A DNA stretch of 62,620 nucleotides, filler included, from 3 parts of 3 records of this genome joined end to end with filler, not necessarily neighbours in it, one strand, 5' to 3'. Numbered from the whole stretch's first letter, positions 1-62,620 are shown. Notes: a model not told the origin generated them from the sequence alone. Numbers and translations are program-made.

Positions 1-19
1 ACGCTGTCTTTACAATATA

Positions 20-104
20 TCAATGAACTTTTCTACTTATTTTTTACTATCGCTCTTTCTCTAAGCGGGTGCAAATGTAGCATACTTTTTTTGTTTACAC
101 AAAA
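20..104 (-). promoter_or_regulatory. Probable rRNA-operon promoter and leader (Bacteroidota sigma-A promoter plus boxA-like element), reading off the left end of the window
   Basis: Minus strand shows TTTG (103-100), then 20 nt, then TACATTTG (79-72) followed by CACCCGC. GTTCATTGA (28-20) is boxA-like. No rRNA sequence is present in the window. Confidence 0.65.
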
Positions 105-236
105 CCTTTTTCGAATTATTTTTAAAAGATTTTTTGTTTCCCCCGTAACAAGCTGATTTGCAGCTAAAATATTTATATAATTTTTTTTGCAATTTCAGAG
201 ACCACCCTAAAAACTCCAGAAAAAATAAACATTGAG

Positions 237-2222
237 CTATGAAAAGAAATTCCAAACCAATCCAAATCGTATCACAAAATCCCTGTAAGGATAATTGGGA
301 GCGGCATAAAAATTATTGCCAGAAAAAGAAGAGTTAAAATGTTCTGCCTTTAAGAATATCCTTGTTTGCTGCACTCGGGCATTAATAAAAAAGTCCAGCA
401 TAGGAAAACCTCCCAATTCCTCCTGGTTCTGGGAATAGAATTCTCCCAATACCGGATTATAGGCATCTGCATTATAGGATGTAAAATATTTGAGGGTCAC
501 CCCTGTTTGGAAGTATAGGGCCTTTTTAAACCCGAAGTTGGAATAATACAAGGTGTTTCTTGTAACTACTTCCGGCACGTTTAAAACACTATTGCTCTGG
601 GAAACATTTTGATACATTACCGTATTGTTCAGCGCAAACCCCTTCCATTTAAATTCCTTTTCATATTTGACCTTAATAATATTAATGGTACTTCCCTCCT
701 GAAAGGGTTTAATAAACGCCTGTTCCTCTCCTTCAGCCAAAGTTTGGGACGGATCCGAAGCAAAGTAGGTGTAATTGTCCACAGAAGTATATTTAGCCAT
801 TAAATCGCCAAAAACCTTGGATTCCAGATCAAATTGAAAACCGTTGTTGTTTATCTTATTAAAATCCCCAGTATGTTGCCAATTGTAATTACTGTAATCA
901 CTCTGATATAACAGAACATTAAAATTGGGCATATGCGAAGACGAGTGTATAGAAAATTTAAACTTGTTGTTCTCATTAATGTCATAACTGGCAAAGGCAT
1001 CCAATAAATTTCCGGACAGATCCCCTGAGATATTGGCCTGGGCCGAACCATTCAACCGAAAACCACCAATCTTCTTTACATATTTGGCCCCGGCAGCGAT
1101 TTCATCACCCTTTAACTGGCTTTGGATAAGCTGGGTAGGTGTTTGCAATACCGAATTAAAAAAATAGTTGTACCCATAATGATTAACAAACCCTGTCAAT
1201 TCCCCTAATGTCTTATTGGAGAATTGGGCATAGACCTGATTATAGGTAGTTTTTAAACTGGCCTTATCCGATATACCGGAGTCATAGGCCTCTCCAAAAT
1301 AATCGTTTTGGGCGGTTTGTTTATATTGATAGTATTTGGTCTCATAACTAAACTCATGCCCTAGCGCCAAAGAAGTTGTCCTGGTCCTACCCGAATCCTT
1401 TTTACTGCCGAACAAAATGTATTGATGATCCAAATAATACCTTTTTCCCAATAGCCGGTTGCTGGCATCTGTAAAAAGTACATCCAACCTGGAACGGTCG
1501 CTAAAATCGGAGTCCCCGGATTCAAACTGCAATTCCTTATTGGACAATCCCCCATTTTCCTCAAACAAGGAATTTTGGGCAGCCCCATGCGCTCTTAAAT
1601 TGTAGCGCTTATCCTTGGACTCATAATTGGCCGTCATCTTAAAATTCCCGGACTCGGCCTCACTATACTGATATTTGCCCAAGGACCTAAAACCTTTAAA
1701 TGCTATAGAAAAATTTAATCTTGGGGAGGTATTAAAAGCCAATAAGGCATCCAGTAGCTGTCCTTGTTCAAAAGTGGTCTTGAACATTAGGTCGCTCATA
1801 GGGGTCGCCACATTGTAATAATCAATATCCCTAACTTCCATATAGTTATAATGCTTCGCACTGGCACCCAACTTGGGATAGGTATCCTTTACATCAAAAT
1901 CAACTCCCAATTTATTATAAGGCTGCCCTACGTTGGCAAATGGCATCAGCTCAAAATCGTCCCTCCGCAAAAAATTGTACTTATATTCCTTCTGTATGGA
2001 GATCGTAGTATCCAGAAAAGTAGTATCCCTTTCGTAACTTATAATCTTGTAATCCCTAATGGTCACCTCCTGACTCTTATCTTCCCCATTTTTTTTAGGT
2101 GGAAGATTTCTAACTCTACGCTCCATTCCGGCCTCCTCGTTCCTTGAGGGGGGAATAGAATCTTCCTGTGCACTAATGGCCTGACCAAAAAACACTATTA
2201 AAAGTGTCAACAAATATCTCAT
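237..2222 (-). CDS. Putative outer-membrane beta-barrel porin (Bacteroidota Porin_10-like)
   Basis: Signal peptide, amphipathic beta-strand pattern, C-terminal FGLVWNFF, N-terminal DTT..I.KEYKYN.LRRDDF motif typical of this family. Confidence 0.8.
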   Translation of the reverse strand: MRYLLTLLIVFFGQAISAQEDSIPPSRNEEAGMERRVRNLPPKKNGEDKSQEVTIRDYKIISYERDTTFLDTTISIQKEYKYNFLRRDDFELMPFANVGQPYNKLGVDFDVKDTYPKLGASAKHYNYMEVRDIDYYNVATPMSDLMFKTTFEQGQLLDALLAFNTSPRLNFSIAFKGFRSLGKYQYSEAESGNFKMTANYESKDKRYNLRAHGAAQNSLFEENGGLSNKELQFESGDSDFSDRSRLDVLFTDASNRLLGKRYYLDHQYILFGSKKDSGRTRTTSLALGHEFSYETKYYQYKQTAQNDYFGEAYDSGISDKASLKTTYNQVYAQFSNKTLGELTGFVNHYGYNYFFNSVLQTPTQLIQSQLKGDEIAAGAKYVKKIGGFRLNGSAQANISGDLSGNLLDAFASYDINENNKFKFSIHSSSHMPNFNVLLYQSDYSNYNWQHTGDFNKINNNGFQFDLESKVFGDLMAKYTSVDNYTYFASDPSQTLAEGEEQAFIKPFQEGSTINIIKVKYEKEFKWKGFALNNTVMYQNVSQSNSVLNVPEVVTRNTLYYSNFGFKKALYFQTGVTLKYFTSYNADAYNPVLGEFYSQNQEELGGFPMLDFFINARVQQTRIFLKAEHFNSSFSGNNFYAAPNYPYRDFVIRFGLVWNFFS

Positions 2223-2405
2223 GCTACAAACTTACGTCGACAAAGTTAATTTTTTTGTCCTTAATGAAATGTGAAAGTTTCAAAAACAGAAAAACAACAT
2301 CATATCTATCATTCAAATACTAAACTTTAATCTTAACAGCATCTTCTAAATCCTGGCTATTCCATTGCCAATAAAAAAACCTGGTTCAATCCCCATTTTA
2401 GCGAC

Positions 2406-2437
2406 AAAAAAACCTGCAGGGGATACCTGCAGGTTTT
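2406..2437 (-). terminator. Intrinsic terminator after susD
   Basis: AAAACCTGCAGG-GGATA-CCTGCAGGTTTT hairpin with a U-tract on the minus strand, just past the susD stop. Confidence 0.8.
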
Positions 2438-2460
2438 AATACTTATAATTAAAGACGATT

Positions 2461-3912
2461 CTAGTTCAAATCCCAGAACAATTGGGTCTCTGCTTCATCT
2501 CCACCAATAGCTGAGGCAGCCGAACTATAATTGGTCCCGTTCAGTGACTGCTCAATAATTGGATAGGTATATCTATTTGGGAAACCGGAAACTGCATCTG
2601 CAGGAGTAGCCATAAGTGGATAATCCAACAATCTTATAGATGTCCACGCTTCCATTCCCCTATTGTAAAGTGAAATCCATTTTTGGGTCCCTATAACTTC
2701 TTTCCAAGGCGTGGCAGCAGTACTTGCCAAAATAGACAAGTCATAATCCACATTGGGCTGTGCCAAATAATCGGCTGCCTCTGCGGCAGTTCCTCCCCAA
2801 TCAAGGATAGAGGCTGTAATACCAGCATCATAGTGTTCCTTGGCAGTACCACCAACTTCAAATGACCGCGCCCTTGCTTCAGCCAATAAAAAGCTCACCT
2901 CAGAATAATCTAAAATAATACCTGGGAAAGTTGCCTCTTCCAACTGAGCAGAAACATGGGAATAAGAGGAATAACTAGAAGGCTCTCCAATGCCACCTCC
3001 CTCGTAAATACCATCACTAGTTGGCAAGAAATACAGCGGCAATCTTGGATCGTCCAAAGTATTCATAGCGTCTATGATAGTAGCGGCCGCAACAAAATCA
3101 TTCCTACCACTCAAAACCAAATTATCATAGACTGGATTTGTATTGGGATCGGAACCTAAATATTCGTATGCTGCATTATCATCATTACTTGTAAACACCC
3201 CGGTTGCAACAGCACTTTCCACAGTAGTTTTGGCAAAGGCCTCATCTACATCGGATAAGAGTATCCCCATTCTCAATTTTAGGGAAGCAGCGAACTTTTT
3301 CCATAACGCTACGTCACCTTCATATATTCTATCAGCACTGCCAAAACTTCCAGTACTCTCATCCAAAGCATTTATAGCAGCGGTCAATCTACCAACTAAA
3401 TCCTTGTAAATCGTTTCGCCATCGTCATACTTAGGAAGAAGATTATCAGCATCCAAAGCTTCGGAATAAGGAACATCCCCAAAAGTTTCCACCAAATTGG
3501 CATAAGTATATACATTGAGAATCTCGATAATGACCAGCTTGTTAGGCTTTAATGCCTCCAACTCAGGAGTGGAATAGGTTGTTGCCTCAATAACTAACTT
3601 GGCCTCATCCAAATCCTTTAAAACATCTTTGTACATTACGCTCCAGTGTTTTGCAGGAATGGTTCTGGTAACCTGATCATAGTTACTTTCGTCCGTATAA
3701 GTGGTTTCCTGTAAATACTGGGCCCAAAGCTTCGTGTTGTTATTGTTTACATTCAAATCTACCACTTGGTCCACCAAGTTTTTCTGCGCCCCGGTAAACA
3801 AACTTTCACCCGGTACGGCCAATGGATCCTTGATGTTCTCGTTCAAACTTTCCAAATCACTGGAACAAGAAGCAAAAATCACGGCAGTAATTAATATTGC
3901 TAGTTTTTTCAT
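2461..3912 (-). CDS. SusD/RagB-family outer-membrane lipoprotein
   Basis: Lipobox FASC, FGDVPYSEA and IGTQKWISLY motifs, directly downstream of a SusC gene. Confidence 0.92.
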   Translation of the reverse strand: MKKLAILITAVIFASCSSDLESLNENIKDPLAVPGESLFTGAQKNLVDQVVDLNVNNNNTKLWAQYLQETTYTDESNYDQVTRTIPAKHWSVMYKDVLKDLDEAKLVIEATTYSTPELEALKPNKLVIIEILNVYTYANLVETFGDVPYSEALDADNLLPKYDDGETIYKDLVGRLTAAINALDESTGSFGSADRIYEGDVALWKKFAASLKLRMGILLSDVDEAFAKTTVESAVATGVFTSNDDNAAYEYLGSDPNTNPVYDNLVLSGRNDFVAAATIIDAMNTLDDPRLPLYFLPTSDGIYEGGGIGEPSSYSSYSHVSAQLEEATFPGIILDYSEVSFLLAEARARSFEVGGTAKEHYDAGITASILDWGGTAAEAADYLAQPNVDYDLSILASTAATPWKEVIGTQKWISLYNRGMEAWTSIRLLDYPLMATPADAVSGFPNRYTYPIIEQSLNGTNYSSAASAIGGDEAETQLFWDLN

Positions 3913-3923
3913 TTTTATTTTTT

Positions 3924-6900
3924 TTAGAATTGTAATTTAAGATTGACACCAAAATCCCTTGTGGTTGGCAATGATCCAACGGAATAACCTTGAAGGTTAC
4001 CAGCAGACAAACCACTTTCTGGATCTGCATGGGGTAAGTCTTTGTCTATAATCCAAAGGTTTGATCCAATAACGCTTAAACTAGCATTGGTCAAGAACGT
4101 ATTGGCCAACAATTTGCTAGGCAAATTATAGGTAAGTGCCACTTCACGTAACTTCACATAGCTGGCATCATAGACAAATGCTTTGTCTGGCAAACCTCTT
4201 CTGTATCCAAAGGCACCAAATCTATCGGCCCTAATTCTGGAAGTGTTAGTTGCCCCATCTGGGTTTACACCCTCATTGATAAATCCTCCGCCATCGGCCA
4301 AGGTATTCCTTACAGGATTACCCAAATCGTTGATAAACGCTGTTTCTGCATACAAACCAGTAGCAAGTCCATAATATTGGTCCAAAGAAAAAATACTACC
4401 CCCTTGTTGAATATCGATCAAAAAGCTTAATGAAAATTCTTTGTAGTTGAATTTATTGGAAATCCCCATCAACCAATCTGGATTGGTATCCCCAATATTT
4501 TGATCCGATGTAGACGTTTTTATATATTGGCCATCCGCTGGATCAACTACTCTTTCTCCGTTTAGGTAAGTATAGTCCGTACCATATATAACACCATAGG
4601 GCTGACCTACTTCGGCATTAAGCGTTACCCCACCTTGGAAATCTCCCAATTGTAAAGTCTGGATCCCATCTTCCAATGATACCACCTCATTCTTATTCTT
4701 CGTCCAGTTGACCATGGCAGTCCAACTGAAGTTATCCGTTCTAACAGGATTTCCGGATATGGAAAGTTCCACCCCCTTGTTCTCGATTTCACCCGCATTC
4801 AATATCTTTTTTTCATAACCAGTAGCTCTAGATACAGGAACTCCAAAAATTTGATCCACGGAATTGGTTTGGTAATAAGCAAGATCAAAACTTAATCTAT
4901 TGCGTAAAAACTTCATTTCCAAACCAAGCTCGAAGCTTTCTGTTTTTTCAGGCTTCAAATTAGGGTTCTTTTTCTCATTGTCTACAGAAGTACTTGGTGC
5001 CCCTGGCGGAATGTTTACGTTATAAGTATCGTAAAGGAAATCGAAAGGTGCACTATTACCTACTTCTGCATAGTTGGCCCTTAATTTACCAAAGGTGATG
5101 AAATCAGCATTCAAAAGATTGGTGAAAACAAAACTTGTAGCTATAGAAGGATAGTAAAAAGTACTATTGTCCTCAGGCAAAGTAGAGGAGTGATCCCTTC
5201 TTATAGTAGCATCCAAGAAAAGTATACTGTTGTAACCCAAAGATGCGCTGGCATAAATTCCGTCTATACCAACTCTTTCATCATTTTCCACAGGAAGGGC
5301 AAGTGGCCCTGTACTATTCTGTAAAGAATATAGTTTAGGTACACTCAACCCACCGCTTGTAGCTGAATAAATGGATTGAAATTCGCTCCTTCTAATGTTG
5401 GTACCCAATATCCCTTTTAAATTAAACTGATCTGAAAGGTCTTTTTGAAAATTAAACATGAAATCATAATTGGTCTCTGTAACTTCCAGATTTCTTCTAC
5501 CGTAACCAGAATCTACGTTTCCTCTGTTTCCGGCACTATCCGGAATACCAAAGCTTGTTGGCACACTACCGTTGGCCCTTCTCTCCTCTTGTATCTCAGA
5601 ATAGGTATCTGTCGCCGCTCTAGCCGTAAAGTTCAACCAATCTGTAAATTCGTAATTCAAGGACACATTACCTATAAAACGGTTCCTGGAATCGTTCTGG
5701 TAATTCTCGTAACGGGTCCAATATGGGTTATCCCAGTAAATCGGTGCCGAACCGGCATCTGTGCTTGCAGGGTTCCAAGTAACGTTTCTTTTGGTATCAA
5801 AATAGATATCCTTTAGATCTTTTAGATCTACGTTGGTCTGCCACCATTGTTTAAAGTTACTCAAAATGTTATCATTATAACCGGTTGAGTTACGACCCAA
5901 TGCCTTGGTGTTGATGTAATTGGCATAACCAGTAACAGTTAATCGATCCGTTAACTTAAAGGATCCGCTCATTGAAAAATTATGCTTTTTAATAGTACTG
6001 TTCGGCATTAAACCGCTCTGATCAAACTGGGTATAGTTCAATCGGAAAGAACCATCATCATCATAAGACCTAGCAAAAGAAACCGAATTGGTTGTTGTAA
6101 CCGGAGTTTCAAAAAATGTTATAGGCCCGTTCTTGGCATTCACCCATGGTGTAGCCGTTCTATAGTTTGGAGAATCCGGATCCAAAGCATCCCATTGGTA
6201 TATCAATAGATTTGGATCGAACCTTCCACCATAGGAAGCATCCTCTGTAAATGGTACGGTTAAATCGGCAACTCCGTCACCGGTAACATCCTCCATATTA
6301 TAAAAATCATCTTCGTCCGGTCCATAATATGGTCCGTATCCAGCACCGTATTGATTTTGGTACTTGGCAAAAGTACTTTTATCTATAGAACCTATTGTAA
6401 TTCCCGAATTAACAGTAACCCCAATTCCTTGGGCATCCTTTCCTTTTTTGGTGGTTATCATAATAACCCCGTTGGCAGCCCTTGAACCATATAAGGCAGA
6501 AGCGGCCGCTCCTTTTAAAACGTTTACAGACTCAATATCATCAGGGTTTATATCGGAGGCGGTATTACCATAATCATAATAGTTACCACTTGCCTCCCCT
6601 TGATACTTGGAATTTGTATTCGTATTGTTTACCGGCACACCATCAATTACAAACAGTGCTTGGTTGCTACCGGTCAAAGAGGCATTACCCCTAATAACCA
6701 CGTTGGTGGATCCTCCCAAGTTGTTGTTCTTTCTGATCTGAATACCAGAAGCCTTTCCAGAAAGGGCATTTACAAAGTTTCCGCTTTTCACAGTGCTCAA
6801 GTCCTCTCCTTGAACTTCTTGTGTAGCATATCCTAAGGATTTTTTATCCCTTGAAATACCCAGGGCCGTTACCACTACTTCCTCCAGTGCTTGGGCATCC

Positions 6901-7190
6901 TCCTGCATAACAACATTAATTGTGGACGATTCACCAATTACCTTTGTAACACTCATCTGTCCAATATAACTGAACAATAGAGTTTGCCCTTCACTACCTT
7001 GAATGGTGTAATTACCATCAAAATCAGTTTGTGTTCCATTAGTGGTCCCTTCGACCAAAATGTTTACTCCAGGCAAGGCCAGACCCAATTGATCGGTCAC
7101 CGTACCGGAGATTGTTTTTTCCTGTGCGTAGGAAAAACTCATTAATAGCCCCATGATCGGAGCTAAAATCCAAGTTAGTTTTGATTTCAT
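3924..7190 (-). CDS. SusC/RagA-family TonB-dependent transporter
   Basis: N-terminal CarboxypepD_reg-like domain, LEEVVVTALG, VLKGAAASALYGSRAANGVIMITTKKG signature, C-terminal Phe. Confidence 0.95.
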   Translation of the reverse strand: MKSKLTWILAPIMGLLMSFSYAQEKTISGTVTDQLGLALPGVNILVEGTTNGTQTDFDGNYTIQGSEGQTLLFSYIGQMSVTKVIGESSTINVVMQEDAQALEEVVVTALGISRDKKSLGYATQEVQGEDLSTVKSGNFVNALSGKASGIQIRKNNNLGGSTNVVIRGNASLTGSNQALFVIDGVPVNNTNTNSKYQGEASGNYYDYGNTASDINPDDIESVNVLKGAAASALYGSRAANGVIMITTKKGKDAQGIGVTVNSGITIGSIDKSTFAKYQNQYGAGYGPYYGPDEDDFYNMEDVTGDGVADLTVPFTEDASYGGRFDPNLLIYQWDALDPDSPNYRTATPWVNAKNGPITFFETPVTTTNSVSFARSYDDDGSFRLNYTQFDQSGLMPNSTIKKHNFSMSGSFKLTDRLTVTGYANYINTKALGRNSTGYNDNILSNFKQWWQTNVDLKDLKDIYFDTKRNVTWNPASTDAGSAPIYWDNPYWTRYENYQNDSRNRFIGNVSLNYEFTDWLNFTARAATDTYSEIQEERRANGSVPTSFGIPDSAGNRGNVDSGYGRRNLEVTETNYDFMFNFQKDLSDQFNLKGILGTNIRRSEFQSIYSATSGGLSVPKLYSLQNSTGPLALPVENDERVGIDGIYASASLGYNSILFLDATIRRDHSSTLPEDNSTFYYPSIATSFVFTNLLNADFITFGKLRANYAEVGNSAPFDFLYDTYNVNIPPGAPSTSVDNEKKNPNLKPEKTESFELGLEMKFLRNRLSFDLAYYQTNSVDQIFGVPVSRATGYEKKILNAGEIENKGVELSISGNPVRTDNFSWTAMVNWTKNKNEVVSLEDGIQTLQLGDFQGGVTLNAEVGQPYGVIYGTDYTYLNGERVVDPADGQYIKTSTSDQNIGDTNPDWLMGISNKFNYKEFSLSFLIDIQQGGSIFSLDQYYGLATGLYAETAFINDLGNPVRNTLADGGGFINEGVNPDGATNTSRIRADRFGAFGYRRGLPDKAFVYDASYVKLREVALTYNLPSKLLANTFLTNASLSVIGSNLWIIDKDLPHADPESGLSAGNLQGYSVGSLPTTRDFGVNLKLQF

Positions 7191-7713
7191 TTACTTTTTT
7201 TTAAGAATTAGTCGACCACAAACTTGTAAAAAATTCGTTAAAAAACCTAAAAAATTTAACAGAAGCATTACCATTTGTTAAACTTACCCCCTATTATTGT
7301 TAAATTGTTAATATTTTAGTCGTTTAACAATAATTAACCTAAAGAATTGTGCTAAATACCTAAAGATTCTTAACCTAAGATTATTCCTACCATGTATGTT
7401 GACATATTTTAACAGATTTGAATGAAGTAACAATCCTTCCAAAGGCCCTTTTTCCTTGAAACAAATCCTTGCCAATCGTTTATAATATCCGATTGCCAAC
7501 TACTTTCTTATCTTCGGAATGATGAACCCACTCTTTTACAATACGATGACATACCAGAGAATTTGTTTCCAACGTCCATTCATCCCTTTTATAAATTTTT
7601 ATATTTGACAACAGTTGGAGAAATGTATTCCCTGTAGACAGGCTTGTCTTCCGGACAGCTATCTAAATTGATGAAGTATTTCCAATTCCAAACGACATTA
7701 GAACAGTGCATAA

Positions 7714-8310
7714 ATGTTAAAAGCCTTTTATAAATATGATCTCGAAGCTGGAACGGATGAAGCCGGTCGTGGTTGTTTGGCAGGACCTGTTACCGCTGCG
7801 GCCGTTATTTTACATAAGGATTTTTCCAACGACAGCCTTAACGACTCAAAAATTCTGTCCTCTACAAAAAGGGATCTACTTAGGCCTATAATTGAAACAA
7901 ATGCTACCAGCTTTGGAATTGCCCATATATTTCCAGATGAAATTGACAAAATCAACATTTTGAACGCGTCTTTTCTCGCAATGCACAAAGCCCTGGATCA
8001 ATTGGATACCAAGCCCGAATTTATCATTGTGGATGGCAACAGGTTTACCCCCTACCACAACATCTCCCATGCCTGCATTGTAAAAGGGGACGGCAAATAC
8101 CTCAGCATTGCCGCTGCTTCCATCCTGGCCAAAACCTTCAGGGATGCCTATATGGAGAAAATTCATTTGGAATACCCCATGTACAACTGGTTAAAAAACA
8201 AAGGCTACCCCACCAAGGAACACAGAGAGGCCATACGTAAGTACGGTATCACCAAATATCATCGAAAAACTTTTAGACAATTACCAGATCAATTAAAACT
8301 GGACGTTTAA
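7714..8310 (+). CDS. rnhB: Ribonuclease HII
   Basis: [29 protein letters not shown] and NKGYPT motifs. Confidence 0.96.
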
Positions 8311-8339
8311 AAATCCTAAATTTGTTCAAAGCTTTATTT

Positions 8340-10799
8340 ATGAAATTCAAATTACTTACTGTACTCTTTATACTCTTGATCGGATGCACAGAACAAAGCT
8401 CTAAGACCTCACCAATACTCTACTACGTTCCCCATAACAGTGCCATTATCATAAAATTAAACGACAAACCCTCTTTTTCCAGTGAACTGGAGAACAGCGA
8501 CCTTCTCAAGACCTTATCCGCTACACCCCCCTATACCTCAATACTGGAAAAACTAAAATCCTTAAAATATATCCAGCCCAATGGAGAGAGTATTCTAGCC
8601 TTCGTGGAATTGGGAAAGGCAAATTTTGAACTGCTATTAATTGCCCAGAACAGTGATGATCTTTTTCAAATTGAGGACGGCAACAATAAAGTGGTTGAAA
8701 ACATAAGTTATGAGGGGAAAAACTTTGACAGCTACAGTGTGGACGGGGCCAATTTCTTTTCCACGGTGTTGGATGACAAAATTATAGTAAGCTCCGCGCA
8801 AATGCTGATCGAAAACATTCTTCGCAATGAAAGGGACTTAACAGCTGACGAATCCTTGAATAAATTATATCAAATCGCCAATAATCAGAGTAGTGCCAAT
8901 ATATTTATAAACACCAATAAAAGTAATCCCTTGCTTAACCACATTTTGTCCGATGGGCATAAAGTGGATATATCCAAATTTACGGACTGGGTATCCCTGG
9001 ATTTTAACACCAATAAGGACCACCTAAAACTAAATGGCATTAGCATGGCCAACGATTCTATTATCAATTACAGCAATCTTTTTAAAAACAGTCATGCCCT
9101 AACTCCCAAGACGCCCGCTCTGGCCCCGATGGCCTCCGATGCCATTATGGCCTTTACTTTTGACAATTACGAAAACTTTGCCCTGAACCAAAAAAGATAT
9201 TTGGACAGATCCATTGTTATAGATACCACCTTTAAAGCTGTGGAAGAAATTGGATTTGTATACATGAACAAGGAGAAAGCGGTTATTCTGCATACCTACG
9301 GTTCCGAGAATATCCTGAACTACTTGGATAAGTTGGAAAAAACTTCGGAAGAATACCAAGGTAATGAAATTGTTGGGCTCTCCAAGTCGGATTTTCTTAA
9401 TCATTATTTCAACCCACTAATACAGGATTTTGATGCCAATTATTATACCATCATAGAAAATGCGTTTGTTTTCTCCCCGAATCCGGAGACCTTAAAGACC
9501 TTCATTGGAAATTTTAAAAATGTTTCCACTTTCGAAAAAACATCGGTTTACAAAACAGCAAAAGAACAGTTGGCAGACGAATCGTCCATGCTTTTTGTAT
9601 CCAATGCAGATGGGATTGAATATTTTTTGGATCAGTACACGGACAAGGACATTTCCAAAAACGTTAAAATCAAAGAACTTTCCGAGTATTCCTTTGCCGC
9701 GCAAATGGTTGCGGATGACAATTTTCATCACACCAACATACTTTTCCAAAAAATTGCCCACGAAACTACGTTGAACAAAACCATTCCCTATTTCACCCTG
9801 CAGCTGGATACAGAAATAGTGACGCCACCTCAATTTGTAAAAAACCACAGGACCAATAAGGACGAAATTATAGTCCAGGACCAAGACAACAACCTCTATC
9901 TAATTTCTACGGACGGCAAGGTAATTTGGAAAAAACAATTAAGCGGTAGAATACAAGGACGTGTAGAGCAGGTAGACCTTTACAAAAATGGAAGACTGCA
10001 ATTGGCCTTCACTACGGATAATCAGTTTATGATAGTAGATAGAAATGGCAAGGACGTGCCTCCCTTTACCTTCTCATACGAAGGTGGCAATTTAAACCCC
10101 TTGGCCGTATTTGATTACGACCGCAAAAAAGATTACCGGTTTTTGGTCACCCAGGGAACAAAACTATTTATGTACAATAGCGCGGGACAGATTGTAAAAG
10201 GCTTTAAGTACACTAAGGCAGCAAAACCCATACTGGGGACACCCAAGCATTTTAGGGTAGGAAAAAAGGATTATTTGGTCATGAAACAGGAAGGTGGAGA
10301 ATTGAAAATATTATCCAGGACCGGTGACACACGGGTGAATGTATCCAATAAAATAAATTTTTCAGACAATGAGGTTCTTTTGCATAAAAACAAGTTTACG
10401 GTTACCGACACCAAAGGCCATCTTTTCCAAATAGATGAAAAAGGAAAAACAACCACAGCCAATCTAAACCTGCTCCCAGACCATGGTTTGGATGCCACAA
10501 GTAATACCTTGGCGATTATGAACGACAATGTACTGACCATAAGGAGCAAAAAAGTGGAATTGGATCTTGGGGTATATTCCAAACCGAGGATTTTCTATTT
10601 GAACGACAAGATATACATCAGTGTTACTGATATTCAGAACCAAAAGATTTATCTTTTCGACAGTCAGGCAGAAGCCGTTTCCAATTTTCCTGTACCCGGG
10701 AATTCCAGTATTGATCTCATTGATATGGACAACGATCATAAGCTGGAACTTGTAGCAAAGGACCAGGACAACTCCATCATCGTATACAAAATAAATTAA
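8340..10799 (+). CDS. Conserved Flavobacteriaceae lipoprotein (DUF3352-like N-terminus, C-terminal beta-propeller); ATG 8340 preferred over TTG 8322
   Basis: Lipobox LIGC after a hydrophobic stretch; propeller-like repeats (QVDLYKNGRLQL, DMDNDHKLEL). Confidence 0.65.
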   Translation: MKFKLLTVLFILLIGCTEQSSKTSPILYYVPHNSAIIIKLNDKPSFSSELENSDLLKTLSATPPYTSILEKLKSLKYIQPNGESILAFVELGKANFELLLIAQNSDDLFQIEDGNNKVVENISYEGKNFDSYSVDGANFFSTVLDDKIIVSSAQMLIENILRNERDLTADESLNKLYQIANNQSSANIFINTNKSNPLLNHILSDGHKVDISKFTDWVSLDFNTNKDHLKLNGISMANDSIINYSNLFKNSHALTPKTPALAPMASDAIMAFTFDNYENFALNQKRYLDRSIVIDTTFKAVEEIGFVYMNKEKAVILHTYGSENILNYLDKLEKTSEEYQGNEIVGLSKSDFLNHYFNPLIQDFDANYYTIIENAFVFSPNPETLKTFIGNFKNVSTFEKTSVYKTAKEQLADESSMLFVSNADGIEYFLDQYTDKDISKNVKIKELSEYSFAAQMVADDNFHHTNILFQKIAHETTLNKTIPYFTLQLDTEIVTPPQFVKNHRTNKDEIIVQDQDNNLYLISTDGKVIWKKQLSGRIQGRVEQVDLYKNGRLQLAFTTDNQFMIVDRNGKDVPPFTFSYEGGNLNPLAVFDYDRKKDYRFLVTQGTKLFMYNSAGQIVKGFKYTKAAKPILGTPKHFRVGKKDYLVMKQEGGELKILSRTGDTRVNVSNKINFSDNEVLLHKNKFTVTDTKGHLFQIDEKGKTTTANLNLLPDHGLDATSNTLAIMNDNVLTIRSKKVELDLGVYSKPRIFYLNDKIYISVTDIQNQKIYLFDSQAEAVSNFPVPGNSSIDLIDMDNDHKLELVAKDQDNSIIVYKIN

Positions 10800-10962
10800 G
10801 AAAAATAAGGAAGCAATATCTCAACCATAATCCTCGATTAAGTAAGCTTTTTCGATTTTTTCGATAGGAAAAATTTTATTTTAATTTCTCATTAATCTTA
10901 CATTTTAGGGCTTCACTATCCCCTGCCGTATCTCTTTTCTTGCAAACTTTTTTAATGTAAAT

Positions 10963-10991
10963 GTTAACCATTGGTTTTAACGCACCATTAA
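10963..10991 (+). promoter_or_regulatory. Putative ECF-sigma promoter, copy 1 (before the OmpA gene)
   Basis: GTTAACC-N16-CATTAA; lies 156 nt before the ATG, farther than the other copies. Confidence 0.55.
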
Positions 10992-11118
10992 TACATAAAA
11001 ACAGGCAAGATATACACCTCTGAAGGCGCAAGCCTTAAATTTTGTTAATTTTAGTTAATATATTGACCTAAAGTTGATTGAGGTAAAAAACACTGCGAGA
11101 ACATTAAAATTAAAGATT

Positions 11119-12450
11119 ATGAATCCTTTCAAAATATTCCCCAGAGCAATTCCCGCTTTTCTATTGCTATTCTTCTTTTCCACCGCCCTTCAAGGACAAA
11201 TATTGAAAAAACTGGGAAAGCGGGCAGAAAGGGCTGTAGAACGGACTGTAGAAAACAGGGTAGACAGGGAAGCCTCAAAAAAGACAGATGAAGTATTGGA
11301 CAGCATCTTGGAGCCCGGCAGCAAGGGTCCTTCCACCAACCCTCAGGTTGAGAACCCACTACCTCCAGCTGGACAGGAAAATCCGGGAGGTAGTATTGGC
11401 AATAGTAAAGATATGCCCTCTACGGGTGGCGTAAAAACCATTGAGGTATACAGTAAGTTTGACTATGTCCCCGGTGACAAACCTCTGTTTTATGATGATT
11501 TCTCGAATGAGTTCATTGGAGATTTTCCTTCCAAATGGAATACCAACGGTGGCGGGGAAGTTGTATCCATAAATGACTCCGGTGAAAAGTGGTTAGAATT
11601 GATTTCTGGATACAACATTTATTTTATTCCAGACTTACCAAACCTACCTGAGGAATACACCATTGAATTTGATGTAATGGCCCTTGGATTGGACAACAAG
11701 ACTTCTTCTACAGCATTTCTTAGAGTAGCACTAAGTGATGACGACAAATTTAAGGACGGTGCCAATTTCGTACATGCCCATATCCCTTTTTGCTTATATT
11801 CCCCAATAGGCATCACCATGGCCAATCACATCAATAACAAAAGGGAAATATACAGTGTTGTCAAGGCCGATCTAAGAGATGAGATTGTGGACAGACCACA
11901 TATTTCCATCGCCGTGAATAAGCAGCGGTTTCGATTATGGGTCAACGAAGAAAAACATATCGATATCCCTAGGATGGTTCCTCAAGGAGCTATATTGAAA
12001 TCTTTAAAATTTCATATGAACAATTTTAAGGATGGAAAGGAACGTATTTTTATCTCCAATTTGAAAGTTGCAGAAGGAGGGGTAGACCTTAGACGGAAAT
12101 TGATTTCCGAGGGGGAAGTCTCCACCAATGGTATTTTGTTCGATTCAGGATCGGCCAACATCCAACCGCAATCCATGGGAATCATTCGACAAATTTCTCA
12201 AGTTTTACAGGAAGAAAACGGAATGAACCTAATGATCATTGGACATACAGACGCCGATGGCCCAGAAGATACCAATTTAAGCCTGTCCCAAAAGCGAGCT
12301 GCAGCAGTGAAAAACGCCTTGGTTAGCGTTTATGGTATTTCAGACAGCCGTTTGCAAACCCAAGGCAAGGGAGAAAACGAACCCATTGGGGACAATAATA
12401 CTCCCGACGGCAAAGCCCAAAACAGGCGTGTCGTTTTCAAAAAAATATAA
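11119..12450 (+). CDS. OmpA-family peptidoglycan-binding protein with an N-terminal beta-sandwich domain
   Basis: Signal peptide; C-terminal ILFDSGSA, IIGHTD, NLSLSQKRA and NRRVVF OmpA_C motifs; ATG 11119 preferred. Confidence 0.88.
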   Translation: MNPFKIFPRAIPAFLLLFFFSTALQGQILKKLGKRAERAVERTVENRVDREASKKTDEVLDSILEPGSKGPSTNPQVENPLPPAGQENPGGSIGNSKDMPSTGGVKTIEVYSKFDYVPGDKPLFYDDFSNEFIGDFPSKWNTNGGGEVVSINDSGEKWLELISGYNIYFIPDLPNLPEEYTIEFDVMALGLDNKTSSTAFLRVALSDDDKFKDGANFVHAHIPFCLYSPIGITMANHINNKREIYSVVKADLRDEIVDRPHISIAVNKQRFRLWVNEEKHIDIPRMVPQGAILKSLKFHMNNFKDGKERIFISNLKVAEGGVDLRRKLISEGEVSTNGILFDSGSANIQPQSMGIIRQISQVLQEENGMNLMIIGHTDADGPEDTNLSLSQKRAAAVKNALVSVYGISDSRLQTQGKGENEPIGDNNTPDGKAQNRRVVFKKI

Positions 12451-12480
12451 CGTTAAACATATCCAACTTAAATAAAAAAT

Positions 12481-13173
12481 ATGAGAACACTTATCCTAAT
12501 TTATAGCCTTTTCCTTGTTTCCTCAACAGCATTGTCCCAGAACTGTAGTAAATACTACCCAATGGAAGAAGGTACAAGTTTTCAATATACCATGACCAAC
12601 AAAAAAGGAAAGACAGAAGGAATTACCGACTACTCTATTACAAATGTTGAAAATACAGGTGGCGTTACCACGGCCTCAATGAATATGAAGTTTACCGATG
12701 AAAAAGGAAAGGAAATATTTGTATCCGATTATAAACTTAGCTGTACAGGGGATGTAGTCAAGATAGACTACAATTCACTGGTACCGGCACAAATGATGAA
12801 ACAATATACGGATATGGGGGTAGAAATGGAGATTAGCGGAACAGATATAGAGTTGCCCAACAATCTTAGTGTCGGACAGGGCTTAGACGACGCCAATGTA
12901 GCCATGTCCATCAAAATGCCTGGCATGAACATGAATATTAAAGTAGACCAGCTAAATAGGATAGTGGAAAAAAAAGAAAGTGTCACCACCCCAGCAGGAA
13001 CCTATGAGTGTTACGTGATAACCCAGGACAATGTTTCTGAGACCATGGGCGTAAAACAAACAATGCAATCCAAGTTATGGCTTGCGGAAGGTGTAGGAAT
13101 GGTAAAGCAGGAAACCTACAATAAAAAAGGTGATCTTATGAGCAAAAGCGAGCTTACCTCTTTTAAAAAATAA
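12481..13173 (+). CDS. Secreted beta-rich protein (DUF3108/TapB-like)
   Basis: Signal peptide; ESVTTPAGTYECY and WLAEGVGMVK motifs. Confidence 0.6.
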   Translation: MRTLILIYSLFLVSSTALSQNCSKYYPMEEGTSFQYTMTNKKGKTEGITDYSITNVENTGGVTTASMNMKFTDEKGKEIFVSDYKLSCTGDVVKIDYNSLVPAQMMKQYTDMGVEMEISGTDIELPNNLSVGQGLDDANVAMSIKMPGMNMNIKVDQLNRIVEKKESVTTPAGTYECYVITQDNVSETMGVKQTMQSKLWLAEGVGMVKQETYNKKGDLMSKSELTSFKK

Positions 13174-13248
13174 CGAAAGTAATGCTATTGGTTTAACATA
13201 AATTATGTTTTTAACTTAGCAAGACGCCCATAAAAATCCCTCATTGAC

Positions 13249-14091
13249 ATGTTTACATTATTTCCAGTTACCAAAAAGTTGCTGCCCTATATTTCTTTTT
13301 ATTATGAAATGAAATGGGAAAGCAAGGATTATGATAATGGAATTCGTGAAGTTATCCTACCCAGTGGTAAGGCATTTATGGTTTTTCAGTATGAAGGAAG
13401 GTTTAGGGGAACCATTTATGGCCAGGAACGTTTTGTTCCCAAATATTATACTATTGGTCAGCAGAGTTCCAATTATACCGTATTCTCGGACCATAAAACC
13501 ATGGGGCTAATTGGTGCTGCCTTTAAGCCAACAGGTTTACATAAGTTGTTCAATATAGATGTCTCCACTTATACCAATATACCAACGGACTCCACCTCGC
13601 TTTTTGGTAAGGACATACAACCTTTTGAAGTCTTATTTGAAGCAGAGAATGAAGCCCATAAAAGGGTAGAGCTTATTGAAAATTTGCTTTTGGGCCGGCT
13701 AGGGAACAAAGAATTCAAAGATAATTTTATTGATGTTTCCATAGATTTAATGCATGCCTCCCTTGGCTGCGGCTCCATTTCCTCTATTGTCAAAAAGTTA
13801 AATGTGAGTGAACGCTATTTCCAAAAAAAATTCAAATTAATGGTGGGTATAGCCCCATCAGCATATAATAGAATAATAAGATTCAATAATTTGTTCTCAG
13901 AATTGGACCAACACAATGAAAACGATTACCGTATCTTAAGCGCCCTGTTCCATTATTACGATTCCTCTCACTTTAGGAAAGATTTCAAAAAATACTGCGG
14001 AGAAGTCCCAAAGCAATTTCATTTGGACAAATTTGAATTTGTTAAGGAAGCCTTTGTAAAAAATCCTATTTTTTTGAATAGCACCCCATAA
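13249..14091 (+). CDS. AraC-family transcriptional regulator (DUF6597-type N-terminal domain)
   Basis: C-terminal HTH SERYFQKKFK..VGIAP and YYDSSHFRKDFKKY. Confidence 0.88.
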   Translation: MFTLFPVTKKLLPYISFYYEMKWESKDYDNGIREVILPSGKAFMVFQYEGRFRGTIYGQERFVPKYYTIGQQSSNYTVFSDHKTMGLIGAAFKPTGLHKLFNIDVSTYTNIPTDSTSLFGKDIQPFEVLFEAENEAHKRVELIENLLLGRLGNKEFKDNFIDVSIDLMHASLGCGSISSIVKKLNVSERYFQKKFKLMVGIAPSAYNRIIRFNNLFSELDQHNENDYRILSALFHYYDSSHFRKDFKKYCGEVPKQFHLDKFEFVKEAFVKNPIFLNSTP

Positions 14092-14479
14092 ACCAACACC
14101 ATGCCGGTGTTTTTTTGTTTTACTTTTTATAATAATAGTTTATTAATGAGTATTTAATTACCAAATATCATTTAGGACGGGTTTTTACCAATTTCCTAAA
14201 ATATTGGTCGTATCTTATTGGTAACAAATAAAGCCTTACCCCCCAATCTTTTGCACATGGACTAAAATGTACTTTTGGTATATCCATACTGATATTTAAA
14301 CCATAGTATTGGAACGAACAGTTTAGCTCCAATTACTACTTAAATAAATAATCACTGAGAATTATATGGCCAATCATAAAAACAAAATAGGCATGAAAAG
14401 CCTTTAAATAGGATCAATTGCGATAGGGACGGATGGCTTCCGAACAAGCTTTAAACAGACACCAAAAAAAATAAAAAAT

Positions 14480-14507
14480 GTTAACCTTCCCAAGGAAATA
14501 TCATTAA
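14480..14507 (+). promoter_or_regulatory. Putative ECF-sigma promoter, copy 2
   Basis: GTTAACC-N15-CATTAA, 54 nt before ATG 14534. Confidence 0.7.
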
Positions 14508-14533
14508 AGGGTAACAATAAAAAAATAAGAACC

Positions 14534-14881
14534 ATGAAAACGTTAAAAACATTTTTATTATTAGCCTGTTTGGGCTGTATGGGCTTCATACAGGCCCAAA
14601 CCGAACCCAAGCCAACGACTCCCGTTACCAATAATTTTTTGGATTTGCAGGCCACTACCCTGGGCAACATCTTTGGAGATTCGCTAACTGGGGGTAATGG
14701 GGAGGTAAACGGTTATTTAGATTTGGTAAACAAAAGTGATATGCCCGAGGCAGATAAGCAAAATCTAAGGGATGCGTATATGGAGTATTCCAAATCTTTG
14801 GATGCCCAGGGCAAGGATTCCCTGCAAAAGGGAATGGCCAAAGAATTTATGCTACAAACAAAAAAAGATACCATTAAATAA
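14534..14881 (+). CDS. Small secreted hypothetical protein
   Basis: Signal peptide ending IQA-Q; A-rich initiation region; upstream promoter motif. Confidence 0.7.
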   Translation: MKTLKTFLLLACLGCMGFIQAQTEPKPTTPVTNNFLDLQATTLGNIFGDSLTGGNGEVNGYLDLVNKSDMPEADKQNLRDAYMEYSKSLDAQGKDSLQKGMAKEFMLQTKKDTIK

Positions 14882-14892
14882 AAAACGTTCCC

Positions 14893-15510
14893 ATGAAAAA
14901 TTTGTTTAATACCATCATTATACTGACCCTCCTTTTTTCCTGTGGGGAAACCGTTAATAAAACTGAGGACAGGGCTGAAAACTTAACTGAAATCGACCCA
15001 CAAAATAAAGAGAAAACAGTAGCAAACCGCGGCGACAACACTACCTATTTGTGCAAGATCAACGGGGAAGATTGGGGCTATACCTCGGCCGACGGCCTGG
15101 TATCGCGCAACAGTTCTACCAACATACGCACAGCTACGATTACGTTTATAAAAAAACTAGAAAAGGGCAGTGAGTCGATACAGTTGGAATACAATGTGGA
15201 TGCCAATACCCTGACCCGTGTCTTGGCAGAGCTAAAACGCCCCGATAAAGACGGCAATTTATTTACCAACTTTTACAACCAAGCGGCAGACCGTTTGGAG
15301 CGGAATCCAGAAGCCAGCATGAGCGGGACCGTTACCTTGTCCGAAGACCAACGTATTGCTGCCGGCAATGCCCTTTTCACTGTACAGAACGACTTTGAAA
15401 AAGACAAACTCGGCAACAAGGGCGATCTGTTGATTACCGTTTCGGACCTAAATTTTTCAGGCGTATCCTATTCAGATACGGACGATTTAAAAAAATTGTT
15501 CAAGAAATAG
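14893..15510 (+). CDS. Hypothetical lipoprotein
   Basis: Lipobox LFSC; 11 nt after the previous gene. Confidence 0.75.
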   Translation: MKNLFNTIIILTLLFSCGETVNKTEDRAENLTEIDPQNKEKTVANRGDNTTYLCKINGEDWGYTSADGLVSRNSSTNIRTATITFIKKLEKGSESIQLEYNVDANTLTRVLAELKRPDKDGNLFTNFYNQAADRLERNPEASMSGTVTLSEDQRIAAGNALFTVQNDFEKDKLGNKGDLLITVSDLNFSGVSYSDTDDLKKLFKK

Positions 15511-15651
15511 TCCATTTAAGGTAAATTAAATATTAGAAAGCATTGACGTAACAAATAATATAAATAAACTCTTGAGAGGCTCGTGCCAAACTCATTAAGC
15601 CCTTACCAATTAATAAATAGGAATACATTGTAAATACTTAAAACTAGAATT

Positions 15652-16260
15652 ATGAAAAAAAAACCGATCATTATCATTGCATTTGCAGCGCTTCTGATAG
15701 CATCCTGCATAAAAGACTATGTTCGCCATGGGGGCGACAAAATAGAGCTTACCCAGGATAATTATTTATATGAGGGAGATCTATACCGCGTGTACCTGGA
15801 TCAGGAGATAGCTAAACTGGATGTCACCATTGCGGCCCTGAACGATATCATTGCCAATAATCAGGCCGATCAGACAACCTTGAACGATCTTAAGGCAGCG
15901 GAAGAAGCCAAGGAGAACTTTGTTTCTGAAATAACTACGATCATAGACCTGGGACAAGTAGGTAGGACAATTCCGAGGCCAAGACCGCCTTGCCCTTTAC
16001 CATTAAGCTGTGATTATAGTCTTTTTGAATACCTATTGGCGCCAAATAACGTGGAAAAATTGGAAATATTAATCTTAAATGAGAATGGCAAAACCATTGG
16101 AGGGGGCACAATAGATGATTTAAGTCCCTTGTCCGGTACCGGAGGTATGATCCTATTTAGTAAATTAAAGATTGATTCCTACACAGACCCTATATCCATT
16201 TCAGTAAAAGTTTTTGATGGAAACGGGATATTGCGGAGTTATCTAGTGGAAAGCCATTAG
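15652..16260 (+). CDS. Hypothetical lipoprotein with a coiled coil and a Pro/Cys linker
   Basis: Lipobox IASC; helical segment followed by PRPRPPCPLPLSC. Confidence 0.72.
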   Translation: MKKKPIIIIAFAALLIASCIKDYVRHGGDKIELTQDNYLYEGDLYRVYLDQEIAKLDVTIAALNDIIANNQADQTTLNDLKAAEEAKENFVSEITTIIDLGQVGRTIPRPRPPCPLPLSCDYSLFEYLLAPNNVEKLEILILNENGKTIGGGTIDDLSPLSGTGGMILFSKLKIDSYTDPISISVKVFDGNGILRSYLVESH

Positions 16261-16280
16261 TCCTATTAAAAGGCCTTAAA

Positions 16281-16427
16281 CATACAAAGGCTAATCTAAA
16301 AAGCGTATTTTTATTCCTCTATCGCATCGAACACAGTCGAGCTTGCGTGAACCCTTTTGGTTTAACGTTCTCCACTCTTCCCGAAATGATAGATGAATGG
16401 ACTTTTTAGATTGGCCTTTTTTGTATG
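16281..16427 (+). repeat. Long-range inverted repeat whose right arm covers the CHAT start codon
   Basis: CATACAAAGGCTAATCTAAAAAG (16281-16303) pairs with CTTTTTAGATTGGCCTTTTTTGTATG (16402-16427), with one G-U pair and a 3-nt bulge. Confidence 0.75.
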
Positions 16428-19202
16428 AACCGGTATGCTTCACTTTTACTGATACTTTTTTCCATTACGGCTTTTGCCCAAAAAGCATCCTATGACACCC
16501 AAATGGATGATCTTTTTGTAAAGGCCTACGAGCATTTGTATGTCAACAAGGATTCCGCCTACCATTATTTTAATGAAATAGAAGTTCTGGCCAACAAAAA
16601 CCAGGACTGGGCAACTGTTTTTGAAGCCCTGATCAGCTCCAATAGAAATGCAGGCGCCTTTTATGACCTTGACAAACTAAGTGGCAATCTAAACCGTTTG
16701 GATTCCCTTTTTTTAAAACATAAGCCCTATCTGGATACCCTGCCGGAAAAACGTCTTTATGTTAATTCCTTATTGTACGATAAGGGCAATTATTATTTTC
16801 AACTTAATAATTACAGGTCTTCCCGGCAAACCTTTGGGCAAATTATTGATTCCCTGGAACCATTGCCGAATACGGAAATGGATGAAGAACTAATTGATCT
16901 TCTATCGGTTTCATATAGCTTTATTGCCAAGATGTATACTGATGAAGGTAAATATGAACTTGCCCAACAGTATTACGACAAGAACATTAGGTACATCCTC
17001 CAAAAAAAACCAAATGACCTAGCTTCCCTGAACACAAATTACAGTTTACTGGCGGAACTCTACGGTAAAAAAGGGCAATATGAAAACTCCAACGCCTATT
17101 TCAAAAAGGCACTTGGGTTCTATCTAAAAGTCCAAACCGGCATTAATGGTATTATTGCAACAGCCCATAACCTTTCGGAAAACTATCTAGCCCTTTCCAA
17201 AACAGATAGTGCCCAATATTATCTAAAATTGGCCAAAAACTATTTAAACGAAACCCATCATTTTGCTTCCTATCATCATAGGGTTCAAGCAAAATTGGAA
17301 CAGAAAATGAACAATTATGAATTGGCACTTAAGGAATTAAATTTTGCTCTTCATCTGGAAAAGGAGAAATGGAAAAATGCCAAAAATGAGAGTATCGCCA
17401 TAACTTACAATGAAATTGGAATGCTTCAGGCAGCATTTGGCCAGTATGTAAATGCGGTTGCCAATTATAATCTGGGATTGGAGCAAGTTGAGGACTTTGA
17501 CTCTAGGGGAACCTCAACCTTAAAGCTCCTCAAAAATAAATCTGTTTCCCTAAACAAGCTGGGCAATAATGATAATTATAAGGCCACTATGGAAACAGTA
17601 CATCTTGGCATAAAAACCTTGGACACTTTGAAACCTTCATTTAGGAGCAAGGCAGACCAATTGTTTCTTATTGAAGATGCTTTTCCATTATTTGAATCCG
17701 GCCTGGAAGCTGCATACCAACTTTATGCTTCCACCAGTGACGATTCCCTTATAGATCTCGCTTTCCGATATTCCGAGAAAAGTAAATCTGTCCTATTGCT
17801 GGAGGCCCTTTTGGAAGCCAAAGCCACCCAATTTGCAAATATACCCAATGACGTCCTAGAGAGAGAGAGTGAGTTAAAATCTGAAATCACCTATTTGGAA
17901 AAACAGATCAAGAATTCTGAAACAGACCAGAGCGACCAAAAGGATGCACTTTTCACCCTAAAAGAAGAATACCGACAACTAGTACAAAAACTGGAGGTGG
18001 ACTATAAAAGCTATTACGATTTAAAATACAATACCACTACTGTTTCACTGGAGGTATCCCAAAAATCCCTGTCCAAACACCAACTTCTAATTTCATATTT
18101 CTATGGCAACAAGGCTATTTATGCCATTGCTTTGAATAGAGGTAAAAAGGAAATGTTCCGGATACCGATTGATGCAGACCTGGAGGCAAACATTAAAAAA
18201 GTCTATCAAATGCTTTCCGATCCCAAGTCCGATGTAATTGCATTGGGTAACGCTACTTATAGCATATATGAACTTCTTCTAAAACCGATCTTAAATTCCG
18301 GCGATCAAAAGAAACTAATTATTATTCCCGATGGTCTTTTAAATTACCTTCCGTTCTCGGCTTTGAACACAAGTCCCGGAGGCATAAGATATTTGGCAGA
18401 AAACCATGCCATTGGCTATGTTAATTCGGCCACGCTGCTTTCGGAATTAGAGGAACGGCAACCTAAAGAGCATACCATTTTGGCCTTTGCCCCCAGCTTT
18501 GACGGTACGGTGAGCGTAAGCAATCCCGACCGTGGAAAATTACTGCCGCTACCCAATAACAAAAAGGAAGTTGAACAGATATTAACATCTTTCCATGGCC
18601 GTGCTTATATTGATGGGGAGGCTTCCCTACGCAACTTTAAATCCCAACTAGCCTCTTTTGGGATGGTACACTTGGCCACTCACGCCATTTTTGACGATAC
18701 TGCTCCAGAATACTCCTATTTAGCCTTTGCACAAAATGGAAATGCAGCGGAGGATCTACTCTATGTAGCCGATCTTTACAACCTGCAGTTGGATGCCGAT
18801 CTGGTAACCCTAAGTGCCTGTGAAAGTGGAATAGGGGATCTTAAGCGCGGCGAGGGCTTTCTAAGCTTGGCACGGGGCTTCTTTTATAGCGGGGCAGCAA
18901 GCATTGCCAGCACCTTGTGGAAGATCAACGATGCCAGTACCACCACATTGATGACCAGTTTCTATAAAAATCTTTCCAAGGGAGAGGCCAAGGATGTAGC
19001 CCTTCAAAACGCCCAGATAGAATTTTTGGACAACAATAGGGATAACGCTCTATCGCATCCCTACTATTGGTCGGCCTTTGTAATTTCCGGCAATACATTG
19101 GCACTTTCCCTTCCCTATAATTGGATCTGGTTTATACTAGTAACTCTCGTAGTATTGGTAAGCGGTTTTCTATACTTCAAAACAAAAAAGGGAGTCAATT
19201 AA
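16425..19202 (+). CDS. TPR-CHAT (caspase-like peptidase) protein with an N-terminal signal peptide and a C-terminal TM anchor
   Basis: Multiple TPRs; CHAT motifs LIIIPDGLLNYLPF, HLATHA (catalytic His), LVTLSACESG (catalytic Cys), STLWKIND, HPYYWSAF; TM WIWFILVTLVVLVSGFLYF followed by KTKK. Confidence 0.92.
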   Translation: MNRYASLLLILFSITAFAQKASYDTQMDDLFVKAYEHLYVNKDSAYHYFNEIEVLANKNQDWATVFEALISSNRNAGAFYDLDKLSGNLNRLDSLFLKHKPYLDTLPEKRLYVNSLLYDKGNYYFQLNNYRSSRQTFGQIIDSLEPLPNTEMDEELIDLLSVSYSFIAKMYTDEGKYELAQQYYDKNIRYILQKKPNDLASLNTNYSLLAELYGKKGQYENSNAYFKKALGFYLKVQTGINGIIATAHNLSENYLALSKTDSAQYYLKLAKNYLNETHHFASYHHRVQAKLEQKMNNYELALKELNFALHLEKEKWKNAKNESIAITYNEIGMLQAAFGQYVNAVANYNLGLEQVEDFDSRGTSTLKLLKNKSVSLNKLGNNDNYKATMETVHLGIKTLDTLKPSFRSKADQLFLIEDAFPLFESGLEAAYQLYASTSDDSLIDLAFRYSEKSKSVLLLEALLEAKATQFANIPNDVLERESELKSEITYLEKQIKNSETDQSDQKDALFTLKEEYRQLVQKLEVDYKSYYDLKYNTTTVSLEVSQKSLSKHQLLISYFYGNKAIYAIALNRGKKEMFRIPIDADLEANIKKVYQMLSDPKSDVIALGNATYSIYELLLKPILNSGDQKKLIIIPDGLLNYLPFSALNTSPGGIRYLAENHAIGYVNSATLLSELEERQPKEHTILAFAPSFDGTVSVSNPDRGKLLPLPNNKKEVEQILTSFHGRAYIDGEASLRNFKSQLASFGMVHLATHAIFDDTAPEYSYLAFAQNGNAAEDLLYVADLYNLQLDADLVTLSACESGIGDLKRGEGFLSLARGFFYSGAASIASTLWKINDASTTTLMTSFYKNLSKGEAKDVALQNAQIEFLDNNRDNALSHPYYWSAFVISGNTLALSLPYNWIWFILVTLVVLVSGFLYFKTKKGVN

Positions 19203-19933
19203 TCCAATTCTGCAAGTAGGGCTTGGGCCTTTTCCTTTTTGTAGTCGAAATTTTCAATAAGGTTATTTAGCATAGCCACCGCCTTTACCTCATCCTTAGT
19301 TTTAATATAGGCCAGGGCAAGGTACCAATGGGCCTCGGCCTTAAACTCCATATCGTTTAAGATAACACTTTTCAAAATCTCTATCGCTTCATTATCCTTC
19401 CCCAAATGCATATAGGACTGTGCTAGGTAAAAATTGAAATGTGTTGATCCATTTTTGGTTTTTAGATCCAAGAAAGCAGCGGCTGCCTTTTCATAATCAC
19501 TGGCCTCATAGGCTGCAAAAGCATTCCTTTCCAAGGATTGATCAGCATCACTTCTTGTAATTGTGTAGACGGTATTGGGATAGGTTTCAAAATTGGCCGC
19601 ATATAAATTGTCGTAATCAGGCCCCGAAAAAGTGCTGTAGGCTATCCAACCCAAACCTATTAATAAGGCAATTGAAGCGGCTATGGACCAATTCTTAAGT
19701 CTTGGTTTTGAAGAGATACTTTTATTCTTTGCCTCAATTTCCTTTTCAAAACCGATCAATTTCTGCTTTAGGTTTTGCTTCTGGTTTTTATTGATTATCC
19801 GCTTCAGATCGTTTTCAAATTCGAACTGGGCCTTGAACTCCAAATCCTTTTCCAACAAATCATTGAAAAGCAGTTGCTCATCATCTGTAAGCTGATCTGA
19901 AAAATAGCGATATAATAAAAGTTCCTTATCCAT
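19199..19933 (-). CDS. Putative anti-sigma factor (cytoplasmic N-terminal domain, one TM helix, extracytoplasmic TPR)
   Basis: Starts 2 nt after the ECF sigma stop; anti-sigma-like N-terminus RYFSDQLTDDEQ..F; TM WSIAASIALLIGLGWIAY; TPR-like FYLAQSY and HWYLALAY. Confidence 0.75.
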   Translation of the reverse strand: MDKELLLYRYFSDQLTDDEQLLFNDLLEKDLEFKAQFEFENDLKRIINKNQKQNLKQKLIGFEKEIEAKNKSISSKPRLKNWSIAASIALLIGLGWIAYSTFSGPDYDNLYAANFETYPNTVYTITRSDADQSLERNAFAAYEASDYEKAAAAFLDLKTKNGSTHFNFYLAQSYMHLGKDNEAIEILKSVILNDMEFKAEAHWYLALAYIKTKDEVKAVAMLNNLIENFDYKKEKAQALLAELD

Positions 19934-19935
19934 AA

Positions 19936-20508
19936 TCAGTGGGAATTATTAGCTTGAATCCGTTCCCTCAAGGTTTTCATACAACGGGATTTTGCCGCTT
20001 TTACGACATTTTCACTGTTGTAATTTTCCGCCTTCATGATTTCCTGTATAGTATAACCGCGATAGTAAAAAAGGGTCAATAATTCCTGGCATTTTTTGCC
20101 TAGGGCGCCAAAGTGTTTTTGCAATAATATTTGCTCTGTGGTCAATTCTTGTACTTCCATTTCAAATCCGTTCACCAATTCATCATCCTTGCCTACTATT
20201 GCTAGGTCAAATTTTGAGCCTACCTTTTTTTTATTCTTTTTCATGCGATCAAAAATCAAGTATTTACCAATACCAAAAAGATAGGTCGCAATACTACTGC
20301 TAAAGCTTTCGACCTTTCCACTCATCACATTGTCATAGAAAATAATATAGGCATCTTGATAAACATCTATATTTTCCTCATCCGACAAATGGTACCTCCG
20401 TGCAAAATTTAAGAATTTGTCACGGTTCTCTTCGTAAACCTGTTGCAACGCCTTATCAGAGCCTTTTCTTAGGTCATCGAGCGTAATTTCGGTTTTTGCT
20501 TCTTTCAC
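19936..20508 (-). CDS. ECF (group 4 sigma-70) RNA polymerase sigma factor; start GTG 20508 preferred, GTG 20538 possible
   Basis: Region 2 DVYQDAYIIFY..TYLFGIGK; region 4 LGKKCQELLTLFYY.GYTIQEI..KSRC. Confidence 0.9.
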   Translation of the reverse strand: MKEAKTEITLDDLRKGSDKALQQVYEENRDKFLNFARRYHLSDEENIDVYQDAYIIFYDNVMSGKVESFSSSIATYLFGIGKYLIFDRMKKNKKKVGSKFDLAIVGKDDELVNGFEMEVQELTTEQILLQKHFGALGKKCQELLTLFYYRGYTIQEIMKAENYNSENVVKAAKSRCMKTLRERIQANNSH

Positions 20509-20536
20509 TTTATGGATGGGGATAAATAAGGTTAAC
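20509..20536 (-). promoter_or_regulatory. Putative ECF-sigma promoter, copy 3, at the 5' end of the sigma gene
   Basis: Minus strand GTTAACC-TTATTTATCCCCATC (15 nt)-CATAAA, immediately followed by GTG 20508. Confidence 0.65.
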
Positions 20537-20701
20537 ACCGCGCTATGCTAATTTAACATTTTTTAAAAAAAGACGCCTATGAAAACCCTTAAATAGCGCG
20601 TACAGCTTCCATTTGTAGTATTAGCACTACAAAGAATGCCGCTACTTTACAACAAGATCTAAGTGTTGATAACAAAACACCAAAAAAAAATTCGTCTTGA
20701 G

Positions 20702-20729
20702 GTTAACCTTTCCTTCCCAAAGCTATAAA
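20702..20729 (+). promoter_or_regulatory. Putative ECF-sigma promoter, copy 4
   Basis: GTTAACC-N15-TATAAA, 53 nt before ATG 20755. Confidence 0.7.
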
Positions 20730-20754
20730 GGGTTAAATATTTAAAACTAAAATC

Positions 20755-21801
20755 ATGAAAACAATTAAAATTTTATACCTGGCTTTTGTATTGATCTCCG
20801 TAATATCCTGTGATAAGGATTCCGTTGGCGACATCCCTAATGAACCTAAAGAAGTTGAATCCATTCCCAAAGATGGTGAACTTCCGGCCGAATCACTCTC
20901 ACTGGCATTTACCGTTCAGACCCAACAAGACCAAATGGGCGATTTTGCAGACAATGCCATGGTCTTGTTCAATGGTAAAGTATGGTCCGTTGGTGGTATC
21001 AACGCCTATTCGACCCCCAATTTATCCAGCGATGTCTGGAGCAGTGAAAACGGCAAAAACTGGGTTTCAGTGACAAACGATAAGTTTAGCGAACGCAAGG
21101 GCCATACGCTTACAGTTTACGATGACAAAATGTGGCTCATTGGTGGTGTAGACGATTTGGGTACCTTTTTAGGGGAAATATACTTTTCTACCGATGGAGT
21201 TAATTGGACCATGGTAACCGCCCTTAGCCCCACATTACTTACCCCTGCCTATCACAGCACTGTGGTTTTCAACAACAAACTTTACGTGATCATGGATGGC
21301 CTTGATGACCATGTCACTGTATTGTCATCCAGTGATGGTATAGATTGGAATATTGAAACCGATAATGCCTTTTCCAACAGGGAGGATTTTGAAGCCGTTG
21401 TTTTTGAGAATGCTATTTATGTCATTGGTGGCAAACATTTGGACAGCTCATTCAATGAAATATGGAAAAGCACCGATGGCATTGAATGGAATCTGGTTAC
21501 GCCCAGTACCGACATCTTTAGCCCTAGGTATTCACATACGGCAACGGTTCATAACAATAAGGTATGGATAGTTGGCGGTGTCACCGGGCCTTTAGAGGAG
21601 ACTCACATTGATTTTTGGTACTCTGAAAATATGGAGGATTGGACAGAATATGATGGTCCCTTACCTGCTACCGAAGGTCTTATTCAGCATGCGGCGCTGT
21701 CCTACAATGAGGAATTATGGCTCTTTGGAGGATTACAGCCAAATGCCTCCGGCTCGGCTTTTATAACAGGTGAGATTAGAAGTATTAAAGAAGAAGAATA
21801 A
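20755..21801 (+). CDS. Kelch-repeat beta-propeller lipoprotein
   Basis: Lipobox VISC-DKD; repeated KVW.VGG, KMWLIGG and IYVIGG kelch motifs with S.DG..W boxes. Confidence 0.85.
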   Translation: MKTIKILYLAFVLISVISCDKDSVGDIPNEPKEVESIPKDGELPAESLSLAFTVQTQQDQMGDFADNAMVLFNGKVWSVGGINAYSTPNLSSDVWSSENGKNWVSVTNDKFSERKGHTLTVYDDKMWLIGGVDDLGTFLGEIYFSTDGVNWTMVTALSPTLLTPAYHSTVVFNNKLYVIMDGLDDHVTVLSSSDGIDWNIETDNAFSNREDFEAVVFENAIYVIGGKHLDSSFNEIWKSTDGIEWNLVTPSTDIFSPRYSHTATVHNNKVWIVGGVTGPLEETHIDFWYSENMEDWTEYDGPLPATEGLIQHAALSYNEELWLFGGLQPNASGSAFITGEIRSIKEEE

Positions 21802-21809
21802 ATGTCAAT

Positions 21810-21838
21810 GTTAACCTATAGCATGACTTAAACATAAA
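21810..21838 (+). promoter_or_regulatory. Putative ECF-sigma promoter, copy 5
   Basis: GTTAACC-N16-CATAAA, 52 nt before ATG 21862. Confidence 0.7.
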
Positions 21839-21861
21839 TAGAAAACTCTAAAACCCTAGTT

Positions 21862-22353
21862 ATGAAATCAATATCCACAATTAAAATCGAAGTAAAAAAT
21901 ATTTGGAAAGTAGGACTGATGCTTTTGGTAATAGCAACCATTTTAAGTTGCAACAAAGACGACGATCCTGAAATGGAGGACGCGCATCTGGCCGAAAGTT
22001 CGCAAGAACTACTTATTGGCAAATGGTTTTATAATGTAACCTCAAATGGTGATGCATCTGCCTGTGAAGCACAATCGTATTACAATTTCACAGATACGCA
22101 AAAATTGGAATATCAACTTGTTATTGATGATTTTGGTCTTGTTGTAGGTGGTTACGAATTAATTGGTGATTGCTATGTTTCTCCTGTGACCTCAATAAAT
22201 TACAGCCTAAATACCGCCAACGAAATACAATTTTTAAATGAATATGAAGACACAATTAATTTAAAAATAGTATCCATTAACGAAACCACACTGGTATTTA
22301 CAAAAGGTACTTTAGACGATACAACCACTTATATTTTAATGAAAGAACTTTAA
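21862..22353 (+). CDS. Lipocalin-like-domain lipoprotein
   Basis: Lipobox ILSC-NKDDD; LLIGKW motif; KIVSINETTLV C-terminal strands. Confidence 0.72.
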   Translation: MKSISTIKIEVKNIWKVGLMLLVIATILSCNKDDDPEMEDAHLAESSQELLIGKWFYNVTSNGDASACEAQSYYNFTDTQKLEYQLVIDDFGLVVGGYELIGDCYVSPVTSINYSLNTANEIQFLNEYEDTINLKIVSINETTLVFTKGTLDDTTTYILMKEL

Positions 22354-22365
22354 AATAAAATAATT

Positions 22366-23448
22366 ATGAATACTATAAATAAAATAAAAAGAGACTCCGT
22401 ATTTAAAAGAGTAACCAAATATGCCATAATTATATTAGTATTGGGCTCCTTGCTTAATTGTCATAAAAATGATGATGATGTTGCTAACTCAATAGAAAAT
22501 CAATTATTAGGTAAATGGGAAGTTACTGGTGGCACCTTTTTAGAATCGCAACCTAAATATCTCATTTTCAATAGTAATAATACCGTAAATTTTTTAAGCG
22601 AACATAGTTTAGGTTTTAAGGCAAATGAAAATTTCGACTACACCGTTTCAGGATCTGAAATCAAGATAAATGTACAAGGCTTTTTCCCTTTTGAATTTAT
22701 TTTAGAGCAGAATACACTACAGATTATTCATGGTGATAATGCTTTGGAGTTAACAAAAAATAATTCGGCACCTACTTCAGACGATTGGGTAAAAAAGCTT
22801 TCTATATTAAGTAAAGGAGACCCTCCTTCTGGCGGTAAAGTAGATATAGCATTTACATACAATAAAACGGAAATCGTATATGGCATGGGCAGTGCTGCCA
22901 CCTATATTTCCCTTATAGATCCTGAAACATTTACAGAGGTTGGTTCCATAGAAACAACAAAAAAAGCAAAAGTTGTAGAAGTTGAAAACTTTGGTGCCCC
23001 GGATAGGTATCTTTTTCAAAGTGATGACAATTCCAATCTAGTTAGTGTTTACACAATGAATGATGGAGCATTTCAATTTACATTACAAGTAGACGATGAT
23101 ATATCTGGTATGGCTTCAGCTAATTCCGATTTTCTATGGGTTGTATCAAACAACAATGAAGGGAGTATCAATTTGGTAAATGTAGCAGATAACACTATCG
23201 AACAGTCAATCTCATTGGGTTATTATAATCTATACGGGATGGACTATCAAAATAACTTCATATATATTACTGATGGCAAATACTTACACAAATGCCAAAC
23301 AACACCAACATTTAAAGCTGTAACCTCTTATGAAGTATCTGATTTTGCTATGCAAGGTATTGCCTTCGATGGCACAAACTTCTGGGCAAGTGGTTTTGAC
23401 GATTTAGAGAGTGACTATAAACTGGTTAAGACCAATCTTACCTTATAA
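22366..23448 (+). CDS. Lipoprotein with an N-terminal lipocalin-like domain and a C-terminal beta-propeller
   Basis: Lipobox LLNC-HKNDDD; LLGKW; propeller-type GMDY.NNFIYI and GIAFDGTNFW repeats. Confidence 0.7.
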   Translation: MNTINKIKRDSVFKRVTKYAIIILVLGSLLNCHKNDDDVANSIENQLLGKWEVTGGTFLESQPKYLIFNSNNTVNFLSEHSLGFKANENFDYTVSGSEIKINVQGFFPFEFILEQNTLQIIHGDNALELTKNNSAPTSDDWVKKLSILSKGDPPSGGKVDIAFTYNKTEIVYGMGSAATYISLIDPETFTEVGSIETTKKAKVVEVENFGAPDRYLFQSDDNSNLVSVYTMNDGAFQFTLQVDDDISGMASANSDFLWVVSNNNEGSINLVNVADNTIEQSISLGYYNLYGMDYQNNFIYITDGKYLHKCQTTPTFKAVTSYEVSDFAMQGIAFDGTNFWASGFDDLESDYKLVKTNLTL

Positions 23449-23512
23449 CCTTCAAAATAAAAACAGCACCAAAAACATTCCTTATAAACCTGTTAATTTA
23501 AAATAAGTAATT

Positions 23513-24109
23513 ATGAAAACTGCAATTAAATCGTTAAGCTTAGTTATAGTATTAGTGGCCCTTACTTTTACATCATGCACCAAAGAAGGGGAAACAGGGC
23601 CTATGGGACCAGCGGGTATAAACGGAACCGATGGAACTGATGGGGAGGACGGAAACGATGGCAATGCCAATGTCATGGCCTCAGATTGGCTGGAACCTAC
23701 CGAAAGTTCTTATAGCGTTAACAATCCAAGATATAAGGCCTTACCTCTTGCAACAAATCTGAATTCAAGTTTATTGGAGGACGGGGTTATTCTTGTGTAC
23801 TATGATAATGACGTAGATATTTATCTCCTACCCAATCATATATTCGCTCCTGATGGCACTATATTAAAATCGATAGATTCAAAAATTAATCGTGCCTCCC
23901 GCAATATATATGTCAATATTCAACGTTCCGATTCCGATCTAACTCCAGGTGAATATCTCTGGGACCCAAGCGGTCCGCCATATGGGAAAGGAGTTCGATT
24001 TAGATATGTAATCGTTCCCTCCAACGCTGCTTCCGGTAAAAAGGCTGCAATCGACTACAAGAAAATGTCCTATGAAGATGTAATGGACCATTTCGGATTG
24101 GATTATTAA
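23513..24109 (+). CDS. Collagen-like (Gly-X-Y) lipoprotein A
   Basis: Lipobox FTSC-TKE; GETGPMGPAGINGTDGTDGEDGNDG; GNANV; C-terminal YEDVMDHFGLDY. Confidence 0.82.
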   Translation: MKTAIKSLSLVIVLVALTFTSCTKEGETGPMGPAGINGTDGTDGEDGNDGNANVMASDWLEPTESSYSVNNPRYKALPLATNLNSSLLEDGVILVYYDNDVDIYLLPNHIFAPDGTILKSIDSKINRASRNIYVNIQRSDSDLTPGEYLWDPSGPPYGKGVRFRYVIVPSNAASGKKAAIDYKKMSYEDVMDHFGLDY

Positions 24110-24132
24110 TAACCATTATTTGACAACAAATT

Positions 24133-24162
24133 AAAAAGCCGAGGATCTCACTCGGTTTTTTT
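24133..24162 (+). terminator. Intrinsic terminator
   Basis: GCCGAG-GATCTCA-CTCGGT followed by a T-tract. Confidence 0.8.
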
Positions 24163-24172
24163 ATGTACCAAT

Positions 24173-24200
24173 GTTAACCTTTTAGTTAGGCCACCATTAA
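24173..24200 (+). promoter_or_regulatory. Putative ECF-sigma promoter, copy 6
   Basis: GTTAACC-N15-CATTAA, 55 nt before ATG 24228 and just after a terminator. Confidence 0.72.
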
Positions 24201-24227
24201 AACATAGAAACCATAAAAATTACGGTC

Positions 24228-25736
24228 ATGAAAATCTATAAATCAATTTTGGGAATTTTAATACTACTTATAACAACTATGGGCTGCCAGAAAGATGATG
24301 ACGGTACCATTTATTTAAGTGATGCCAAACAAATAACAGCCTTCAAAATCTTGAAAACCGAAAACCCTTCCTTGACGCAGGACATTATAGGTACAATTGA
24401 TCAGGATACCAGAACCATAACCGCCATGGCTCCAAATAGCACCGACTTAAATGGTCTTGTCCCCAGTATACAAGTATCATCAAAGGCATCCATTAACCCG
24501 ATGGCAAGTCAAGATTTTGGCAACACTGTAATTTATACGGTTACCGCTGAGGATAAAACTACGGTAGCCTATGAAGTAAAGATACAAGTTGCCCAGAATA
24601 GCGAAAAGAAAATAAGGTATTTCAATTTTGTACCCGCCGATAACCCAACATTGACGGCCACTATAGTTTGTACAATTGACGAAGATTCAAAATTGATTAC
24701 TGCAACTATTCCCAACAATGTAGACCTGTCCTCCATGACTCCCGAGATTGGGCTATCTCCTGGGGCCACAATAGACCCTACTGGAGTCCAAAATTTCACG
24801 GGAAAAGTGACTTACACGACAACTGCAGAAGACGGTTCAACCAATATTTATGAGGTTCAATTAACCAACCTCGCTACCAAACAAAAAACTGTTTTGGAAG
24901 ATATCTTAAGTACAAATCCAGGAAACACTCTAGGTTGGGATTTAAGTACCTCAGATTTAAGTACTTTGGAGGGCGTGTATACCTGGGAAACAGGAGAAAT
25001 ATATAGGATAGACCTTTCTGGAAAGGGCATAAAGGTAATACCCACAGCCGTAGGTGAACTTAAGTACTTGAGCTTCCTTAAACTTTCCGATAACAATATT
25101 GATTTTATACCCGAGGAGATAGGATTATTAACCAATTTATCAAGCTTATATGTAGACAACAATATGCTTGACGCATTACCGGCTGCACTTTGGACAATTA
25201 CAGGACTTAGGAATCTGGGGTTAAATAGCAATAATTTAACTTCCCTACCCAATGAAATTGGCTCGCTATCAAATTTAGGACAGCTTAATATCTCAAATAA
25301 TAATATACAATCAATTCCGGCAACAGTTGGGAACTTTACCCAATTGACCTATTTGAATTTTAGCTCCAACAACATTGAAGCCCTGCCCACAGAAATAGGA
25401 CAACTTTCAAATCTGCAATATTTTTATGCTACGGACAATGAGTTGACCAATCTTCCCGAATCAGTTTGGGATTTAGGGAGCATTCAATATTTCTCGATAG
25501 GTAGCAACAATTTCTCTACCTTACCCAATGAAGTAGGACAACTTACGGCTTTGATAGAACTAAATATATCAGACAATAACCTAACAGCCCTTCCCTCTTC
25601 CATAGGAGAACTCATTAACCTGGATGAGTTGGATTTGCGCACCAACAGTTTTACATCAATACCTCAGGCTGTTTGTGATCTGGAACCTGACCATGGCACC
25701 CAAATTCATAAAGATGAAAGTGTTAGCTGCGAATAA
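24228..25736 (+). CDS. Lipoprotein with two Ig-like (DUF5018-like) repeats and leucine-rich repeats
   Basis: Lipobox TMGC-QKDDD; duplicated TID..TITA..YTVTAED and YTTTAED units; LRRs LxxLxLxxNxLxxLPxxIG. Confidence 0.87.
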   Translation: MKIYKSILGILILLITTMGCQKDDDGTIYLSDAKQITAFKILKTENPSLTQDIIGTIDQDTRTITAMAPNSTDLNGLVPSIQVSSKASINPMASQDFGNTVIYTVTAEDKTTVAYEVKIQVAQNSEKKIRYFNFVPADNPTLTATIVCTIDEDSKLITATIPNNVDLSSMTPEIGLSPGATIDPTGVQNFTGKVTYTTTAEDGSTNIYEVQLTNLATKQKTVLEDILSTNPGNTLGWDLSTSDLSTLEGVYTWETGEIYRIDLSGKGIKVIPTAVGELKYLSFLKLSDNNIDFIPEEIGLLTNLSSLYVDNNMLDALPAALWTITGLRNLGLNSNNLTSLPNEIGSLSNLGQLNISNNNIQSIPATVGNFTQLTYLNFSSNNIEALPTEIGQLSNLQYFYATDNELTNLPESVWDLGSIQYFSIGSNNFSTLPNEVGQLTALIELNISDNNLTALPSSIGELINLDELDLRTNSFTSIPQAVCDLEPDHGTQIHKDESVSCE

Positions 25737-25769
25737 TAAAATCAGGACATCCATGGTAAATAGCATTTT

Positions 25770-25798
25770 AAACCGAAGTAGGCACTTCGGTTTTTTTT
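25770..25798 (+). terminator. Intrinsic terminator
   Basis: CCGAAGT-AGGC-ACTTCGG followed by T8. Confidence 0.85.
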
Positions 25799-25806
25799 GC
25801 TCTGGT

Positions 25807-25834
25807 GTTAACCTTTTCAACTCAGAATCATAAA
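25807..25834 (+). promoter_or_regulatory. Putative ECF-sigma promoter, copy 7
   Basis: GTTAACC-N15-CATAAA, 56 nt before ATG 25863 and just after a terminator. Confidence 0.72.
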
Positions 25835-25862
25835 AGGTAAACAATCTCTAAAAAAAGAAATT

Positions 25863-26438
25863 ATGAAAACTGCAATGAAATATTTAGGCTTAGTTATCGC
25901 TGTAATAGCCCTTACTTTTACATCATGCACTAAAGATGGCGAAATAGGGCCTATGGGTCCTGCGGGTCAAGATGGGCAGGATGGGAATGCCAACATAAGT
26001 GTTCTTACCTATGACCTTTCCGATATTAATTCATCTGATTATATCCTTGAAATACCAGAACTCACCCAAAGTGCTATGGACAATGATCTTATTCTGGGCT
26101 ACATAACTACACACAGTGCCGTATATCCAATACCACAAAGAATGGTATATATTGAAGTTACTAATTCCTCCAACCACGTGATTCAAACATTGTATATAGA
26201 TATTGTTGTGCAAATGGCTCCCCAGATGTACAAACTTTACTTTTATCGCCCAACAACCCAAATTTTGTCAGGTTTACAGCCCAATAGCATTAAAAGCCTT
26301 AAAATAATTATTGCCCCTTCCTCAAATAACACATCAGGAAAATCCGAAGGGACAAATATGCGATCACAACTTAAGAATGCAGGTGTCGACATTAATGATT
26401 ACCACGCAGTTATGGATTATTATGGGCTCGAATATTAA
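25863..26438 (+). CDS. Collagen-like lipoprotein B (paralog of 23513-24109)
   Basis: Near-identical signal peptide MKTA..LTFTSCTK.GE.GPMGPAG; GNANI; C-terminal YHAVMDYYGLEY. Confidence 0.82.
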   Translation: MKTAMKYLGLVIAVIALTFTSCTKDGEIGPMGPAGQDGQDGNANISVLTYDLSDINSSDYILEIPELTQSAMDNDLILGYITTHSAVYPIPQRMVYIEVTNSSNHVIQTLYIDIVVQMAPQMYKLYFYRPTTQILSGLQPNSIKSLKIIIAPSSNNTSGKSEGTNMRSQLKNAGVDINDYHAVMDYYGLEY

Positions 26439-26458
26439 CTCTTTTGCCACATAAAAAC

Positions 26459-26488
26459 AAAAAACCGAGGCTTACACCTCGGTTTTTT
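26459..26488. terminator. Intrinsic terminator ending the lipoprotein array, overlapping the lipB stop
   Basis: A6-CCGAGG-CTTACA-CCTCGG-T6. Confidence 0.8.
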
Positions 26489-27194
26489 GTTTTATAATTT
26501 CTGCTTCAAAAAGCGTTTCAAAATGCTTCAGCAGCTTTTGTTTCACCTCGTTCATATCCACTTCCTTTTTACCTAGCTCTACATTCAACGAAGTTACCGC
26601 TTTGCCTTTGATCCCACAGGGAATCATCAGATCAAAATAGCCCAGATCGGCATTTACGTTCAAGGCAAAACCATGCATGGTAACCCACCGACTGGCACGT
26701 ACGCCCATGGCACAGATCTTTCTGGCGAATGGGGTGCCTACGTCCAACCAAACTCCGGTTTCCCCTTTGGAACGCTCAGCCTTAAGACCGTAGTCGGCCA
26801 AGGTAAGAATCACCATCTCTTCCAAAAACCTGAGGTATTTATGAATGTCTGTAAAGAAATTATCAAGATCCAGAATAGGGTAACCCACAATCTGTCCAGG
26901 CCCGTGATAGGTGATGTCCCCACCCCTGTTTATTTTGTAGAATTTTGCGCCTTTTTCGGTAAGTACGTTTTCATCTACCAATAGGTTATCCATATCCCCG
27001 CTTTTACCCAAAGTATATACATGCGGATGCTCTACAAACAAAAAATGATTGGGCGTTTCCAGCTGGGAGCCCTCCCTCCTATTCTTAATTTTTAAGTCCA
27101 AAATAGACTGGAACAATTCTTCCTGGTAATCCCAAGTATCCTTGTAATCCTTGTGCCCCAAATCTTTAATTTCTACTACTTTATTTCTTTTCAC
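26472..27194 (-). CDS. lipB: Lipoyl(octanoyl) transferase LipB
   Basis: EHPHVYTLG, RGGDITYHGPGQ, KICAMG, HGFALNV and IPCG motifs. Confidence 0.96.
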   Translation of the reverse strand: MKRNKVVEIKDLGHKDYKDTWDYQEELFQSILDLKIKNRREGSQLETPNHFLFVEHPHVYTLGKSGDMDNLLVDENVLTEKGAKFYKINRGGDITYHGPGQIVGYPILDLDNFFTDIHKYLRFLEEMVILTLADYGLKAERSKGETGVWLDVGTPFARKICAMGVRASRWVTMHGFALNVNADLGYFDLMIPCGIKGKAVTSLNVELGKKEVDMNEVKQKLLKHFETLFEAEIIKQKTEV

Positions 27195-27240
27195 GCTTCA
27201 AAAATATAAATATCGTTCTGAAAATGATCAATTTTCCTTT

Positions 27241-27737
27241 CCCCAACCCTAAAGGGAGGGAAAATTATCAACTCCTTTTAAAATTTTTATCAACTTCTCT
27301 GTTATCTTACTAAAATTATTGTCTATTTCTTGATTGTCAAACCTAATCACTTTCAGCCCATAACTTTCCAAAATACTTGTTCTATCATTATCATATTCCA
27401 AATTCGATTTATGTTGTTTTCCGTCCAGCTCAATGAGAAATTTAGCTTGATGACAATAAAAGTCGAGTATGTAGTCATTGAACGGATGCTGCCTTCGAAA
27501 TTTGAATCCATGTGGTTTAACCTTCAAGAATTCCCATAATTTTTCTTCTTGTGGAGTTTGTGTCCTTCGTAATAAATCCGCGTAAGAAAACTTATCGGCC
27601 TTAGCACCTGCATGCATTCCTTCTTCTTCTAACGACCTGTTTTTACTACACATAAATTGGATCTATACCCTAAGTTTTTCCCGATAAACGACCTCAATTC
27701 CTTTAAATGGAAAAAACCTCACCCTTCAGGGTTGGGG
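27241..27737. mobile_element. Putative small DUF559 insertion element bounded by 16-bp inverted repeats
   Basis: CCCCAACCCTAAAGGG (27241-27256) vs CCCTTCAGGGTTGGGG (27722-27737), 15/16 inverted match; lies between a lipB 5' remnant and intact lipB. Confidence 0.55.
27249..27653 (-). CDS. DUF559 (Vsr-like PD-(D/E)xK) endonuclease-domain protein
   Basis: LRR.QTPQEEKLW, FRRQHP, YILDFYC, IELDG.QH, D..R...L...G..VIRF.N motifs. Confidence 0.9.
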   Translation of the reverse strand: MCSKNRSLEEEGMHAGAKADKFSYADLLRRTQTPQEEKLWEFLKVKPHGFKFRRQHPFNDYILDFYCHQAKFLIELDGKQHKSNLEYDNDRTSILESYGLKVIRFDNQEIDNNFSKITEKLIKILKGVDNFPSL

Positions 27738-27767
27738 CATGGTTTTTTCGGACTTGCCCGTTATAGA

Positions 27768-27821
27768 TTATTCCTTGTAATCCTTATGTCCCAAATCTTC
27801 TAAGAGAATACTTTTGTTCAT
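27768..27821 (-). pseudogene. Truncated 5' remnant of a second lipB allele (17 codons)
   Basis: Translates MNKSILLEDLGHKDYKE-stop, matching the lipB N-terminus DLGHKDYK; preceded by TATCTTTG (27833-27826). Confidence 0.75.
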
Positions 27822-27865
27822 CCTGCAAAGATACAAACTCCCACCATAAAGCAAACTACACGCTT

Positions 27866-28021
27866 TTAGTTCGGATTGTTAAGGATGATCAAGGCGGCGA
27901 TAACACCGGGCACCCACCCGCAAAGGGTAAGCAGAAAAACGATAATAAAAGATCCGCACCCCTTGCCAATTACGGCCAAGGGTGGGAAAATAATGGCCAA
28001 CAAGACCCTAAAACAGCCCAT
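27866..28021 (-). CDS. YqaE/Pmp3-family small membrane proteolipid (51 aa, absent from the ORF track)
   Basis: Hand translation MGCFRVLLAIIFPPLAVIGKGCGSFIIVFLLTLCGWVPGVIAALIILNNPN with the PPLAV and LLTL.GW.PG.I.A family motifs. Confidence 0.9.
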   Translation of the reverse strand: MGCFRVLLAIIFPPLAVIGKGCGSFIIVFLLTLCGWVPGVIAALIILNNPN

Positions 28022-28211
28022 GCTTTTTTCGATTTTTGATTGATGCCGTCCTTTGGCGGGACAGATGTACCAATAAGACTAAAAAACAGACATTTTGTTA
28101 CAAGGAATTGGGAATATTTTGAATACACTGTTTTGAAAACAATCAATTCCAATTTTTGGATTGATAGATTAACGCAGAGTGCCTATATTTGCAGCCTTAA
28201 TTTATAAGAAT

Positions 28212-29903
28212 ATGCAACTTTCGGAACAAGAAGTAATTAGAAGGGAAAAACTTGGCAAGTTACGGGAATTGGGCATCGACCCCTATCCCGCAGCACTTTA
28301 CCCAGTAAATAGCACTTCTAAAAATGCCAAGGAGAATTATGAGGAAGGCAAAAAGGTAGTTCTTTCCGGAAGGCTTATGTCCAGAAGAATCCAAGGCAAG
28401 GCTTCCTTTGCGGAACTACAGGACAGCGAAGGCCGTATTCAGGTCTATTTCAACAGGGACGAAATTTGTACTGGGGATGACAAGACCTTGTACAATGATG
28501 TGTATAAGAAATTATTGGACATTGGTGACATTATTGGCGTAGAAGGGGAGCTTTTCACCACTCAGGTGGGCGAGAAAACCGTCATGGTCAGGAATTTTAC
28601 CTTGCTTAGTAAATCCCTACGACCTTTACCCTTGCCAAAAGTGGATGCCGAGGGTAAAGTCTACGATGAATTTAACGACCCAGAATTGCGCTACCGACAG
28701 AGATATGTGGATTTGGTAGTGAACCCAAGCGTTAAGAAAAATTTTATAAAGCGTACCAAGATCACCAATAGTATGCGTCAGTTTTTTAACGATGCCGGCT
28801 ATTTGGAGGTAGAAACCCCAATACTACAACCCATTCCGGGCGGGGCTGCGGCACGTCCGTTTATGACCCACCATAACGCCTTGAACATCCCTTTATATTT
28901 AAGGGTAGCGAATGAACTTTACCTAAAAAGATTGATTGTTGGTGGCTTTGATGGTGTTTACGAATTTGCCAAGGATTTTAGGAACGAAGGTATGGATCGT
29001 ACCCATAACCCTGAGTTTACCGTTATGGAGCTTTATGTGGCCTACAAGGATTACAATTGGATGATGGACATGACCGAAAAGCTTTTGGAAAAGGTGGCTA
29101 TCGATTCCAACGGCACATCCAAAGTAACCGTAGGCAAAAATGAGATAGAATTTAAGGCCCCTTACCCTAGGGTCCCCATTTTGGAAGCCATTAAAATCCA
29201 TACCGGTTTTGATGTAGCCGGGATGAACGAGGTGGAACTTAGGGAGGTTGCCAAAAAATTAAATATTGAGGTGGATGATAGTATGGGAGTTGGCAAGCTT
29301 ATCGATGAGATTTTCGGTGAAAAATGTGAACATCACTACGTACAGCCCACCTTTATCACAGATTACCCCAAAGAAATGAGTCCTTTGTGCAAGGAGCACA
29401 GGGACAATCCCGCATTAACGGAACGTTTTGAACTGATGGTAAACGGAAAGGAATTGGCCAATGCCTATTCCGAGCTAAACGATCCCATTGACCAGCGTGA
29501 AAGGTTCGAGGAACAACTTCAACTTTCGGAAAAAGGGGACGACGAGGCCATGTTCATTGATCAAGATTTCCTTAGGGCCCTGGAATACGGAATGCCCCCA
29601 ACAAGTGGCATCGGTATCGGTATAGATCGATTGGTAATGTTGATGACCAACAATGCCTCCATACAAGAAGTTCTTTTCTTCCCACAAATGAGACCGGAGA
29701 AGAAACAAGTAGAGCTTAGCGAGGAAGAAAAGGAAATCCTTGCCATTTTAAAGCCGGAAGGCAAAATGGCACTGGATGAGCTTAAAACCAAAGCAGGCTT
29801 AAGTGGAAAAAAATGGGACAAATCCATGAAGGCCCTTTCCAAGCACGAGTTGATCAAGGTAGCCACCGAGGGCGATACTAAAATGGTGCTGCTAAAGAAA
29901 TAA
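28212..29903 (+). CDS. lysS: Lysine--tRNA ligase (class II) with a C-terminal extension
   Basis: OB-fold, [26 protein letters not shown] and LEYGMPP motifs; TATATTTG promoter at 28184-28191 supports ATG 28212. Confidence 0.97.
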
Positions 29904-30194
29904 TTAGGCAAAGTTTACCTTAAACCAATTTTAAAAATCTTTAATGCTTGCAGATCCTTTACCTCTAGGTTGGGATATGTAGGCATTTTTTTATTGTTTA
30001 ACCTATAAATTTCCCGGCAAACAAATAATTCAACTTAACAATTCTCAAAATAGGCCTTATTTAACAATTCCATGTTCTATTCTTAATTAATACATTTTTT
30101 GATAAAATTATCTATGGATTCGCATAATTATTCTTATTATTAGTGGAGTTTTATTCAACAAAGTAAAAACCATGAAAAATAAGGCATATTTATT

Positions 30195-30294
30195 NNNNNN
30201 NNNNNNNNNNNNNNNNNNNNNNNNNNNNNNNNNNNNNNTTAATTAATTAANNNNNNNNNNNNNNNNNNNNNNNNNNNNNNNNNNNNNNNNNNNN
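30195..30294. other. Artificial contig linker
   Basis: 44 N + TTAATTAATTAA (stops in all six frames) + 44 N. Confidence 0.97.
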
Positions 30295-30300
30295 TTCTTT

Positions 30301-30368
30301 TCCTGAGGCACGAAGGATCTAAATTTCCCAATTCATAAATCTGTTTCTAGTTCCTTCGTGCCTCAGGA
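30301..30368. repeat. REP-like inverted repeat pair
   Basis: TCCTGAGGCACGAAGGA (30301-30317) and its perfect reverse complement (30352-30368). Confidence 0.8.
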
Positions 30369-30423
30369 TGAAAAGCAGTGTACATACAATTACATTAGAG
30401 ATTAGTTTTCGGCTTACCTCCTC

Positions 30424-31344
30424 TTAATAAAAAGCCAAGATCAAAGCGGCTGAAGCTACACCCACAAATATCCAAAGCACAATGCCGTACACCAAAGGTT
30501 TATAGCCCACTATTTTAAACTCTTTGAGACTTAAACTCGCCCCCATTAAAAAGAGCACCAGTGACATCAGTGACTTTGAAAAAGTAAACATGCTTAATGT
30601 TAGTGCTTTTGGCAGCGGAAAAAAGGTTGAAATGACCATGGCAAGTATAAAGAAGAGCACGAACCAAGGAAATTTGAATTGCTTTTTATCTTTGGTGAAA
30701 ACGGCCATTCCGAGCATCAATGGGATAATCCACAATACTCTCACCAGTTTGGCAGTTGTAGCCAACTCCAAAGCTTCTTTGCCATATACTGAAGCAGCTC
30801 CCACTACCGAACTGGTATCGTGAATCGCTATGGCACACCATAGCCCGAATTGATGTTGTGTCATGTGCATAAAAGCTCCGAGGCTAGGAAAAATAAAAAC
30901 GGCCACGGCATTCAGTACAAAAACCACCGCCAAAGCAGAAGATATCTCTCTGGTAGAAGCGTTAATCACAGGCGCCATTGAGGCTATGGCACTTCCTCCA
31001 CAAATAGCAGTTCCGGAAGAGATTAAGAAAGACATTTTCTTATCTAGGTGAAATTTTTTTGTCAGGAACAAGCCCAAACCCAACACAGCAACAACGGAAA
31101 GCGCTGTCAATGTAAAGCCTTCTGAACCTGCAGCAATGGCTTTATCCACCGCAATGCAAAAACCCAATGCCACAACCGCAATTTGCAGCAACCATTTTGT
31201 GATTTTTGGCACTTGGCTAAAACCGACATCCCCTATTATACTCCCGAAAATAAGCCCCATGATTAAGGCTATCGGTGCATTAATCGCAGGCAAAAGGCAT
31301 AGCGCAGCCAGGCCTAAAAAAAGGCTTCGTTTAAACGTCAACAT
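30424..31344 (-). CDS. YeiH-family (putative sulfate/sulfite exporter) membrane protein
   Basis: Multiple TM helices; GTAICGGSAIA, AIHDTSSVVGAA and AKLVRVLWIIP motifs. Confidence 0.9.
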   Translation of the reverse strand: MLTFKRSLFLGLAALCLLPAINAPIALIMGLIFGSIIGDVGFSQVPKITKWLLQIAVVALGFCIAVDKAIAAGSEGFTLTALSVVAVLGLGLFLTKKFHLDKKMSFLISSGTAICGGSAIASMAPVINASTREISSALAVVFVLNAVAVFIFPSLGAFMHMTQHQFGLWCAIAIHDTSSVVGAASVYGKEALELATTAKLVRVLWIIPLMLGMAVFTKDKKQFKFPWFVLFFILAMVISTFFPLPKALTLSMFTFSKSLMSLVLFLMGASLSLKEFKIVGYKPLVYGIVLWIFVGVASAALILAFY

Positions 31345-31364
31345 AGCAAGGGTTTGAAAAAAGG

Positions 31365-32543
31365 TTAGTTCAAATTCTCTAGGTACTTATAGCCGCTTCC
31401 CGTATTGATCATCAGTATTTTTTCGGAGCGAGAAATTTCTCCACTAGCAATAAGCTTCGGAATTGCTTTCCAAAGCGCAGCTCCTTCGGGCGCTACCAGC
31501 ACCCCTTCTTGCTTGGCCATTTCCTTCACGCCATCAATCATTTCTTGTTCAGAAACTGTCACCGAAGTACCGCCAGACTCTTTCACCACACGGTGAATCA
31601 TATCCTGACCGAATGCCACAGGCACAGCCAATCCATTGGCCAAAGACTCTGTGTATTCAGAAATGTCCTTGGTAATTCCATTCAGTGAATCAACTACAGG
31701 AGAACAATTGGCGGCCTGCACCACAATCATTCTCGGTAATTTCGTGTCAGCACTTAACCAACCTAAATCAATCATTTCATGAAAAGCTTTCCAGATCCCG
31801 AGTAGGCCTGTGCCTCCACCCGTTGGGTACAAAATCACATCTGGCAATTGCCAATTCATTTGTTCGGCAATTTCATAACCCATGGTTTTCTTTCCTTCTA
31901 GTCGGTATGGCTCTTTTAAGGTGGAAATATTGAAAGCGCCTTGCTCCTTCTCGATTTTAGCCGCCAAAGCCCCGCATTGATTGATCAATCCCTTTACTAA
32001 AATAAGCTCAGCTCCGTAATACTGGCATTCCTCCTGAAATATTTTGGGCGTGTGGCTCGGCATAATCACCGTGGCTTTGATCCCTGCCGAAGCACAATAG
32101 GCAGCCATCGCCCCTCCTGCATTTCCAGCAGTTGGAACAACGCATTTTTTCACCCCTAATTCTTTGGCTTTTGAAACAGCCATGCTCAATCCACGGGCCT
32201 TGAAAGAACCCGTTGGATTGAGTGATTCATCTTTCATTTGAAGATCATTCAGCCCCAATTGAGCGGCCAAACGCTTGAGCGGCAATACGGGAGTCATGCC
32301 CTCTCCAAGCGAAACAATGTTGGCCTCATCTAAAACAGGCAACATTTCGCGATAGCGCCACATGGTGGGTTTCCTGTCCTTAAGGTCAGAAATACCAAAG
32401 GACTCGGTGGCATGATACTGTACGACCAATGGCTTGTTGCAGCAAGTGGCAAAAGTCTGCAGTTCATGAAGTGAGTATGATTTTTTACATTTGGAGCATT
32501 CCAAATGACTGGCGAGCGATGTTTGTGTTTTGGTGAAGTTCAT
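31365..32543 (-). CDS. Threonine-synthase-family PLP enzyme (fold type II) with an N-terminal Cys-rich knuckle
   Basis: SLGEGMTP, NPTGSFKARG (PLP lysine), AGNAG, EGKKTMG and PTGGG motifs; substrate uncertain. Confidence 0.85.
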   Translation of the reverse strand: MNFTKTQTSLASHLECSKCKKSYSLHELQTFATCCNKPLVVQYHATESFGISDLKDRKPTMWRYREMLPVLDEANIVSLGEGMTPVLPLKRLAAQLGLNDLQMKDESLNPTGSFKARGLSMAVSKAKELGVKKCVVPTAGNAGGAMAAYCASAGIKATVIMPSHTPKIFQEECQYYGAELILVKGLINQCGALAAKIEKEQGAFNISTLKEPYRLEGKKTMGYEIAEQMNWQLPDVILYPTGGGTGLLGIWKAFHEMIDLGWLSADTKLPRMIVVQAANCSPVVDSLNGITKDISEYTESLANGLAVPVAFGQDMIHRVVKESGGTSVTVSEQEMIDGVKEMAKQEGVLVAPEGAALWKAIPKLIASGEISRSEKILMINTGSGYKYLENLN

Positions 32544-32598
32544 GATGCAAAAGTGCATCGCTAATCATAACCAATCAAATGATTAAAAGTAACCCACT

Positions 32599-32613
32599 AT
32601 AACTATAGGTTAT
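32599..32613. promoter_or_regulatory. LysR-type T-N11-A palindromic binding site upstream of the thrC-like/yeiH operon
   Basis: ATAAC-TATAG-GTTAT, 56-70 nt upstream of ATG 32543. Confidence 0.6.
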
Positions 32614-33502
32614 ACATAAGCTTGGCTTCTTTGATGAAAGCCTTGGTTACATCCGTCATGGTTTCACCTGTTCTTGTCACAAAATTGAAACTTCGTTCTA
32701 CCGCCAAGCCGGGGATATTTACTTCGGTTAGTAAACCCAAAGCCACTTCGCGTTTTACCGCCAAAGGCGAAAGAAAACCTACAGCGGTATCTTCCACCAA
32801 AAAATTCTTAAGCACTTCGGTGCCACCCAATCGTACTTTTATGTTCAGGTCGGAGGACTTTATATTCAACTGCGCTATTTTTCTAGACCAAGCAGACAAG
32901 GTTCCTGAACCCACTTCGCGTAGGGCCAAAGGAATTTCCTTTAGCTCTTTCATCGAAATTTCACGCCCAGCATAAGGGCTATGCGTGGAACAAATCGGAA
33001 TGATTTTATCCGTCATAAAGAAGTCATAATGAAGCCCGCTCGCCTCATGTTTATCTTCTACCACAGCCAAATCAATTTCTTCATTGGTCAGCGCTTTTAG
33101 AATGTTCTCAGTATTTCGATTGATCAAAGTGATTTTCACCAATGGCCATTTTTTTCGGAACGAAGAAAGCACCTTTGGCAAAACATACAGTGACAGTGTG
33201 GTACTGGCGCCTATTCTCAATTCACCTTTGGCTGTCAGCTGACTTTTAATGATGTCCATATCCGACTCCATGCGTTTTTGGATATGCTTGGCCTCTCGCA
33301 AATAGCTCAGCATTTTCTCCCCTTGCGGGGTTAGAAATACTGCGTTCCCCTTGCGCTGAAAAAGCGGGACTTCCATTTCACCTTCAAGCTTTTTTATCTG
33401 TTTGCTTACTGCTGGCTGCGAAATACAAAGCACTTCTGCTGCTCTTGAAAAGCTCAGGTGGCTGGCAACTGCATAAAAAACTTCGTGCGAAACTGATAGC
33501 AT
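32603..33502 (-). CDS. LysR-family regulator, CysL/YeiE-like
   Basis: HTH LSFSRAAEVLCISQPAVSKQIKKLE; GASTT and REVGSGT motifs. Confidence 0.9.
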   Translation of the reverse strand: MLSVSHEVFYAVASHLSFSRAAEVLCISQPAVSKQIKKLEGEMEVPLFQRKGNAVFLTPQGEKMLSYLREAKHIQKRMESDMDIIKSQLTAKGELRIGASTTLSLYVLPKVLSSFRKKWPLVKITLINRNTENILKALTNEEIDLAVVEDKHEASGLHYDFFMTDKIIPICSTHSPYAGREISMKELKEIPLALREVGSGTLSAWSRKIAQLNIKSSDLNIKVRLGGTEVLKNFLVEDTAVGFLSPLAVKREVALGLLTEVNIPGLAVERSFNFVTRTGETMTDVTKAFIKEAKLMYNL

Positions 33503-33643
33503 AGGCCGCAATATACTGGATTGGTGGAAAGAAGGCTATGAAACATTTTCTCGTTTCTATTTTGAAATTCATAAAACGGCTTGTACGTTTGCATCCACAA
33601 GTCGAGAATTCTTGTTTTGGCATCAGCCAAATTTCAAGAGTCG

Positions 33644-33760
33644 ATTTATACAGAAGCGTGGAGAGATAGGCTCTATGAAGCGCTAGCAACCATCCGCAGA
33701 GGAAAGGTGCTAATTCCTAATCCCAAAAGAAAGCCAAGTGGTTTTCGGGAGAATATAAAT
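33644..33760 (+). ncRNA. SAM-I (S-box) riboswitch
   Basis: P1 ATTTATA/TATAAAT; AGA..GGAGAGATAGGCTCTATGAAGC kink-turn region; GCAACC; AAGGTGCTAATTCC; lies upstream of metX. Confidence 0.9.
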
Positions 33761-33928
33761 TTGACAGTTATGCAAACCTATTTATCCTTTGCGGACAAGC
33801 GTCCGCTCAACATCGTACCCTCAAAATCAGGGTCAATTCTTCATGTCCAAATTTGTTGTTTGATTGCAGCTTAATTCTGAATTTCTCAGAATTCTTTCCT
33901 GCTATTCTACACCCAAAATTCTTGTGTC

Positions 33929-34993
33929 ATGATGACATCAATTCCATTTACTCAAAATTCAAAAAAAGTGAACGATTCGTTGCACTATTACCATCATTCG
34001 GGAGAGTTCCGTCTGGAATCTGGAGACGTTCTCGCTGATATTCAGATTGCCTACCAAACCTTTGGTGAACTCAATGCAGACAAAAGCAATGTGGTTTGGG
34101 TTTGCCATGCCCTAACGGCAAATACAGATCCAATACAGTGGTGGCCGGGTTTAATTGGGTATAATTACCTGATCAATCCGGAAGAACATTTCATTGTTTG
34201 CGCCAATATTTTAGGCTCATGCTATGGCACTACTGGCCCTAGAGACTTCGACCCAAAGACAGGAGAAAGATATCTTTCCAACTTTCCGAATGTCACTATT
34301 CGTGATCAAGTGAAAGCCCATATTCTACTCAAGAACCATTTGAGAATTGACCGTATTACATTAGGCATGGGCGGTTCTACTGGAGGTCAGCAGCTTTTGG
34401 AATGGGCTATTGAAGAACCCGTTTTCGATAAATTATTTGTGATCGCCACTTCGGCACAAAGCAGCCCTTGGGGAAAAGCCATTCGTGCGGCACAACGCAT
34501 GGCTATCGAAGCAGATCAGTCATTTTATTCCAACTCGGTTAACGGAGGAAAGAAAGGAATGGAAGCCGCTAGGGCAATGGCATTGCTGTCTTATCGCACA
34601 CCCGGCACTTTTAACCAAAGCCAAAAAGATGACAACGAGGCACTAGAGGATTATAAAGCCGAAAGCTATCAACGTTACCAAGGCATGAAACTGAGCAACA
34701 GGTTTGACGCTCGCAGCTATTATGTTTTGGGCAAAACAATGGACTCACACAATGTAGGTCGCGGTAGAGGAGGCATTCAAAAAGCATTGGCCACATTAAA
34801 GGCAGAAACCTTAATCATTGGCATTGAAAGCGACATTCTGTTCCCAATAAAAGACCAGCAAACTATAGCGGAGCATTTACCGAATTCAACATTCAAAATC
34901 ATTCAATCCGATTATGGTCATGACGGCTTCTTAATCGAAACTCAAAAAATATCTGAAATACTAAAACCATTCTTAAGTAATGAGAGCAATTAA
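33929..34993 (+). CDS. metX: Homoserine O-acetyltransferase (MetX family)
   Basis: VCHALT, WWPGLIG, N.LGSCYG, GGSTGG nucleophile loop, SDILFP and YGHDGFL motifs. Confidence 0.92.
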   Translation: MMTSIPFTQNSKKVNDSLHYYHHSGEFRLESGDVLADIQIAYQTFGELNADKSNVVWVCHALTANTDPIQWWPGLIGYNYLINPEEHFIVCANILGSCYGTTGPRDFDPKTGERYLSNFPNVTIRDQVKAHILLKNHLRIDRITLGMGGSTGGQQLLEWAIEEPVFDKLFVIATSAQSSPWGKAIRAAQRMAIEADQSFYSNSVNGGKKGMEAARAMALLSYRTPGTFNQSQKDDNEALEDYKAESYQRYQGMKLSNRFDARSYYVLGKTMDSHNVGRGRGGIQKALATLKAETLIIGIESDILFPIKDQQTIAEHLPNSTFKIIQSDYGHDGFLIETQKISEILKPFLSNESN

Positions 34994-36254
34994 AATAGGC
35001 CTTTTCGGCTTTGGCTGTGTAGGACAAGGCCTCTATCAAACCATCAACAATTCGAAAAACTTTGAAGGTGAGATCGTGAAAATTTGCGTGAAAGACCGCC
35101 ATAAAGCACGAAGTCTTCCAAATGGGATTTTCACCTATAACAAAGAAGAAATTCTAAACGACTCTTCGATTGATGTGATTGTTGAACTGATTGACAATGC
35201 GGAAGCTGCGCTTGAAATTGTAACCACGGCCTTGAAAAATGGCAAGTCGGTGGTAACAGCCAACAAGAAAATGGTAGCTGAAAATCTTGAATACCTTATT
35301 GATTTACAAAAGAAAACTGGAAAAGGGATTTTGTATGAGGGTGCGGTTTGTGGTAGTATTCCCATCATCAGAACTTTAGAAGAATATTTTGGACATGAAC
35401 CATTGAATGAAATCAAAGGTATATTCAATGGCTCCACCAATTATATATTGACCAAGATTTTTGATGAGCGCTTAGATTACGCACAAGCTTTGGAAGAGGC
35501 CAAAGAAAAGGGTTTTGCAGAGAGTGATCCTACGCTCGATGTAAAGGGCTTCGACCCTAAATTTAAGTTGAGTATATTATTGACGCATGCTTTTGGCATC
35601 AACGTATCTCCAGATAAGATTGCCAATTTGGGCATCGACCATTTACAGCCAAGTGATTTAGAGTTTGCGAGAAAACACGGCTATAGAATTAAGCTGATTG
35701 CTCAAGCTTCGCGCAGGAATGATGAGGTGTTTGCCTGCGTTTTACCTCAGTTTATAAAGGCGAACCATAACCTCAGAAATGTAAATAATGAATTCAATGC
35801 AGTTACCCTGAACGGTGAATTCTGTGACGATCAATTATTTATTGGCAAGGGTGCTGGTAGTTTACCAACTGGCGCGGCTGTACTTTCCGACATTTCCGCT
35901 TTGAGCTATGATTACAAATACGAATACAAAAAGCACTACAATCAGGGCAAGGTTCATTTCAGCATCGAAAACGCTGTAACGGTATACGCCAGTTTTGAAA
36001 AACCAGATCATATTGATCTGAACGAGTTCGAGGCCGTTTCTGAAAAATTCTTCTGCTTTGACAGAAGTTATGTGATCGGTAAAATTAAACTTTCTAAACT
36101 ACTTCAATCTAAATGGGTTTATAACTCGAAAATCTCAGTTGTACAATTCGACAATGACACCGAAATTTCGGAGGAATTAGACCTTAATGCACTGGAAAAC
36201 GAGATTTTAGAATTGAGAAAAGGACAAAAATTGAGAGAAAAAATCAGCGTTTAG
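34980..36254 (+). CDS. hom: Homoserine dehydrogenase
   Basis: GFGCVG, VVTANK, YEGAVCGSIPII, GIFNGSTNYIL and GFAESDPTLDV motifs. Confidence 0.93.
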   Translation: MRAIKIGLFGFGCVGQGLYQTINNSKNFEGEIVKICVKDRHKARSLPNGIFTYNKEEILNDSSIDVIVELIDNAEAALEIVTTALKNGKSVVTANKKMVAENLEYLIDLQKKTGKGILYEGAVCGSIPIIRTLEEYFGHEPLNEIKGIFNGSTNYILTKIFDERLDYAQALEEAKEKGFAESDPTLDVKGFDPKFKLSILLTHAFGINVSPDKIANLGIDHLQPSDLEFARKHGYRIKLIAQASRRNDEVFACVLPQFIKANHNLRNVNNEFNAVTLNGEFCDDQLFIGKGAGSLPTGAAVLSDISALSYDYKYEYKKHYNQGKVHFSIENAVTVYASFEKPDHIDLNEFEAVSEKFFCFDRSYVIGKIKLSKLLQSKWVYNSKISVVQFDNDTEISEELDLNALENEILELRKGQKLREKISV

Positions 36255-36385
36255 GCAGTATCTTTTAAATGCACGGTTTTTTTACTGAATCCTTCTCCAT
36301 TTTAATCTTTAGTCAATATATTTGTAGCCATTACGGGAGGTCGATTTTCGGCTTTTCTAATTGTTGATTTAAAAGAGATTATTTA

Positions 36386-37690
36386 ATGTCTTCAGTAATT
36401 ATCACTTCGGTAGTCGCATTTTCGGCTGTAATCCTATTGCTTGTATTGATTTTGCTTTACGCACAATCTAAGCTTGTTCAGTCAGGAGATGTAAAAATCA
36501 TCGTTAACGGTGATGAGGCGAACCCTATTATTGCTTCCGCAGGAAGTACCCTTTTGAATACCCTTTCTGGTCAGAAAGTATTTCTTCCATCCGCTTGTGG
36601 TGGTGGTGGTACTTGTGCCATGTGTAAATGTACCATCAACGAAGGTGGAGGCGATGTGCTTCCAACAGAAGTTGGTCACCTTAGCCGTGCTGAACAAAAA
36701 GAAGGCGTTCGTCTTTCTTGCCAAGTAAAGGTGAAGAATGACATGCGTATTGAAATACCAGAAGAAATATTTGGTATTAAGAAATGGGAATGTGAAGTGG
36801 TTTCAAACTATAACGTAGCCTCATTCATTAAAGAATTTGTAGTGAGATTGCCCGAAGGCGAGCACTTGGAATTTGAAGCTGGTGGTTATATTCAGGTAGA
36901 TGTTCCACCTGTAGTTTGTGATTTCAAAACGATTAATATCGAGCCACATCCAAACGATCCAGAAGGCAAAGATAAATTCAAAGGGGATTGGGATAAATTC
37001 CAACTTTGGGATTTGAAAATGGTGAACGAAGAAGAAATCTTCCGTGCCTATTCAATGGCCAACCACCCTGCAGAAGGAAACATTATCATGTTAAACATTC
37101 GTATTGCTACTCCGCCTTGGGACAGAGCAAACAACAAATGGATGGATGTTAACCCTGGTATTTGTTCTTCTTATGTCTTTACTAGAAACCCTGGTGATAA
37201 AGTAACCATTTCAGGTCCTTACGGTGAATTCTTCATTAAGCCTACTGATGCAGAAATGCTATATGTTGGTGGTGGTGCAGGTATGGCGCCAATGAGGTCT
37301 CATTTATTCCACCTTTTCCACACATTGAAAACGGGAAGAAAAGTATCTTACTGGTATGGTGGACGTTCTAAAAGAGAGCTTTTCTACTTAGATGATTTCC
37401 AAAAAATTGAAAAGGAATTCCCGAACTTCCAATTCCACCTAGTGCTTTCTGAGCCAATGCCAGAAGACAAGTGGGTAGAGAAGAAAGATGTAAACGACAA
37501 AGAAGGAGACGGTTTCTTAGGTTTTGTTCACCAAGCGGTGATCGACCAATACTTGAGCAAACATGATTCTCCTGAAGATATTGAGTTTTACTTCTGTGGG
37601 CCTCCTATGATGAACGCAGCGGTAATCAAAATGTGCGATGACTGGGGTGTTCCTCCTGAAAACGTAGCATTTGATGACTTTGGTGGTTAA
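36386..37690 (+). CDS. nqrF: Na(+)-translocating NADH:quinone reductase subunit F
   Basis: N-terminal [13 protein letters not shown] 2Fe-2S site, [31 protein letters not shown]. Confidence 0.96.
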
Positions 37691-37713
37691 TTAACCCCAA
37701 GCCTAAAATATAG

Positions 37714-37738
37714 AAACCGCTCAATGAGCGGTTTTTTT
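37714..37738 (+). terminator. Intrinsic terminator after nqrF
   Basis: AAACCGCTCA-A-TGAGCGG followed by T7. Confidence 0.85.
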
Positions 37739-37818
37739 ATGCCCTAACATTTTCATTCCACTTTCCCGGATAGACTAAAACAACTATCTTTATTTTTTCC
37801 GAACTAGGCCACATTTAA

Positions 37819-38955
37819 ATGAACCTCAAACTCTTTTTTAGCCCTGTAGATATTTCTGAAGAATTGCCAGCCAACAGTGTAGGTCATTCTGTTCGATCTT
37901 CGGGCAGTGACAATTTTGATATTACTCAATGTGATATTGCCCTTGTGGGTTTAACAGACAACCGAGGTACTGGAGAAGCAGAAGGGGAAAGTGATGGCGT
38001 AGATAAAATTAGAGCAAAGTTCTTTAAGTTAAAAAAGGGGGCTGGGAATTACCGAATTGCCGATTTAGGTAATTTGAAAAGCGGAGAAAGCCTTGAAGAC
38101 ACAAACGATAGACTGAGAGAAGTTTGTGAGTTTTTACTCCGACATAAGATCCTTCCTTTGATTATTGGCGGGTCGCATGACTTTAGTTTTGGACAGTTTC
38201 AAGCCTATGAATCATTACCTGAACTGATTACACTTTTAAATGTGGACGCCACTTTAGACCTCGAACCAAAAGGCGATGAGAATGCTACTTTCTTAGACAA
38301 AATACTGACCTACACGCCAAACTACCTATTCTCCTATAATCATTTAGCCCACCAAAGCTACTTGGTGGGACAAGACCATTTAGGCGTGTTAGACAAACTC
38401 TATTTTGAAGCCATGCGATTGGGCGAGTTACGTGAAAACTTCCAAGAAGCCGAACCGCTGGTGCGGATGGCCAACATGATGACTTTTGACATCACCGCCA
38501 TTCGCAGTGCCGATGCCCCTGCCAACCCAAATGCCCAGCCCTTTGGATTAACAGGCGAAGAAGCTTGCCGACTTTGTTGGTATGCTGGAATGAATGAAAA
38601 ATTAAGTTCCATCAGCATTTCAGGTTTCAACCCAAGTTTAGACGACCAACATGGCAAAACCGCTACGGTAATTGCTACCATGCTCTGGTACTTTGTAGAA
38701 GGCTTCTATAACCGAAAAGACAGCGGCAAGTTCGAGTCCAGCGAATATACACGCTATGTAGTTTCGCAAGAAGGCACGGATGACACGCTAGTTTTCTACA
38801 AAAGTAAGTCGACCGATAAGTGGTGGATGTTGGTTACTTTCGGCAATAAGCACAGTCAGAAAGCTTACCTTCCTTGTAGCTATAAAGACTACACCAATGC
38901 TACACATGGAGAATTACCTGAACGATGGATTCGCGCACAAGCCAAGTTGATATAA
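37819..38955 (+). CDS. Arginase/formimidoylglutamase-family protein with a degenerate metal site
   Basis: ADLGNL, IIGGSHD, PFGLTGEEAC and NP..D motifs. Confidence 0.82.
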   Translation: MNLKLFFSPVDISEELPANSVGHSVRSSGSDNFDITQCDIALVGLTDNRGTGEAEGESDGVDKIRAKFFKLKKGAGNYRIADLGNLKSGESLEDTNDRLREVCEFLLRHKILPLIIGGSHDFSFGQFQAYESLPELITLLNVDATLDLEPKGDENATFLDKILTYTPNYLFSYNHLAHQSYLVGQDHLGVLDKLYFEAMRLGELRENFQEAEPLVRMANMMTFDITAIRSADAPANPNAQPFGLTGEEACRLCWYAGMNEKLSSISISGFNPSLDDQHGKTATVIATMLWYFVEGFYNRKDSGKFESSEYTRYVVSQEGTDDTLVFYKSKSTDKWWMLVTFGNKHSQKAYLPCSYKDYTNATHGELPERWIRAQAKLI

Positions 38956-39040
38956 TTTAAACCCCTCCACCATCCAGAAGGGGTTTTGGTCATTGCTTTG
39001 ACAAGCACTAACCCACACTATTTATCGTATAAATGATGCT

Positions 39041-40231
39041 TTAGTGAGTAGCAAAGTAGTTTTTCACATATTCCTTTGCAGCTGTCGATTTCATATAGCC
39101 GCCAGCAGGAGAAATTCCTTTTGGCGGGATTGGAGCAGACTCAAGCTTCAAGAAGACTGCTTCATACATAGCTTTCTCATGGTCCAATAGCTTACCATCT
39201 TCCACATACCATTCAAAAACACTTATTTCACTGGCTATCCATGGAATATTTCCGCTGTTCTGAACAATCTTGGTATAATGCTCCAATTGTTCATCCATAT
39301 AACCGTTGGAGGTCTCCGCATCAAAAGGAGGAAAAAGTGCAAAATGAATTTCATCAAAACCGCTGTAACTCATTTGATCCCAATAATCAAAGCTCGATCG
39401 TTGATAATTATTGTATAAATGGGCTACAACTATGCCTGTATATTCAGCTTTGACGGTATTCAGTATTTTGGTCTTTACATCATTGGCGAAGGCCAAGATC
39501 TCTTCCTCGGTACTATTAGAAAGAAAACCACCATCGTTAATTCCTCCAACTTCAGCCATAAACAATTCAAACTCAGCGTGCCATGGTATAAATTTTTCGG
39601 CCTTCATTAGCTCTGCCGCTTTGGCTTCAGCCGCCTTTTCTGGTAAATACCTGTCCTCTAACCATGTATAGAATTGAGCCTGTGTTGTAAACTTCTCAAT
39701 ATCTTGATCTGGTGGGTAAAAATGTACAAAGGTATTATAGAGGCCAAGACTCTTCTCGTATAAGTAAAGTACTGTAGTTGCTCGTAATTTTGCGTCTAGA
39801 ATTTCAAGGGGGTACGGAACAGGAATACGGCTTCCGTCAGTCATTGAAAACGGAGGAACATCATTAAAAGTAGACAGTCCTGCTTGACTGCCAAAGTAGC
39901 CCGTTAAAGAATTACTATACTCTAAAACTTGTGGCATCCAGTCCTTCGTAGTATCAAAGGCCCCTTCCTCTCCCGGTAGCCCTGACCAGCCTAGCACTCT
40001 CTTTTCATATGATGGCAATGTTAACCTTTGGGCCGGATCTGTAAATCGTTCAAGTTCTTCCCAAGTTGGAATATAGCTCAAGAGATTGAGTGTGGCGGAT
40101 TTCAAAGAAGTCGTGTCCGAGAAGGAAATTTCTTCTTCCATGTCCTGAGGTTTTTCATCTGGGTCGGTAGAACAGGCGAAAACTGAAACCATTAAGGCCA
40201 GCAAGAGATAATTGTTAATTGACTTTTTCAT
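39041..40231 (-). CDS. Hypothetical lipoprotein (possible TIM-barrel hydrolase fold)
   Basis: Lipobox VFAC-STD; alpha/beta pattern with a WIASE strand; function unknown. Confidence 0.7.
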   Translation of the reverse strand: MKKSINNYLLLALMVSVFACSTDPDEKPQDMEEEISFSDTTSLKSATLNLLSYIPTWEELERFTDPAQRLTLPSYEKRVLGWSGLPGEEGAFDTTKDWMPQVLEYSNSLTGYFGSQAGLSTFNDVPPFSMTDGSRIPVPYPLEILDAKLRATTVLYLYEKSLGLYNTFVHFYPPDQDIEKFTTQAQFYTWLEDRYLPEKAAEAKAAELMKAEKFIPWHAEFELFMAEVGGINDGGFLSNSTEEEILAFANDVKTKILNTVKAEYTGIVVAHLYNNYQRSSFDYWDQMSYSGFDEIHFALFPPFDAETSNGYMDEQLEHYTKIVQNSGNIPWIASEISVFEWYVEDGKLLDHEKAMYEAVFLKLESAPIPPKGISPAGGYMKSTAAKEYVKNYFATH

Positions 40232-40282
40232 TTTGGATGGGTTTAAATTTCTACCACCAAAATAGGGGAATGACTAAATCAG

Positions 40283-40341
40283 ATGTCCGTCATTGTAAGC
40301 CAATGTACGGATTTTGTAAGTTAACGTACTGATTTGATAAG
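40283..40341 (-). promoter_or_regulatory. Three imperfect direct repeats with a 21-bp period (putative LytTR sites)
   Basis: ATGTCCGTCATTGTAAG, ATGTACGGATTTTGTAAG and ACGTACTGATTTGATAAG, ending at 40299, 40320 and 40341. Confidence 0.65.
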
Positions 40342-40353
40342 GTGAAGGAAGGA

Positions 40354-41082
40354 TCAGAGTCTTCTGAGTTGCTTGTATAGCTCTTCTTTAAATGTACGGC
40401 CAACTGGTATTTCCCGTCCTCCTAGTACCGTAATTACTTGTTCCTTCTCATGAATGCTCTCAATTTGATACTTATTTACCGCATATGCCCGATGAGTTTG
40501 AACAAAGGAATCCGAATTCAATTCACTCAGCATGGCCTTGAGTGTATGTCTGGAAACCAATTGATGATCTGAGGTAACCAATTTACAGTAGTTATCTCCA
40601 GCCGATTCAATCCATAAAACATCTTTGATCTGGATCTTCTGAAGCCGATTTCCAGATTTAATAAACACTGCACCATCAATTGTGGTCACTTCCTCTTGAA
40701 CTTCATTTCTTGACTTTGTGGCCAATGCCAAAGTAATGGCTGCTTTCAGATTGTCGGTTTGAATAGGCTTGATCAAATAAGAAACGGGGCCTGTTTCAGC
40801 CGCTTCTTTAATAGTCGCTTCGTCACTAAATGTGGTTGTGAAAATCACGAGAATTTCTCTTTCTGCCTTTAGTGCTTTGGTGAGGGTAATGCCATTGTGT
40901 TTGCCAGGCAAAGAAATATCCATGAGTACCACATCAGGCTTGGCCTTAAGAATTGCAGCAAGAGCCAAATCGGCATTGTCACATTCGCCTGCCAGTTGAA
41001 AGCCTGCTTCTTCCACGCTCAGTTTTGTGTTTTCCGCGTGGAGCAATTCATCTTCTACAACAAAAATACGAATGTCAGACAT
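40354..41082 (-). CDS. LytTR-family response regulator
   Basis: Receiver VVEDE..LMDISL..YLIKP; LytTR WIES.GDNY, FVQTHRAYAVN, IPVGRTFK. Confidence 0.93.
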   Translation of the reverse strand: MSDIRIFVVEDELLHAENTKLSVEEAGFQLAGECDNADLALAAILKAKPDVVLMDISLPGKHNGITLTKALKAEREILVIFTTTFSDEATIKEAAETGPVSYLIKPIQTDNLKAAITLALATKSRNEVQEEVTTIDGAVFIKSGNRLQKIQIKDVLWIESAGDNYCKLVTSDHQLVSRHTLKAMLSELNSDSFVQTHRAYAVNKYQIESIHEKEQVITVLGGREIPVGRTFKEELYKQLRRL

Positions 41083-43100
41083 GGTTTAAAGATATAGAAA
41101 AGACAGTGCCTTCACCTTCCTTGCTTTCGAGTTTAATATCACCACCATTCATTTTAGTAAATTCATATACTAAATTGAGGCCAAGCCCTGTCCCTTTCTC
41201 GTTCCGAGTTCCTCTTCTAATCTTCTCTTCATCAATCTTGAAAATATTATCTAGCAGATGTTCAGGAATTCCCAATCCAGTATCTTTCACTTGAAGCACC
41301 AAATGAGTCCCTTCTATTTTGGTGGTTATTCTTACTTCACCCTGCTCAGTGAATTTTAAGGCATTCGCAATTAAGTTTCTAAGGATTACAAAAATACTAC
41401 CCTTATCGACCAAGATAAACTCATCGGCTGCAACCTCTGAATAAAGCCTCAACCCCTTGGCTAGAGCCAATGGTTGGTAAGTTTGAATGAGCTCTTCTAC
41501 AACTGTAGCGACATTCACCCTCTCGGGCTTGGGCTCATAGCCTTGAAGTTGATCGACAGACCATTGGAGCAAGTTATCCAATAAGTGGCTGAGGTTGTTG
41601 GCATTGTTATCAATTTCAGCAGTTACCTTTTCAACTTTATCTGTATCATTCTTGTCAATGAAGTGCTTTAAAAGCCTTCCAGCACCCTGAAAAGCGATGA
41701 TGTGTCCTCTTAAATCATGGGAGACAATGGCAAAAAATCGATCTTTGGTCTTATTCAGGGTTTCTAATTCACTGTTTTTAGACCTCAGTTCTTTACGGTT
41801 CTGAACAATCTTTCGATAGAAATAAACAACAAGTAAAAGGACGATAATGGCACTCAGTAAAAGGGCAATAAGTAATTTCTTGTCCGAGCTTGCCTTTGCT
41901 AGTTGCAAGTGACTTTAATTCCGTTTCCTGATTAAGTTGGTCTATTTCAATCTCTCGTTTATCAGCTTCATAAAGGGCGCTCAATCGTTCAATTTGCTCT
42001 GCCCGTTCCAACGTATAAATCTCTTTATCCACTTCTTCGTGCAGCAAAGAATAATCATAGGCCCTTTTATAATCTCCCATTGCCAAATACACTTCCCTTA
42101 GGTTCTTATAACTTCCAGAAGTCAGTTCATTGGCCTCCAACCTTAAACCCAATTCCAAAGCCTTTTTCGATATTTCTAGTGCCTTTGCTACTTCACTAGT
42201 TTTGATGTAACCCAAGCCCAAATACATCATACCCAAGCCTTCTGAAAGTTCATTACCCAATTGTTTATTGACATCAATAGACCTAAGCGCATAGGTTATT
42301 GTCTCCGATCCATTTTCTAGTTCAGCATAAACCAACGACAGGTTATTATAAATTTTACCCAAAGAGAATAGGTCATTTTGATCGATAAAGGCTCCTTTAG
42401 CTTCTATTAAATAAAGTAACGCAGCTTCGTACCTACCTTCAGAAATCAGTAAACTTGCCAGACTTGACCTTGCTTTGGCCGCATTGGAAACATCTTCGCC
42501 CTTTACTGCTTCATCCAAAGCTAAAGCATAGTACTCGTTCGCTCGAAGGGTGTCAGACTGGCTTTCATACGTGATTCCAATATTAAGTAGTGTAGAGGCC
42601 AAGTCAACATCGGTAGCAGTTGCTTTACCGCTTCGAACAAGTGCTTCTTTAATACGGACAGATTTGATGAAATTATCCGAGGACTTTAAAAAATCTCCAG
42701 CATACATATAGGTGAGGCCAATATTATTGTAGGCATAGGCAATGTTCATGGAGTCGCTTGCCTCAATATGCAGTTTTAGTGTTTCAGTCATATATGAAAC
42801 AGCCGTTTCATAATCGCCTTTTATCGTATAGGCAATGCCCAAATAACTATTTCCAGTCAGTACATCTCTCTCTAGGTCTCTCTTTTCAGCAATGGTCACT
42901 ACCTGCTCGGCAAAGTAAATGGCAGAATCTACTTTGGTATAAACGTATTGCGCAAAAAGCTGCTTGGCAAGGTTAGAGCGAATAGTATCGTTGTTTTGCT
43001 TAAAAAACTCTGACCTCAAACTATCAGTAACAGTCTGGGACATCGCGGTCCCTGTCCAAAAAACAAAGGAGAGTAGGAGTAGTCTAAAAAATAGCTTCAT
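41075..43100 (-). pseudogene. TPR-sensor histidine kinase split by a single-base frameshift near 41909 (pseudogene or sequencing error)
   Basis: 5' ORF has signal peptide and TPRs; 3' ORF has TM, HDLR H-box, NALKF, D.G.GI and GTGLGL; removing one base gives ELKS-LQLAKASSDKK. Confidence 0.85.
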
Positions 43101-43146
43101 AATAGTTATGCCTTACCTAAAGTAAGCATTTTGACCGCAAAAAATG

Positions 43147-43182
43147 AAAAAGCTCTTTACACCGTCTGTGAAAGAGCTTTTT
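43147..43182. terminator. Orphan terminator-like hairpin between divergent genes
   Basis: AAAAAGCTCTTT..AAAGAGCTTTTT. Confidence 0.7.
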
Positions 43183-43509
43183 GCTGGGTCATTAAAATAA
43201 AAATGGTATTTTCTACATTGTTCAACTCATCGTTTTGCTATGCCGTTTGGATGTAATACGTACTAATGAATGAATACCCTACCTTCTTTATGATTATTCG
43301 ATATTTATATTGTAACAGTTTGTTTTGTTTTTAAAATCAGTCCACTTTATTTATTGGTAATGTATCACTCTATAGGTTCTAAATCTAGGCCTAAGCTAAA
43401 TACTTACACCGACTTCTTATATTGAATAATTCACGATTTGATGATCTAAGGGTTTAGCGACTTAAAACATAAATGCTTAAATTTCATTAGAAATCAAGCC
43501 TTTAAATCC

Positions 43510-44691
43510 ATGAAAATCAGACACATCATCGGACTATTTTTATTCCTAAGCATTCTCAGTTGCGAACAAGAGGAAGAAGCCAATTGGCTCAAAGGAAATT
43601 TGCATACCCACACCTACTGGAGCGATGGAGATGGTTTTCCGGAAATGGTTTTGGATTGGTACAAAAGCAACAACTACCAGTTTATTGCACTTTCGGAACA
43701 CAACATTATTGCCAGAACCGAAAAGTGGAAGAAGATTCCGAAAAGCATGATCTACCAACAAGCTTTTGAAGATTACGTACAGAAATACGGAGAAGATTGG
43801 GTGGAATATAAGGAAGACAGCACAGGCATTAGTGTAAGGCTTAAAACTGAATCTGAATACCGCCCCCTGTTCGAAGAGGAAGGTAAATTCGCAATAATTA
43901 CTGCTCAAGAAATCACCGATGGCTATGGCGGAAAACCATTGCATATGAACGCTACTAATGTTCAGGAGCTTATTCAGCCGAGGCACGGAAACAGCGTAGC
44001 CGAAACAATGCAAAATAATATTGATGCGGTTTTAGAACAAAGAGAAACCACAGGAGCACCTATTATGCCCCATATTAACCACCCCAATTTTGGATGGGCA
44101 GTGACGGTGGAAGACATGAAATCTCTACGTGGTGAACGTTTCTTCGAAGTCTTTAATGGCCACCCGCAAGTGCATAATTATGGAGATTCCACCAGAATGG
44201 GGATGGAAGAAATGTGGGATCAAATCAACATTGCTTACCTGAACAGAAATCAACCTTTGATGTATGGCATCGCTACAGACGATAGTCATAACTATCATTT
44301 ATTTGGTGGGCAGTATAGCAATAGCGGCCGTGGCTGGGTAATGGTAAACAGCAAATCACTTGACGCGAAAGCCATTATTGAAACCATGGAGGCAGGGAAT
44401 TTCTACGCTTCAACTGGGGTAACATTAGCTTCTTTAGAACAAGATGAAAATGAAATCGAATTAGAAGTTAAGGCAGAAGCTGGTGTGAGCTATACCATCG
44501 AGTTTGTTGGGGTAAGAAAAGGAAATGATAAAAGCGAAGTCTTCGAAATGGTGAATGGAACTAAAGCCTCTTTTGAATTGACTAAAGAAATACTCTTTGT
44601 AAGGGCTAGAATCAGCTCGTCAAAAATCAAAGAAAACCCATTTCAAGCAGGAGATTATGAAATGGCTTGGACACAACCAGTTTCGCATTGA
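43510..44691 (+). CDS. PHP-domain metallohydrolase lipoprotein
   Basis: Lipobox ILSC; GNLHTHT.WSDG, SEHN, INHPN and TDDSH metal ligands. Confidence 0.85.
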   Translation: MKIRHIIGLFLFLSILSCEQEEEANWLKGNLHTHTYWSDGDGFPEMVLDWYKSNNYQFIALSEHNIIARTEKWKKIPKSMIYQQAFEDYVQKYGEDWVEYKEDSTGISVRLKTESEYRPLFEEEGKFAIITAQEITDGYGGKPLHMNATNVQELIQPRHGNSVAETMQNNIDAVLEQRETTGAPIMPHINHPNFGWAVTVEDMKSLRGERFFEVFNGHPQVHNYGDSTRMGMEEMWDQINIAYLNRNQPLMYGIATDDSHNYHLFGGQYSNSGRGWVMVNSKSLDAKAIIETMEAGNFYASTGVTLASLEQDENEIELEVKAEAGVSYTIEFVGVRKGNDKSEVFEMVNGTKASFELTKEILFVRARISSSKIKENPFQAGDYEMAWTQPVSH

Positions 44692-44699
44692 TTAAAGGG

Positions 44700-45098
44700 T
44701 CATTTCCTCTTTTCAAACACCACCAACCCCGAAGCATTTTTCTCATATTTAGCAATGTATGAGTTGTTAAACTCTGCTGAAAAGTTGACATCGCCACCAC
44801 TTACTTTTGTTGGCGTTGGACTGCCTTCGGGGAAGAAATAGACTTTCGTATTACCGAATTTAGTGTGAAGCATATAATTGCCGTAAGCTTCCATCTCAGC
44901 ATTTTCATGATCAGCCACCGTAACAATATACACCCGAACGACCGGGCCAGTATTGTTTTCGTTACGGTAAAAAACCACTTCGGTAAAACCGCCTTTGAGA
45001 TCAGAAACGGAAGGCTGGCTAAAGGATTGCCACATGGTGATAACCACCACAATACCAATCACTACAATCATAGCCGTTCTGTACTTTCGCATTTCCAT
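44700..45098 (-). CDS. Hypothetical membrane-anchored protein
   Basis: N-terminal TM; YRNENNTGPV motif; follows DUF58 in the operon. Confidence 0.7.
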   Translation of the reverse strand: MEMRKYRTAMIVVIGIVVVITMWQSFSQPSVSDLKGGFTEVVFYRNENNTGPVVRVYIVTVADHENAEMEAYGNYMLHTKFGNTKVYFFPEGSPTPTKVSGGDVNFSAEFNNSYIAKYEKNASGLVVFEKRK

Positions 45099-45100
45099 AA

Positions 45101-46432
45101 TTAGATCAGTCCTCTAGATTTCAATTCAAGGTACTTGTTAATGGTGTTAACGCTCAACTCCTTTGGAGGAGTTAAAATAGTATGAATCCCATGGGCCTGA
45201 AGCTCTTTCATAATCAGCTTCTTTTCATAGGCCAATTGCTCTGCAATGCCTTTTGTATACACCCCTTCCAAAGAATCCGCTTTAGTTTCAATGAGTTCCT
45301 TCACTTCCGTATTTTCAAAGAAAATGCACACCAATAAGTGTTGCTGATTGATTTTTCTGAGGTAAAGCAATTGTCTTTGCAAGGAGGAAAGCGAAACAAA
45401 ATTAGTGTACAGTAGAATAAGACTTCTCTGTGTCACCTTTCGTTTTAGAGAAATATAAAGCTGTGAAAAGTCACTTTCTTTATAGGCTGTTTTCTGCTTA
45501 TAAAGATGTTCTAAAATTAAATTCAGCTGCATATTTCGAGAGGAAGCTGGCAAAACTGAATTCACTTTATGCTGAAAAGTCACTAAACCAGCCTTGTCTC
45601 CCTTTTTCAGGGCGATGTTAGAAATCACCAAACTGGCATTAATTGCATAATCCAGTAAACTCATGCCCTCAAAAGGCATTTGCATCATTCGGCCTTTATC
45701 AATAACAGAGTACACCTGCTGCGAGCGTTCCTCCTGAAACTGGTTGATCATCAACTCTGATCTTCGGGCAGAGGCTTTCCAATTGATTTTTCGGTAATCG
45801 TCACCAGCCACATAGTTTTTGATTTGCTCAAATTCCATGTTATTCCCAATCCTTCTAATTTTCTTGATGCCACTTTGCTGCAATTGGTTCGAAATGGCGA
45901 GCAGTTCATACTTCCTCATTTGAATAAAGGAAGGATATACTGAAACCGCTTTGGGCTGTCCCAATTGAAACCTCCTTTTCACAATGCCCAATTTCGTAAG
46001 CACAAAGGCATTGATGATTCCGAACTCGTATTCGCCACGCTTTACAGGCCGAAGCGAATAACTAATATTTTTGACCTCACCTGGTTTTAAAGTCAGGTCA
46101 AATTGTTGGTTTCGGATTTGAAACTGAACGGGCAATTCATCAAAAACCTGAATAAAAACCTGTTGTTGAAATCGGTGTTCAAGAATAATCTGAACAGGGT
46201 TTTCGTCTCCGTTAGAAAACTTATCTGCCAAGTTTCTTTCCGCTACCAAAGGGCTTTTTTGCTTGAATAAAAGTAGGGTATCGAGCAATAGCAAGGCTAA
46301 GGCCAGATAGAAAAGCGTTTCTGCAATGGCGGCTACAGCGGGAATAGCAAAACCGACCATGAACAAAAACACCAAAGCACCTGCTGTGGCAAAAAAACGA
46401 TTGGTGAGATAGAAAGACTTGATGTGATTCAT
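45101..46432 (-). CDS. DUF58-domain protein (MoxR partner)
   Basis: EFEQIKNY..GDDYRKINWKASAR; ID.GR.M vWA-like motif. Confidence 0.92.
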   Translation of the reverse strand: MNHIKSFYLTNRFFATAGALVFLFMVGFAIPAVAAIAETLFYLALALLLLDTLLLFKQKSPLVAERNLADKFSNGDENPVQIILEHRFQQQVFIQVFDELPVQFQIRNQQFDLTLKPGEVKNISYSLRPVKRGEYEFGIINAFVLTKLGIVKRRFQLGQPKAVSVYPSFIQMRKYELLAISNQLQQSGIKKIRRIGNNMEFEQIKNYVAGDDYRKINWKASARRSELMINQFQEERSQQVYSVIDKGRMMQMPFEGMSLLDYAINASLVISNIALKKGDKAGLVTFQHKVNSVLPASSRNMQLNLILEHLYKQKTAYKESDFSQLYISLKRKVTQRSLILLYTNFVSLSSLQRQLLYLRKINQQHLLVCIFFENTEVKELIETKADSLEGVYTKGIAEQLAYEKKLIMKELQAHGIHTILTPPKELSVNTINKYLELKSRGLI

Positions 46433-47409
46433 TAACGTGGCACTTCAGTTTTAGCTACCAACTGATTGATAACCTCCTCGGCCGTAACACCTTCCATTTC
46501 CTTTTCAGGCGTAAGTATAATTCTATGGGTGAGTACAGGAGACGCCAAGAATTTAATATCCTCTGGCGTTACAAAATCACGACCTTGAATGGCGGCAAAA
46601 GCCCTTGCTCCATTGAGCAAAGCCAAAGAAGCGCGAGGTGAAGCTCCCAAATAAATAGAATGATCATGGCGTGTTTGGGTCACGATTTCAGCGATGTATC
46701 TGAGTAGTTTTTCGTCTACCACAATATCGGTGAGCGTAGCGCGATAGTCTGCAATGTCTTGGGCATTAAGCACTTTGGAAATTTCATCCAGTTGTCCGCC
46801 TTTTCTAGCCGCATGACGCGTTAGAATTTCAGTTTCATCATCTAATGAAGGATAGCCAATTTCAATTTTGAATAAAAAACGATCGAGCTGTGCTTCTGGT
46901 AATCGATAAGTTCCTTCTTGCTCTATTGGATTTTGTGTAGCCAAAACAATGTAAGGCGTTTTCATTTTATGCGTAATTCCATCCACAGAAACCTGACGTT
47001 CTTCCATCACTTCAAAAAGAGCGGCCTGCGTTTTTGCAGGGGCTCGGTTGATTTCATCGATGAGTACAAGGTTTGAGAAAACAGGCCCTTTTCTGAATTC
47101 AAACTCTGAGGTTTTAACATTGAAGATTGAGGTGCCAAGCACATCTGAAGGCATAAGGTCGGGTGTAAACTGAACCCGGGAAAAATCCACATCTATACTT
47201 TTCGCCACTAGTTTAGAAGCCAGTGTTTTGGCTACGCCTGGCACTCCTTCTAAAAGAATGTGACCATCCGCAAGTATGGCAGTCAGGATCAAATCAACCA
47301 TTTTCTTCTGACCCACGATTACTTTGCCAATCTCTTCCCGGATTTGTTCTACACCAGCTTTTAGTTTTGTCAGGTCAACCCTGCTTTCGAATGTATCTTG
47401 ATTTTCCAT
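46432..47409 (-). CDS. MoxR-family AAA+ ATPase
   Basis: GVPGVAKT, RVQFTPDLMPSD, DEINRAPAKTQAAL, ATQNPIEQEGTY.LPEAQLDRF. Confidence 0.96.
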   Translation of the reverse strand: MENQDTFESRVDLTKLKAGVEQIREEIGKVIVGQKKMVDLILTAILADGHILLEGVPGVAKTLASKLVAKSIDVDFSRVQFTPDLMPSDVLGTSIFNVKTSEFEFRKGPVFSNLVLIDEINRAPAKTQAALFEVMEERQVSVDGITHKMKTPYIVLATQNPIEQEGTYRLPEAQLDRFLFKIEIGYPSLDDETEILTRHAARKGGQLDEISKVLNAQDIADYRATLTDIVVDEKLLRYIAEIVTQTRHDHSIYLGASPRASLALLNGARAFAAIQGRDFVTPEDIKFLASPVLTHRIILTPEKEMEGVTAEEVINQLVAKTEVPR

Positions 47410-47412
47410 ATG

Positions 47413-48618
47413 CTATGCTATTCCGTAAAATTCGTTCATTAATTTTTCCATCAGTAGAAGTTCACCTTCTTCGATCATATTATTTGCCTCCACTCGCTCA
47501 ACCAGTTCCACCAAAGCGAATACCGTAGTCTTTTCAGCGCCAGACTTTCTCGTCAATTCTAACTTAAAAGCTTCACCCAGCTTATCTGTTCTCAGCGTAT
47601 AATGGCTTCTTACAAAGTCTTTCCAAAACAAAATTCTTTTTTGCGCCAGGTTCTTATGGTTATTCTGCTGATGATAAAGTTGCCCCAATGTCTTCACAAA
47701 GTCGAGGGTTGCATTTTTAACTGGCGGAATCACGGCTATGATGCGCTGCCTTCTTTTTGATTCAAACAAAATGAAAATAAGCATTGTAGCCAAAAGGATA
47801 TAAATAGCCCATCTTAAGGCAGGGTAGCTCAACAAAGCCCTGATTTCAGATTGAGATTCTAACTTGCCCATTTGATAGTATTCCACGTGCAATAGCGGTT
47901 CATCTTTAGGAAAAAGGCTTAATAAGGAAGAGGTAAAAGTCGAAGTTTCCTCTTGCAACACAAAGTAATTGGTGAAAGCCAAGGGCATGCTGCTCAAATA
48001 TAAATTCCCTAAGCCATTGTGATATTTAATCAAAACGGGCTTGCCATCTTCTCGCCAGGCCATTTCAGTAATACTATCGTTTTCTATAGAGTGGAAAAAA
48101 GCGTCTGTCACTAAAGTGGGGAACACAAAACGCTCTTCCTCTCCATTTGGGTACGCAAAACGCACGATGTTTTTAGTTCCTTCAGCCAATTGATTCTCTA
48201 CTTCTGATAAATCAAACTGGTTTATCCGTTTGTCCAACTGCGTTTCAAAATTCAAAGAATCCTCAATGTCCGACACAAAGTCTTGTGTTGCCAATACTAC
48301 AGTACGCCCCTTTTCTACATGGGTTAAAAGCGAAGCAATATCATTTTCACTTAAAATCAAATCGCTACTAATCACTAAAATGTTATCACCTATTGTGTCT
48401 TGTTCTACCAACTCATAGATGGTTTTATAGCTTGAAGGCACTTCTTCTGAATCGAAAAGGTCTTTCATTAAATCGTGGGTAGCAAAGGTGCCAAAAGGAA
48501 TGCGGTCGCGAGAATGAAAGGTAATAGACCAGTCTTCTGGCGTAGGCTTTTGCATTTCGTAAACCACGTAAATGGCTAAAATGACGATAAAGAATATTAG
48601 GTACTTTTTGTCTTTCAT
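47413..48618 (-). CDS. DUF4350-domain membrane protein
   Basis: N-terminal TM, PFGT motif, second TM followed by KRRQRII; position in the MoxR cluster. Confidence 0.78.
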   Translation of the reverse strand: MKDKKYLIFFIVILAIYVVYEMQKPTPEDWSITFHSRDRIPFGTFATHDLMKDLFDSEEVPSSYKTIYELVEQDTIGDNILVISSDLILSENDIASLLTHVEKGRTVVLATQDFVSDIEDSLNFETQLDKRINQFDLSEVENQLAEGTKNIVRFAYPNGEEERFVFPTLVTDAFFHSIENDSITEMAWREDGKPVLIKYHNGLGNLYLSSMPLAFTNYFVLQEETSTFTSSLLSLFPKDEPLLHVEYYQMGKLESQSEIRALLSYPALRWAIYILLATMLIFILFESKRRQRIIAVIPPVKNATLDFVKTLGQLYHQQNNHKNLAQKRILFWKDFVRSHYTLRTDKLGEAFKLELTRKSGAEKTTVFALVELVERVEANNMIEEGELLLMEKLMNEFYGIA

Positions 48619-49331
48619 TTTTTCGAAGACTTTAAAGATCCAATACTCTCCAAGTGTGTTTTGGCTTTGGCCACCATCGTTTCGTTTGCTTCAAAATGAC
48701 CATACCAAGTATAATCAAAAAGAAAGCTGAGTTTTGCGAAATCCTGTTCTATGCTGTGACCAGATAATTCATAAAGGTATTCATGGTTAGTCTTACCCTT
48801 TCGAATGGCGATCAGGTTGGCATCTGAAATACGCTTTAAGGCATAGAGGTAAGTTAATCGCAATGCAATTCTCCATTGTGTCTGATTTATGGCTTGTTGA
48901 ATCTCACTTTCGAAATCAATATCGTTCAGTGCTTCTTCATCTACCTGATAAGGCTTTGCTTCTTTAGGAGTCTTTTTAAACAGGGTATTGGATTGAATTC
49001 CGGTGAGTTTTACAATGAAAAACACAAAAGCTATAATAAGCAATATATAGAAGAGAATTTCCAAAATTCCGCTTGTAATTGCTGAACCGAAAAGACTATT
49101 GAACCAACCTACAATTCTATCCCAAAGCCGCTCCAGAAAACCCTTTTCCTTGGCCTTATACACTTCATACTGAAAGCGCTTATCGCCCCTGTACTCTTCG
49201 AGTTTTTCAGCATCAAAGCTCCTTAACTCCGTTTGAGGAGAATGAATAGGACTAGCCGCCATGACTGAGGTGCCTGCGAAAGCGAATTGCAGGGTAAGAA
49301 TTAAGAAAAACAGATTAATATGTCTCTTCAT
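48615..49331 (-). CDS. DUF4129-domain protein
   Basis: ALRLTYL..L, KTNHEY and FDYTWYG motifs; ATG 49331 preferred. Confidence 0.78.
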   Translation of the reverse strand: MKRHINLFFLILTLQFAFAGTSVMAASPIHSPQTELRSFDAEKLEEYRGDKRFQYEVYKAKEKGFLERLWDRIVGWFNSLFGSAITSGILEILFYILLIIAFVFFIVKLTGIQSNTLFKKTPKEAKPYQVDEEALNDIDFESEIQQAINQTQWRIALRLTYLYALKRISDANLIAIRKGKTNHEYLYELSGHSIEQDFAKLSFLFDYTWYGHFEANETMVAKAKTHLESIGSLKSSKK

Positions 49332-50217
49332 CCTCAACATTTCCCGTTTCATCCATTTGTTCTATTCTAGTCATCAGGCCTTTTGACTCCTTTCTTTCAA
49401 CCAAATTGAAATACTGAAAAGCCAAGGCTAAGAAGCTGATAGAATAGGTAAGTACGGCACCAAAGGTTTCAAGCACTGAGAAAAGAATATTTAGTGGGTT
49501 ATTGGCCAAACTAGACTCATCAAGACCGCTCAAATCACCTGATTCTTGTACTGAGGTAAACATGTCACCCCATACCGTGAGGCCTCTTGGCAAACTAAAA
49601 AGCATATTTATAACATAGCCTATAATGACAGTCACCACTAAAAGGCCAAATGTACTCCACCATTTATCCCTTATTAATTTGAAAGCCCTTCCAAGAGCAT
49701 CAATAGGATTATTGTCCTCAAACACAATTATAGCCGACCCTAAAGACAATACTACTCCTAAATAAACACCAGGGAGGAAAAAAAAGAGCATTCCAATAAC
49801 AACCAAAATAGACGTGATAACATTAAATACCAACAAATTGAAGATCCTAGAGAGTAAATTTTTTGTTACGTCAGGTATTCTAATTTCAGAAGGAGCTTTA
49901 TGTTGATAGGCTCTCATATAACCGTAAGCTACCGCAGGCAGCACAGCAGAAGTAACTACTGCCGAAATCAACACCAAACCATATAGGCTGAACATATTGA
50001 TGAAAAAATCAGGGGTGAATCCACCTTCTCCAATGTTAAACATTCCCAAAGAGAGCCGACTCATAAGGATATTAGAAACCAAAAGAATTGGCCCTGAAAT
50101 CAATAATTGAGCCCTGAGATATGGCCAAGCATTTTCTCTCAAGAAAACGAAAGTCATATTCAGCTTGTCTCCAAACTGGCGCTTTTTATAAAACTCTATC
50201 TGCGGTGTATACGCCAT
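49315..50217 (-). CDS. Multi-pass membrane protein of the MoxR/SpoIIM cluster
   Basis: R.FGD.L..TF.F N-terminus; A..R.F.LI..KWW.TFG; FQYFNLVE.KE. Confidence 0.75.
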   Translation of the reverse strand: MAYTPQIEFYKKRQFGDKLNMTFVFLRENAWPYLRAQLLISGPILLVSNILMSRLSLGMFNIGEGGFTPDFFINMFSLYGLVLISAVVTSAVLPAVAYGYMRAYQHKAPSEIRIPDVTKNLLSRIFNLLVFNVITSILVVIGMLFFFLPGVYLGVVLSLGSAIIVFEDNNPIDALGRAFKLIRDKWWSTFGLLVVTVIIGYVINMLFSLPRGLTVWGDMFTSVQESGDLSGLDESSLANNPLNILFSVLETFGAVLTYSISFLALAFQYFNLVERKESKGLMTRIEQMDETGNVEDEETY

Positions 50218-51163
50218 TTTTAAATAATTTTCTTGGGTAAATAATTATGTAATAAACCATAAAGGCCAGCGAGCCTAAAATGATCGCTGCTTTTAAGGCA
50301 TTTGGCATTCCGAACAAACGAGTAACGAAAGACTCCAGAAAACCTGCAATAATAAACATTGGCACCAAGCCCAAAACCACCTTTGCTCCTGTCAAAGCCC
50401 CTTTTTTCAAGGACTCAAGCCTAGAATAAGTACCCGGAAACAACATGGAGTTACCCATGATAAGACCAGCACCGCCAGCCATTATTATGGAGATGATTTC
50501 TATGGTACCATGAATCCAAATGGTAAGTACGGAAGTCATCAAAAGCCCTTTTTGGTAAAAGAAGTACTGGAAAGAACCGAGCATCACTCCATTCTTAAAG
50601 AGCATAAAGCCCGTTCCTAATGAAGCTACAATCCCAGCGGCAAAGGCCATAAATGACACACGAATATTATTGAAGGTAATCGCAAAAAACATATCAGTTT
50701 GCGCCATAGAGGCATAAATACCCAAAGGTTCACCACTCTCAATATTTGCCAATGTTCTATTCACGTAGCTATCACCTAAGATAAGCCTCACAAAAGTATC
50801 ATCCTGTGAAGCCGAAAAAGCTCCGATGATGCTTGACAGCAAGAAGATAATTAATGAGTAGCCAAAGGCTTTGCGGTGAATCCAGAATATTTCTGGCAGT
50901 TCAACTCTCCAAAACCTTGCAAACCGGCCAGAACTCTGTTTTTTGTTTTTGTAGATGTATTGATGAACCTTGGTAGAAAGATTATTCAGGTAAACTGTAA
51001 TGTCGCTTTTGGGGTAGTGCGTTTTTGCGTAAGCGAGATCATCTGTCAATTGAACAAACAGGCTGGCCAGCCTGTCTGGGTCTTTTCTGGCTTTAGAGGA
51101 AATTTGACTTTCGAACTCTTCCCATTTACTTATATTTGCTTTCACGAAAGCGGATTCCCTCAT
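50186..51163 (-). CDS. SpoIIM (DUF95) family membrane protein
   Basis: DDLAYAKT.YP, NNIRV, NG.MLG, HGTIEI and AGFLESFVT motifs. Confidence 0.9.
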   Translation of the reverse strand: MRESAFVKANISKWEEFESQISSKARKDPDRLASLFVQLTDDLAYAKTHYPKSDITVYLNNLSTKVHQYIYKNKKQSSGRFARFWRVELPEIFWIHRKAFGYSLIIFLLSSIIGAFSASQDDTFVRLILGDSYVNRTLANIESGEPLGIYASMAQTDMFFAITFNNIRVSFMAFAAGIVASLGTGFMLFKNGVMLGSFQYFFYQKGLLMTSVLTIWIHGTIEIISIIMAGGAGLIMGNSMLFPGTYSRLESLKKGALTGAKVVLGLVPMFIIAGFLESFVTRLFGMPNALKAAIILGSLAFMVYYIIIYPRKLFKNGVYTADRVL

Positions 51164-51207
51164 CTTTGATTCGTATTTAAGTCAAAAATTATTCAATATA
51201 AGTTCAT

Positions 51208-51918
51208 ATGCAAGCGGTAAGCATTCAAACCTCTCAAAACATTCAATTAGAGTACCCGCTGGCTGGTATTGGCGATAGAATTTTGGCTTTTGTTATAGAT
51301 GCGGTAATCATCATCAGTTTTTTCTTTATCACCAATGTAATACTGAACTACTTGGGTGTATCTATGAGCATAGCAATGAATATAATGCTCAGCATAGTGG
51401 CTTATCTATATCGATTGGTCTCCGAAGTTTTCTTCAATGGCCAAACCGTGGGTAAAAAGGCCGTAAGCATCAAAGTCGTGAAATTAGAAGGAAGCGTTCC
51501 TTCATTTGGTGCCTATTTTCTGAGATGGCTCTTAGAGCCCATTGACTTTTTTATTGTAGGTCTTGGAGTAGTCTTCATTATTTTGAGCAAAAACGGACAA
51601 CGTATTGGCGACCTATTGGCAGGAACTACCGTGATCAAAATGAGAAAAATAACAGTCACCAATGTTCGGAATAAAGTGATCATGGAGACGGTAGATGAAA
51701 ACTATGTACCGAAAATACCCGAAGCTGCACAGCTAGCGGACAATGAAATCCGTTTGATTAAAGATGCTTTGTCGGTTTTTAGAGATGGCGCCAAACAAAA
51801 GCCTCTACTACTTATTGAAGAAAAGCTTAAAGGGAAATACAACATACAAAGTGACATGCCCACTGTGAAATTCATGTATACGCTACTTAGAGATCACACT
51901 TATTATATGACAAGGTAG
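51208..51918 (+). CDS. RDD-family membrane protein
   Basis: RILAFVID, GQTVGK, QRIGDLLAGT. Confidence 0.92.
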   Translation: MQAVSIQTSQNIQLEYPLAGIGDRILAFVIDAVIIISFFFITNVILNYLGVSMSIAMNIMLSIVAYLYRLVSEVFFNGQTVGKKAVSIKVVKLEGSVPSFGAYFLRWLLEPIDFFIVGLGVVFIILSKNGQRIGDLLAGTTVIKMRKITVTNVRNKVIMETVDENYVPKIPEAAQLADNEIRLIKDALSVFRDGAKQKPLLLIEEKLKGKYNIQSDMPTVKFMYTLLRDHTYYMTR

Positions 51919-51919
51919 A

Positions 51920-52537
51920 ATGCTAAAAACTGCTTTTTATATACTGGCGACCTCCTTCTTCTTCAATACCGTTTCGCTATCCCAAACCGAATCGAGATAC
52001 CCAAAAAACTATTTAGAGGCAGAGTATACTCCTTTGCTCGATTCACTTAGACTGGCTTACGGTGAAAAAATAAGCTACAAGAACAGTGGACAGATGGAAT
52101 TAGCTACACTATTGGCCATAAGTCATTATCCTTTTCTGCAAAACCGTAAGGTTAAAGTGATTATAAGAAAAGTAAAGGGCGCTCCTGTCGAGGCGAGCTT
52201 TTCTCCTCTCAATGTAGTTACACCCGCTAGAGCTAAGGTGTATAAAATCATTATTAAGGAAAACTCCTTTATGGAAAGGCTATCGCTCAACAAACAAGTG
52301 GCCGCACTAGGGCACGAAATGGCGCATTTTATTCAATATGAAGAAAGAGGATATTTTGGCACTCTGTTCGGGCTGTTGCACTATGTTTCTTCCGACAAAT
52401 ACCGAATCAAGTTTGAAAAGACTGCTGACAAAATTGCCATGGACCATGGCCTTGGCCCCCAAATGCTAGAGTTTGCCTTCTATACTTCCAAGGAGGACAT
52501 TCAAAACTATATGAACCAAATGGGCGATGGAAATTAA
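51920..52537 (+). CDS. Secreted putative zinc metallopeptidase
   Basis: Signal peptide; GHEMAH HExxH motif; downstream E..AD. Confidence 0.65.
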   Translation: MLKTAFYILATSFFFNTVSLSQTESRYPKNYLEAEYTPLLDSLRLAYGEKISYKNSGQMELATLLAISHYPFLQNRKVKVIIRKVKGAPVEASFSPLNVVTPARAKVYKIIIKENSFMERLSLNKQVAALGHEMAHFIQYEERGYFGTLFGLLHYVSSDKYRIKFEKTADKIAMDHGLGPQMLEFAFYTSKEDIQNYMNQMGDGN

Positions 52538-52763
52538 AAACTATACGCGCGCCCAGCTGGCACTAAGAAATGGCCAAGACCGACCCGAAATATGGGTGGC
52601 CTATCAAGGCAAAATCTATGATGTAACGACTTCAAAGCTTTGGAAGAAAGGAATGCATTATGAACATTGGGCTGGTCAAGATTTAACCAACGAGCTTCCC
52701 AATGCCCCACATACCGAAAAGGTTTTTGAAAAATTTGAGCAAATAGGAATTCTCGCTTCCTAA
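52527..52763 (+). CDS. Cytochrome b5-like heme/steroid-binding protein
   Basis: WVAYQGKIYDVT.S.LW..G.H..H.AGQDLT..L..APH. Confidence 0.88.
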   Translation: MEIKNYTRAQLALRNGQDRPEIWVAYQGKIYDVTTSKLWKKGMHYEHWAGQDLTNELPNAPHTEKVFEKFEQIGILAS

Positions 52764-52889
52764 TTCTTTCCAATTCATCAAAATACTGTGCTAAAAGTGA
52801 TCGAAAAGTGTACGTTTTCGTTACATATTTTTTACGAATACGAACACATTTTTTCGTTAACTATCTAATTATCTATGTGTTAACTTTAC

Positions 52890-52905
52890 TGGCACATGGA
52901 TTGGA
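52890..52905 (+). promoter_or_regulatory. Possible sigma-54-type promoter
   Basis: TGGCAC-N5-TTGG, with a non-canonical -12 element. Confidence 0.4.
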
Positions 52906-52961
52906 TAAAGAGTAGCATGTCGAATAGAAAAAGTCAAAACGAAAATTTAAACAACACGGTC

Positions 52962-53336
52962 ATGAATAGCTCAACAGTTAAAACTCAAAAAAATTTAAGT
53001 GCAATATTAGGTCTAGCACTTGCGGTCATCACATTGTTTCAAGCAGGAGCAGTAAAGTCAAACGAAGTTTCTGACAGAAGCTTAGCCTCAATCGAGGAAG
53101 CTGAGTTGAGAGCTGAAATTGATAGCATCTTCCCTGACGATGGATTAACTATCACAGAGAGAGCATATGCTGAATATGATGCCGAACAAACAAGTTACGT
53201 AAAGGTTTTTAATGCCGAGAATGAGTTGGTCGCTCAGGGCTTAACTACTGAAAACGATGAATTAAGACAATTGGTAAATCAAGCGGATTTTCTTACTCAG
53301 GTATCAGGTCAAAAATATTACAGAATATCAGAATAG
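52962..53336 (+). CDS. Hypothetical secreted protein
   Basis: Hydrophobic signal after ATG 52962; own terminator downstream. Confidence 0.65.
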   Translation: MNSSTVKTQKNLSAILGLALAVITLFQAGAVKSNEVSDRSLASIEEAELRAEIDSIFPDDGLTITERAYAEYDAEQTSYVKVFNAENELVAQGLTTENDELRQLVNQADFLTQVSGQKYYRISE

Positions 53337-53416
53337 TCTTGGTCTAGAGCAATCTAACCGCAGACACTATTCGCAAGGTCAAAATCAGTTTAGTTTAATT
53401 AAGGTCAATTTTAGGT

Positions 53417-53448
53417 AAGAAAGCCCCGAATCGGGGCTTTCTTTTTTT
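53417..53448 (+). terminator. Intrinsic terminator
   Basis: AAGAAAGCCCCGA-A-TCGGGGCTTTC followed by T7. Confidence 0.85.
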
Positions 53449-53488
53449 AGCCAAACTTTAACTCATTATTATAGAATCAAAGTACCTT

Positions 53489-53992
53489 TTACTGAAAACG
53501 TACCGCCTTCAACTCTTCGGTCAGTGCACGCCCTCGTCTTTCAATTTTTTCATCACCAATGGGCACCAGTAACTTTTCAAATAATGCTAGATGATCTTCT
53601 GAATGCTCCTTTCCCCTTTGGGCTTTAATGTCAAAGTGGAAAAATTTCGTCCACAACACAGCCTTTACATGTGTTTTGTGAAGGTCGTACATTACCATTT
53701 CGGCTTGTACATACTTTTCTGTAAAACTGATCAGCCTAGATTGTACAATCACTTTTTCCATCACAAAAACAGGTTTAACATAAGTCATTTCATGGTGTCC
53801 CACCACCCAAGACTTGCCTTCTTCCTTGGCCATTCTAAAAACATCGAAATCGTAAGTGCTGATGAGATGATCCTCTCTTACATTCAACATATAATCTAAG
53901 TACTTAGAGTTATTGAGATGGCCATAAGGGTCGCAATCTTGAAAACGCACCAATACTTGGCTTTCGGGTTCTTTAATTAGTTCTTTCATCAT
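53489..53992 (-). CDS. Acyl-CoA thioesterase (4HBT/YbgC hotdog family)
   Basis: VRFQDCDPYGHLNNSKYLDY motif. Confidence 0.9.
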   Translation of the reverse strand: MMKELIKEPESQVLVRFQDCDPYGHLNNSKYLDYMLNVREDHLISTYDFDVFRMAKEEGKSWVVGHHEMTYVKPVFVMEKVIVQSRLISFTEKYVQAEMVMYDLHKTHVKAVLWTKFFHFDIKAQRGKEHSEDHLALFEKLLVPIGDEKIERRGRALTEELKAVRFQ

Positions 53993-54000
53993 AACGTTAA

Positions 54001-54016
54001 TAGACCAGTCTGTCTA
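54001..54016. promoter_or_regulatory. Putative TetR operator before the thioesterase
   Basis: TAGAC-CAGTCT-GTCTA palindrome. Confidence 0.72.
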
Positions 54017-54035
54017 ATTTTGAGTTAAAAAATTT

Positions 54036-54587
54036 TTAGCTATTCAGAATAATCGGAATATATATTTTTTGGTTTTTCAGGTATTTCACATCTTTATGCG
54101 CCTGACTTAAAACAAAAGCCCCTTCGAACATAGCATAAAGTTGCTCAGCTTTTTGATTGGCTTTTGACACTCCCCTGCGCTCTAAATAACCTGCCAAGTT
54201 TTCTTGCCAGCCTTTAAATATATTTTCACATGCCAAACGGATATTTTCATCCATAGAAGTAGCAACCGCTGCTACCGCAGTAATCGGGCAGGCATCTTTA
54301 TAGTCAGATTCAAGCAAATCAGTAATCATTACGTCCACCATAGCCGAAAGACCTTCCAGGGCTTCTTTTCCTCTGAGTGCCTCGCCATATTTGAACATTT
54401 GCGCTTCGCCTGCAAATTGAATTGCCTGACGAATGAGTCCGTTTTTGCCATCAGGAAAATGATGATAAAGTGAACCCTTAGGTACACCTACTTCTTTCAG
54501 TACTTCAGAAATACCCGTTCCGGAATAACCTTTCCTACGGATTAAGCCTGCTGTAACCTGAATTAGCTTGTCCTTTGTCGATAGCAT
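54036..54587 (-). CDS. TetR/AcrR-family regulator (NemR/LmrA-like)
   Basis: GYSGTGISEVL...GVPKGSLYHHFP.GK; CPI motif; ATG 54587 preferred. Confidence 0.9.
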   Translation of the reverse strand: MLSTKDKLIQVTAGLIRRKGYSGTGISEVLKEVGVPKGSLYHHFPDGKNGLIRQAIQFAGEAQMFKYGEALRGKEALEGLSAMVDVMITDLLESDYKDACPITAVAAVATSMDENIRLACENIFKGWQENLAGYLERRGVSKANQKAEQLYAMFEGAFVLSQAHKDVKYLKNQKIYIPIILNS

Positions 54588-54605
54588 TTTCAAAGTAAAT
54601 AAAAA

Positions 54606-54621
54606 TAGACCGATTAGTCTA
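54606..54621. promoter_or_regulatory. Putative TetR autoregulatory operator
   Basis: TAGAC-CGATTA-GTCTA palindrome 18 nt upstream of ATG 54587. Confidence 0.72.
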
Positions 54622-54712
54622 GTAATCTGAGGATTATTTCCCTTCACCCATATAAAAAAAGAAAGCCAACCGTCTTTCAACAGTTGGCTTCTCATTTATA
54701 TTAAATCGAGTA

Positions 54713-56632
54713 CTACTTAACTTCTTCGTACTCTACATCAGATACGTCATCCCCTGATTTCGAATCATCTCCTGCACCAGCGTTCGCGTCTGCAGCTCCT
54801 TCTGCACCAGCAGCATCAGCTCCTTGGCTCGCAGCATACATTTCTTGCGAAGCAGCTTCCCAAGCCTTGTTCAAAGTTTCCATTGCTGCATCAATGCCTT
54901 CAATGTCTTGACTTCCGTGCGCAGTTTTCAAACTAGCAAGGGCTTCTTCGATAGGTTTTTTATTACCTTCCGAAAGCTTATCTCCATATTCTTCCAATTG
55001 CTTTTCAGTCTGGAAAATCAAAGAGTCAGCTCCGTTCAATTTGTCAACTTTCTCTTTCTCTTTTTTATCAGAATCAGCATTGGCTTCCGCTTCTTGCTTC
55101 ATTTTTTCGATTTCCTCATCTGTTAATCCAGAAGAAGCTTCGATTTTAATTTTCTGCTCTTTTCCTGTGCCTTTATCCTTAGCCGACACGCTCATGATAC
55201 CGTTGGCATCGATATCGAAAGTTACTTCGATTTGAGGAACACCTCTTCGTGCTGGTGGAATATCACTCAAGTGGAATCTACCGATGGTTCTGTTGTCCTT
55301 CGCCATCGCTCTTTCACCTTGCAAAACGTGAATTTCTACAGAAGGCTGATTGTCAGCGGCAGTAGAGAAAGTCTCCGATTTCTTGGCTGGAATAGTAGTG
55401 TTCGACTCAATTAATTTAGTGAACACACCACCCATGGTTTCGATACCTAGTGAAAGAGGCGTTACATCAAGTAACAATACATCTTTTACTTCACCAGTTA
55501 ACACACCACCTTGAATTGCTGCGCCAATCGCTACAACCTCATCAGGGTTTACACCTTTTGAAGGTTTTTTACCAAAGAATGCTTCTACAACTTCCTGGAT
55601 TTTAGGGATTCTTGTAGAACCACCCACCAAGATTACTTCATCAATATCTCCAGTGCTATACCCCGCGTCAGATAAAGCCTTTTTTACTGGCTCCATTGAT
55701 CTCTTCACCAAGTTATCCGCTAAAGACTCAAATTTTGCTCTTGAAAGCGATCTTACCAAGTGCTTTGGCACACCGTCAACTGGCATAATGTAAGGCAAGT
55801 TGATTTCAGTTGAGTTAGAAGAAGACAATTCGATTTTTGCTTTCTCCGCAGCTTCCTTCAATCTCTGAAGTGCCATTGGATCTTTTCTCAAATCAATTCC
55901 TTCGTCTTTGTTGAACTCATCTGCCAACCAGTCGATAATTACTTGGTCAAAGTCATCTCCACCAAGGTGAACGTCACCGTTAGTAGATTTTACTTCGAAT
56001 ACGCCATCACCTAATTCTAAGATTGAGATGTCAAAAGTACCTCCACCTAAATCGTATACCGCAATTTTTTGTTCTTTGTCTTTTTTATCAAGTCCATAAG
56101 CCAAAGCTGCTGCAGTTGGCTCGTTGATAATTCTCTTTACTTCTAAGCCAGCAATTTGTCCTGCTTCTTTCGTAGCCTGACGCTCTGCATCGTTAAAATA
56201 AGCTGGTACAGTAATTACCGCCTCAGTTACTTCGGTTCCTAAATAATCTTCCGCAGTAGACTTCATTTTCTGAAGAATCATTGCTGAAAGCTCTTGAGGA
56301 GTATACATTCTTTCACCGATTTTTACTCTTACGGTGTCGTTATTTCCTTTTTCTACTTTGTATGAAATACCTCTTAGCTCTTCCGAAACATTAGAGAATT
56401 TCTTAGCCATAAATCTCTTAATTGAGCTTACGGTATTTGTTGGGTTAGTGATCGCCTGTCTTTTGGCAGGGTCACCCACTTTACGCTCTCCGTTTCCATT
56501 GTCCAAAAATGCCACAATAGACGGGGTTGTTCTTCTTCCTTCGCTATTAGGGATTACCACAGGCTCATTACCTTCCATTACGGCAACGCACGAGTTGGTA
56601 GTTCCTAAGTCAATTCCAATAATTTTTCCCAT
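54713..56632 (-). CDS. dnaK: Molecular chaperone DnaK
   Basis: [25 protein letters not shown] and [11 protein letters not shown] motifs. Confidence 0.98.
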
Positions 56633-56681
56633 GATGTATAAATGATTTCTTTCTGTTGCTATTTAAACTCACTCCGTATTT

Positions 56682-56697
56682 ATCAATGGTTGTGCCA
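56682..56697 (-). promoter_or_regulatory. Possible sigma-54-type promoter of dnaK
   Basis: Minus strand TGGCAC-AACCA-TTGAT about 50 nt before the ATG. Confidence 0.5.
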
Positions 56698-56876
56698 AAG
56701 GAATTTGCCTGACATTTGGTGACACATTGACAGAATCTGGCATCAAAAACTTAGTTAATTACCCCAGATTAGGCAGTCAACAAAAATTAATGGACAAAAT
56801 AACCAAGGTCAAACCTCAATACTCGTCATTCTCAATTGTCATCTTGATTACATACTTTTGTTTTCAAGCTTAATTT

Positions 56877-57776
56877 ATGGCGCCAGTTTTTTACTACCTT
56901 ATTATAAAGCCTCTTTCGCTTTTGCCTTTTTGGGTACTATATATCCTTTCCGACTTTCTTTATATAGTCGCCTATAAAATTAGTCGCTACAGGGTAGGCG
57001 TGGTGACTGCCAATTTAAAAAACTCTTTCCCCAACCTTTCTGAAAAGGAACTGGTCAGAATGCGCCAAAATTTTTATCATCACTTCACCGACCTGATTGT
57101 AGAAAGCCTTAAAATTTTCAGTATTTCAGAAGAAGAGGCCAAAGCTCGGTTTGTGGTTACTAACCCCGAAGTTTTACAACCCTTTATTGACAGCAACAGA
57201 AGCATATTAATTGTGGGCGGCCATTATAACAACTGGGAAATGTTGGCTGTAGGTATTGATGCTTATATGGAACATCAGAGTGTCGCGATTTACCACGCTT
57301 TGAAAAATAAATTCTTGAATGAGAAGATTCTTGCTTCGCGAAGCAAGTTTGGGCTTAATATGATTTCACGCCCTGATGTAAAGGAATTCTTCACCAACAA
57401 CACCAAACTCACCGCTACGCTTTTTGGTGCAGATCAATCTCCTAGTATTGCCAAAAAAGTATATTGGACACGCTTTTTGAATCAGGAAACAGCTGTTATG
57501 TTTGGCGTGGAGAAATTTGCCAAGGAGAAAAATTCGCCAGTAGTTTTTGGCGGAATTAAAAAAGTAAAGCGTGGATATTACGAATTCACCTTTGAAGTAT
57601 TATTTACCGAACCCACCCTGTGCCCTCATGGTGAAATTACCGAAACCCATGTTAGAAGATTAGAAAAGCAGATCCTTGAAGCTCCACAATACTGGCTTTG
57701 GACGCACAAACGCTGGAAAAGGAAAAAGACCGAAGAAGAGAGGTTGGAAGAGCAAGCCTTAGCCGCCAATGCCTAA
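56877..57776 (+). CDS. Lipid A biosynthesis acyltransferase (LpxL/HtrB family)
   Basis: GHYNNWE, ADQSP and PQYWLWTHKRWK motifs. Confidence 0.9.
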   Translation: MAPVFYYLIIKPLSLLPFWVLYILSDFLYIVAYKISRYRVGVVTANLKNSFPNLSEKELVRMRQNFYHHFTDLIVESLKIFSISEEEAKARFVVTNPEVLQPFIDSNRSILIVGGHYNNWEMLAVGIDAYMEHQSVAIYHALKNKFLNEKILASRSKFGLNMISRPDVKEFFTNNTKLTATLFGADQSPSIAKKVYWTRFLNQETAVMFGVEKFAKEKNSPVVFGGIKKVKRGYYEFTFEVLFTEPTLCPHGEITETHVRRLEKQILEAPQYWLWTHKRWKRKKTEEERLEEQALAANA

Positions 57777-57853
57777 TCATAAAACCTAACATTCTAAAAG
57801 ACAATGTGCCTCGCACTTTTTCTTTTATCTTTGCACCTCAATTCAAAAAGCGT

Positions 57854-57910
57854 ATGGGTTTAAAGGAGGAGATAGCAAAGCGAAGAACTTTCGGAATTAT
57901 TAGTCACCCG
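57854..57910 (+). CDS. prfC: Peptide chain release factor 3, 5' fragment cut by the contig end
   Basis: MGLKEEIAKRRTFGIISHP; TATCTTTG promoter at 57826-57833. Confidence 0.85.
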
Positions 57911-58010
57911 NNNNNNNNNNNNNNNNNNNNNNNNNNNNNNNNNNNNNNNNNNNNTTAATTAATTAANNNNNNNNNNNNNNNNNNNNNNNNNNNNNNNNNN
58001 NNNNNNNNNN
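57911..58010. other. Artificial contig linker
   Basis: 44 N + TTAATTAATTAA + 44 N. Confidence 0.97.
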
Positions 58011-58040
58011 AGAAGTCAGAAGTCAGAAGTCAGAAGTCAG
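58011..58040 (+). repeat. Heptamer tandem repeat (AGAAGTC)x4+ at the contig start
   Basis: Directly visible. Confidence 0.9.
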
Positions 58041-58090
58041 GAAAAAATATGTCAGTTCAATCGCAGTCGAGAACAACTAATTAATTCAAG

Positions 58091-58816
58091 ATGGATTTAA
58101 AAATATATAAGGATAAACAAGAGGTGGCTAAGCAATTTTCCAGCTATTTTGTAGATCAGTTGAAAGATAGAGCTACTTTTCATGTGGCGTTGTCCGGAGG
58201 AAGCACCCCAAAAATCGTTTTTGATGTACTGGCGGATAATTTTGCCGGTAAGGTAGATTGGAGTAAAGTACATTTTTATTGGGGGGACGAACGTTGTGTC
58301 CCTCCTTCGGATGATGAGAGCAACTATAAAATGACGGTGGAGCACCTTTTTTCCAAGATTGATGTGCCCGAAGCGAACATCCATAGAATTTTGGGCGAAA
58401 AAGACCCCGTTAATGAAGCATTGCGTTATGCCAATCTACTGGAAATAAATTTGGACAGGGTTGATAAGGTGCCCCAATTTGATTTGGTAATCTTGGGTAT
58501 GGGCGATGACGGTCACACGGCATCCATCTTCCCGCACGAAATTGCACTTTGGGATGCTGAAGATCATTGTGTAGTAGCAACGCATCCCGATTCAGGACAA
58601 AAACGAGTTTCCATCAACGGAAAAGTTATTAATACCGCCAAAGAAGTCGCTTTTTTGGTCACAGGGGCATCCAAAGCCGAAAAAGTGGAAGCTGTTATAG
58701 AAAAAACCGAAGGTTCCGATGCCTATCCTGCATCCTTGGTCAACCCGTCCTCAGGGAATTTAGTGTGGTTTTTGGATGAGGAGGCTGCTTCTATGCTTAA
58801 TCAAAATCCATCTTAA
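58091..58816 (+). CDS. pgl: 6-phosphogluconolactonase (DevB type)
   Basis: ALSGGSTP, WGDERCVP, SNY and LGMGDDGHTASIFP motifs. Confidence 0.94.
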   Translation: MDLKIYKDKQEVAKQFSSYFVDQLKDRATFHVALSGGSTPKIVFDVLADNFAGKVDWSKVHFYWGDERCVPPSDDESNYKMTVEHLFSKIDVPEANIHRILGEKDPVNEALRYANLLEINLDRVDKVPQFDLVILGMGDDGHTASIFPHEIALWDAEDHCVVATHPDSGQKRVSINGKVINTAKEVAFLVTGASKAEKVEAVIEKTEGSDAYPASLVNPSSGNLVWFLDEEAASMLNQNPS

Positions 58817-59342
58817 CGTTTTCGCCCTGTAAAAATTCCAAATACTCGTTTACTTTAAAGTTGTTGGACTCGTATTTGCTATCCCGCTTAAAGGCGGATT
58901 GCTTGCGTTCCTTGCTGCGTGCGAAACGACGAATATCCTGCTTGGTCTTTAGTATAAGCCCTGGAACTGTTTTGTTCTTTCCATCCTTTCCTTTGGCCAC
59001 CATGGTAAAATAGGAGGAATTGCAATGCTTTACCTCTCCTGTGGTTATATTTTCCGATTCAACCCGTACACCCACGACCATAGAAGTTTTCCCAGTATAG
59101 TTGATGGATGCTTTTAGTGTGGCCAGTTCGCCCACTTCAATAGGATTTAGAAAATCCACACGATTTACCGAAGCCGTTACGCAATAGCTTTGTGAATGTT
59201 TGGAGGCACAGGCAAAGGCTATTTGGTCCATAAGATTGAGAATGTGCCCACCGTGCACCTTGCCACCAAAATTGGAGTGGGAGGGCAGCATAAGTTCGGT
59301 GATGGAAACCCTACTTTCTCGGGATGATTTGAATTTTTTCAT
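58797..59342 (-). CDS. Acyl-CoA thioesterase (YciA-type hotdog)
   Basis: NFGGKVHGG, VTASV..VDFL.PI.VG, G.TSM.VGV. Confidence 0.9.
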   Translation of the reverse strand: MKKFKSSRESRVSITELMLPSHSNFGGKVHGGHILNLMDQIAFACASKHSQSYCVTASVNRVDFLNPIEVGELATLKASINYTGKTSMVVGVRVESENITTGEVKHCNSSYFTMVAKGKDGKNKTVPGLILKTKQDIRRFARSKERKQSAFKRDSKYESNNFKVNEYLEFLQGENVKMDFD

Positions 59343-59425
59343 ATGTTGTTGGGGTTTTTCATATCTCTATTTCCCAGGAGGGAAATTGTTTTCGCCTCTA
59401 AAAAGAGGGGTTAGGGGTGTGTTAT

Positions 59426-59791
59426 CTAATTCCTAAAAATCGGTGATTTTTCAGACTTTACTTCTGTGATAAAATATTTGGTGTCGCCCAACCAGAAAAA
59501 GGTGGCGTAGCGTTCTTTGTAAGTGACTTTGATGTATTGACCTTGGAACTCCTTCATTTTTTCAATGATTTCCTTTTCGCCATCTTCCACGGAGAACGAA
59601 AACACATTGGTGCCAGATAGCCCTTGGCTGATCTGTCCTTCCCAGGTCTTGACCAAAACCCCTTTTCTACTGAATTTAATGAGTTCCCCAGAACGATACC
59701 CCTCACTATAGGGCACATAATAGATAAAGGCAAAATACCCTGCAAATCCAACTAGAATGGCAGCGATAAAAATGATCAGGAATTTTTTCAT
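59426..59791 (-). CDS. Conserved Bacteroidota membrane-anchored hypothetical protein
   Basis: N-terminal TM; YSEGYRSG.L.KFS.KG...KTWEG; GDTKYFI. Confidence 0.78.
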   Translation of the reverse strand: MKKFLIIFIAAILVGFAGYFAFIYYVPYSEGYRSGELIKFSRKGVLVKTWEGQISQGLSGTNVFSFSVEDGEKEIIEKMKEFQGQYIKVTYKERYATFFWLGDTKYFITEVKSEKSPIFRN

Positions 59792-59802
59792 GGTAGTGTT
59801 TT

Positions 59803-61116
59803 CTAATTCAGTTCTTCAAAATCGTCATCCAATGCACGCTTGAGCAATTTATCGTCTATGCTCTTACTGGCCTTGGCTCCCAAGGATTTAAGTTTTTCCA
59901 CTCGTTTGATCAGGTTGCCACGCCCTGTTAGCTTTTTCATTGTGCTTTGGTAAGTGTTTTGAACTGTTCCAATCTGATTGCCGATTTTTAAAAGCTCATC
60001 GGTCAAATTGGTAAAGGAATCGTACAGTTTGCCTGCTTCAGTGGCAATTTCAATGGCAAATCGCTTTTGTTTGTCGTTTTTCCAGAGGTTGTCCACCAGT
60101 TTTAAGGCGGCCAAAAGCGTAGATGGCGTAACAATAATCACGTCTTTCACAAAAGCATCCTCATATAAATTGGGCTCAAAAGCCGAGGCAATCGCAAAAG
60201 CAGGCTCCGTTGGTATGAACATAAAGACCGTATCTGGGCTTTCGTCAATCAAGAGTTGATAGTTCTTCTTGCTCAACTCCTCTATATGCCTCTTAATGGA
60301 ATCTATATGTTGTTTCAGGTAGATTTCCCGTTGTTTTTCATCTTCTTCGGATACGTATCTTTCGAAATGAACAATGGAAACCTTGCTGTCCACAATCATT
60401 TTTTTGCCGTCTGGTAAATGAATCAGCACATCGGTCTGGTACCTTTTCCCTTCCTCGTCCTTAAAACTGTCCTGTAGTGTATATTCACGGTCTTTGGTAA
60501 GGCCGGATTTCTCCAAAATACGTGTCAAAATCACCTCGCCCCAGTTCCCTTGCATTTTGCTATCACCTTTTAAGGCCTTGGTCAAGTTCTCCGCCTCTTG
60601 GGTAATTTTCAGGTTTTGACTGCGTAAATCCAATAATTGTTGTTTTAAAGCAGCGTGCAGACCAAAATTTTCCTGCTGGGATTTCACTACTTTTTCCTCA
60701 AACTCTTTTATTTTTTTATTGAGCGGGTCCAGTATGTTGTCGATATTTTCTTTGTTGCTCTTGGTGAACTTTTCGCTTTTTTCGTCAAGAATCTTATTGG
60801 CCAGATTTTCAAATTCTTTGGTGAATTTCTCCTGAAGTTTTTCCAGTTCCTGTTTTTGTTCCAAGAGTTTTTCTTCCAGATTGTCCGATTTGGATTCTTC
60901 TTTGGCCAGAGCGATTTCAATTTCAGATTTCCTGTTTTGAATCTCCTTTATTTCCTCTTTCAGTGAGGACTCTGTTTTTCTAAATTCGATTTCCTTGCTT
61001 TCCCAAACACTCTCTGTTGACTTGGTCTTCAGTTTTTGAATGTACATCCCCACAAACAGGCCAATGGCCAATGTAATGATGAAGCCTAAAATGATATAGA
61101 TAAGTTCTGCGCCCAT
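59803..61116 (-). CDS. rmuC: DNA recombination protein RmuC
   Basis: TM plus coiled coil; QGNWGE, DV.I.LP, IVDSK, MFIP.E and TPSTLLAAL motifs. Confidence 0.93.
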   Translation of the reverse strand: MGAELIYIILGFIITLAIGLFVGMYIQKLKTKSTESVWESKEIEFRKTESSLKEEIKEIQNRKSEIEIALAKEESKSDNLEEKLLEQKQELEKLQEKFTKEFENLANKILDEKSEKFTKSNKENIDNILDPLNKKIKEFEEKVVKSQQENFGLHAALKQQLLDLRSQNLKITQEAENLTKALKGDSKMQGNWGEVILTRILEKSGLTKDREYTLQDSFKDEEGKRYQTDVLIHLPDGKKMIVDSKVSIVHFERYVSEEDEKQREIYLKQHIDSIKRHIEELSKKNYQLLIDESPDTVFMFIPTEPAFAIASAFEPNLYEDAFVKDVIIVTPSTLLAALKLVDNLWKNDKQKRFAIEIATEAGKLYDSFTNLTDELLKIGNQIGTVQNTYQSTMKKLTGRGNLIKRVEKLKSLGAKASKSIDDKLLKRALDDDFEELN

Positions 61117-61224
61117 TAAAAAAATTCTGAAGGATAAAGATAACGGATTATAAAGATAAATATGCCATTTCAGCGAAAGCAGAAATCCACAATATTGTTC
61201 ATTGAATTAGGTTTGCCAAATGCA

Positions 61225-61242
61225 CTTCGACTACGCTCAGTG
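61225..61242. repeat. REP-like element
   Basis: CTTCGACTACGCTCAGTG, related in reverse orientation to 58051-58074 GTCAGTTCAATCGCAGTCGAGAAC. Confidence 0.55.
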
Positions 61243-61262
61243 CCCGTTGGCGCTCAGAAATT

Positions 61263-62042
61263 TTACTTGTTCACTTTAAACGAACCCGTTTTAGCATCAA
61301 ACTGCACCATTTCCGAAGGAAACAAACGGTCAAAATGTTTTTGTTCAATGAGTTGGCAAGGGTCTCCGAAAGGATTGTCTTTTCCATCCAAAATCAATAT
61401 GCGGTCGCATAACTGAATGGCCAATTCGATTTCGTGGGTAGTGAACAGGATGGTTTTCTGTTTGTCGTGGGCCAATTCTTGAAGCATTTTTAAAATCTGC
61501 ACTTTATGATACAAATCCAAATGCGTGGTGGGTTCATCCAAGAGAATCAAAGAAGTGTCCTGTGCCATCGCTCGCGCCACCAGCACCCGCTGTAACTGCC
61601 CATCACTAAGCTGGTGACATTTTCGGTGCCGTAGGTCTTTCAATAAAAAGGCATCCAAACTCGCTTCAATCTGTTGCTTGTCTTGCTTGGTCAAAGTACC
61701 GAGCCAATTGGTGTAGGGTTGTCTCCCCAAGGCAATCAATTCTTGTACGGTCAGGTTTTTGGAAGCAGGCTGCTCTGTCAACACCACGCTAAGTTCTTTG
61801 GATAGGTCGGAGGAGGTGTATTTTTCCAGATTTTGGTCTTTCAACCGGATGTTTCCATCAAGTTTAGGCTGAAATCCCCCCAATGTGCGCAGTAAAGTCG
61901 ATTTTCCGATACCGTTAATGCCCACAACACCACAGAGGATTCCAGCTTCCAAATCAAAATTGATGTTTTGTGCTATGGTTTTGGAAGCGTATCCAATGGA
62001 CAAATCGGCAATGGACAATATGTTTTTCTTCCCTTTCGCCAT
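61263..62042 (-). CDS. Iron/cobalamin chelate ABC transporter ATP-binding protein
   Basis: GINGIGKST, LSDGQ and LLDEPTTHLD motifs. Confidence 0.92.
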   Translation of the reverse strand: MAKGKKNILSIADLSIGYASKTIAQNINFDLEAGILCGVVGINGIGKSTLLRTLGGFQPKLDGNIRLKDQNLEKYTSSDLSKELSVVLTEQPASKNLTVQELIALGRQPYTNWLGTLTKQDKQQIEASLDAFLLKDLRHRKCHQLSDGQLQRVLVARAMAQDTSLILLDEPTTHLDLYHKVQILKMLQELAHDKQKTILFTTHEIELAIQLCDRILILDGKDNPFGDPCQLIEQKHFDRLFPSEMVQFDAKTGSFKVNK

Positions 62043-62620
62043 CAGAACATCATTTTACGTTTGCGGACCAAGAGCCATATTACCACAGGAGCCCCTACCA
62101 GGGATGTAATGGCGTTTATGGGCAACACGCTGGCGGAATTGGGCAGTTGCGCCAAGGTGTCGCACAACAGCATTAGAATGGCACCGTACAGCATCACTGC
62201 GGGAATCAACACTTTGTGTTCCATCGTATTGAAAATTTGACGCGTAAGATGCGGCACGGCCAAGCCCACAAAAGCAATGGGGCCTGCAAATGCAGTGATT
62301 CCACCTGCCAATAATCCGGTGGCGACAATGATGGTCAATCGGGATTTTTTCAAGGAAACACCAAGGCTTTGCGCGTAATTTTCTCCCAAAAGGAAGGCGT
62401 TCAACGATTTTATGGAGATAATACTCAGGAAAACGCCGACAGCTACGATGCTTCCCAACAAAAACAATTGATTTACGGATAGATTGCCCACGCTTCCGAA
62501 GGACCAAAAATTAAACCGCTGCAAATCCTCTGCACTGGAAAAATAGGCCAGAACGCTTACAATTGCAGAAGTGATGCTGCCGAACATCAACCCAATAATG
62601 AGTAAGGCCATAGTGTCCTT
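62042..62620 (-). CDS. FecCD/BtuC-family ABC permease, 5' end outside the window
   Basis: W.FGS, LLGENYAQSLGV and GPIAFVGLAVPH motifs. Confidence 0.92.
   Translation of the reverse strand, partial: KDTMALLIIGLMFGSITSAIVSVLAYFSSAEDLQRFNFWSFGSVGNLSVNQLFLLGSIVAVGVFLSIISIKSLNAFLLGENYAQSLGVSLKKSRLTIIVATGLLAGGITAFAGPIAFVGLAVPHLTRQIFNTMEHKVLIPAVMLYGAILMLLCDTLAQLPNSASVLPINAITSLVGAPVVIWLLVRKRKMMF

Follow-up and report, generated by a model that had tools for sequence, protein, structure and literature searches.

Genes and promoter-like motifs at the locus

The window, by which we mean the whole stretch of DNA analysed (62,620 bases), carries an island of genes around an ECF-type sigma factor gene, and its sequence suggests an Arenibacter-like member of the Flavobacteriaceae as host. 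The genes and related features are:

11119..12450, + strand: secreted protein with a C-terminal OmpA domain; predicted direct target (31 orthologous targets)
12481..13173, + strand: DUF3108-like secreted protein; predicted co-transcribed target (found in 43 of 59 loci)
13249..14091, + strand: AraC regulator, probably not a regulon member (found in only 6 of 59 loci; has its own sigmaA-like box, 37 nt upstream)
14534..14881, + strand: small secreted protein of no known family; predicted direct target (36 orthologous targets)
14893..15510, + strand: predicted lipoprotein; predicted co-transcribed target
15652..16260, + strand: predicted lipoprotein, partner of this CHAT type; without a site here (site upstream in 16 orthologous loci)
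16425..19202, + strand: signal peptide, TPR, CHAT (caspase-like) protease and C-terminal membrane anchor; candidate site-1 protease
19199..19933, − strand: candidate anti-sigma factor, with an N-terminal helical domain, a TM helix (82-102), a linker and a periplasmic TPR domain
19550..19582, − strand: codons of linker residues 118-128, ending Ile-Thr-Arg127-Ser; candidate cleavage after Arg127 (linker conservation)
19936..20508, − strand: ECF-type sigma factor, 190 aa, GTG start at 20508 (profile and structure-sequence matches)
20755..21801, + strand: Kelch-repeat predicted lipoprotein; predicted direct target
21862..22353, + strand: lipocalin-like predicted lipoprotein, with an export-signal-like Cys-Asn-Lys-Asp-Asp-Asp; predicted direct target
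22366..23448, + strand: predicted lipoprotein of no Pfam family; predicted to be co-transcribed here (own site in 19 orthologous cases)
23513..24109, + strand: short-collagen-repeat predicted lipoprotein; predicted co-transcribed target
24228..25736, + strand: predicted lipoprotein with DUF5018 and leucine-rich repeats; predicted direct target
25863..26438, + strand: second short-collagen-repeat predicted lipoprotein; predicted direct target
26454..26493, either strand: bidirectional terminator that closes the array against lipB (terminator scan)

For the OmpA-domain gene, the ATG at 11119 agrees with the start of the orthologue; the ORF caller chose TTG 11074. The sigma factor consists of regions 2 and 4 only, in about 190 aa, as ECF (group 4) factors do. 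It matched TIGR02937 over residues 20-183 (50.2 bits, cut-off 42.9) and PF04542 slightly below the cut-off (22.2 bits, cut-off 24), and its best PDB match was SigW (E 0.0013).

An earlier note on this DNA had described seven copies of a bipartite pattern, GTTAACC-N15/16-YATWAA, and a pattern search recovered all of them, six on the + and one on the − strand:

10963..10991, + strand: promoter copy 1 (N16), ahead of the OmpA-family and DUF3108-like genes (25.7 bits)
14480..14507, + strand: promoter copy 2 (N15; 32.9 bits)
20509..20536, − strand: promoter copy at the sigma gene (N15); its -10 box ends at the base preceding the sigma GTG at 20508
20702..20729, + strand: promoter copy 4 (N15), divergent from sigma (pattern and weight matrix)
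21810..21838, + strand: promoter copy 5 (N16; pattern and weight matrix)
24139..24162, + strand: terminator-like hairpin (24139-24155) and T-run before copy 6 (hairpin scan and sequence)
24173..24200, + strand: promoter copy 6 (N15; pattern and weight matrix)
25770..25799, + strand: intrinsic terminator before copy 7, hairpin at 25770-25793 (terminator scan)
25807..25834, + strand: promoter copy 7 (N15; pattern and weight matrix)

These seven matches in 62,620 bases compare with a mean of 0.03 and a maximum of 1 in 100 dinucleotide shuffles. A weight matrix trained on loci L005-L070 only, minus two near-identical loci, gave the seven copies 25.7-32.9 bits; the next-best site in the window scored 8.0 and the top of 8 shuffles 12.7. 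The reported distance of 52-56 nt to an ATG was reproduced for the copies at 14480, 20702, 21810, 24173 and 25807 (54, 53, 52, 55 and 56 nt), and copy 1 lies 127 nt upstream of the likely OmpA ATG. The two copies said to follow intrinsic terminators do have a hairpin and T-run ahead of them (24173 and 25807); the scan assigned the 24139-24155 hairpin to the − strand, and a + strand hairpin with a T-run is visible in the sequence. The motif-less genes at 12481, 14893, 22366 and 23513 each lie downstream of a gene with a site, as had been noted. Also without a site, and absent from that list, are 13249 (AraC), 15652 and 16425 (CHAT); the last two could be reached by the sigma factor only via read-through.

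The motif recurs with this sigma family

Across 70 orthologous loci (1.32 Mb) we found 341 strict sites, a count which, like all those over loci, is inflated by kinship, against 0-1 in 5 shuffles. The spacing from GTTAACC to YATWAA was N15/16 in 341 of 482 cases and N14/17 in 2. Only 7 of the 341 sites fell inside genes, and 215 of 279 non-sigma sites had a same-strand ATG 15-45 nt downstream. In Arenibacter sp. (G001), the closest genome whose flanks are complete, all 7 genome-wide matches lie inside the island. At least three strict matches were present in 22 of 62 genomes with a sigma homologue, the other 40 having fewer, and in 0 of 189 without one. The 9 matches of one genome (G059) include several on two stretches without a sigma match. 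A reversed control pattern gave 3-4 matches in 5 of 251 genomes; with a looser pattern, counts in 5 genomes were 7-11 against 5-16 for the control, no excess in most. The search of island, genomes and orthologous loci that the earlier note had proposed finds the motif recurring with this sigma family.

In sequence, the motif has the AAC in the -35 box and the spacing of about 16-17 nt to the -10 box of ECF promoters. When the sigma gene's own site and the divergent site of the same locus were compared, -35 position 4 agreed in 32 of 36 pairs (19.9 expected) and -10 position 3 in 31 of 36 (20.3 expected). The -35 variants track residues 166-170 of the local sigma's recognition helix, the strongest alignment columns being 166, 167 and 170 of the region-4 helix. 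In a larger set, column 170 was the best of all: A accompanied R170 in 10 of 11 cases, and 55 of 57 with a different residue had a non-A base. Residue 170, a lysine here, would correspond to RpoE R171; the alignment from the PDB search did not extend over that helix. The covariation comes from few branches of the tree, with 4-5 changes but only 1-3 well-supported independent pairs; these all point the same way or are uninformative, and the tests on them had little power (sign test p 0.25-1). Because the motif is replicated in orthologous loci, co-occurs with the sigma family and co-varies with region-4 residues, we have little doubt that TGTTAACCTT - spacer - CATWAA is, as first proposed, the -35/-10 promoter of the ECF sigma factor encoded at 19936-20508.

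That most of the island is its regulon, also proposed in the note, is a fair prediction for about ten genes; AraC at 13249, which has its own sigmaA-like box, is probably not included. By a crude rule, 176 of 275 targets are lipoprotein-like, against 157 of 788 other ORFs, and 145 of the 275 carry at least two acids after the Cys. The Bacteroidota surface-lipoprotein export signal is described as a lipobox plus K-(D/E)2 (PMC5080379); an exact K-D-D signal was found in 2 of 8 lipoproteins in the window. The array between lipB and sigma is highly variable in content (34 target clusters), and the targets appear to be mostly lipoproteins and secreted proteins.

A candidate membrane anti-sigma factor and a predicted periplasmic CHAT protease

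Only three genes are present in 59 of 59 full loci: sigma, anti-sigma and CHAT. The earlier note had named neither the anti-sigma factor nor the CHAT protease, i.e. the signalling core. A TM protein is encoded at +1 from sigma in 59 of 59 loci. The predicted sigma/anti-sigma complex scored 0.76, against 0.01 for the best control, in a model prediction possibly helped by likeness to solved sigma/anti-sigma pairs; the runs shared at least 94% of contacts, and partner pLDDT was at least 83. The mark used for this score was passed by 51 of 78 solved pairs and 2 of 108 mismatched pairs. The sigma factor is very probably held at the inner membrane by the TM-TPR protein whose gene follows its own. 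The linker of this TM-TPR protein has an Arg in 123 of 125 sequences, followed by Gly or Ser in 121 of 125.

The CHAT protein keeps His753 and Cys799 in 117 of 118 sequences, Asp836 in 117 and Asp636 in 112, with a signal peptide in 102 of 118 and a C-terminal TM segment in 102 of 118. Its fold matches Csx29 (top), DdvA and separase, and the best PDB sequence match of the CHAT domain is 8ROT (DdvA; E 0.03). By position comparison only, the conserved Asp636 and Asp836 are placed like the S1 acids described in MALT1 and gingipain (PMC4357240). Phylum-wide, a CHAT gene lies within the 1.5-kb flank in only 11 of 30 loci. One CHAT type has a subtilase lipoprotein encoded ahead of it.

These observations suggest a route for release of the sigma factor. 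The convergently encoded periplasmic TPR-CHAT protease would be triggered through its TPR domain and would cut the anti-sigma linker after Arg127, with intramembrane proteolysis then freeing the sigma factor. By analogy with DdvA we lean towards this as the most likely route. The signal may be an envelope or surface-protein cue, a guess on our part, sensed together with the lipoprotein whose gene directly precedes CHAT.

The copy at the sigma gene

The -10 box ends within -1 to +1 nt of the sigma start codon in 67 of 69 close loci. Own sites abut the start codon in 67 of 78 representatives (below 80% identity, with an own site), and in 25 of 53 loci of a distant set. Half of the own sites have a GTG start codon, and the sigma genes often carry an in-frame stop immediately upstream, without a further start in the next 40 codons. 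Of 100 own sites, spread over three reading-frame offsets, 99 have a purine 7 nt past the hexamer, as compared with 52-66% at control CDS positions; divergent sites have a pyrimidine at +5 in 58% and a purine at +6 in 88%. Since the -10 box lies within 1 nt of the start codon, the predicted transcription start falls inside sigma codons 2-3, at about 20503-20501 in the window.

Upstream of the own copy lies a second promoter-like element:

20548..20555, − strand: sigmaA-type box TAAATTAG (consensus TAnnTTTG at -12 to -5; predicted housekeeping start at about 20543)

Such a box precedes 39 of 67 abutting own sites (53 with a looser box), 0 of 11 own sites set further up and 4 of 76 divergent sites. 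The 11 far own sites belong mostly to one sister clade, and 8 of them have a GGT -35 box. The box lies 16-20 nt upstream of the own -35 box, so two polymerases would overlap. With a predicted start within the coding sequence and a sigmaA-type box ahead of the site, the own copy probably does not provide the positive autoregulation implied by the earlier note.

Instead, the sigma-anti-sigma operon would be transcribed from the housekeeping sigmaA promoter, with the sigma factor's own site occupying the 5' leader of that transcript. The own site would start RNA 6-8 nt past its -10 box, downstream of the sigma start codon, such that the message made by released sigma would encode the anti-sigma alone, and sigma would compete with the housekeeping promoter of its own gene. 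On the sequence evidence, the own copy probably serves negative feedback, with no positive loop of the usual kind. The sigma and anti-sigma genes lie close together (-22 to +9 nt, overlapping or almost touching in most of 119 loci); anti-sigma translation may depend on sigma translation, which would weaken the anti-sigma-only output.

Alternative explanations

If the sigma mRNA were leaderless, with the start codon as its first bases, ordinary positive autoregulation would explain the rigid position of the own copy: such transcripts tie the start codon to +1, and the observed gap of -1 to +1 (67 of 69 loci) agrees with this. In F. psychrophilum, leaderless mRNAs are described as making up about 5.5% of the total, and the 23-28 nt leaders of the targets also fit the 24-nt median of that species (PMC9723704). 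The purine signature, however, is at +6/+7 rather than +1, GTG is used at half of the own sites, the sigmaA box is present only where the own site abuts the start codon, and sister-clade sites 5-7 nt before the ATG already match a leaderless start at +6 to +8. A start at the codon would also lie about 24 nt from the box read by region 4, and sigma70-family geometry places it 6-7 nt further away. Todor et al. allow spacers of 16-18 nt and count about ten nt between the flipped -10 base and +1. We consider this explanation unlikely. There is a modest chance that the copy is mainly a roadblock, the sigma holoenzyme shutting the overlapping housekeeping promoter and the short transcript giving little anti-sigma by translational coupling. 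The overlap of the polymerases and of the sigma stop with the anti-sigma ATG both fit it. Yet the anti-sigma start has an A at -3 in 58% of loci and at -13/-14 in about 70%, and an A at -3 is described as a positive initiation determinant in Bacteroidota (PMC6847099). Even so, the roadblock would still be negative feedback, by a different route.

The motif itself could be an operator of another regulator, the AraC protein or an inverted-repeat dimer, with the sigma factor a bystander: GTTAAC is palindromic, a partly complementary arm lies downstream in three of the window's copies, an inverted arm matching in at least 8 of 10 positions occurs in 20 of 273 sites (8 expected), and the copy at the sigma gene sits just where a repressor might bind, downstream of a housekeeping promoter. 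This is very unlikely, given that 253 of the 273 sites lack the arm, AraC is found in 6 of 59 loci but the motif in nearly all, a sigmaA box to repress is present at only 6 of 279 target sites, and the variants track sigma helix residues. Least probable by far are attC-like or dif-like recombination sites marking exchangeable gene cassettes. Their length (28-29 bp), the single copy heading many genes and the variable lipB-to-sigma array would fit, but no recombinase was found among the 31 window ORFs scanned; the only universal genes are sigma, anti-sigma and CHAT (rarer clusters were left out of the recombinase scan); the sites show little pairing (mean fold z -0.7); and they have fixed spacing to the ATG, both orientations and one copy abutting the sigma start codon.

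Overall model and its implications

Our overall reading, held with reasonable confidence, is a local ECF-sigma regulon with a membrane anti-sigma factor, CHAT-dependent release and negative feedback, in which the sigma factor would switch on about ten neighbouring lipoprotein and secreted-protein genes. More tentatively, we envisage a Bacteroidota-wide three-part family in which a periplasmic caspase-like sensor-protease, exchanged as a pair with its partner lipoprotein, would cut a TPR anti-sigma after one arginine. The autoregulatory promoter of the Flavobacteriaceae branch might have moved onto the sigma start codon, giving a pure negative loop and a self-limiting pulse of surface proteins, while the sister branch would keep positive autoregulation.

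If the model is true, the promoter variants amount to a recognition code provided by nature and could serve as a reporter in the search for the signal. For periplasmic CHAT/ECF systems, DdvA included, both the activating signal and how cleavage proceeds are described as open (PMC11506125). With the split version in culturable marine Zobellia, Maribacter and Arenibacter, both would become testable, because the promoter for a reporter is defined, a single cut site is predicted, and protease and substrate are encoded by genes that can be separated. An own-gene promoter that skips sigma would be a warning for motif-based regulon prediction, where such sites count as positive autoregulation. The motif also offers a regulatory handle on unstudied surface lipoproteins.

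Comparison with known systems

ECF54, as described in PMC7826278, shares an ECF sigma factor encoded near a CHAT-TPR protein and subtilases, but is actinobacterial and without an anti-sigma; membership was rejected in view of the Flavobacteriaceae host and the anti-sigma present here. Compared by description, ECF274 (CAACCTTT/CTCTTT; PMC7826278) has a similar -35 box and a different -10 box. No Bacteroidetes group in the parts of that classification available to us is described with a TPR anti-sigma and CHAT.

In the Csx29/Csx30/CASP-sigma system of type III-E CRISPR (PMC10028731, 10.1101/2023.06.23.546230), too, a stand-alone TPR-CHAT protein is described as cutting a sigma-binding protein in trans. 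The CRISPR-linked system works in the cytoplasm and is activated by RNA (10.1101/2023.06.23.546230), whereas the protein here has a signal peptide and a membrane anchor; in our alignment Csx29 lacks the Asp at the position of Asp836, and it is described as cutting after Met/Leu. Membership in the Craspases was rejected on the signal peptide and membrane anchor, and no Cas family was found among the scanned ORFs.

The rseAp3 promoter of the E. coli rpoE operon (PMC8595263) is, as we propose for the own site here, a sigma-dependent promoter inside the sigma gene that yields anti-sigma mRNA without sigma. It is reported about 230 nt before rseA, alongside a positive sigmaE promoter; the own site here, in contrast, is the sole one, overlaps the leader of the housekeeping promoter and ends at the start codon.

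DdvS/DdvA of Myxococcus xanthus, as described (PMC11506125, PMC6061681, PDB 8ROT), shares the ECF sigma with a single-pass anti-sigma, the periplasmic TPR-CHAT module with a His/Cys dyad, found here too, and a repeated bipartite promoter in a local island (for DdvS, GTAA-n16-CGT, four in about 26 kb). CHAT-led regulated proteolysis has been proposed for DdvA, not demonstrated (PMC11506125). The -10 box is CAT here as against CGT for DdvS. The DdvS regulon is CBASS and CRISPR-Cas; the predicted one here comprises surface and secreted proteins, and PADLOC on 14 proteins gave only OmpA-domain cross-matches to ZorB (1 of 14), with no CBASS/CRISPR regulon. DdvS is made from its own promoter, whereas the own site here appears to skip sigma. 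The anti-sigma domain of DdvA is a CHCC zinc-binding one; here the anti-sigma has a small TPR domain and no Cys/His zinc ligands, residues 1-80 having no Cys or His and none conserved in orthologues. In DdvA the TPR-CHAT module is fused to the anti-sigma; here the two are separate convergent genes (16425-19202, + strand, and 19199-19933, − strand), and the protease is a separate membrane-anchored protein encoded on the strand opposite to the anti-sigma. Because the anti-sigma has a near-invariant Arg-Gly/Ser linker, the combination of sigma, TPR anti-sigma and separate TPR-CHAT looks like a split DdvA/DdvS system.

The motif and its locus

All seven copies of the bipartite motif GTTAACC-N15/16-YATWAA claimed in the earlier note were found at 10963, 14480, 20702, 21810, 24173 and 25807 on the plus strand and at 20536 on the minus strand, against a mean of 0.03 matches after shuffling. 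Because the pattern had been drawn from the window's own copies, the motif was tested outside the window, in a close set of 70 orthologous loci of Flavobacteriaceae; the nearest, in an Arenibacter assembly, shows 98% sigma identity. L071, with an unrelated sigma factor, and L066, with no upstream DNA, were dropped from the close-set counts. The 1.32 Mb of these 70 loci held 341 strict sites, only 7 of them inside genes, as compared with 0-1 in five shuffles. Following 482 GTTAACC cores, YATWAA was found 277 times at N15 and 64 times at N16, and twice at N14 or N17. Ranked by a weight matrix built without the nearest loci, the window copies scored 25.7-32.9 bits and the next site 8.0, and the scan gave no eighth copy in the window. 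Folding of 80 of 273 sites revealed no RNA hairpin at the motif (mean fold z -0.7, 19% below -2), an Rfam search found no match in the motif island, and a scan for sigma70-type promoters did no better than chance (42 versus 50.7).

The motif copies sit in a fixed chromosomal slot, from rnhB to lipB-lysS, and the GC content of the island is not distinct. Its central features are:

19936..20508, minus strand, ECF sigma factor (TIGR02937 above cut-off)
19199..19933, minus strand, transmembrane (TM)-TPR protein of 244 aa, encoded after the sigma factor
16425..19202, plus strand, convergent gene for a CHAT protein of 925 aa (signal peptide-TPR-CHAT-TM)

All 59 full-length loci contain these three genes and no other gene is universal (an AraC gene is present in 6), and the trio is kept down to about 33% sigma identity. 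Of 301 genomes across the phylum, 44 matched a profile of the candidate anti-sigma factor, the TM-TPR protein, and none did so more than five times; sigma lies beside anti-sigma in 29 of 30 phylum-wide loci, and CHAT within a short flank in 11 of the 30. In three loci (L022, L035 and L062) the CHAT gene adjoining the anti-sigma gene is split in two pieces in the assemblies, which may be real or a sequencing error.

Elsewhere in the window, a SAM riboswitch (RF00162, 69.7 bits; 33643-33761, plus strand) lies upstream of alpha/beta-hydrolase and homoserine dehydrogenase genes. Five RNA or RNA-like runs share small parts of the window, all as contigs; the four that were aligned cover it in scattered pieces, and one is probably DNA. 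A contig of run X1 skips 633 nt at 27137-27771, spanning a DUF559 gene (27249-27653) that may be an insertion in only some strains.

Likely assignment of the motif to the local sigma factor

The motif had been read as the promoter of the ECF sigma factor encoded at 19936-20508, and we consider this very likely from its co-occurrence with the sigma factor and from residue covariation. Genome-wide counts come from relatives' genomes. Among 251 family genomes, which are not independent, at least three matches of a stricter pattern were present in 22 of 62 with a sigma homologue versus 0 of 189 without; a reversed control pattern gave 3-4 matches in 5 of the 251, and in none did it reach 5. The 7 genome-wide matches of the Arenibacter genome G001 all fall inside the island; other genomes have some matches elsewhere, and there the loose pattern is at about control level. 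Two motif clusters in genome G059 (C1:277000-296900, L127, and C2:1062000-1081500, L128) show no sigma, anti-sigma or CHAT match in the stretch, and the sigma homologue of that genome is located away from them; they are possibly a dispersed regulon.

In 36 divergent sigmas with two sites, the site at the sigma gene itself (own site) and the oppositely directed one (divergent site, at 20702 in the window) carried the same variant at -35 position 4 in 32 cases versus 19.9 expected, and at -10 position 3 in 31 versus 20.3. The best predictors of the -35 variants among about 190 alignment columns were 166, 167 and 170, all in the region-4 helix. In a larger set, Arg170 was paired with GTTAACA in 10 of 11 cases, and the remaining residues with a base other than A in 55 of 57. 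We take residue 170 to be RpoE Arg171, an equivalence that the tool comparison did not confirm. RpoE Arg171 sets the -31 base, according to Todor et al. Loci lacking a site, or having discordant ones, are omitted from the covariation tables. The sigma-motif association corresponds to 4-5 changes on the tree; a sign test would need more supported independent pairs, and independent-pair tests were without power at 41-49 rows and at 68-80 rows. Covariation of the -10 element with Gly64 and Phe69 of the region-2 loop was weak (Gly64, p of 1 in the independent-pair test).

The predicted regulon

Reading the island as a local regulon, as had been done from the motif, was very probably right. Six window genes are predicted to be direct targets and four to be co-transcribed. 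Behind strict sites of the close loci we found 275 ORFs in 34 clusters, of which 176 are lipoprotein-like by a crude rule, as against 157 of 788 other ORFs. The commonest targets are short-collagen lipoproteins (69), a small secreted helical protein (36), an OmpA-domain protein (31) and Kelch lipoproteins (31); rarer predicted targets include subtilase, NHL, PKD and CHAP proteins. If transcription starts 6 nt after the hexamer, the predicted window leaders are 18-23 nt long, close to the median of 24 nt given for F. psychrophilum in PMC9723704. A long leader of about 120 nt (10992-11118), with a small hairpin at 11023-11036, is predicted for the OmpA-domain gene; in several orthologues, too, no ATG follows within 60 nt of the site. 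The 15652 gene and CHAT show no motif site and no sigmaA box (TAnnTTTG-like, -12 to -5) within 200 nt, and may be read through from 14480; AraC (13249) has a sigmaA-like box of its own. No named family was found in the Atlas for the 14534 protein, and no double-glycine-type peptide gene among short ORFs after strict sites of the 70 close loci. A defence role of the regulon found no support from PADLOC.

A conserved ORF for a peptide of 27-35 aa with a single membrane helix, shorter than the length cut-off of the ORF calls used, lies directly upstream of sigma on the opposite strand in 23 loci (L010, L012, L015-L019, L025, L027-L030, L033-L035, L041, L047, L051-L054, L059 and L070). It is the first ORF behind a strict site in 17 of the 23, and was not found in the window.

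The own site at the sigma gene

For the copy at the sigma gene (20536-20509), the first reading had implied the usual positive autoregulation. This is probably wrong, as the predicted start falls inside the coding sequence and a sigmaA box lies upstream. The last base of the -10 hexamer immediately precedes the GTG start, sigma homologues begin at the same residue, and in 67 of 69 close loci the distance between the end of the hexamer and the sigma start codon (ATG or GTG) is -1 to +1 nt. Among 78 representatives (below 80% identity, with an own site), 67 sites abut the start codon in this way and 11 sit 5-54 nt upstream; of the 53 loci in the distant set alone, 25 have an abutting site, a count that omits four duplicate or close loci together with those whose sigma call failed. 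A shortened sigma factor from a downstream start was rejected, as the first 40 codons hold no in-frame start that is conserved. An upstream start at GTG 20538 was rejected as well, since the hexamer's TAA forms an in-frame stop codon immediately ahead of the sigma ATG in many close loci.

Counting from the end of the hexamer, A stands at +6 in 73% of target sites and at +7 in 77%, and divergent sites have a pyrimidine-purine step at +5/+6. Own sites have a purine at +7 in 99 of 100, in any codon frame, against 52-66% in control genes. From this base signature and sigma70-family geometry, the start is predicted at about 20503-20501, inside sigma codons 2-3. Such a transcript would be unable to encode sigma and would include anti-sigma; sigma must therefore come from another promoter. 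The main rival, a leaderless start at the sigma start codon, would require a distance 6-7 nt shorter than sigma70-family geometry. A TAnnTTTG-like box is present 14-22 nt before the core at 54 of 68 close sigma sites versus 6 of 279 target sites. Across representatives it occurs at 39 of 67 abutting, 0 of 11 far and 4 of 76 divergent sites, although this contrast amounts to hardly more than one evolutionary event because the far sites are mostly of one sister clade with a GGT -35 box. The housekeeping box thus occurs where the own site would be unable to make sigma. The sister sigma clade (L139, L140, L142, L191-L193, L197 and L198) has a GGT(T/G)AC -35 box, another helix sequence and an own site 7-17 nt before the ATG with no sigmaA box, an arrangement that would fit positive autoregulation.

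An anti-sigma-only mRNA from the start within codons 2-3, together with promoter competition, would amount to negative feedback, and judged from sequence the feedback on sigma is probably negative only. E. coli rseAp3 is a precedent for an anti-sigma-only mRNA, but coexists with a positive loop (PMC8595263).

Candidate anti-sigma factor and CHAT protease

The promoter and regulon of the first reading stand and its implied autoregulation probably does not; protease and anti-sigma factor were absent from it. Sigma with TM-TPR residues 1-82 gave a predicted complex score of 0.76 (best control, 0.01), a score that likeness to solved sigma/anti-sigma pairs may raise; 51 of 78 solved pairs attained this mark, as did 2 of 108 mismatched ones. 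At least 94% of contacts recur between runs, and the partner pLDDT is 83 or more. We regard the TM-TPR protein with good confidence as the anti-sigma factor; no named family beyond TPR was found for it in the Atlas. It is modeled with N-terminal helices, a TM helix (82-102), an extended linker (115-133) and a TPR domain. Linker residues Asn120 and Arg127 show conservation in 123 of 125 sequences, and Gly or Ser follows the Arg in 121 of 125.

CHAT has a conserved His/Cys dyad and two conserved Asp residues, and its fold matches include Csx29, DdvA and separase. DdvA, the best sequence match, has the second Asp as well, whereas Csx29 lacks it. Arg-specific clan CD enzymes use such acids (PMC4357240). 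Cleavage of the anti-sigma factor after Arg127, with CHAT as the candidate protease, is somewhat favored; it would then be followed by intramembrane proteolysis. Two CHAT types occupy the slot, one after a 15652-type lipoprotein (33 of 35) and the other after a subtilase (S8) lipoprotein (17 of 17), which suggests that CHAT sensor and partner lipoprotein are exchanged as a pair. Some CHAT loci look mosaic, for example L014, with a TPR part 39% and a CHAT part 80% identical to the window, and suggest shuffling of the sensor domain.

Comparison with known systems

No matching Bacteroidetes ECF group was found in the examined part of the classification supplement, and the system is not a member of ECF54. 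Our literature searches, which covered few subscription papers, gave no description of the Bacteroidota module or motif; supplementary data on F. psychrophilum start sites and those of Todor et al. could contain the motif. DdvS/DdvA is alike in working mode, but its protease/anti-sigma fusion, zinc site and defence regulon are absent here. ECF promoters that govern a local regulon are a known kind of system; the novelty lies in the split protease and in the start-skipping own promoter.
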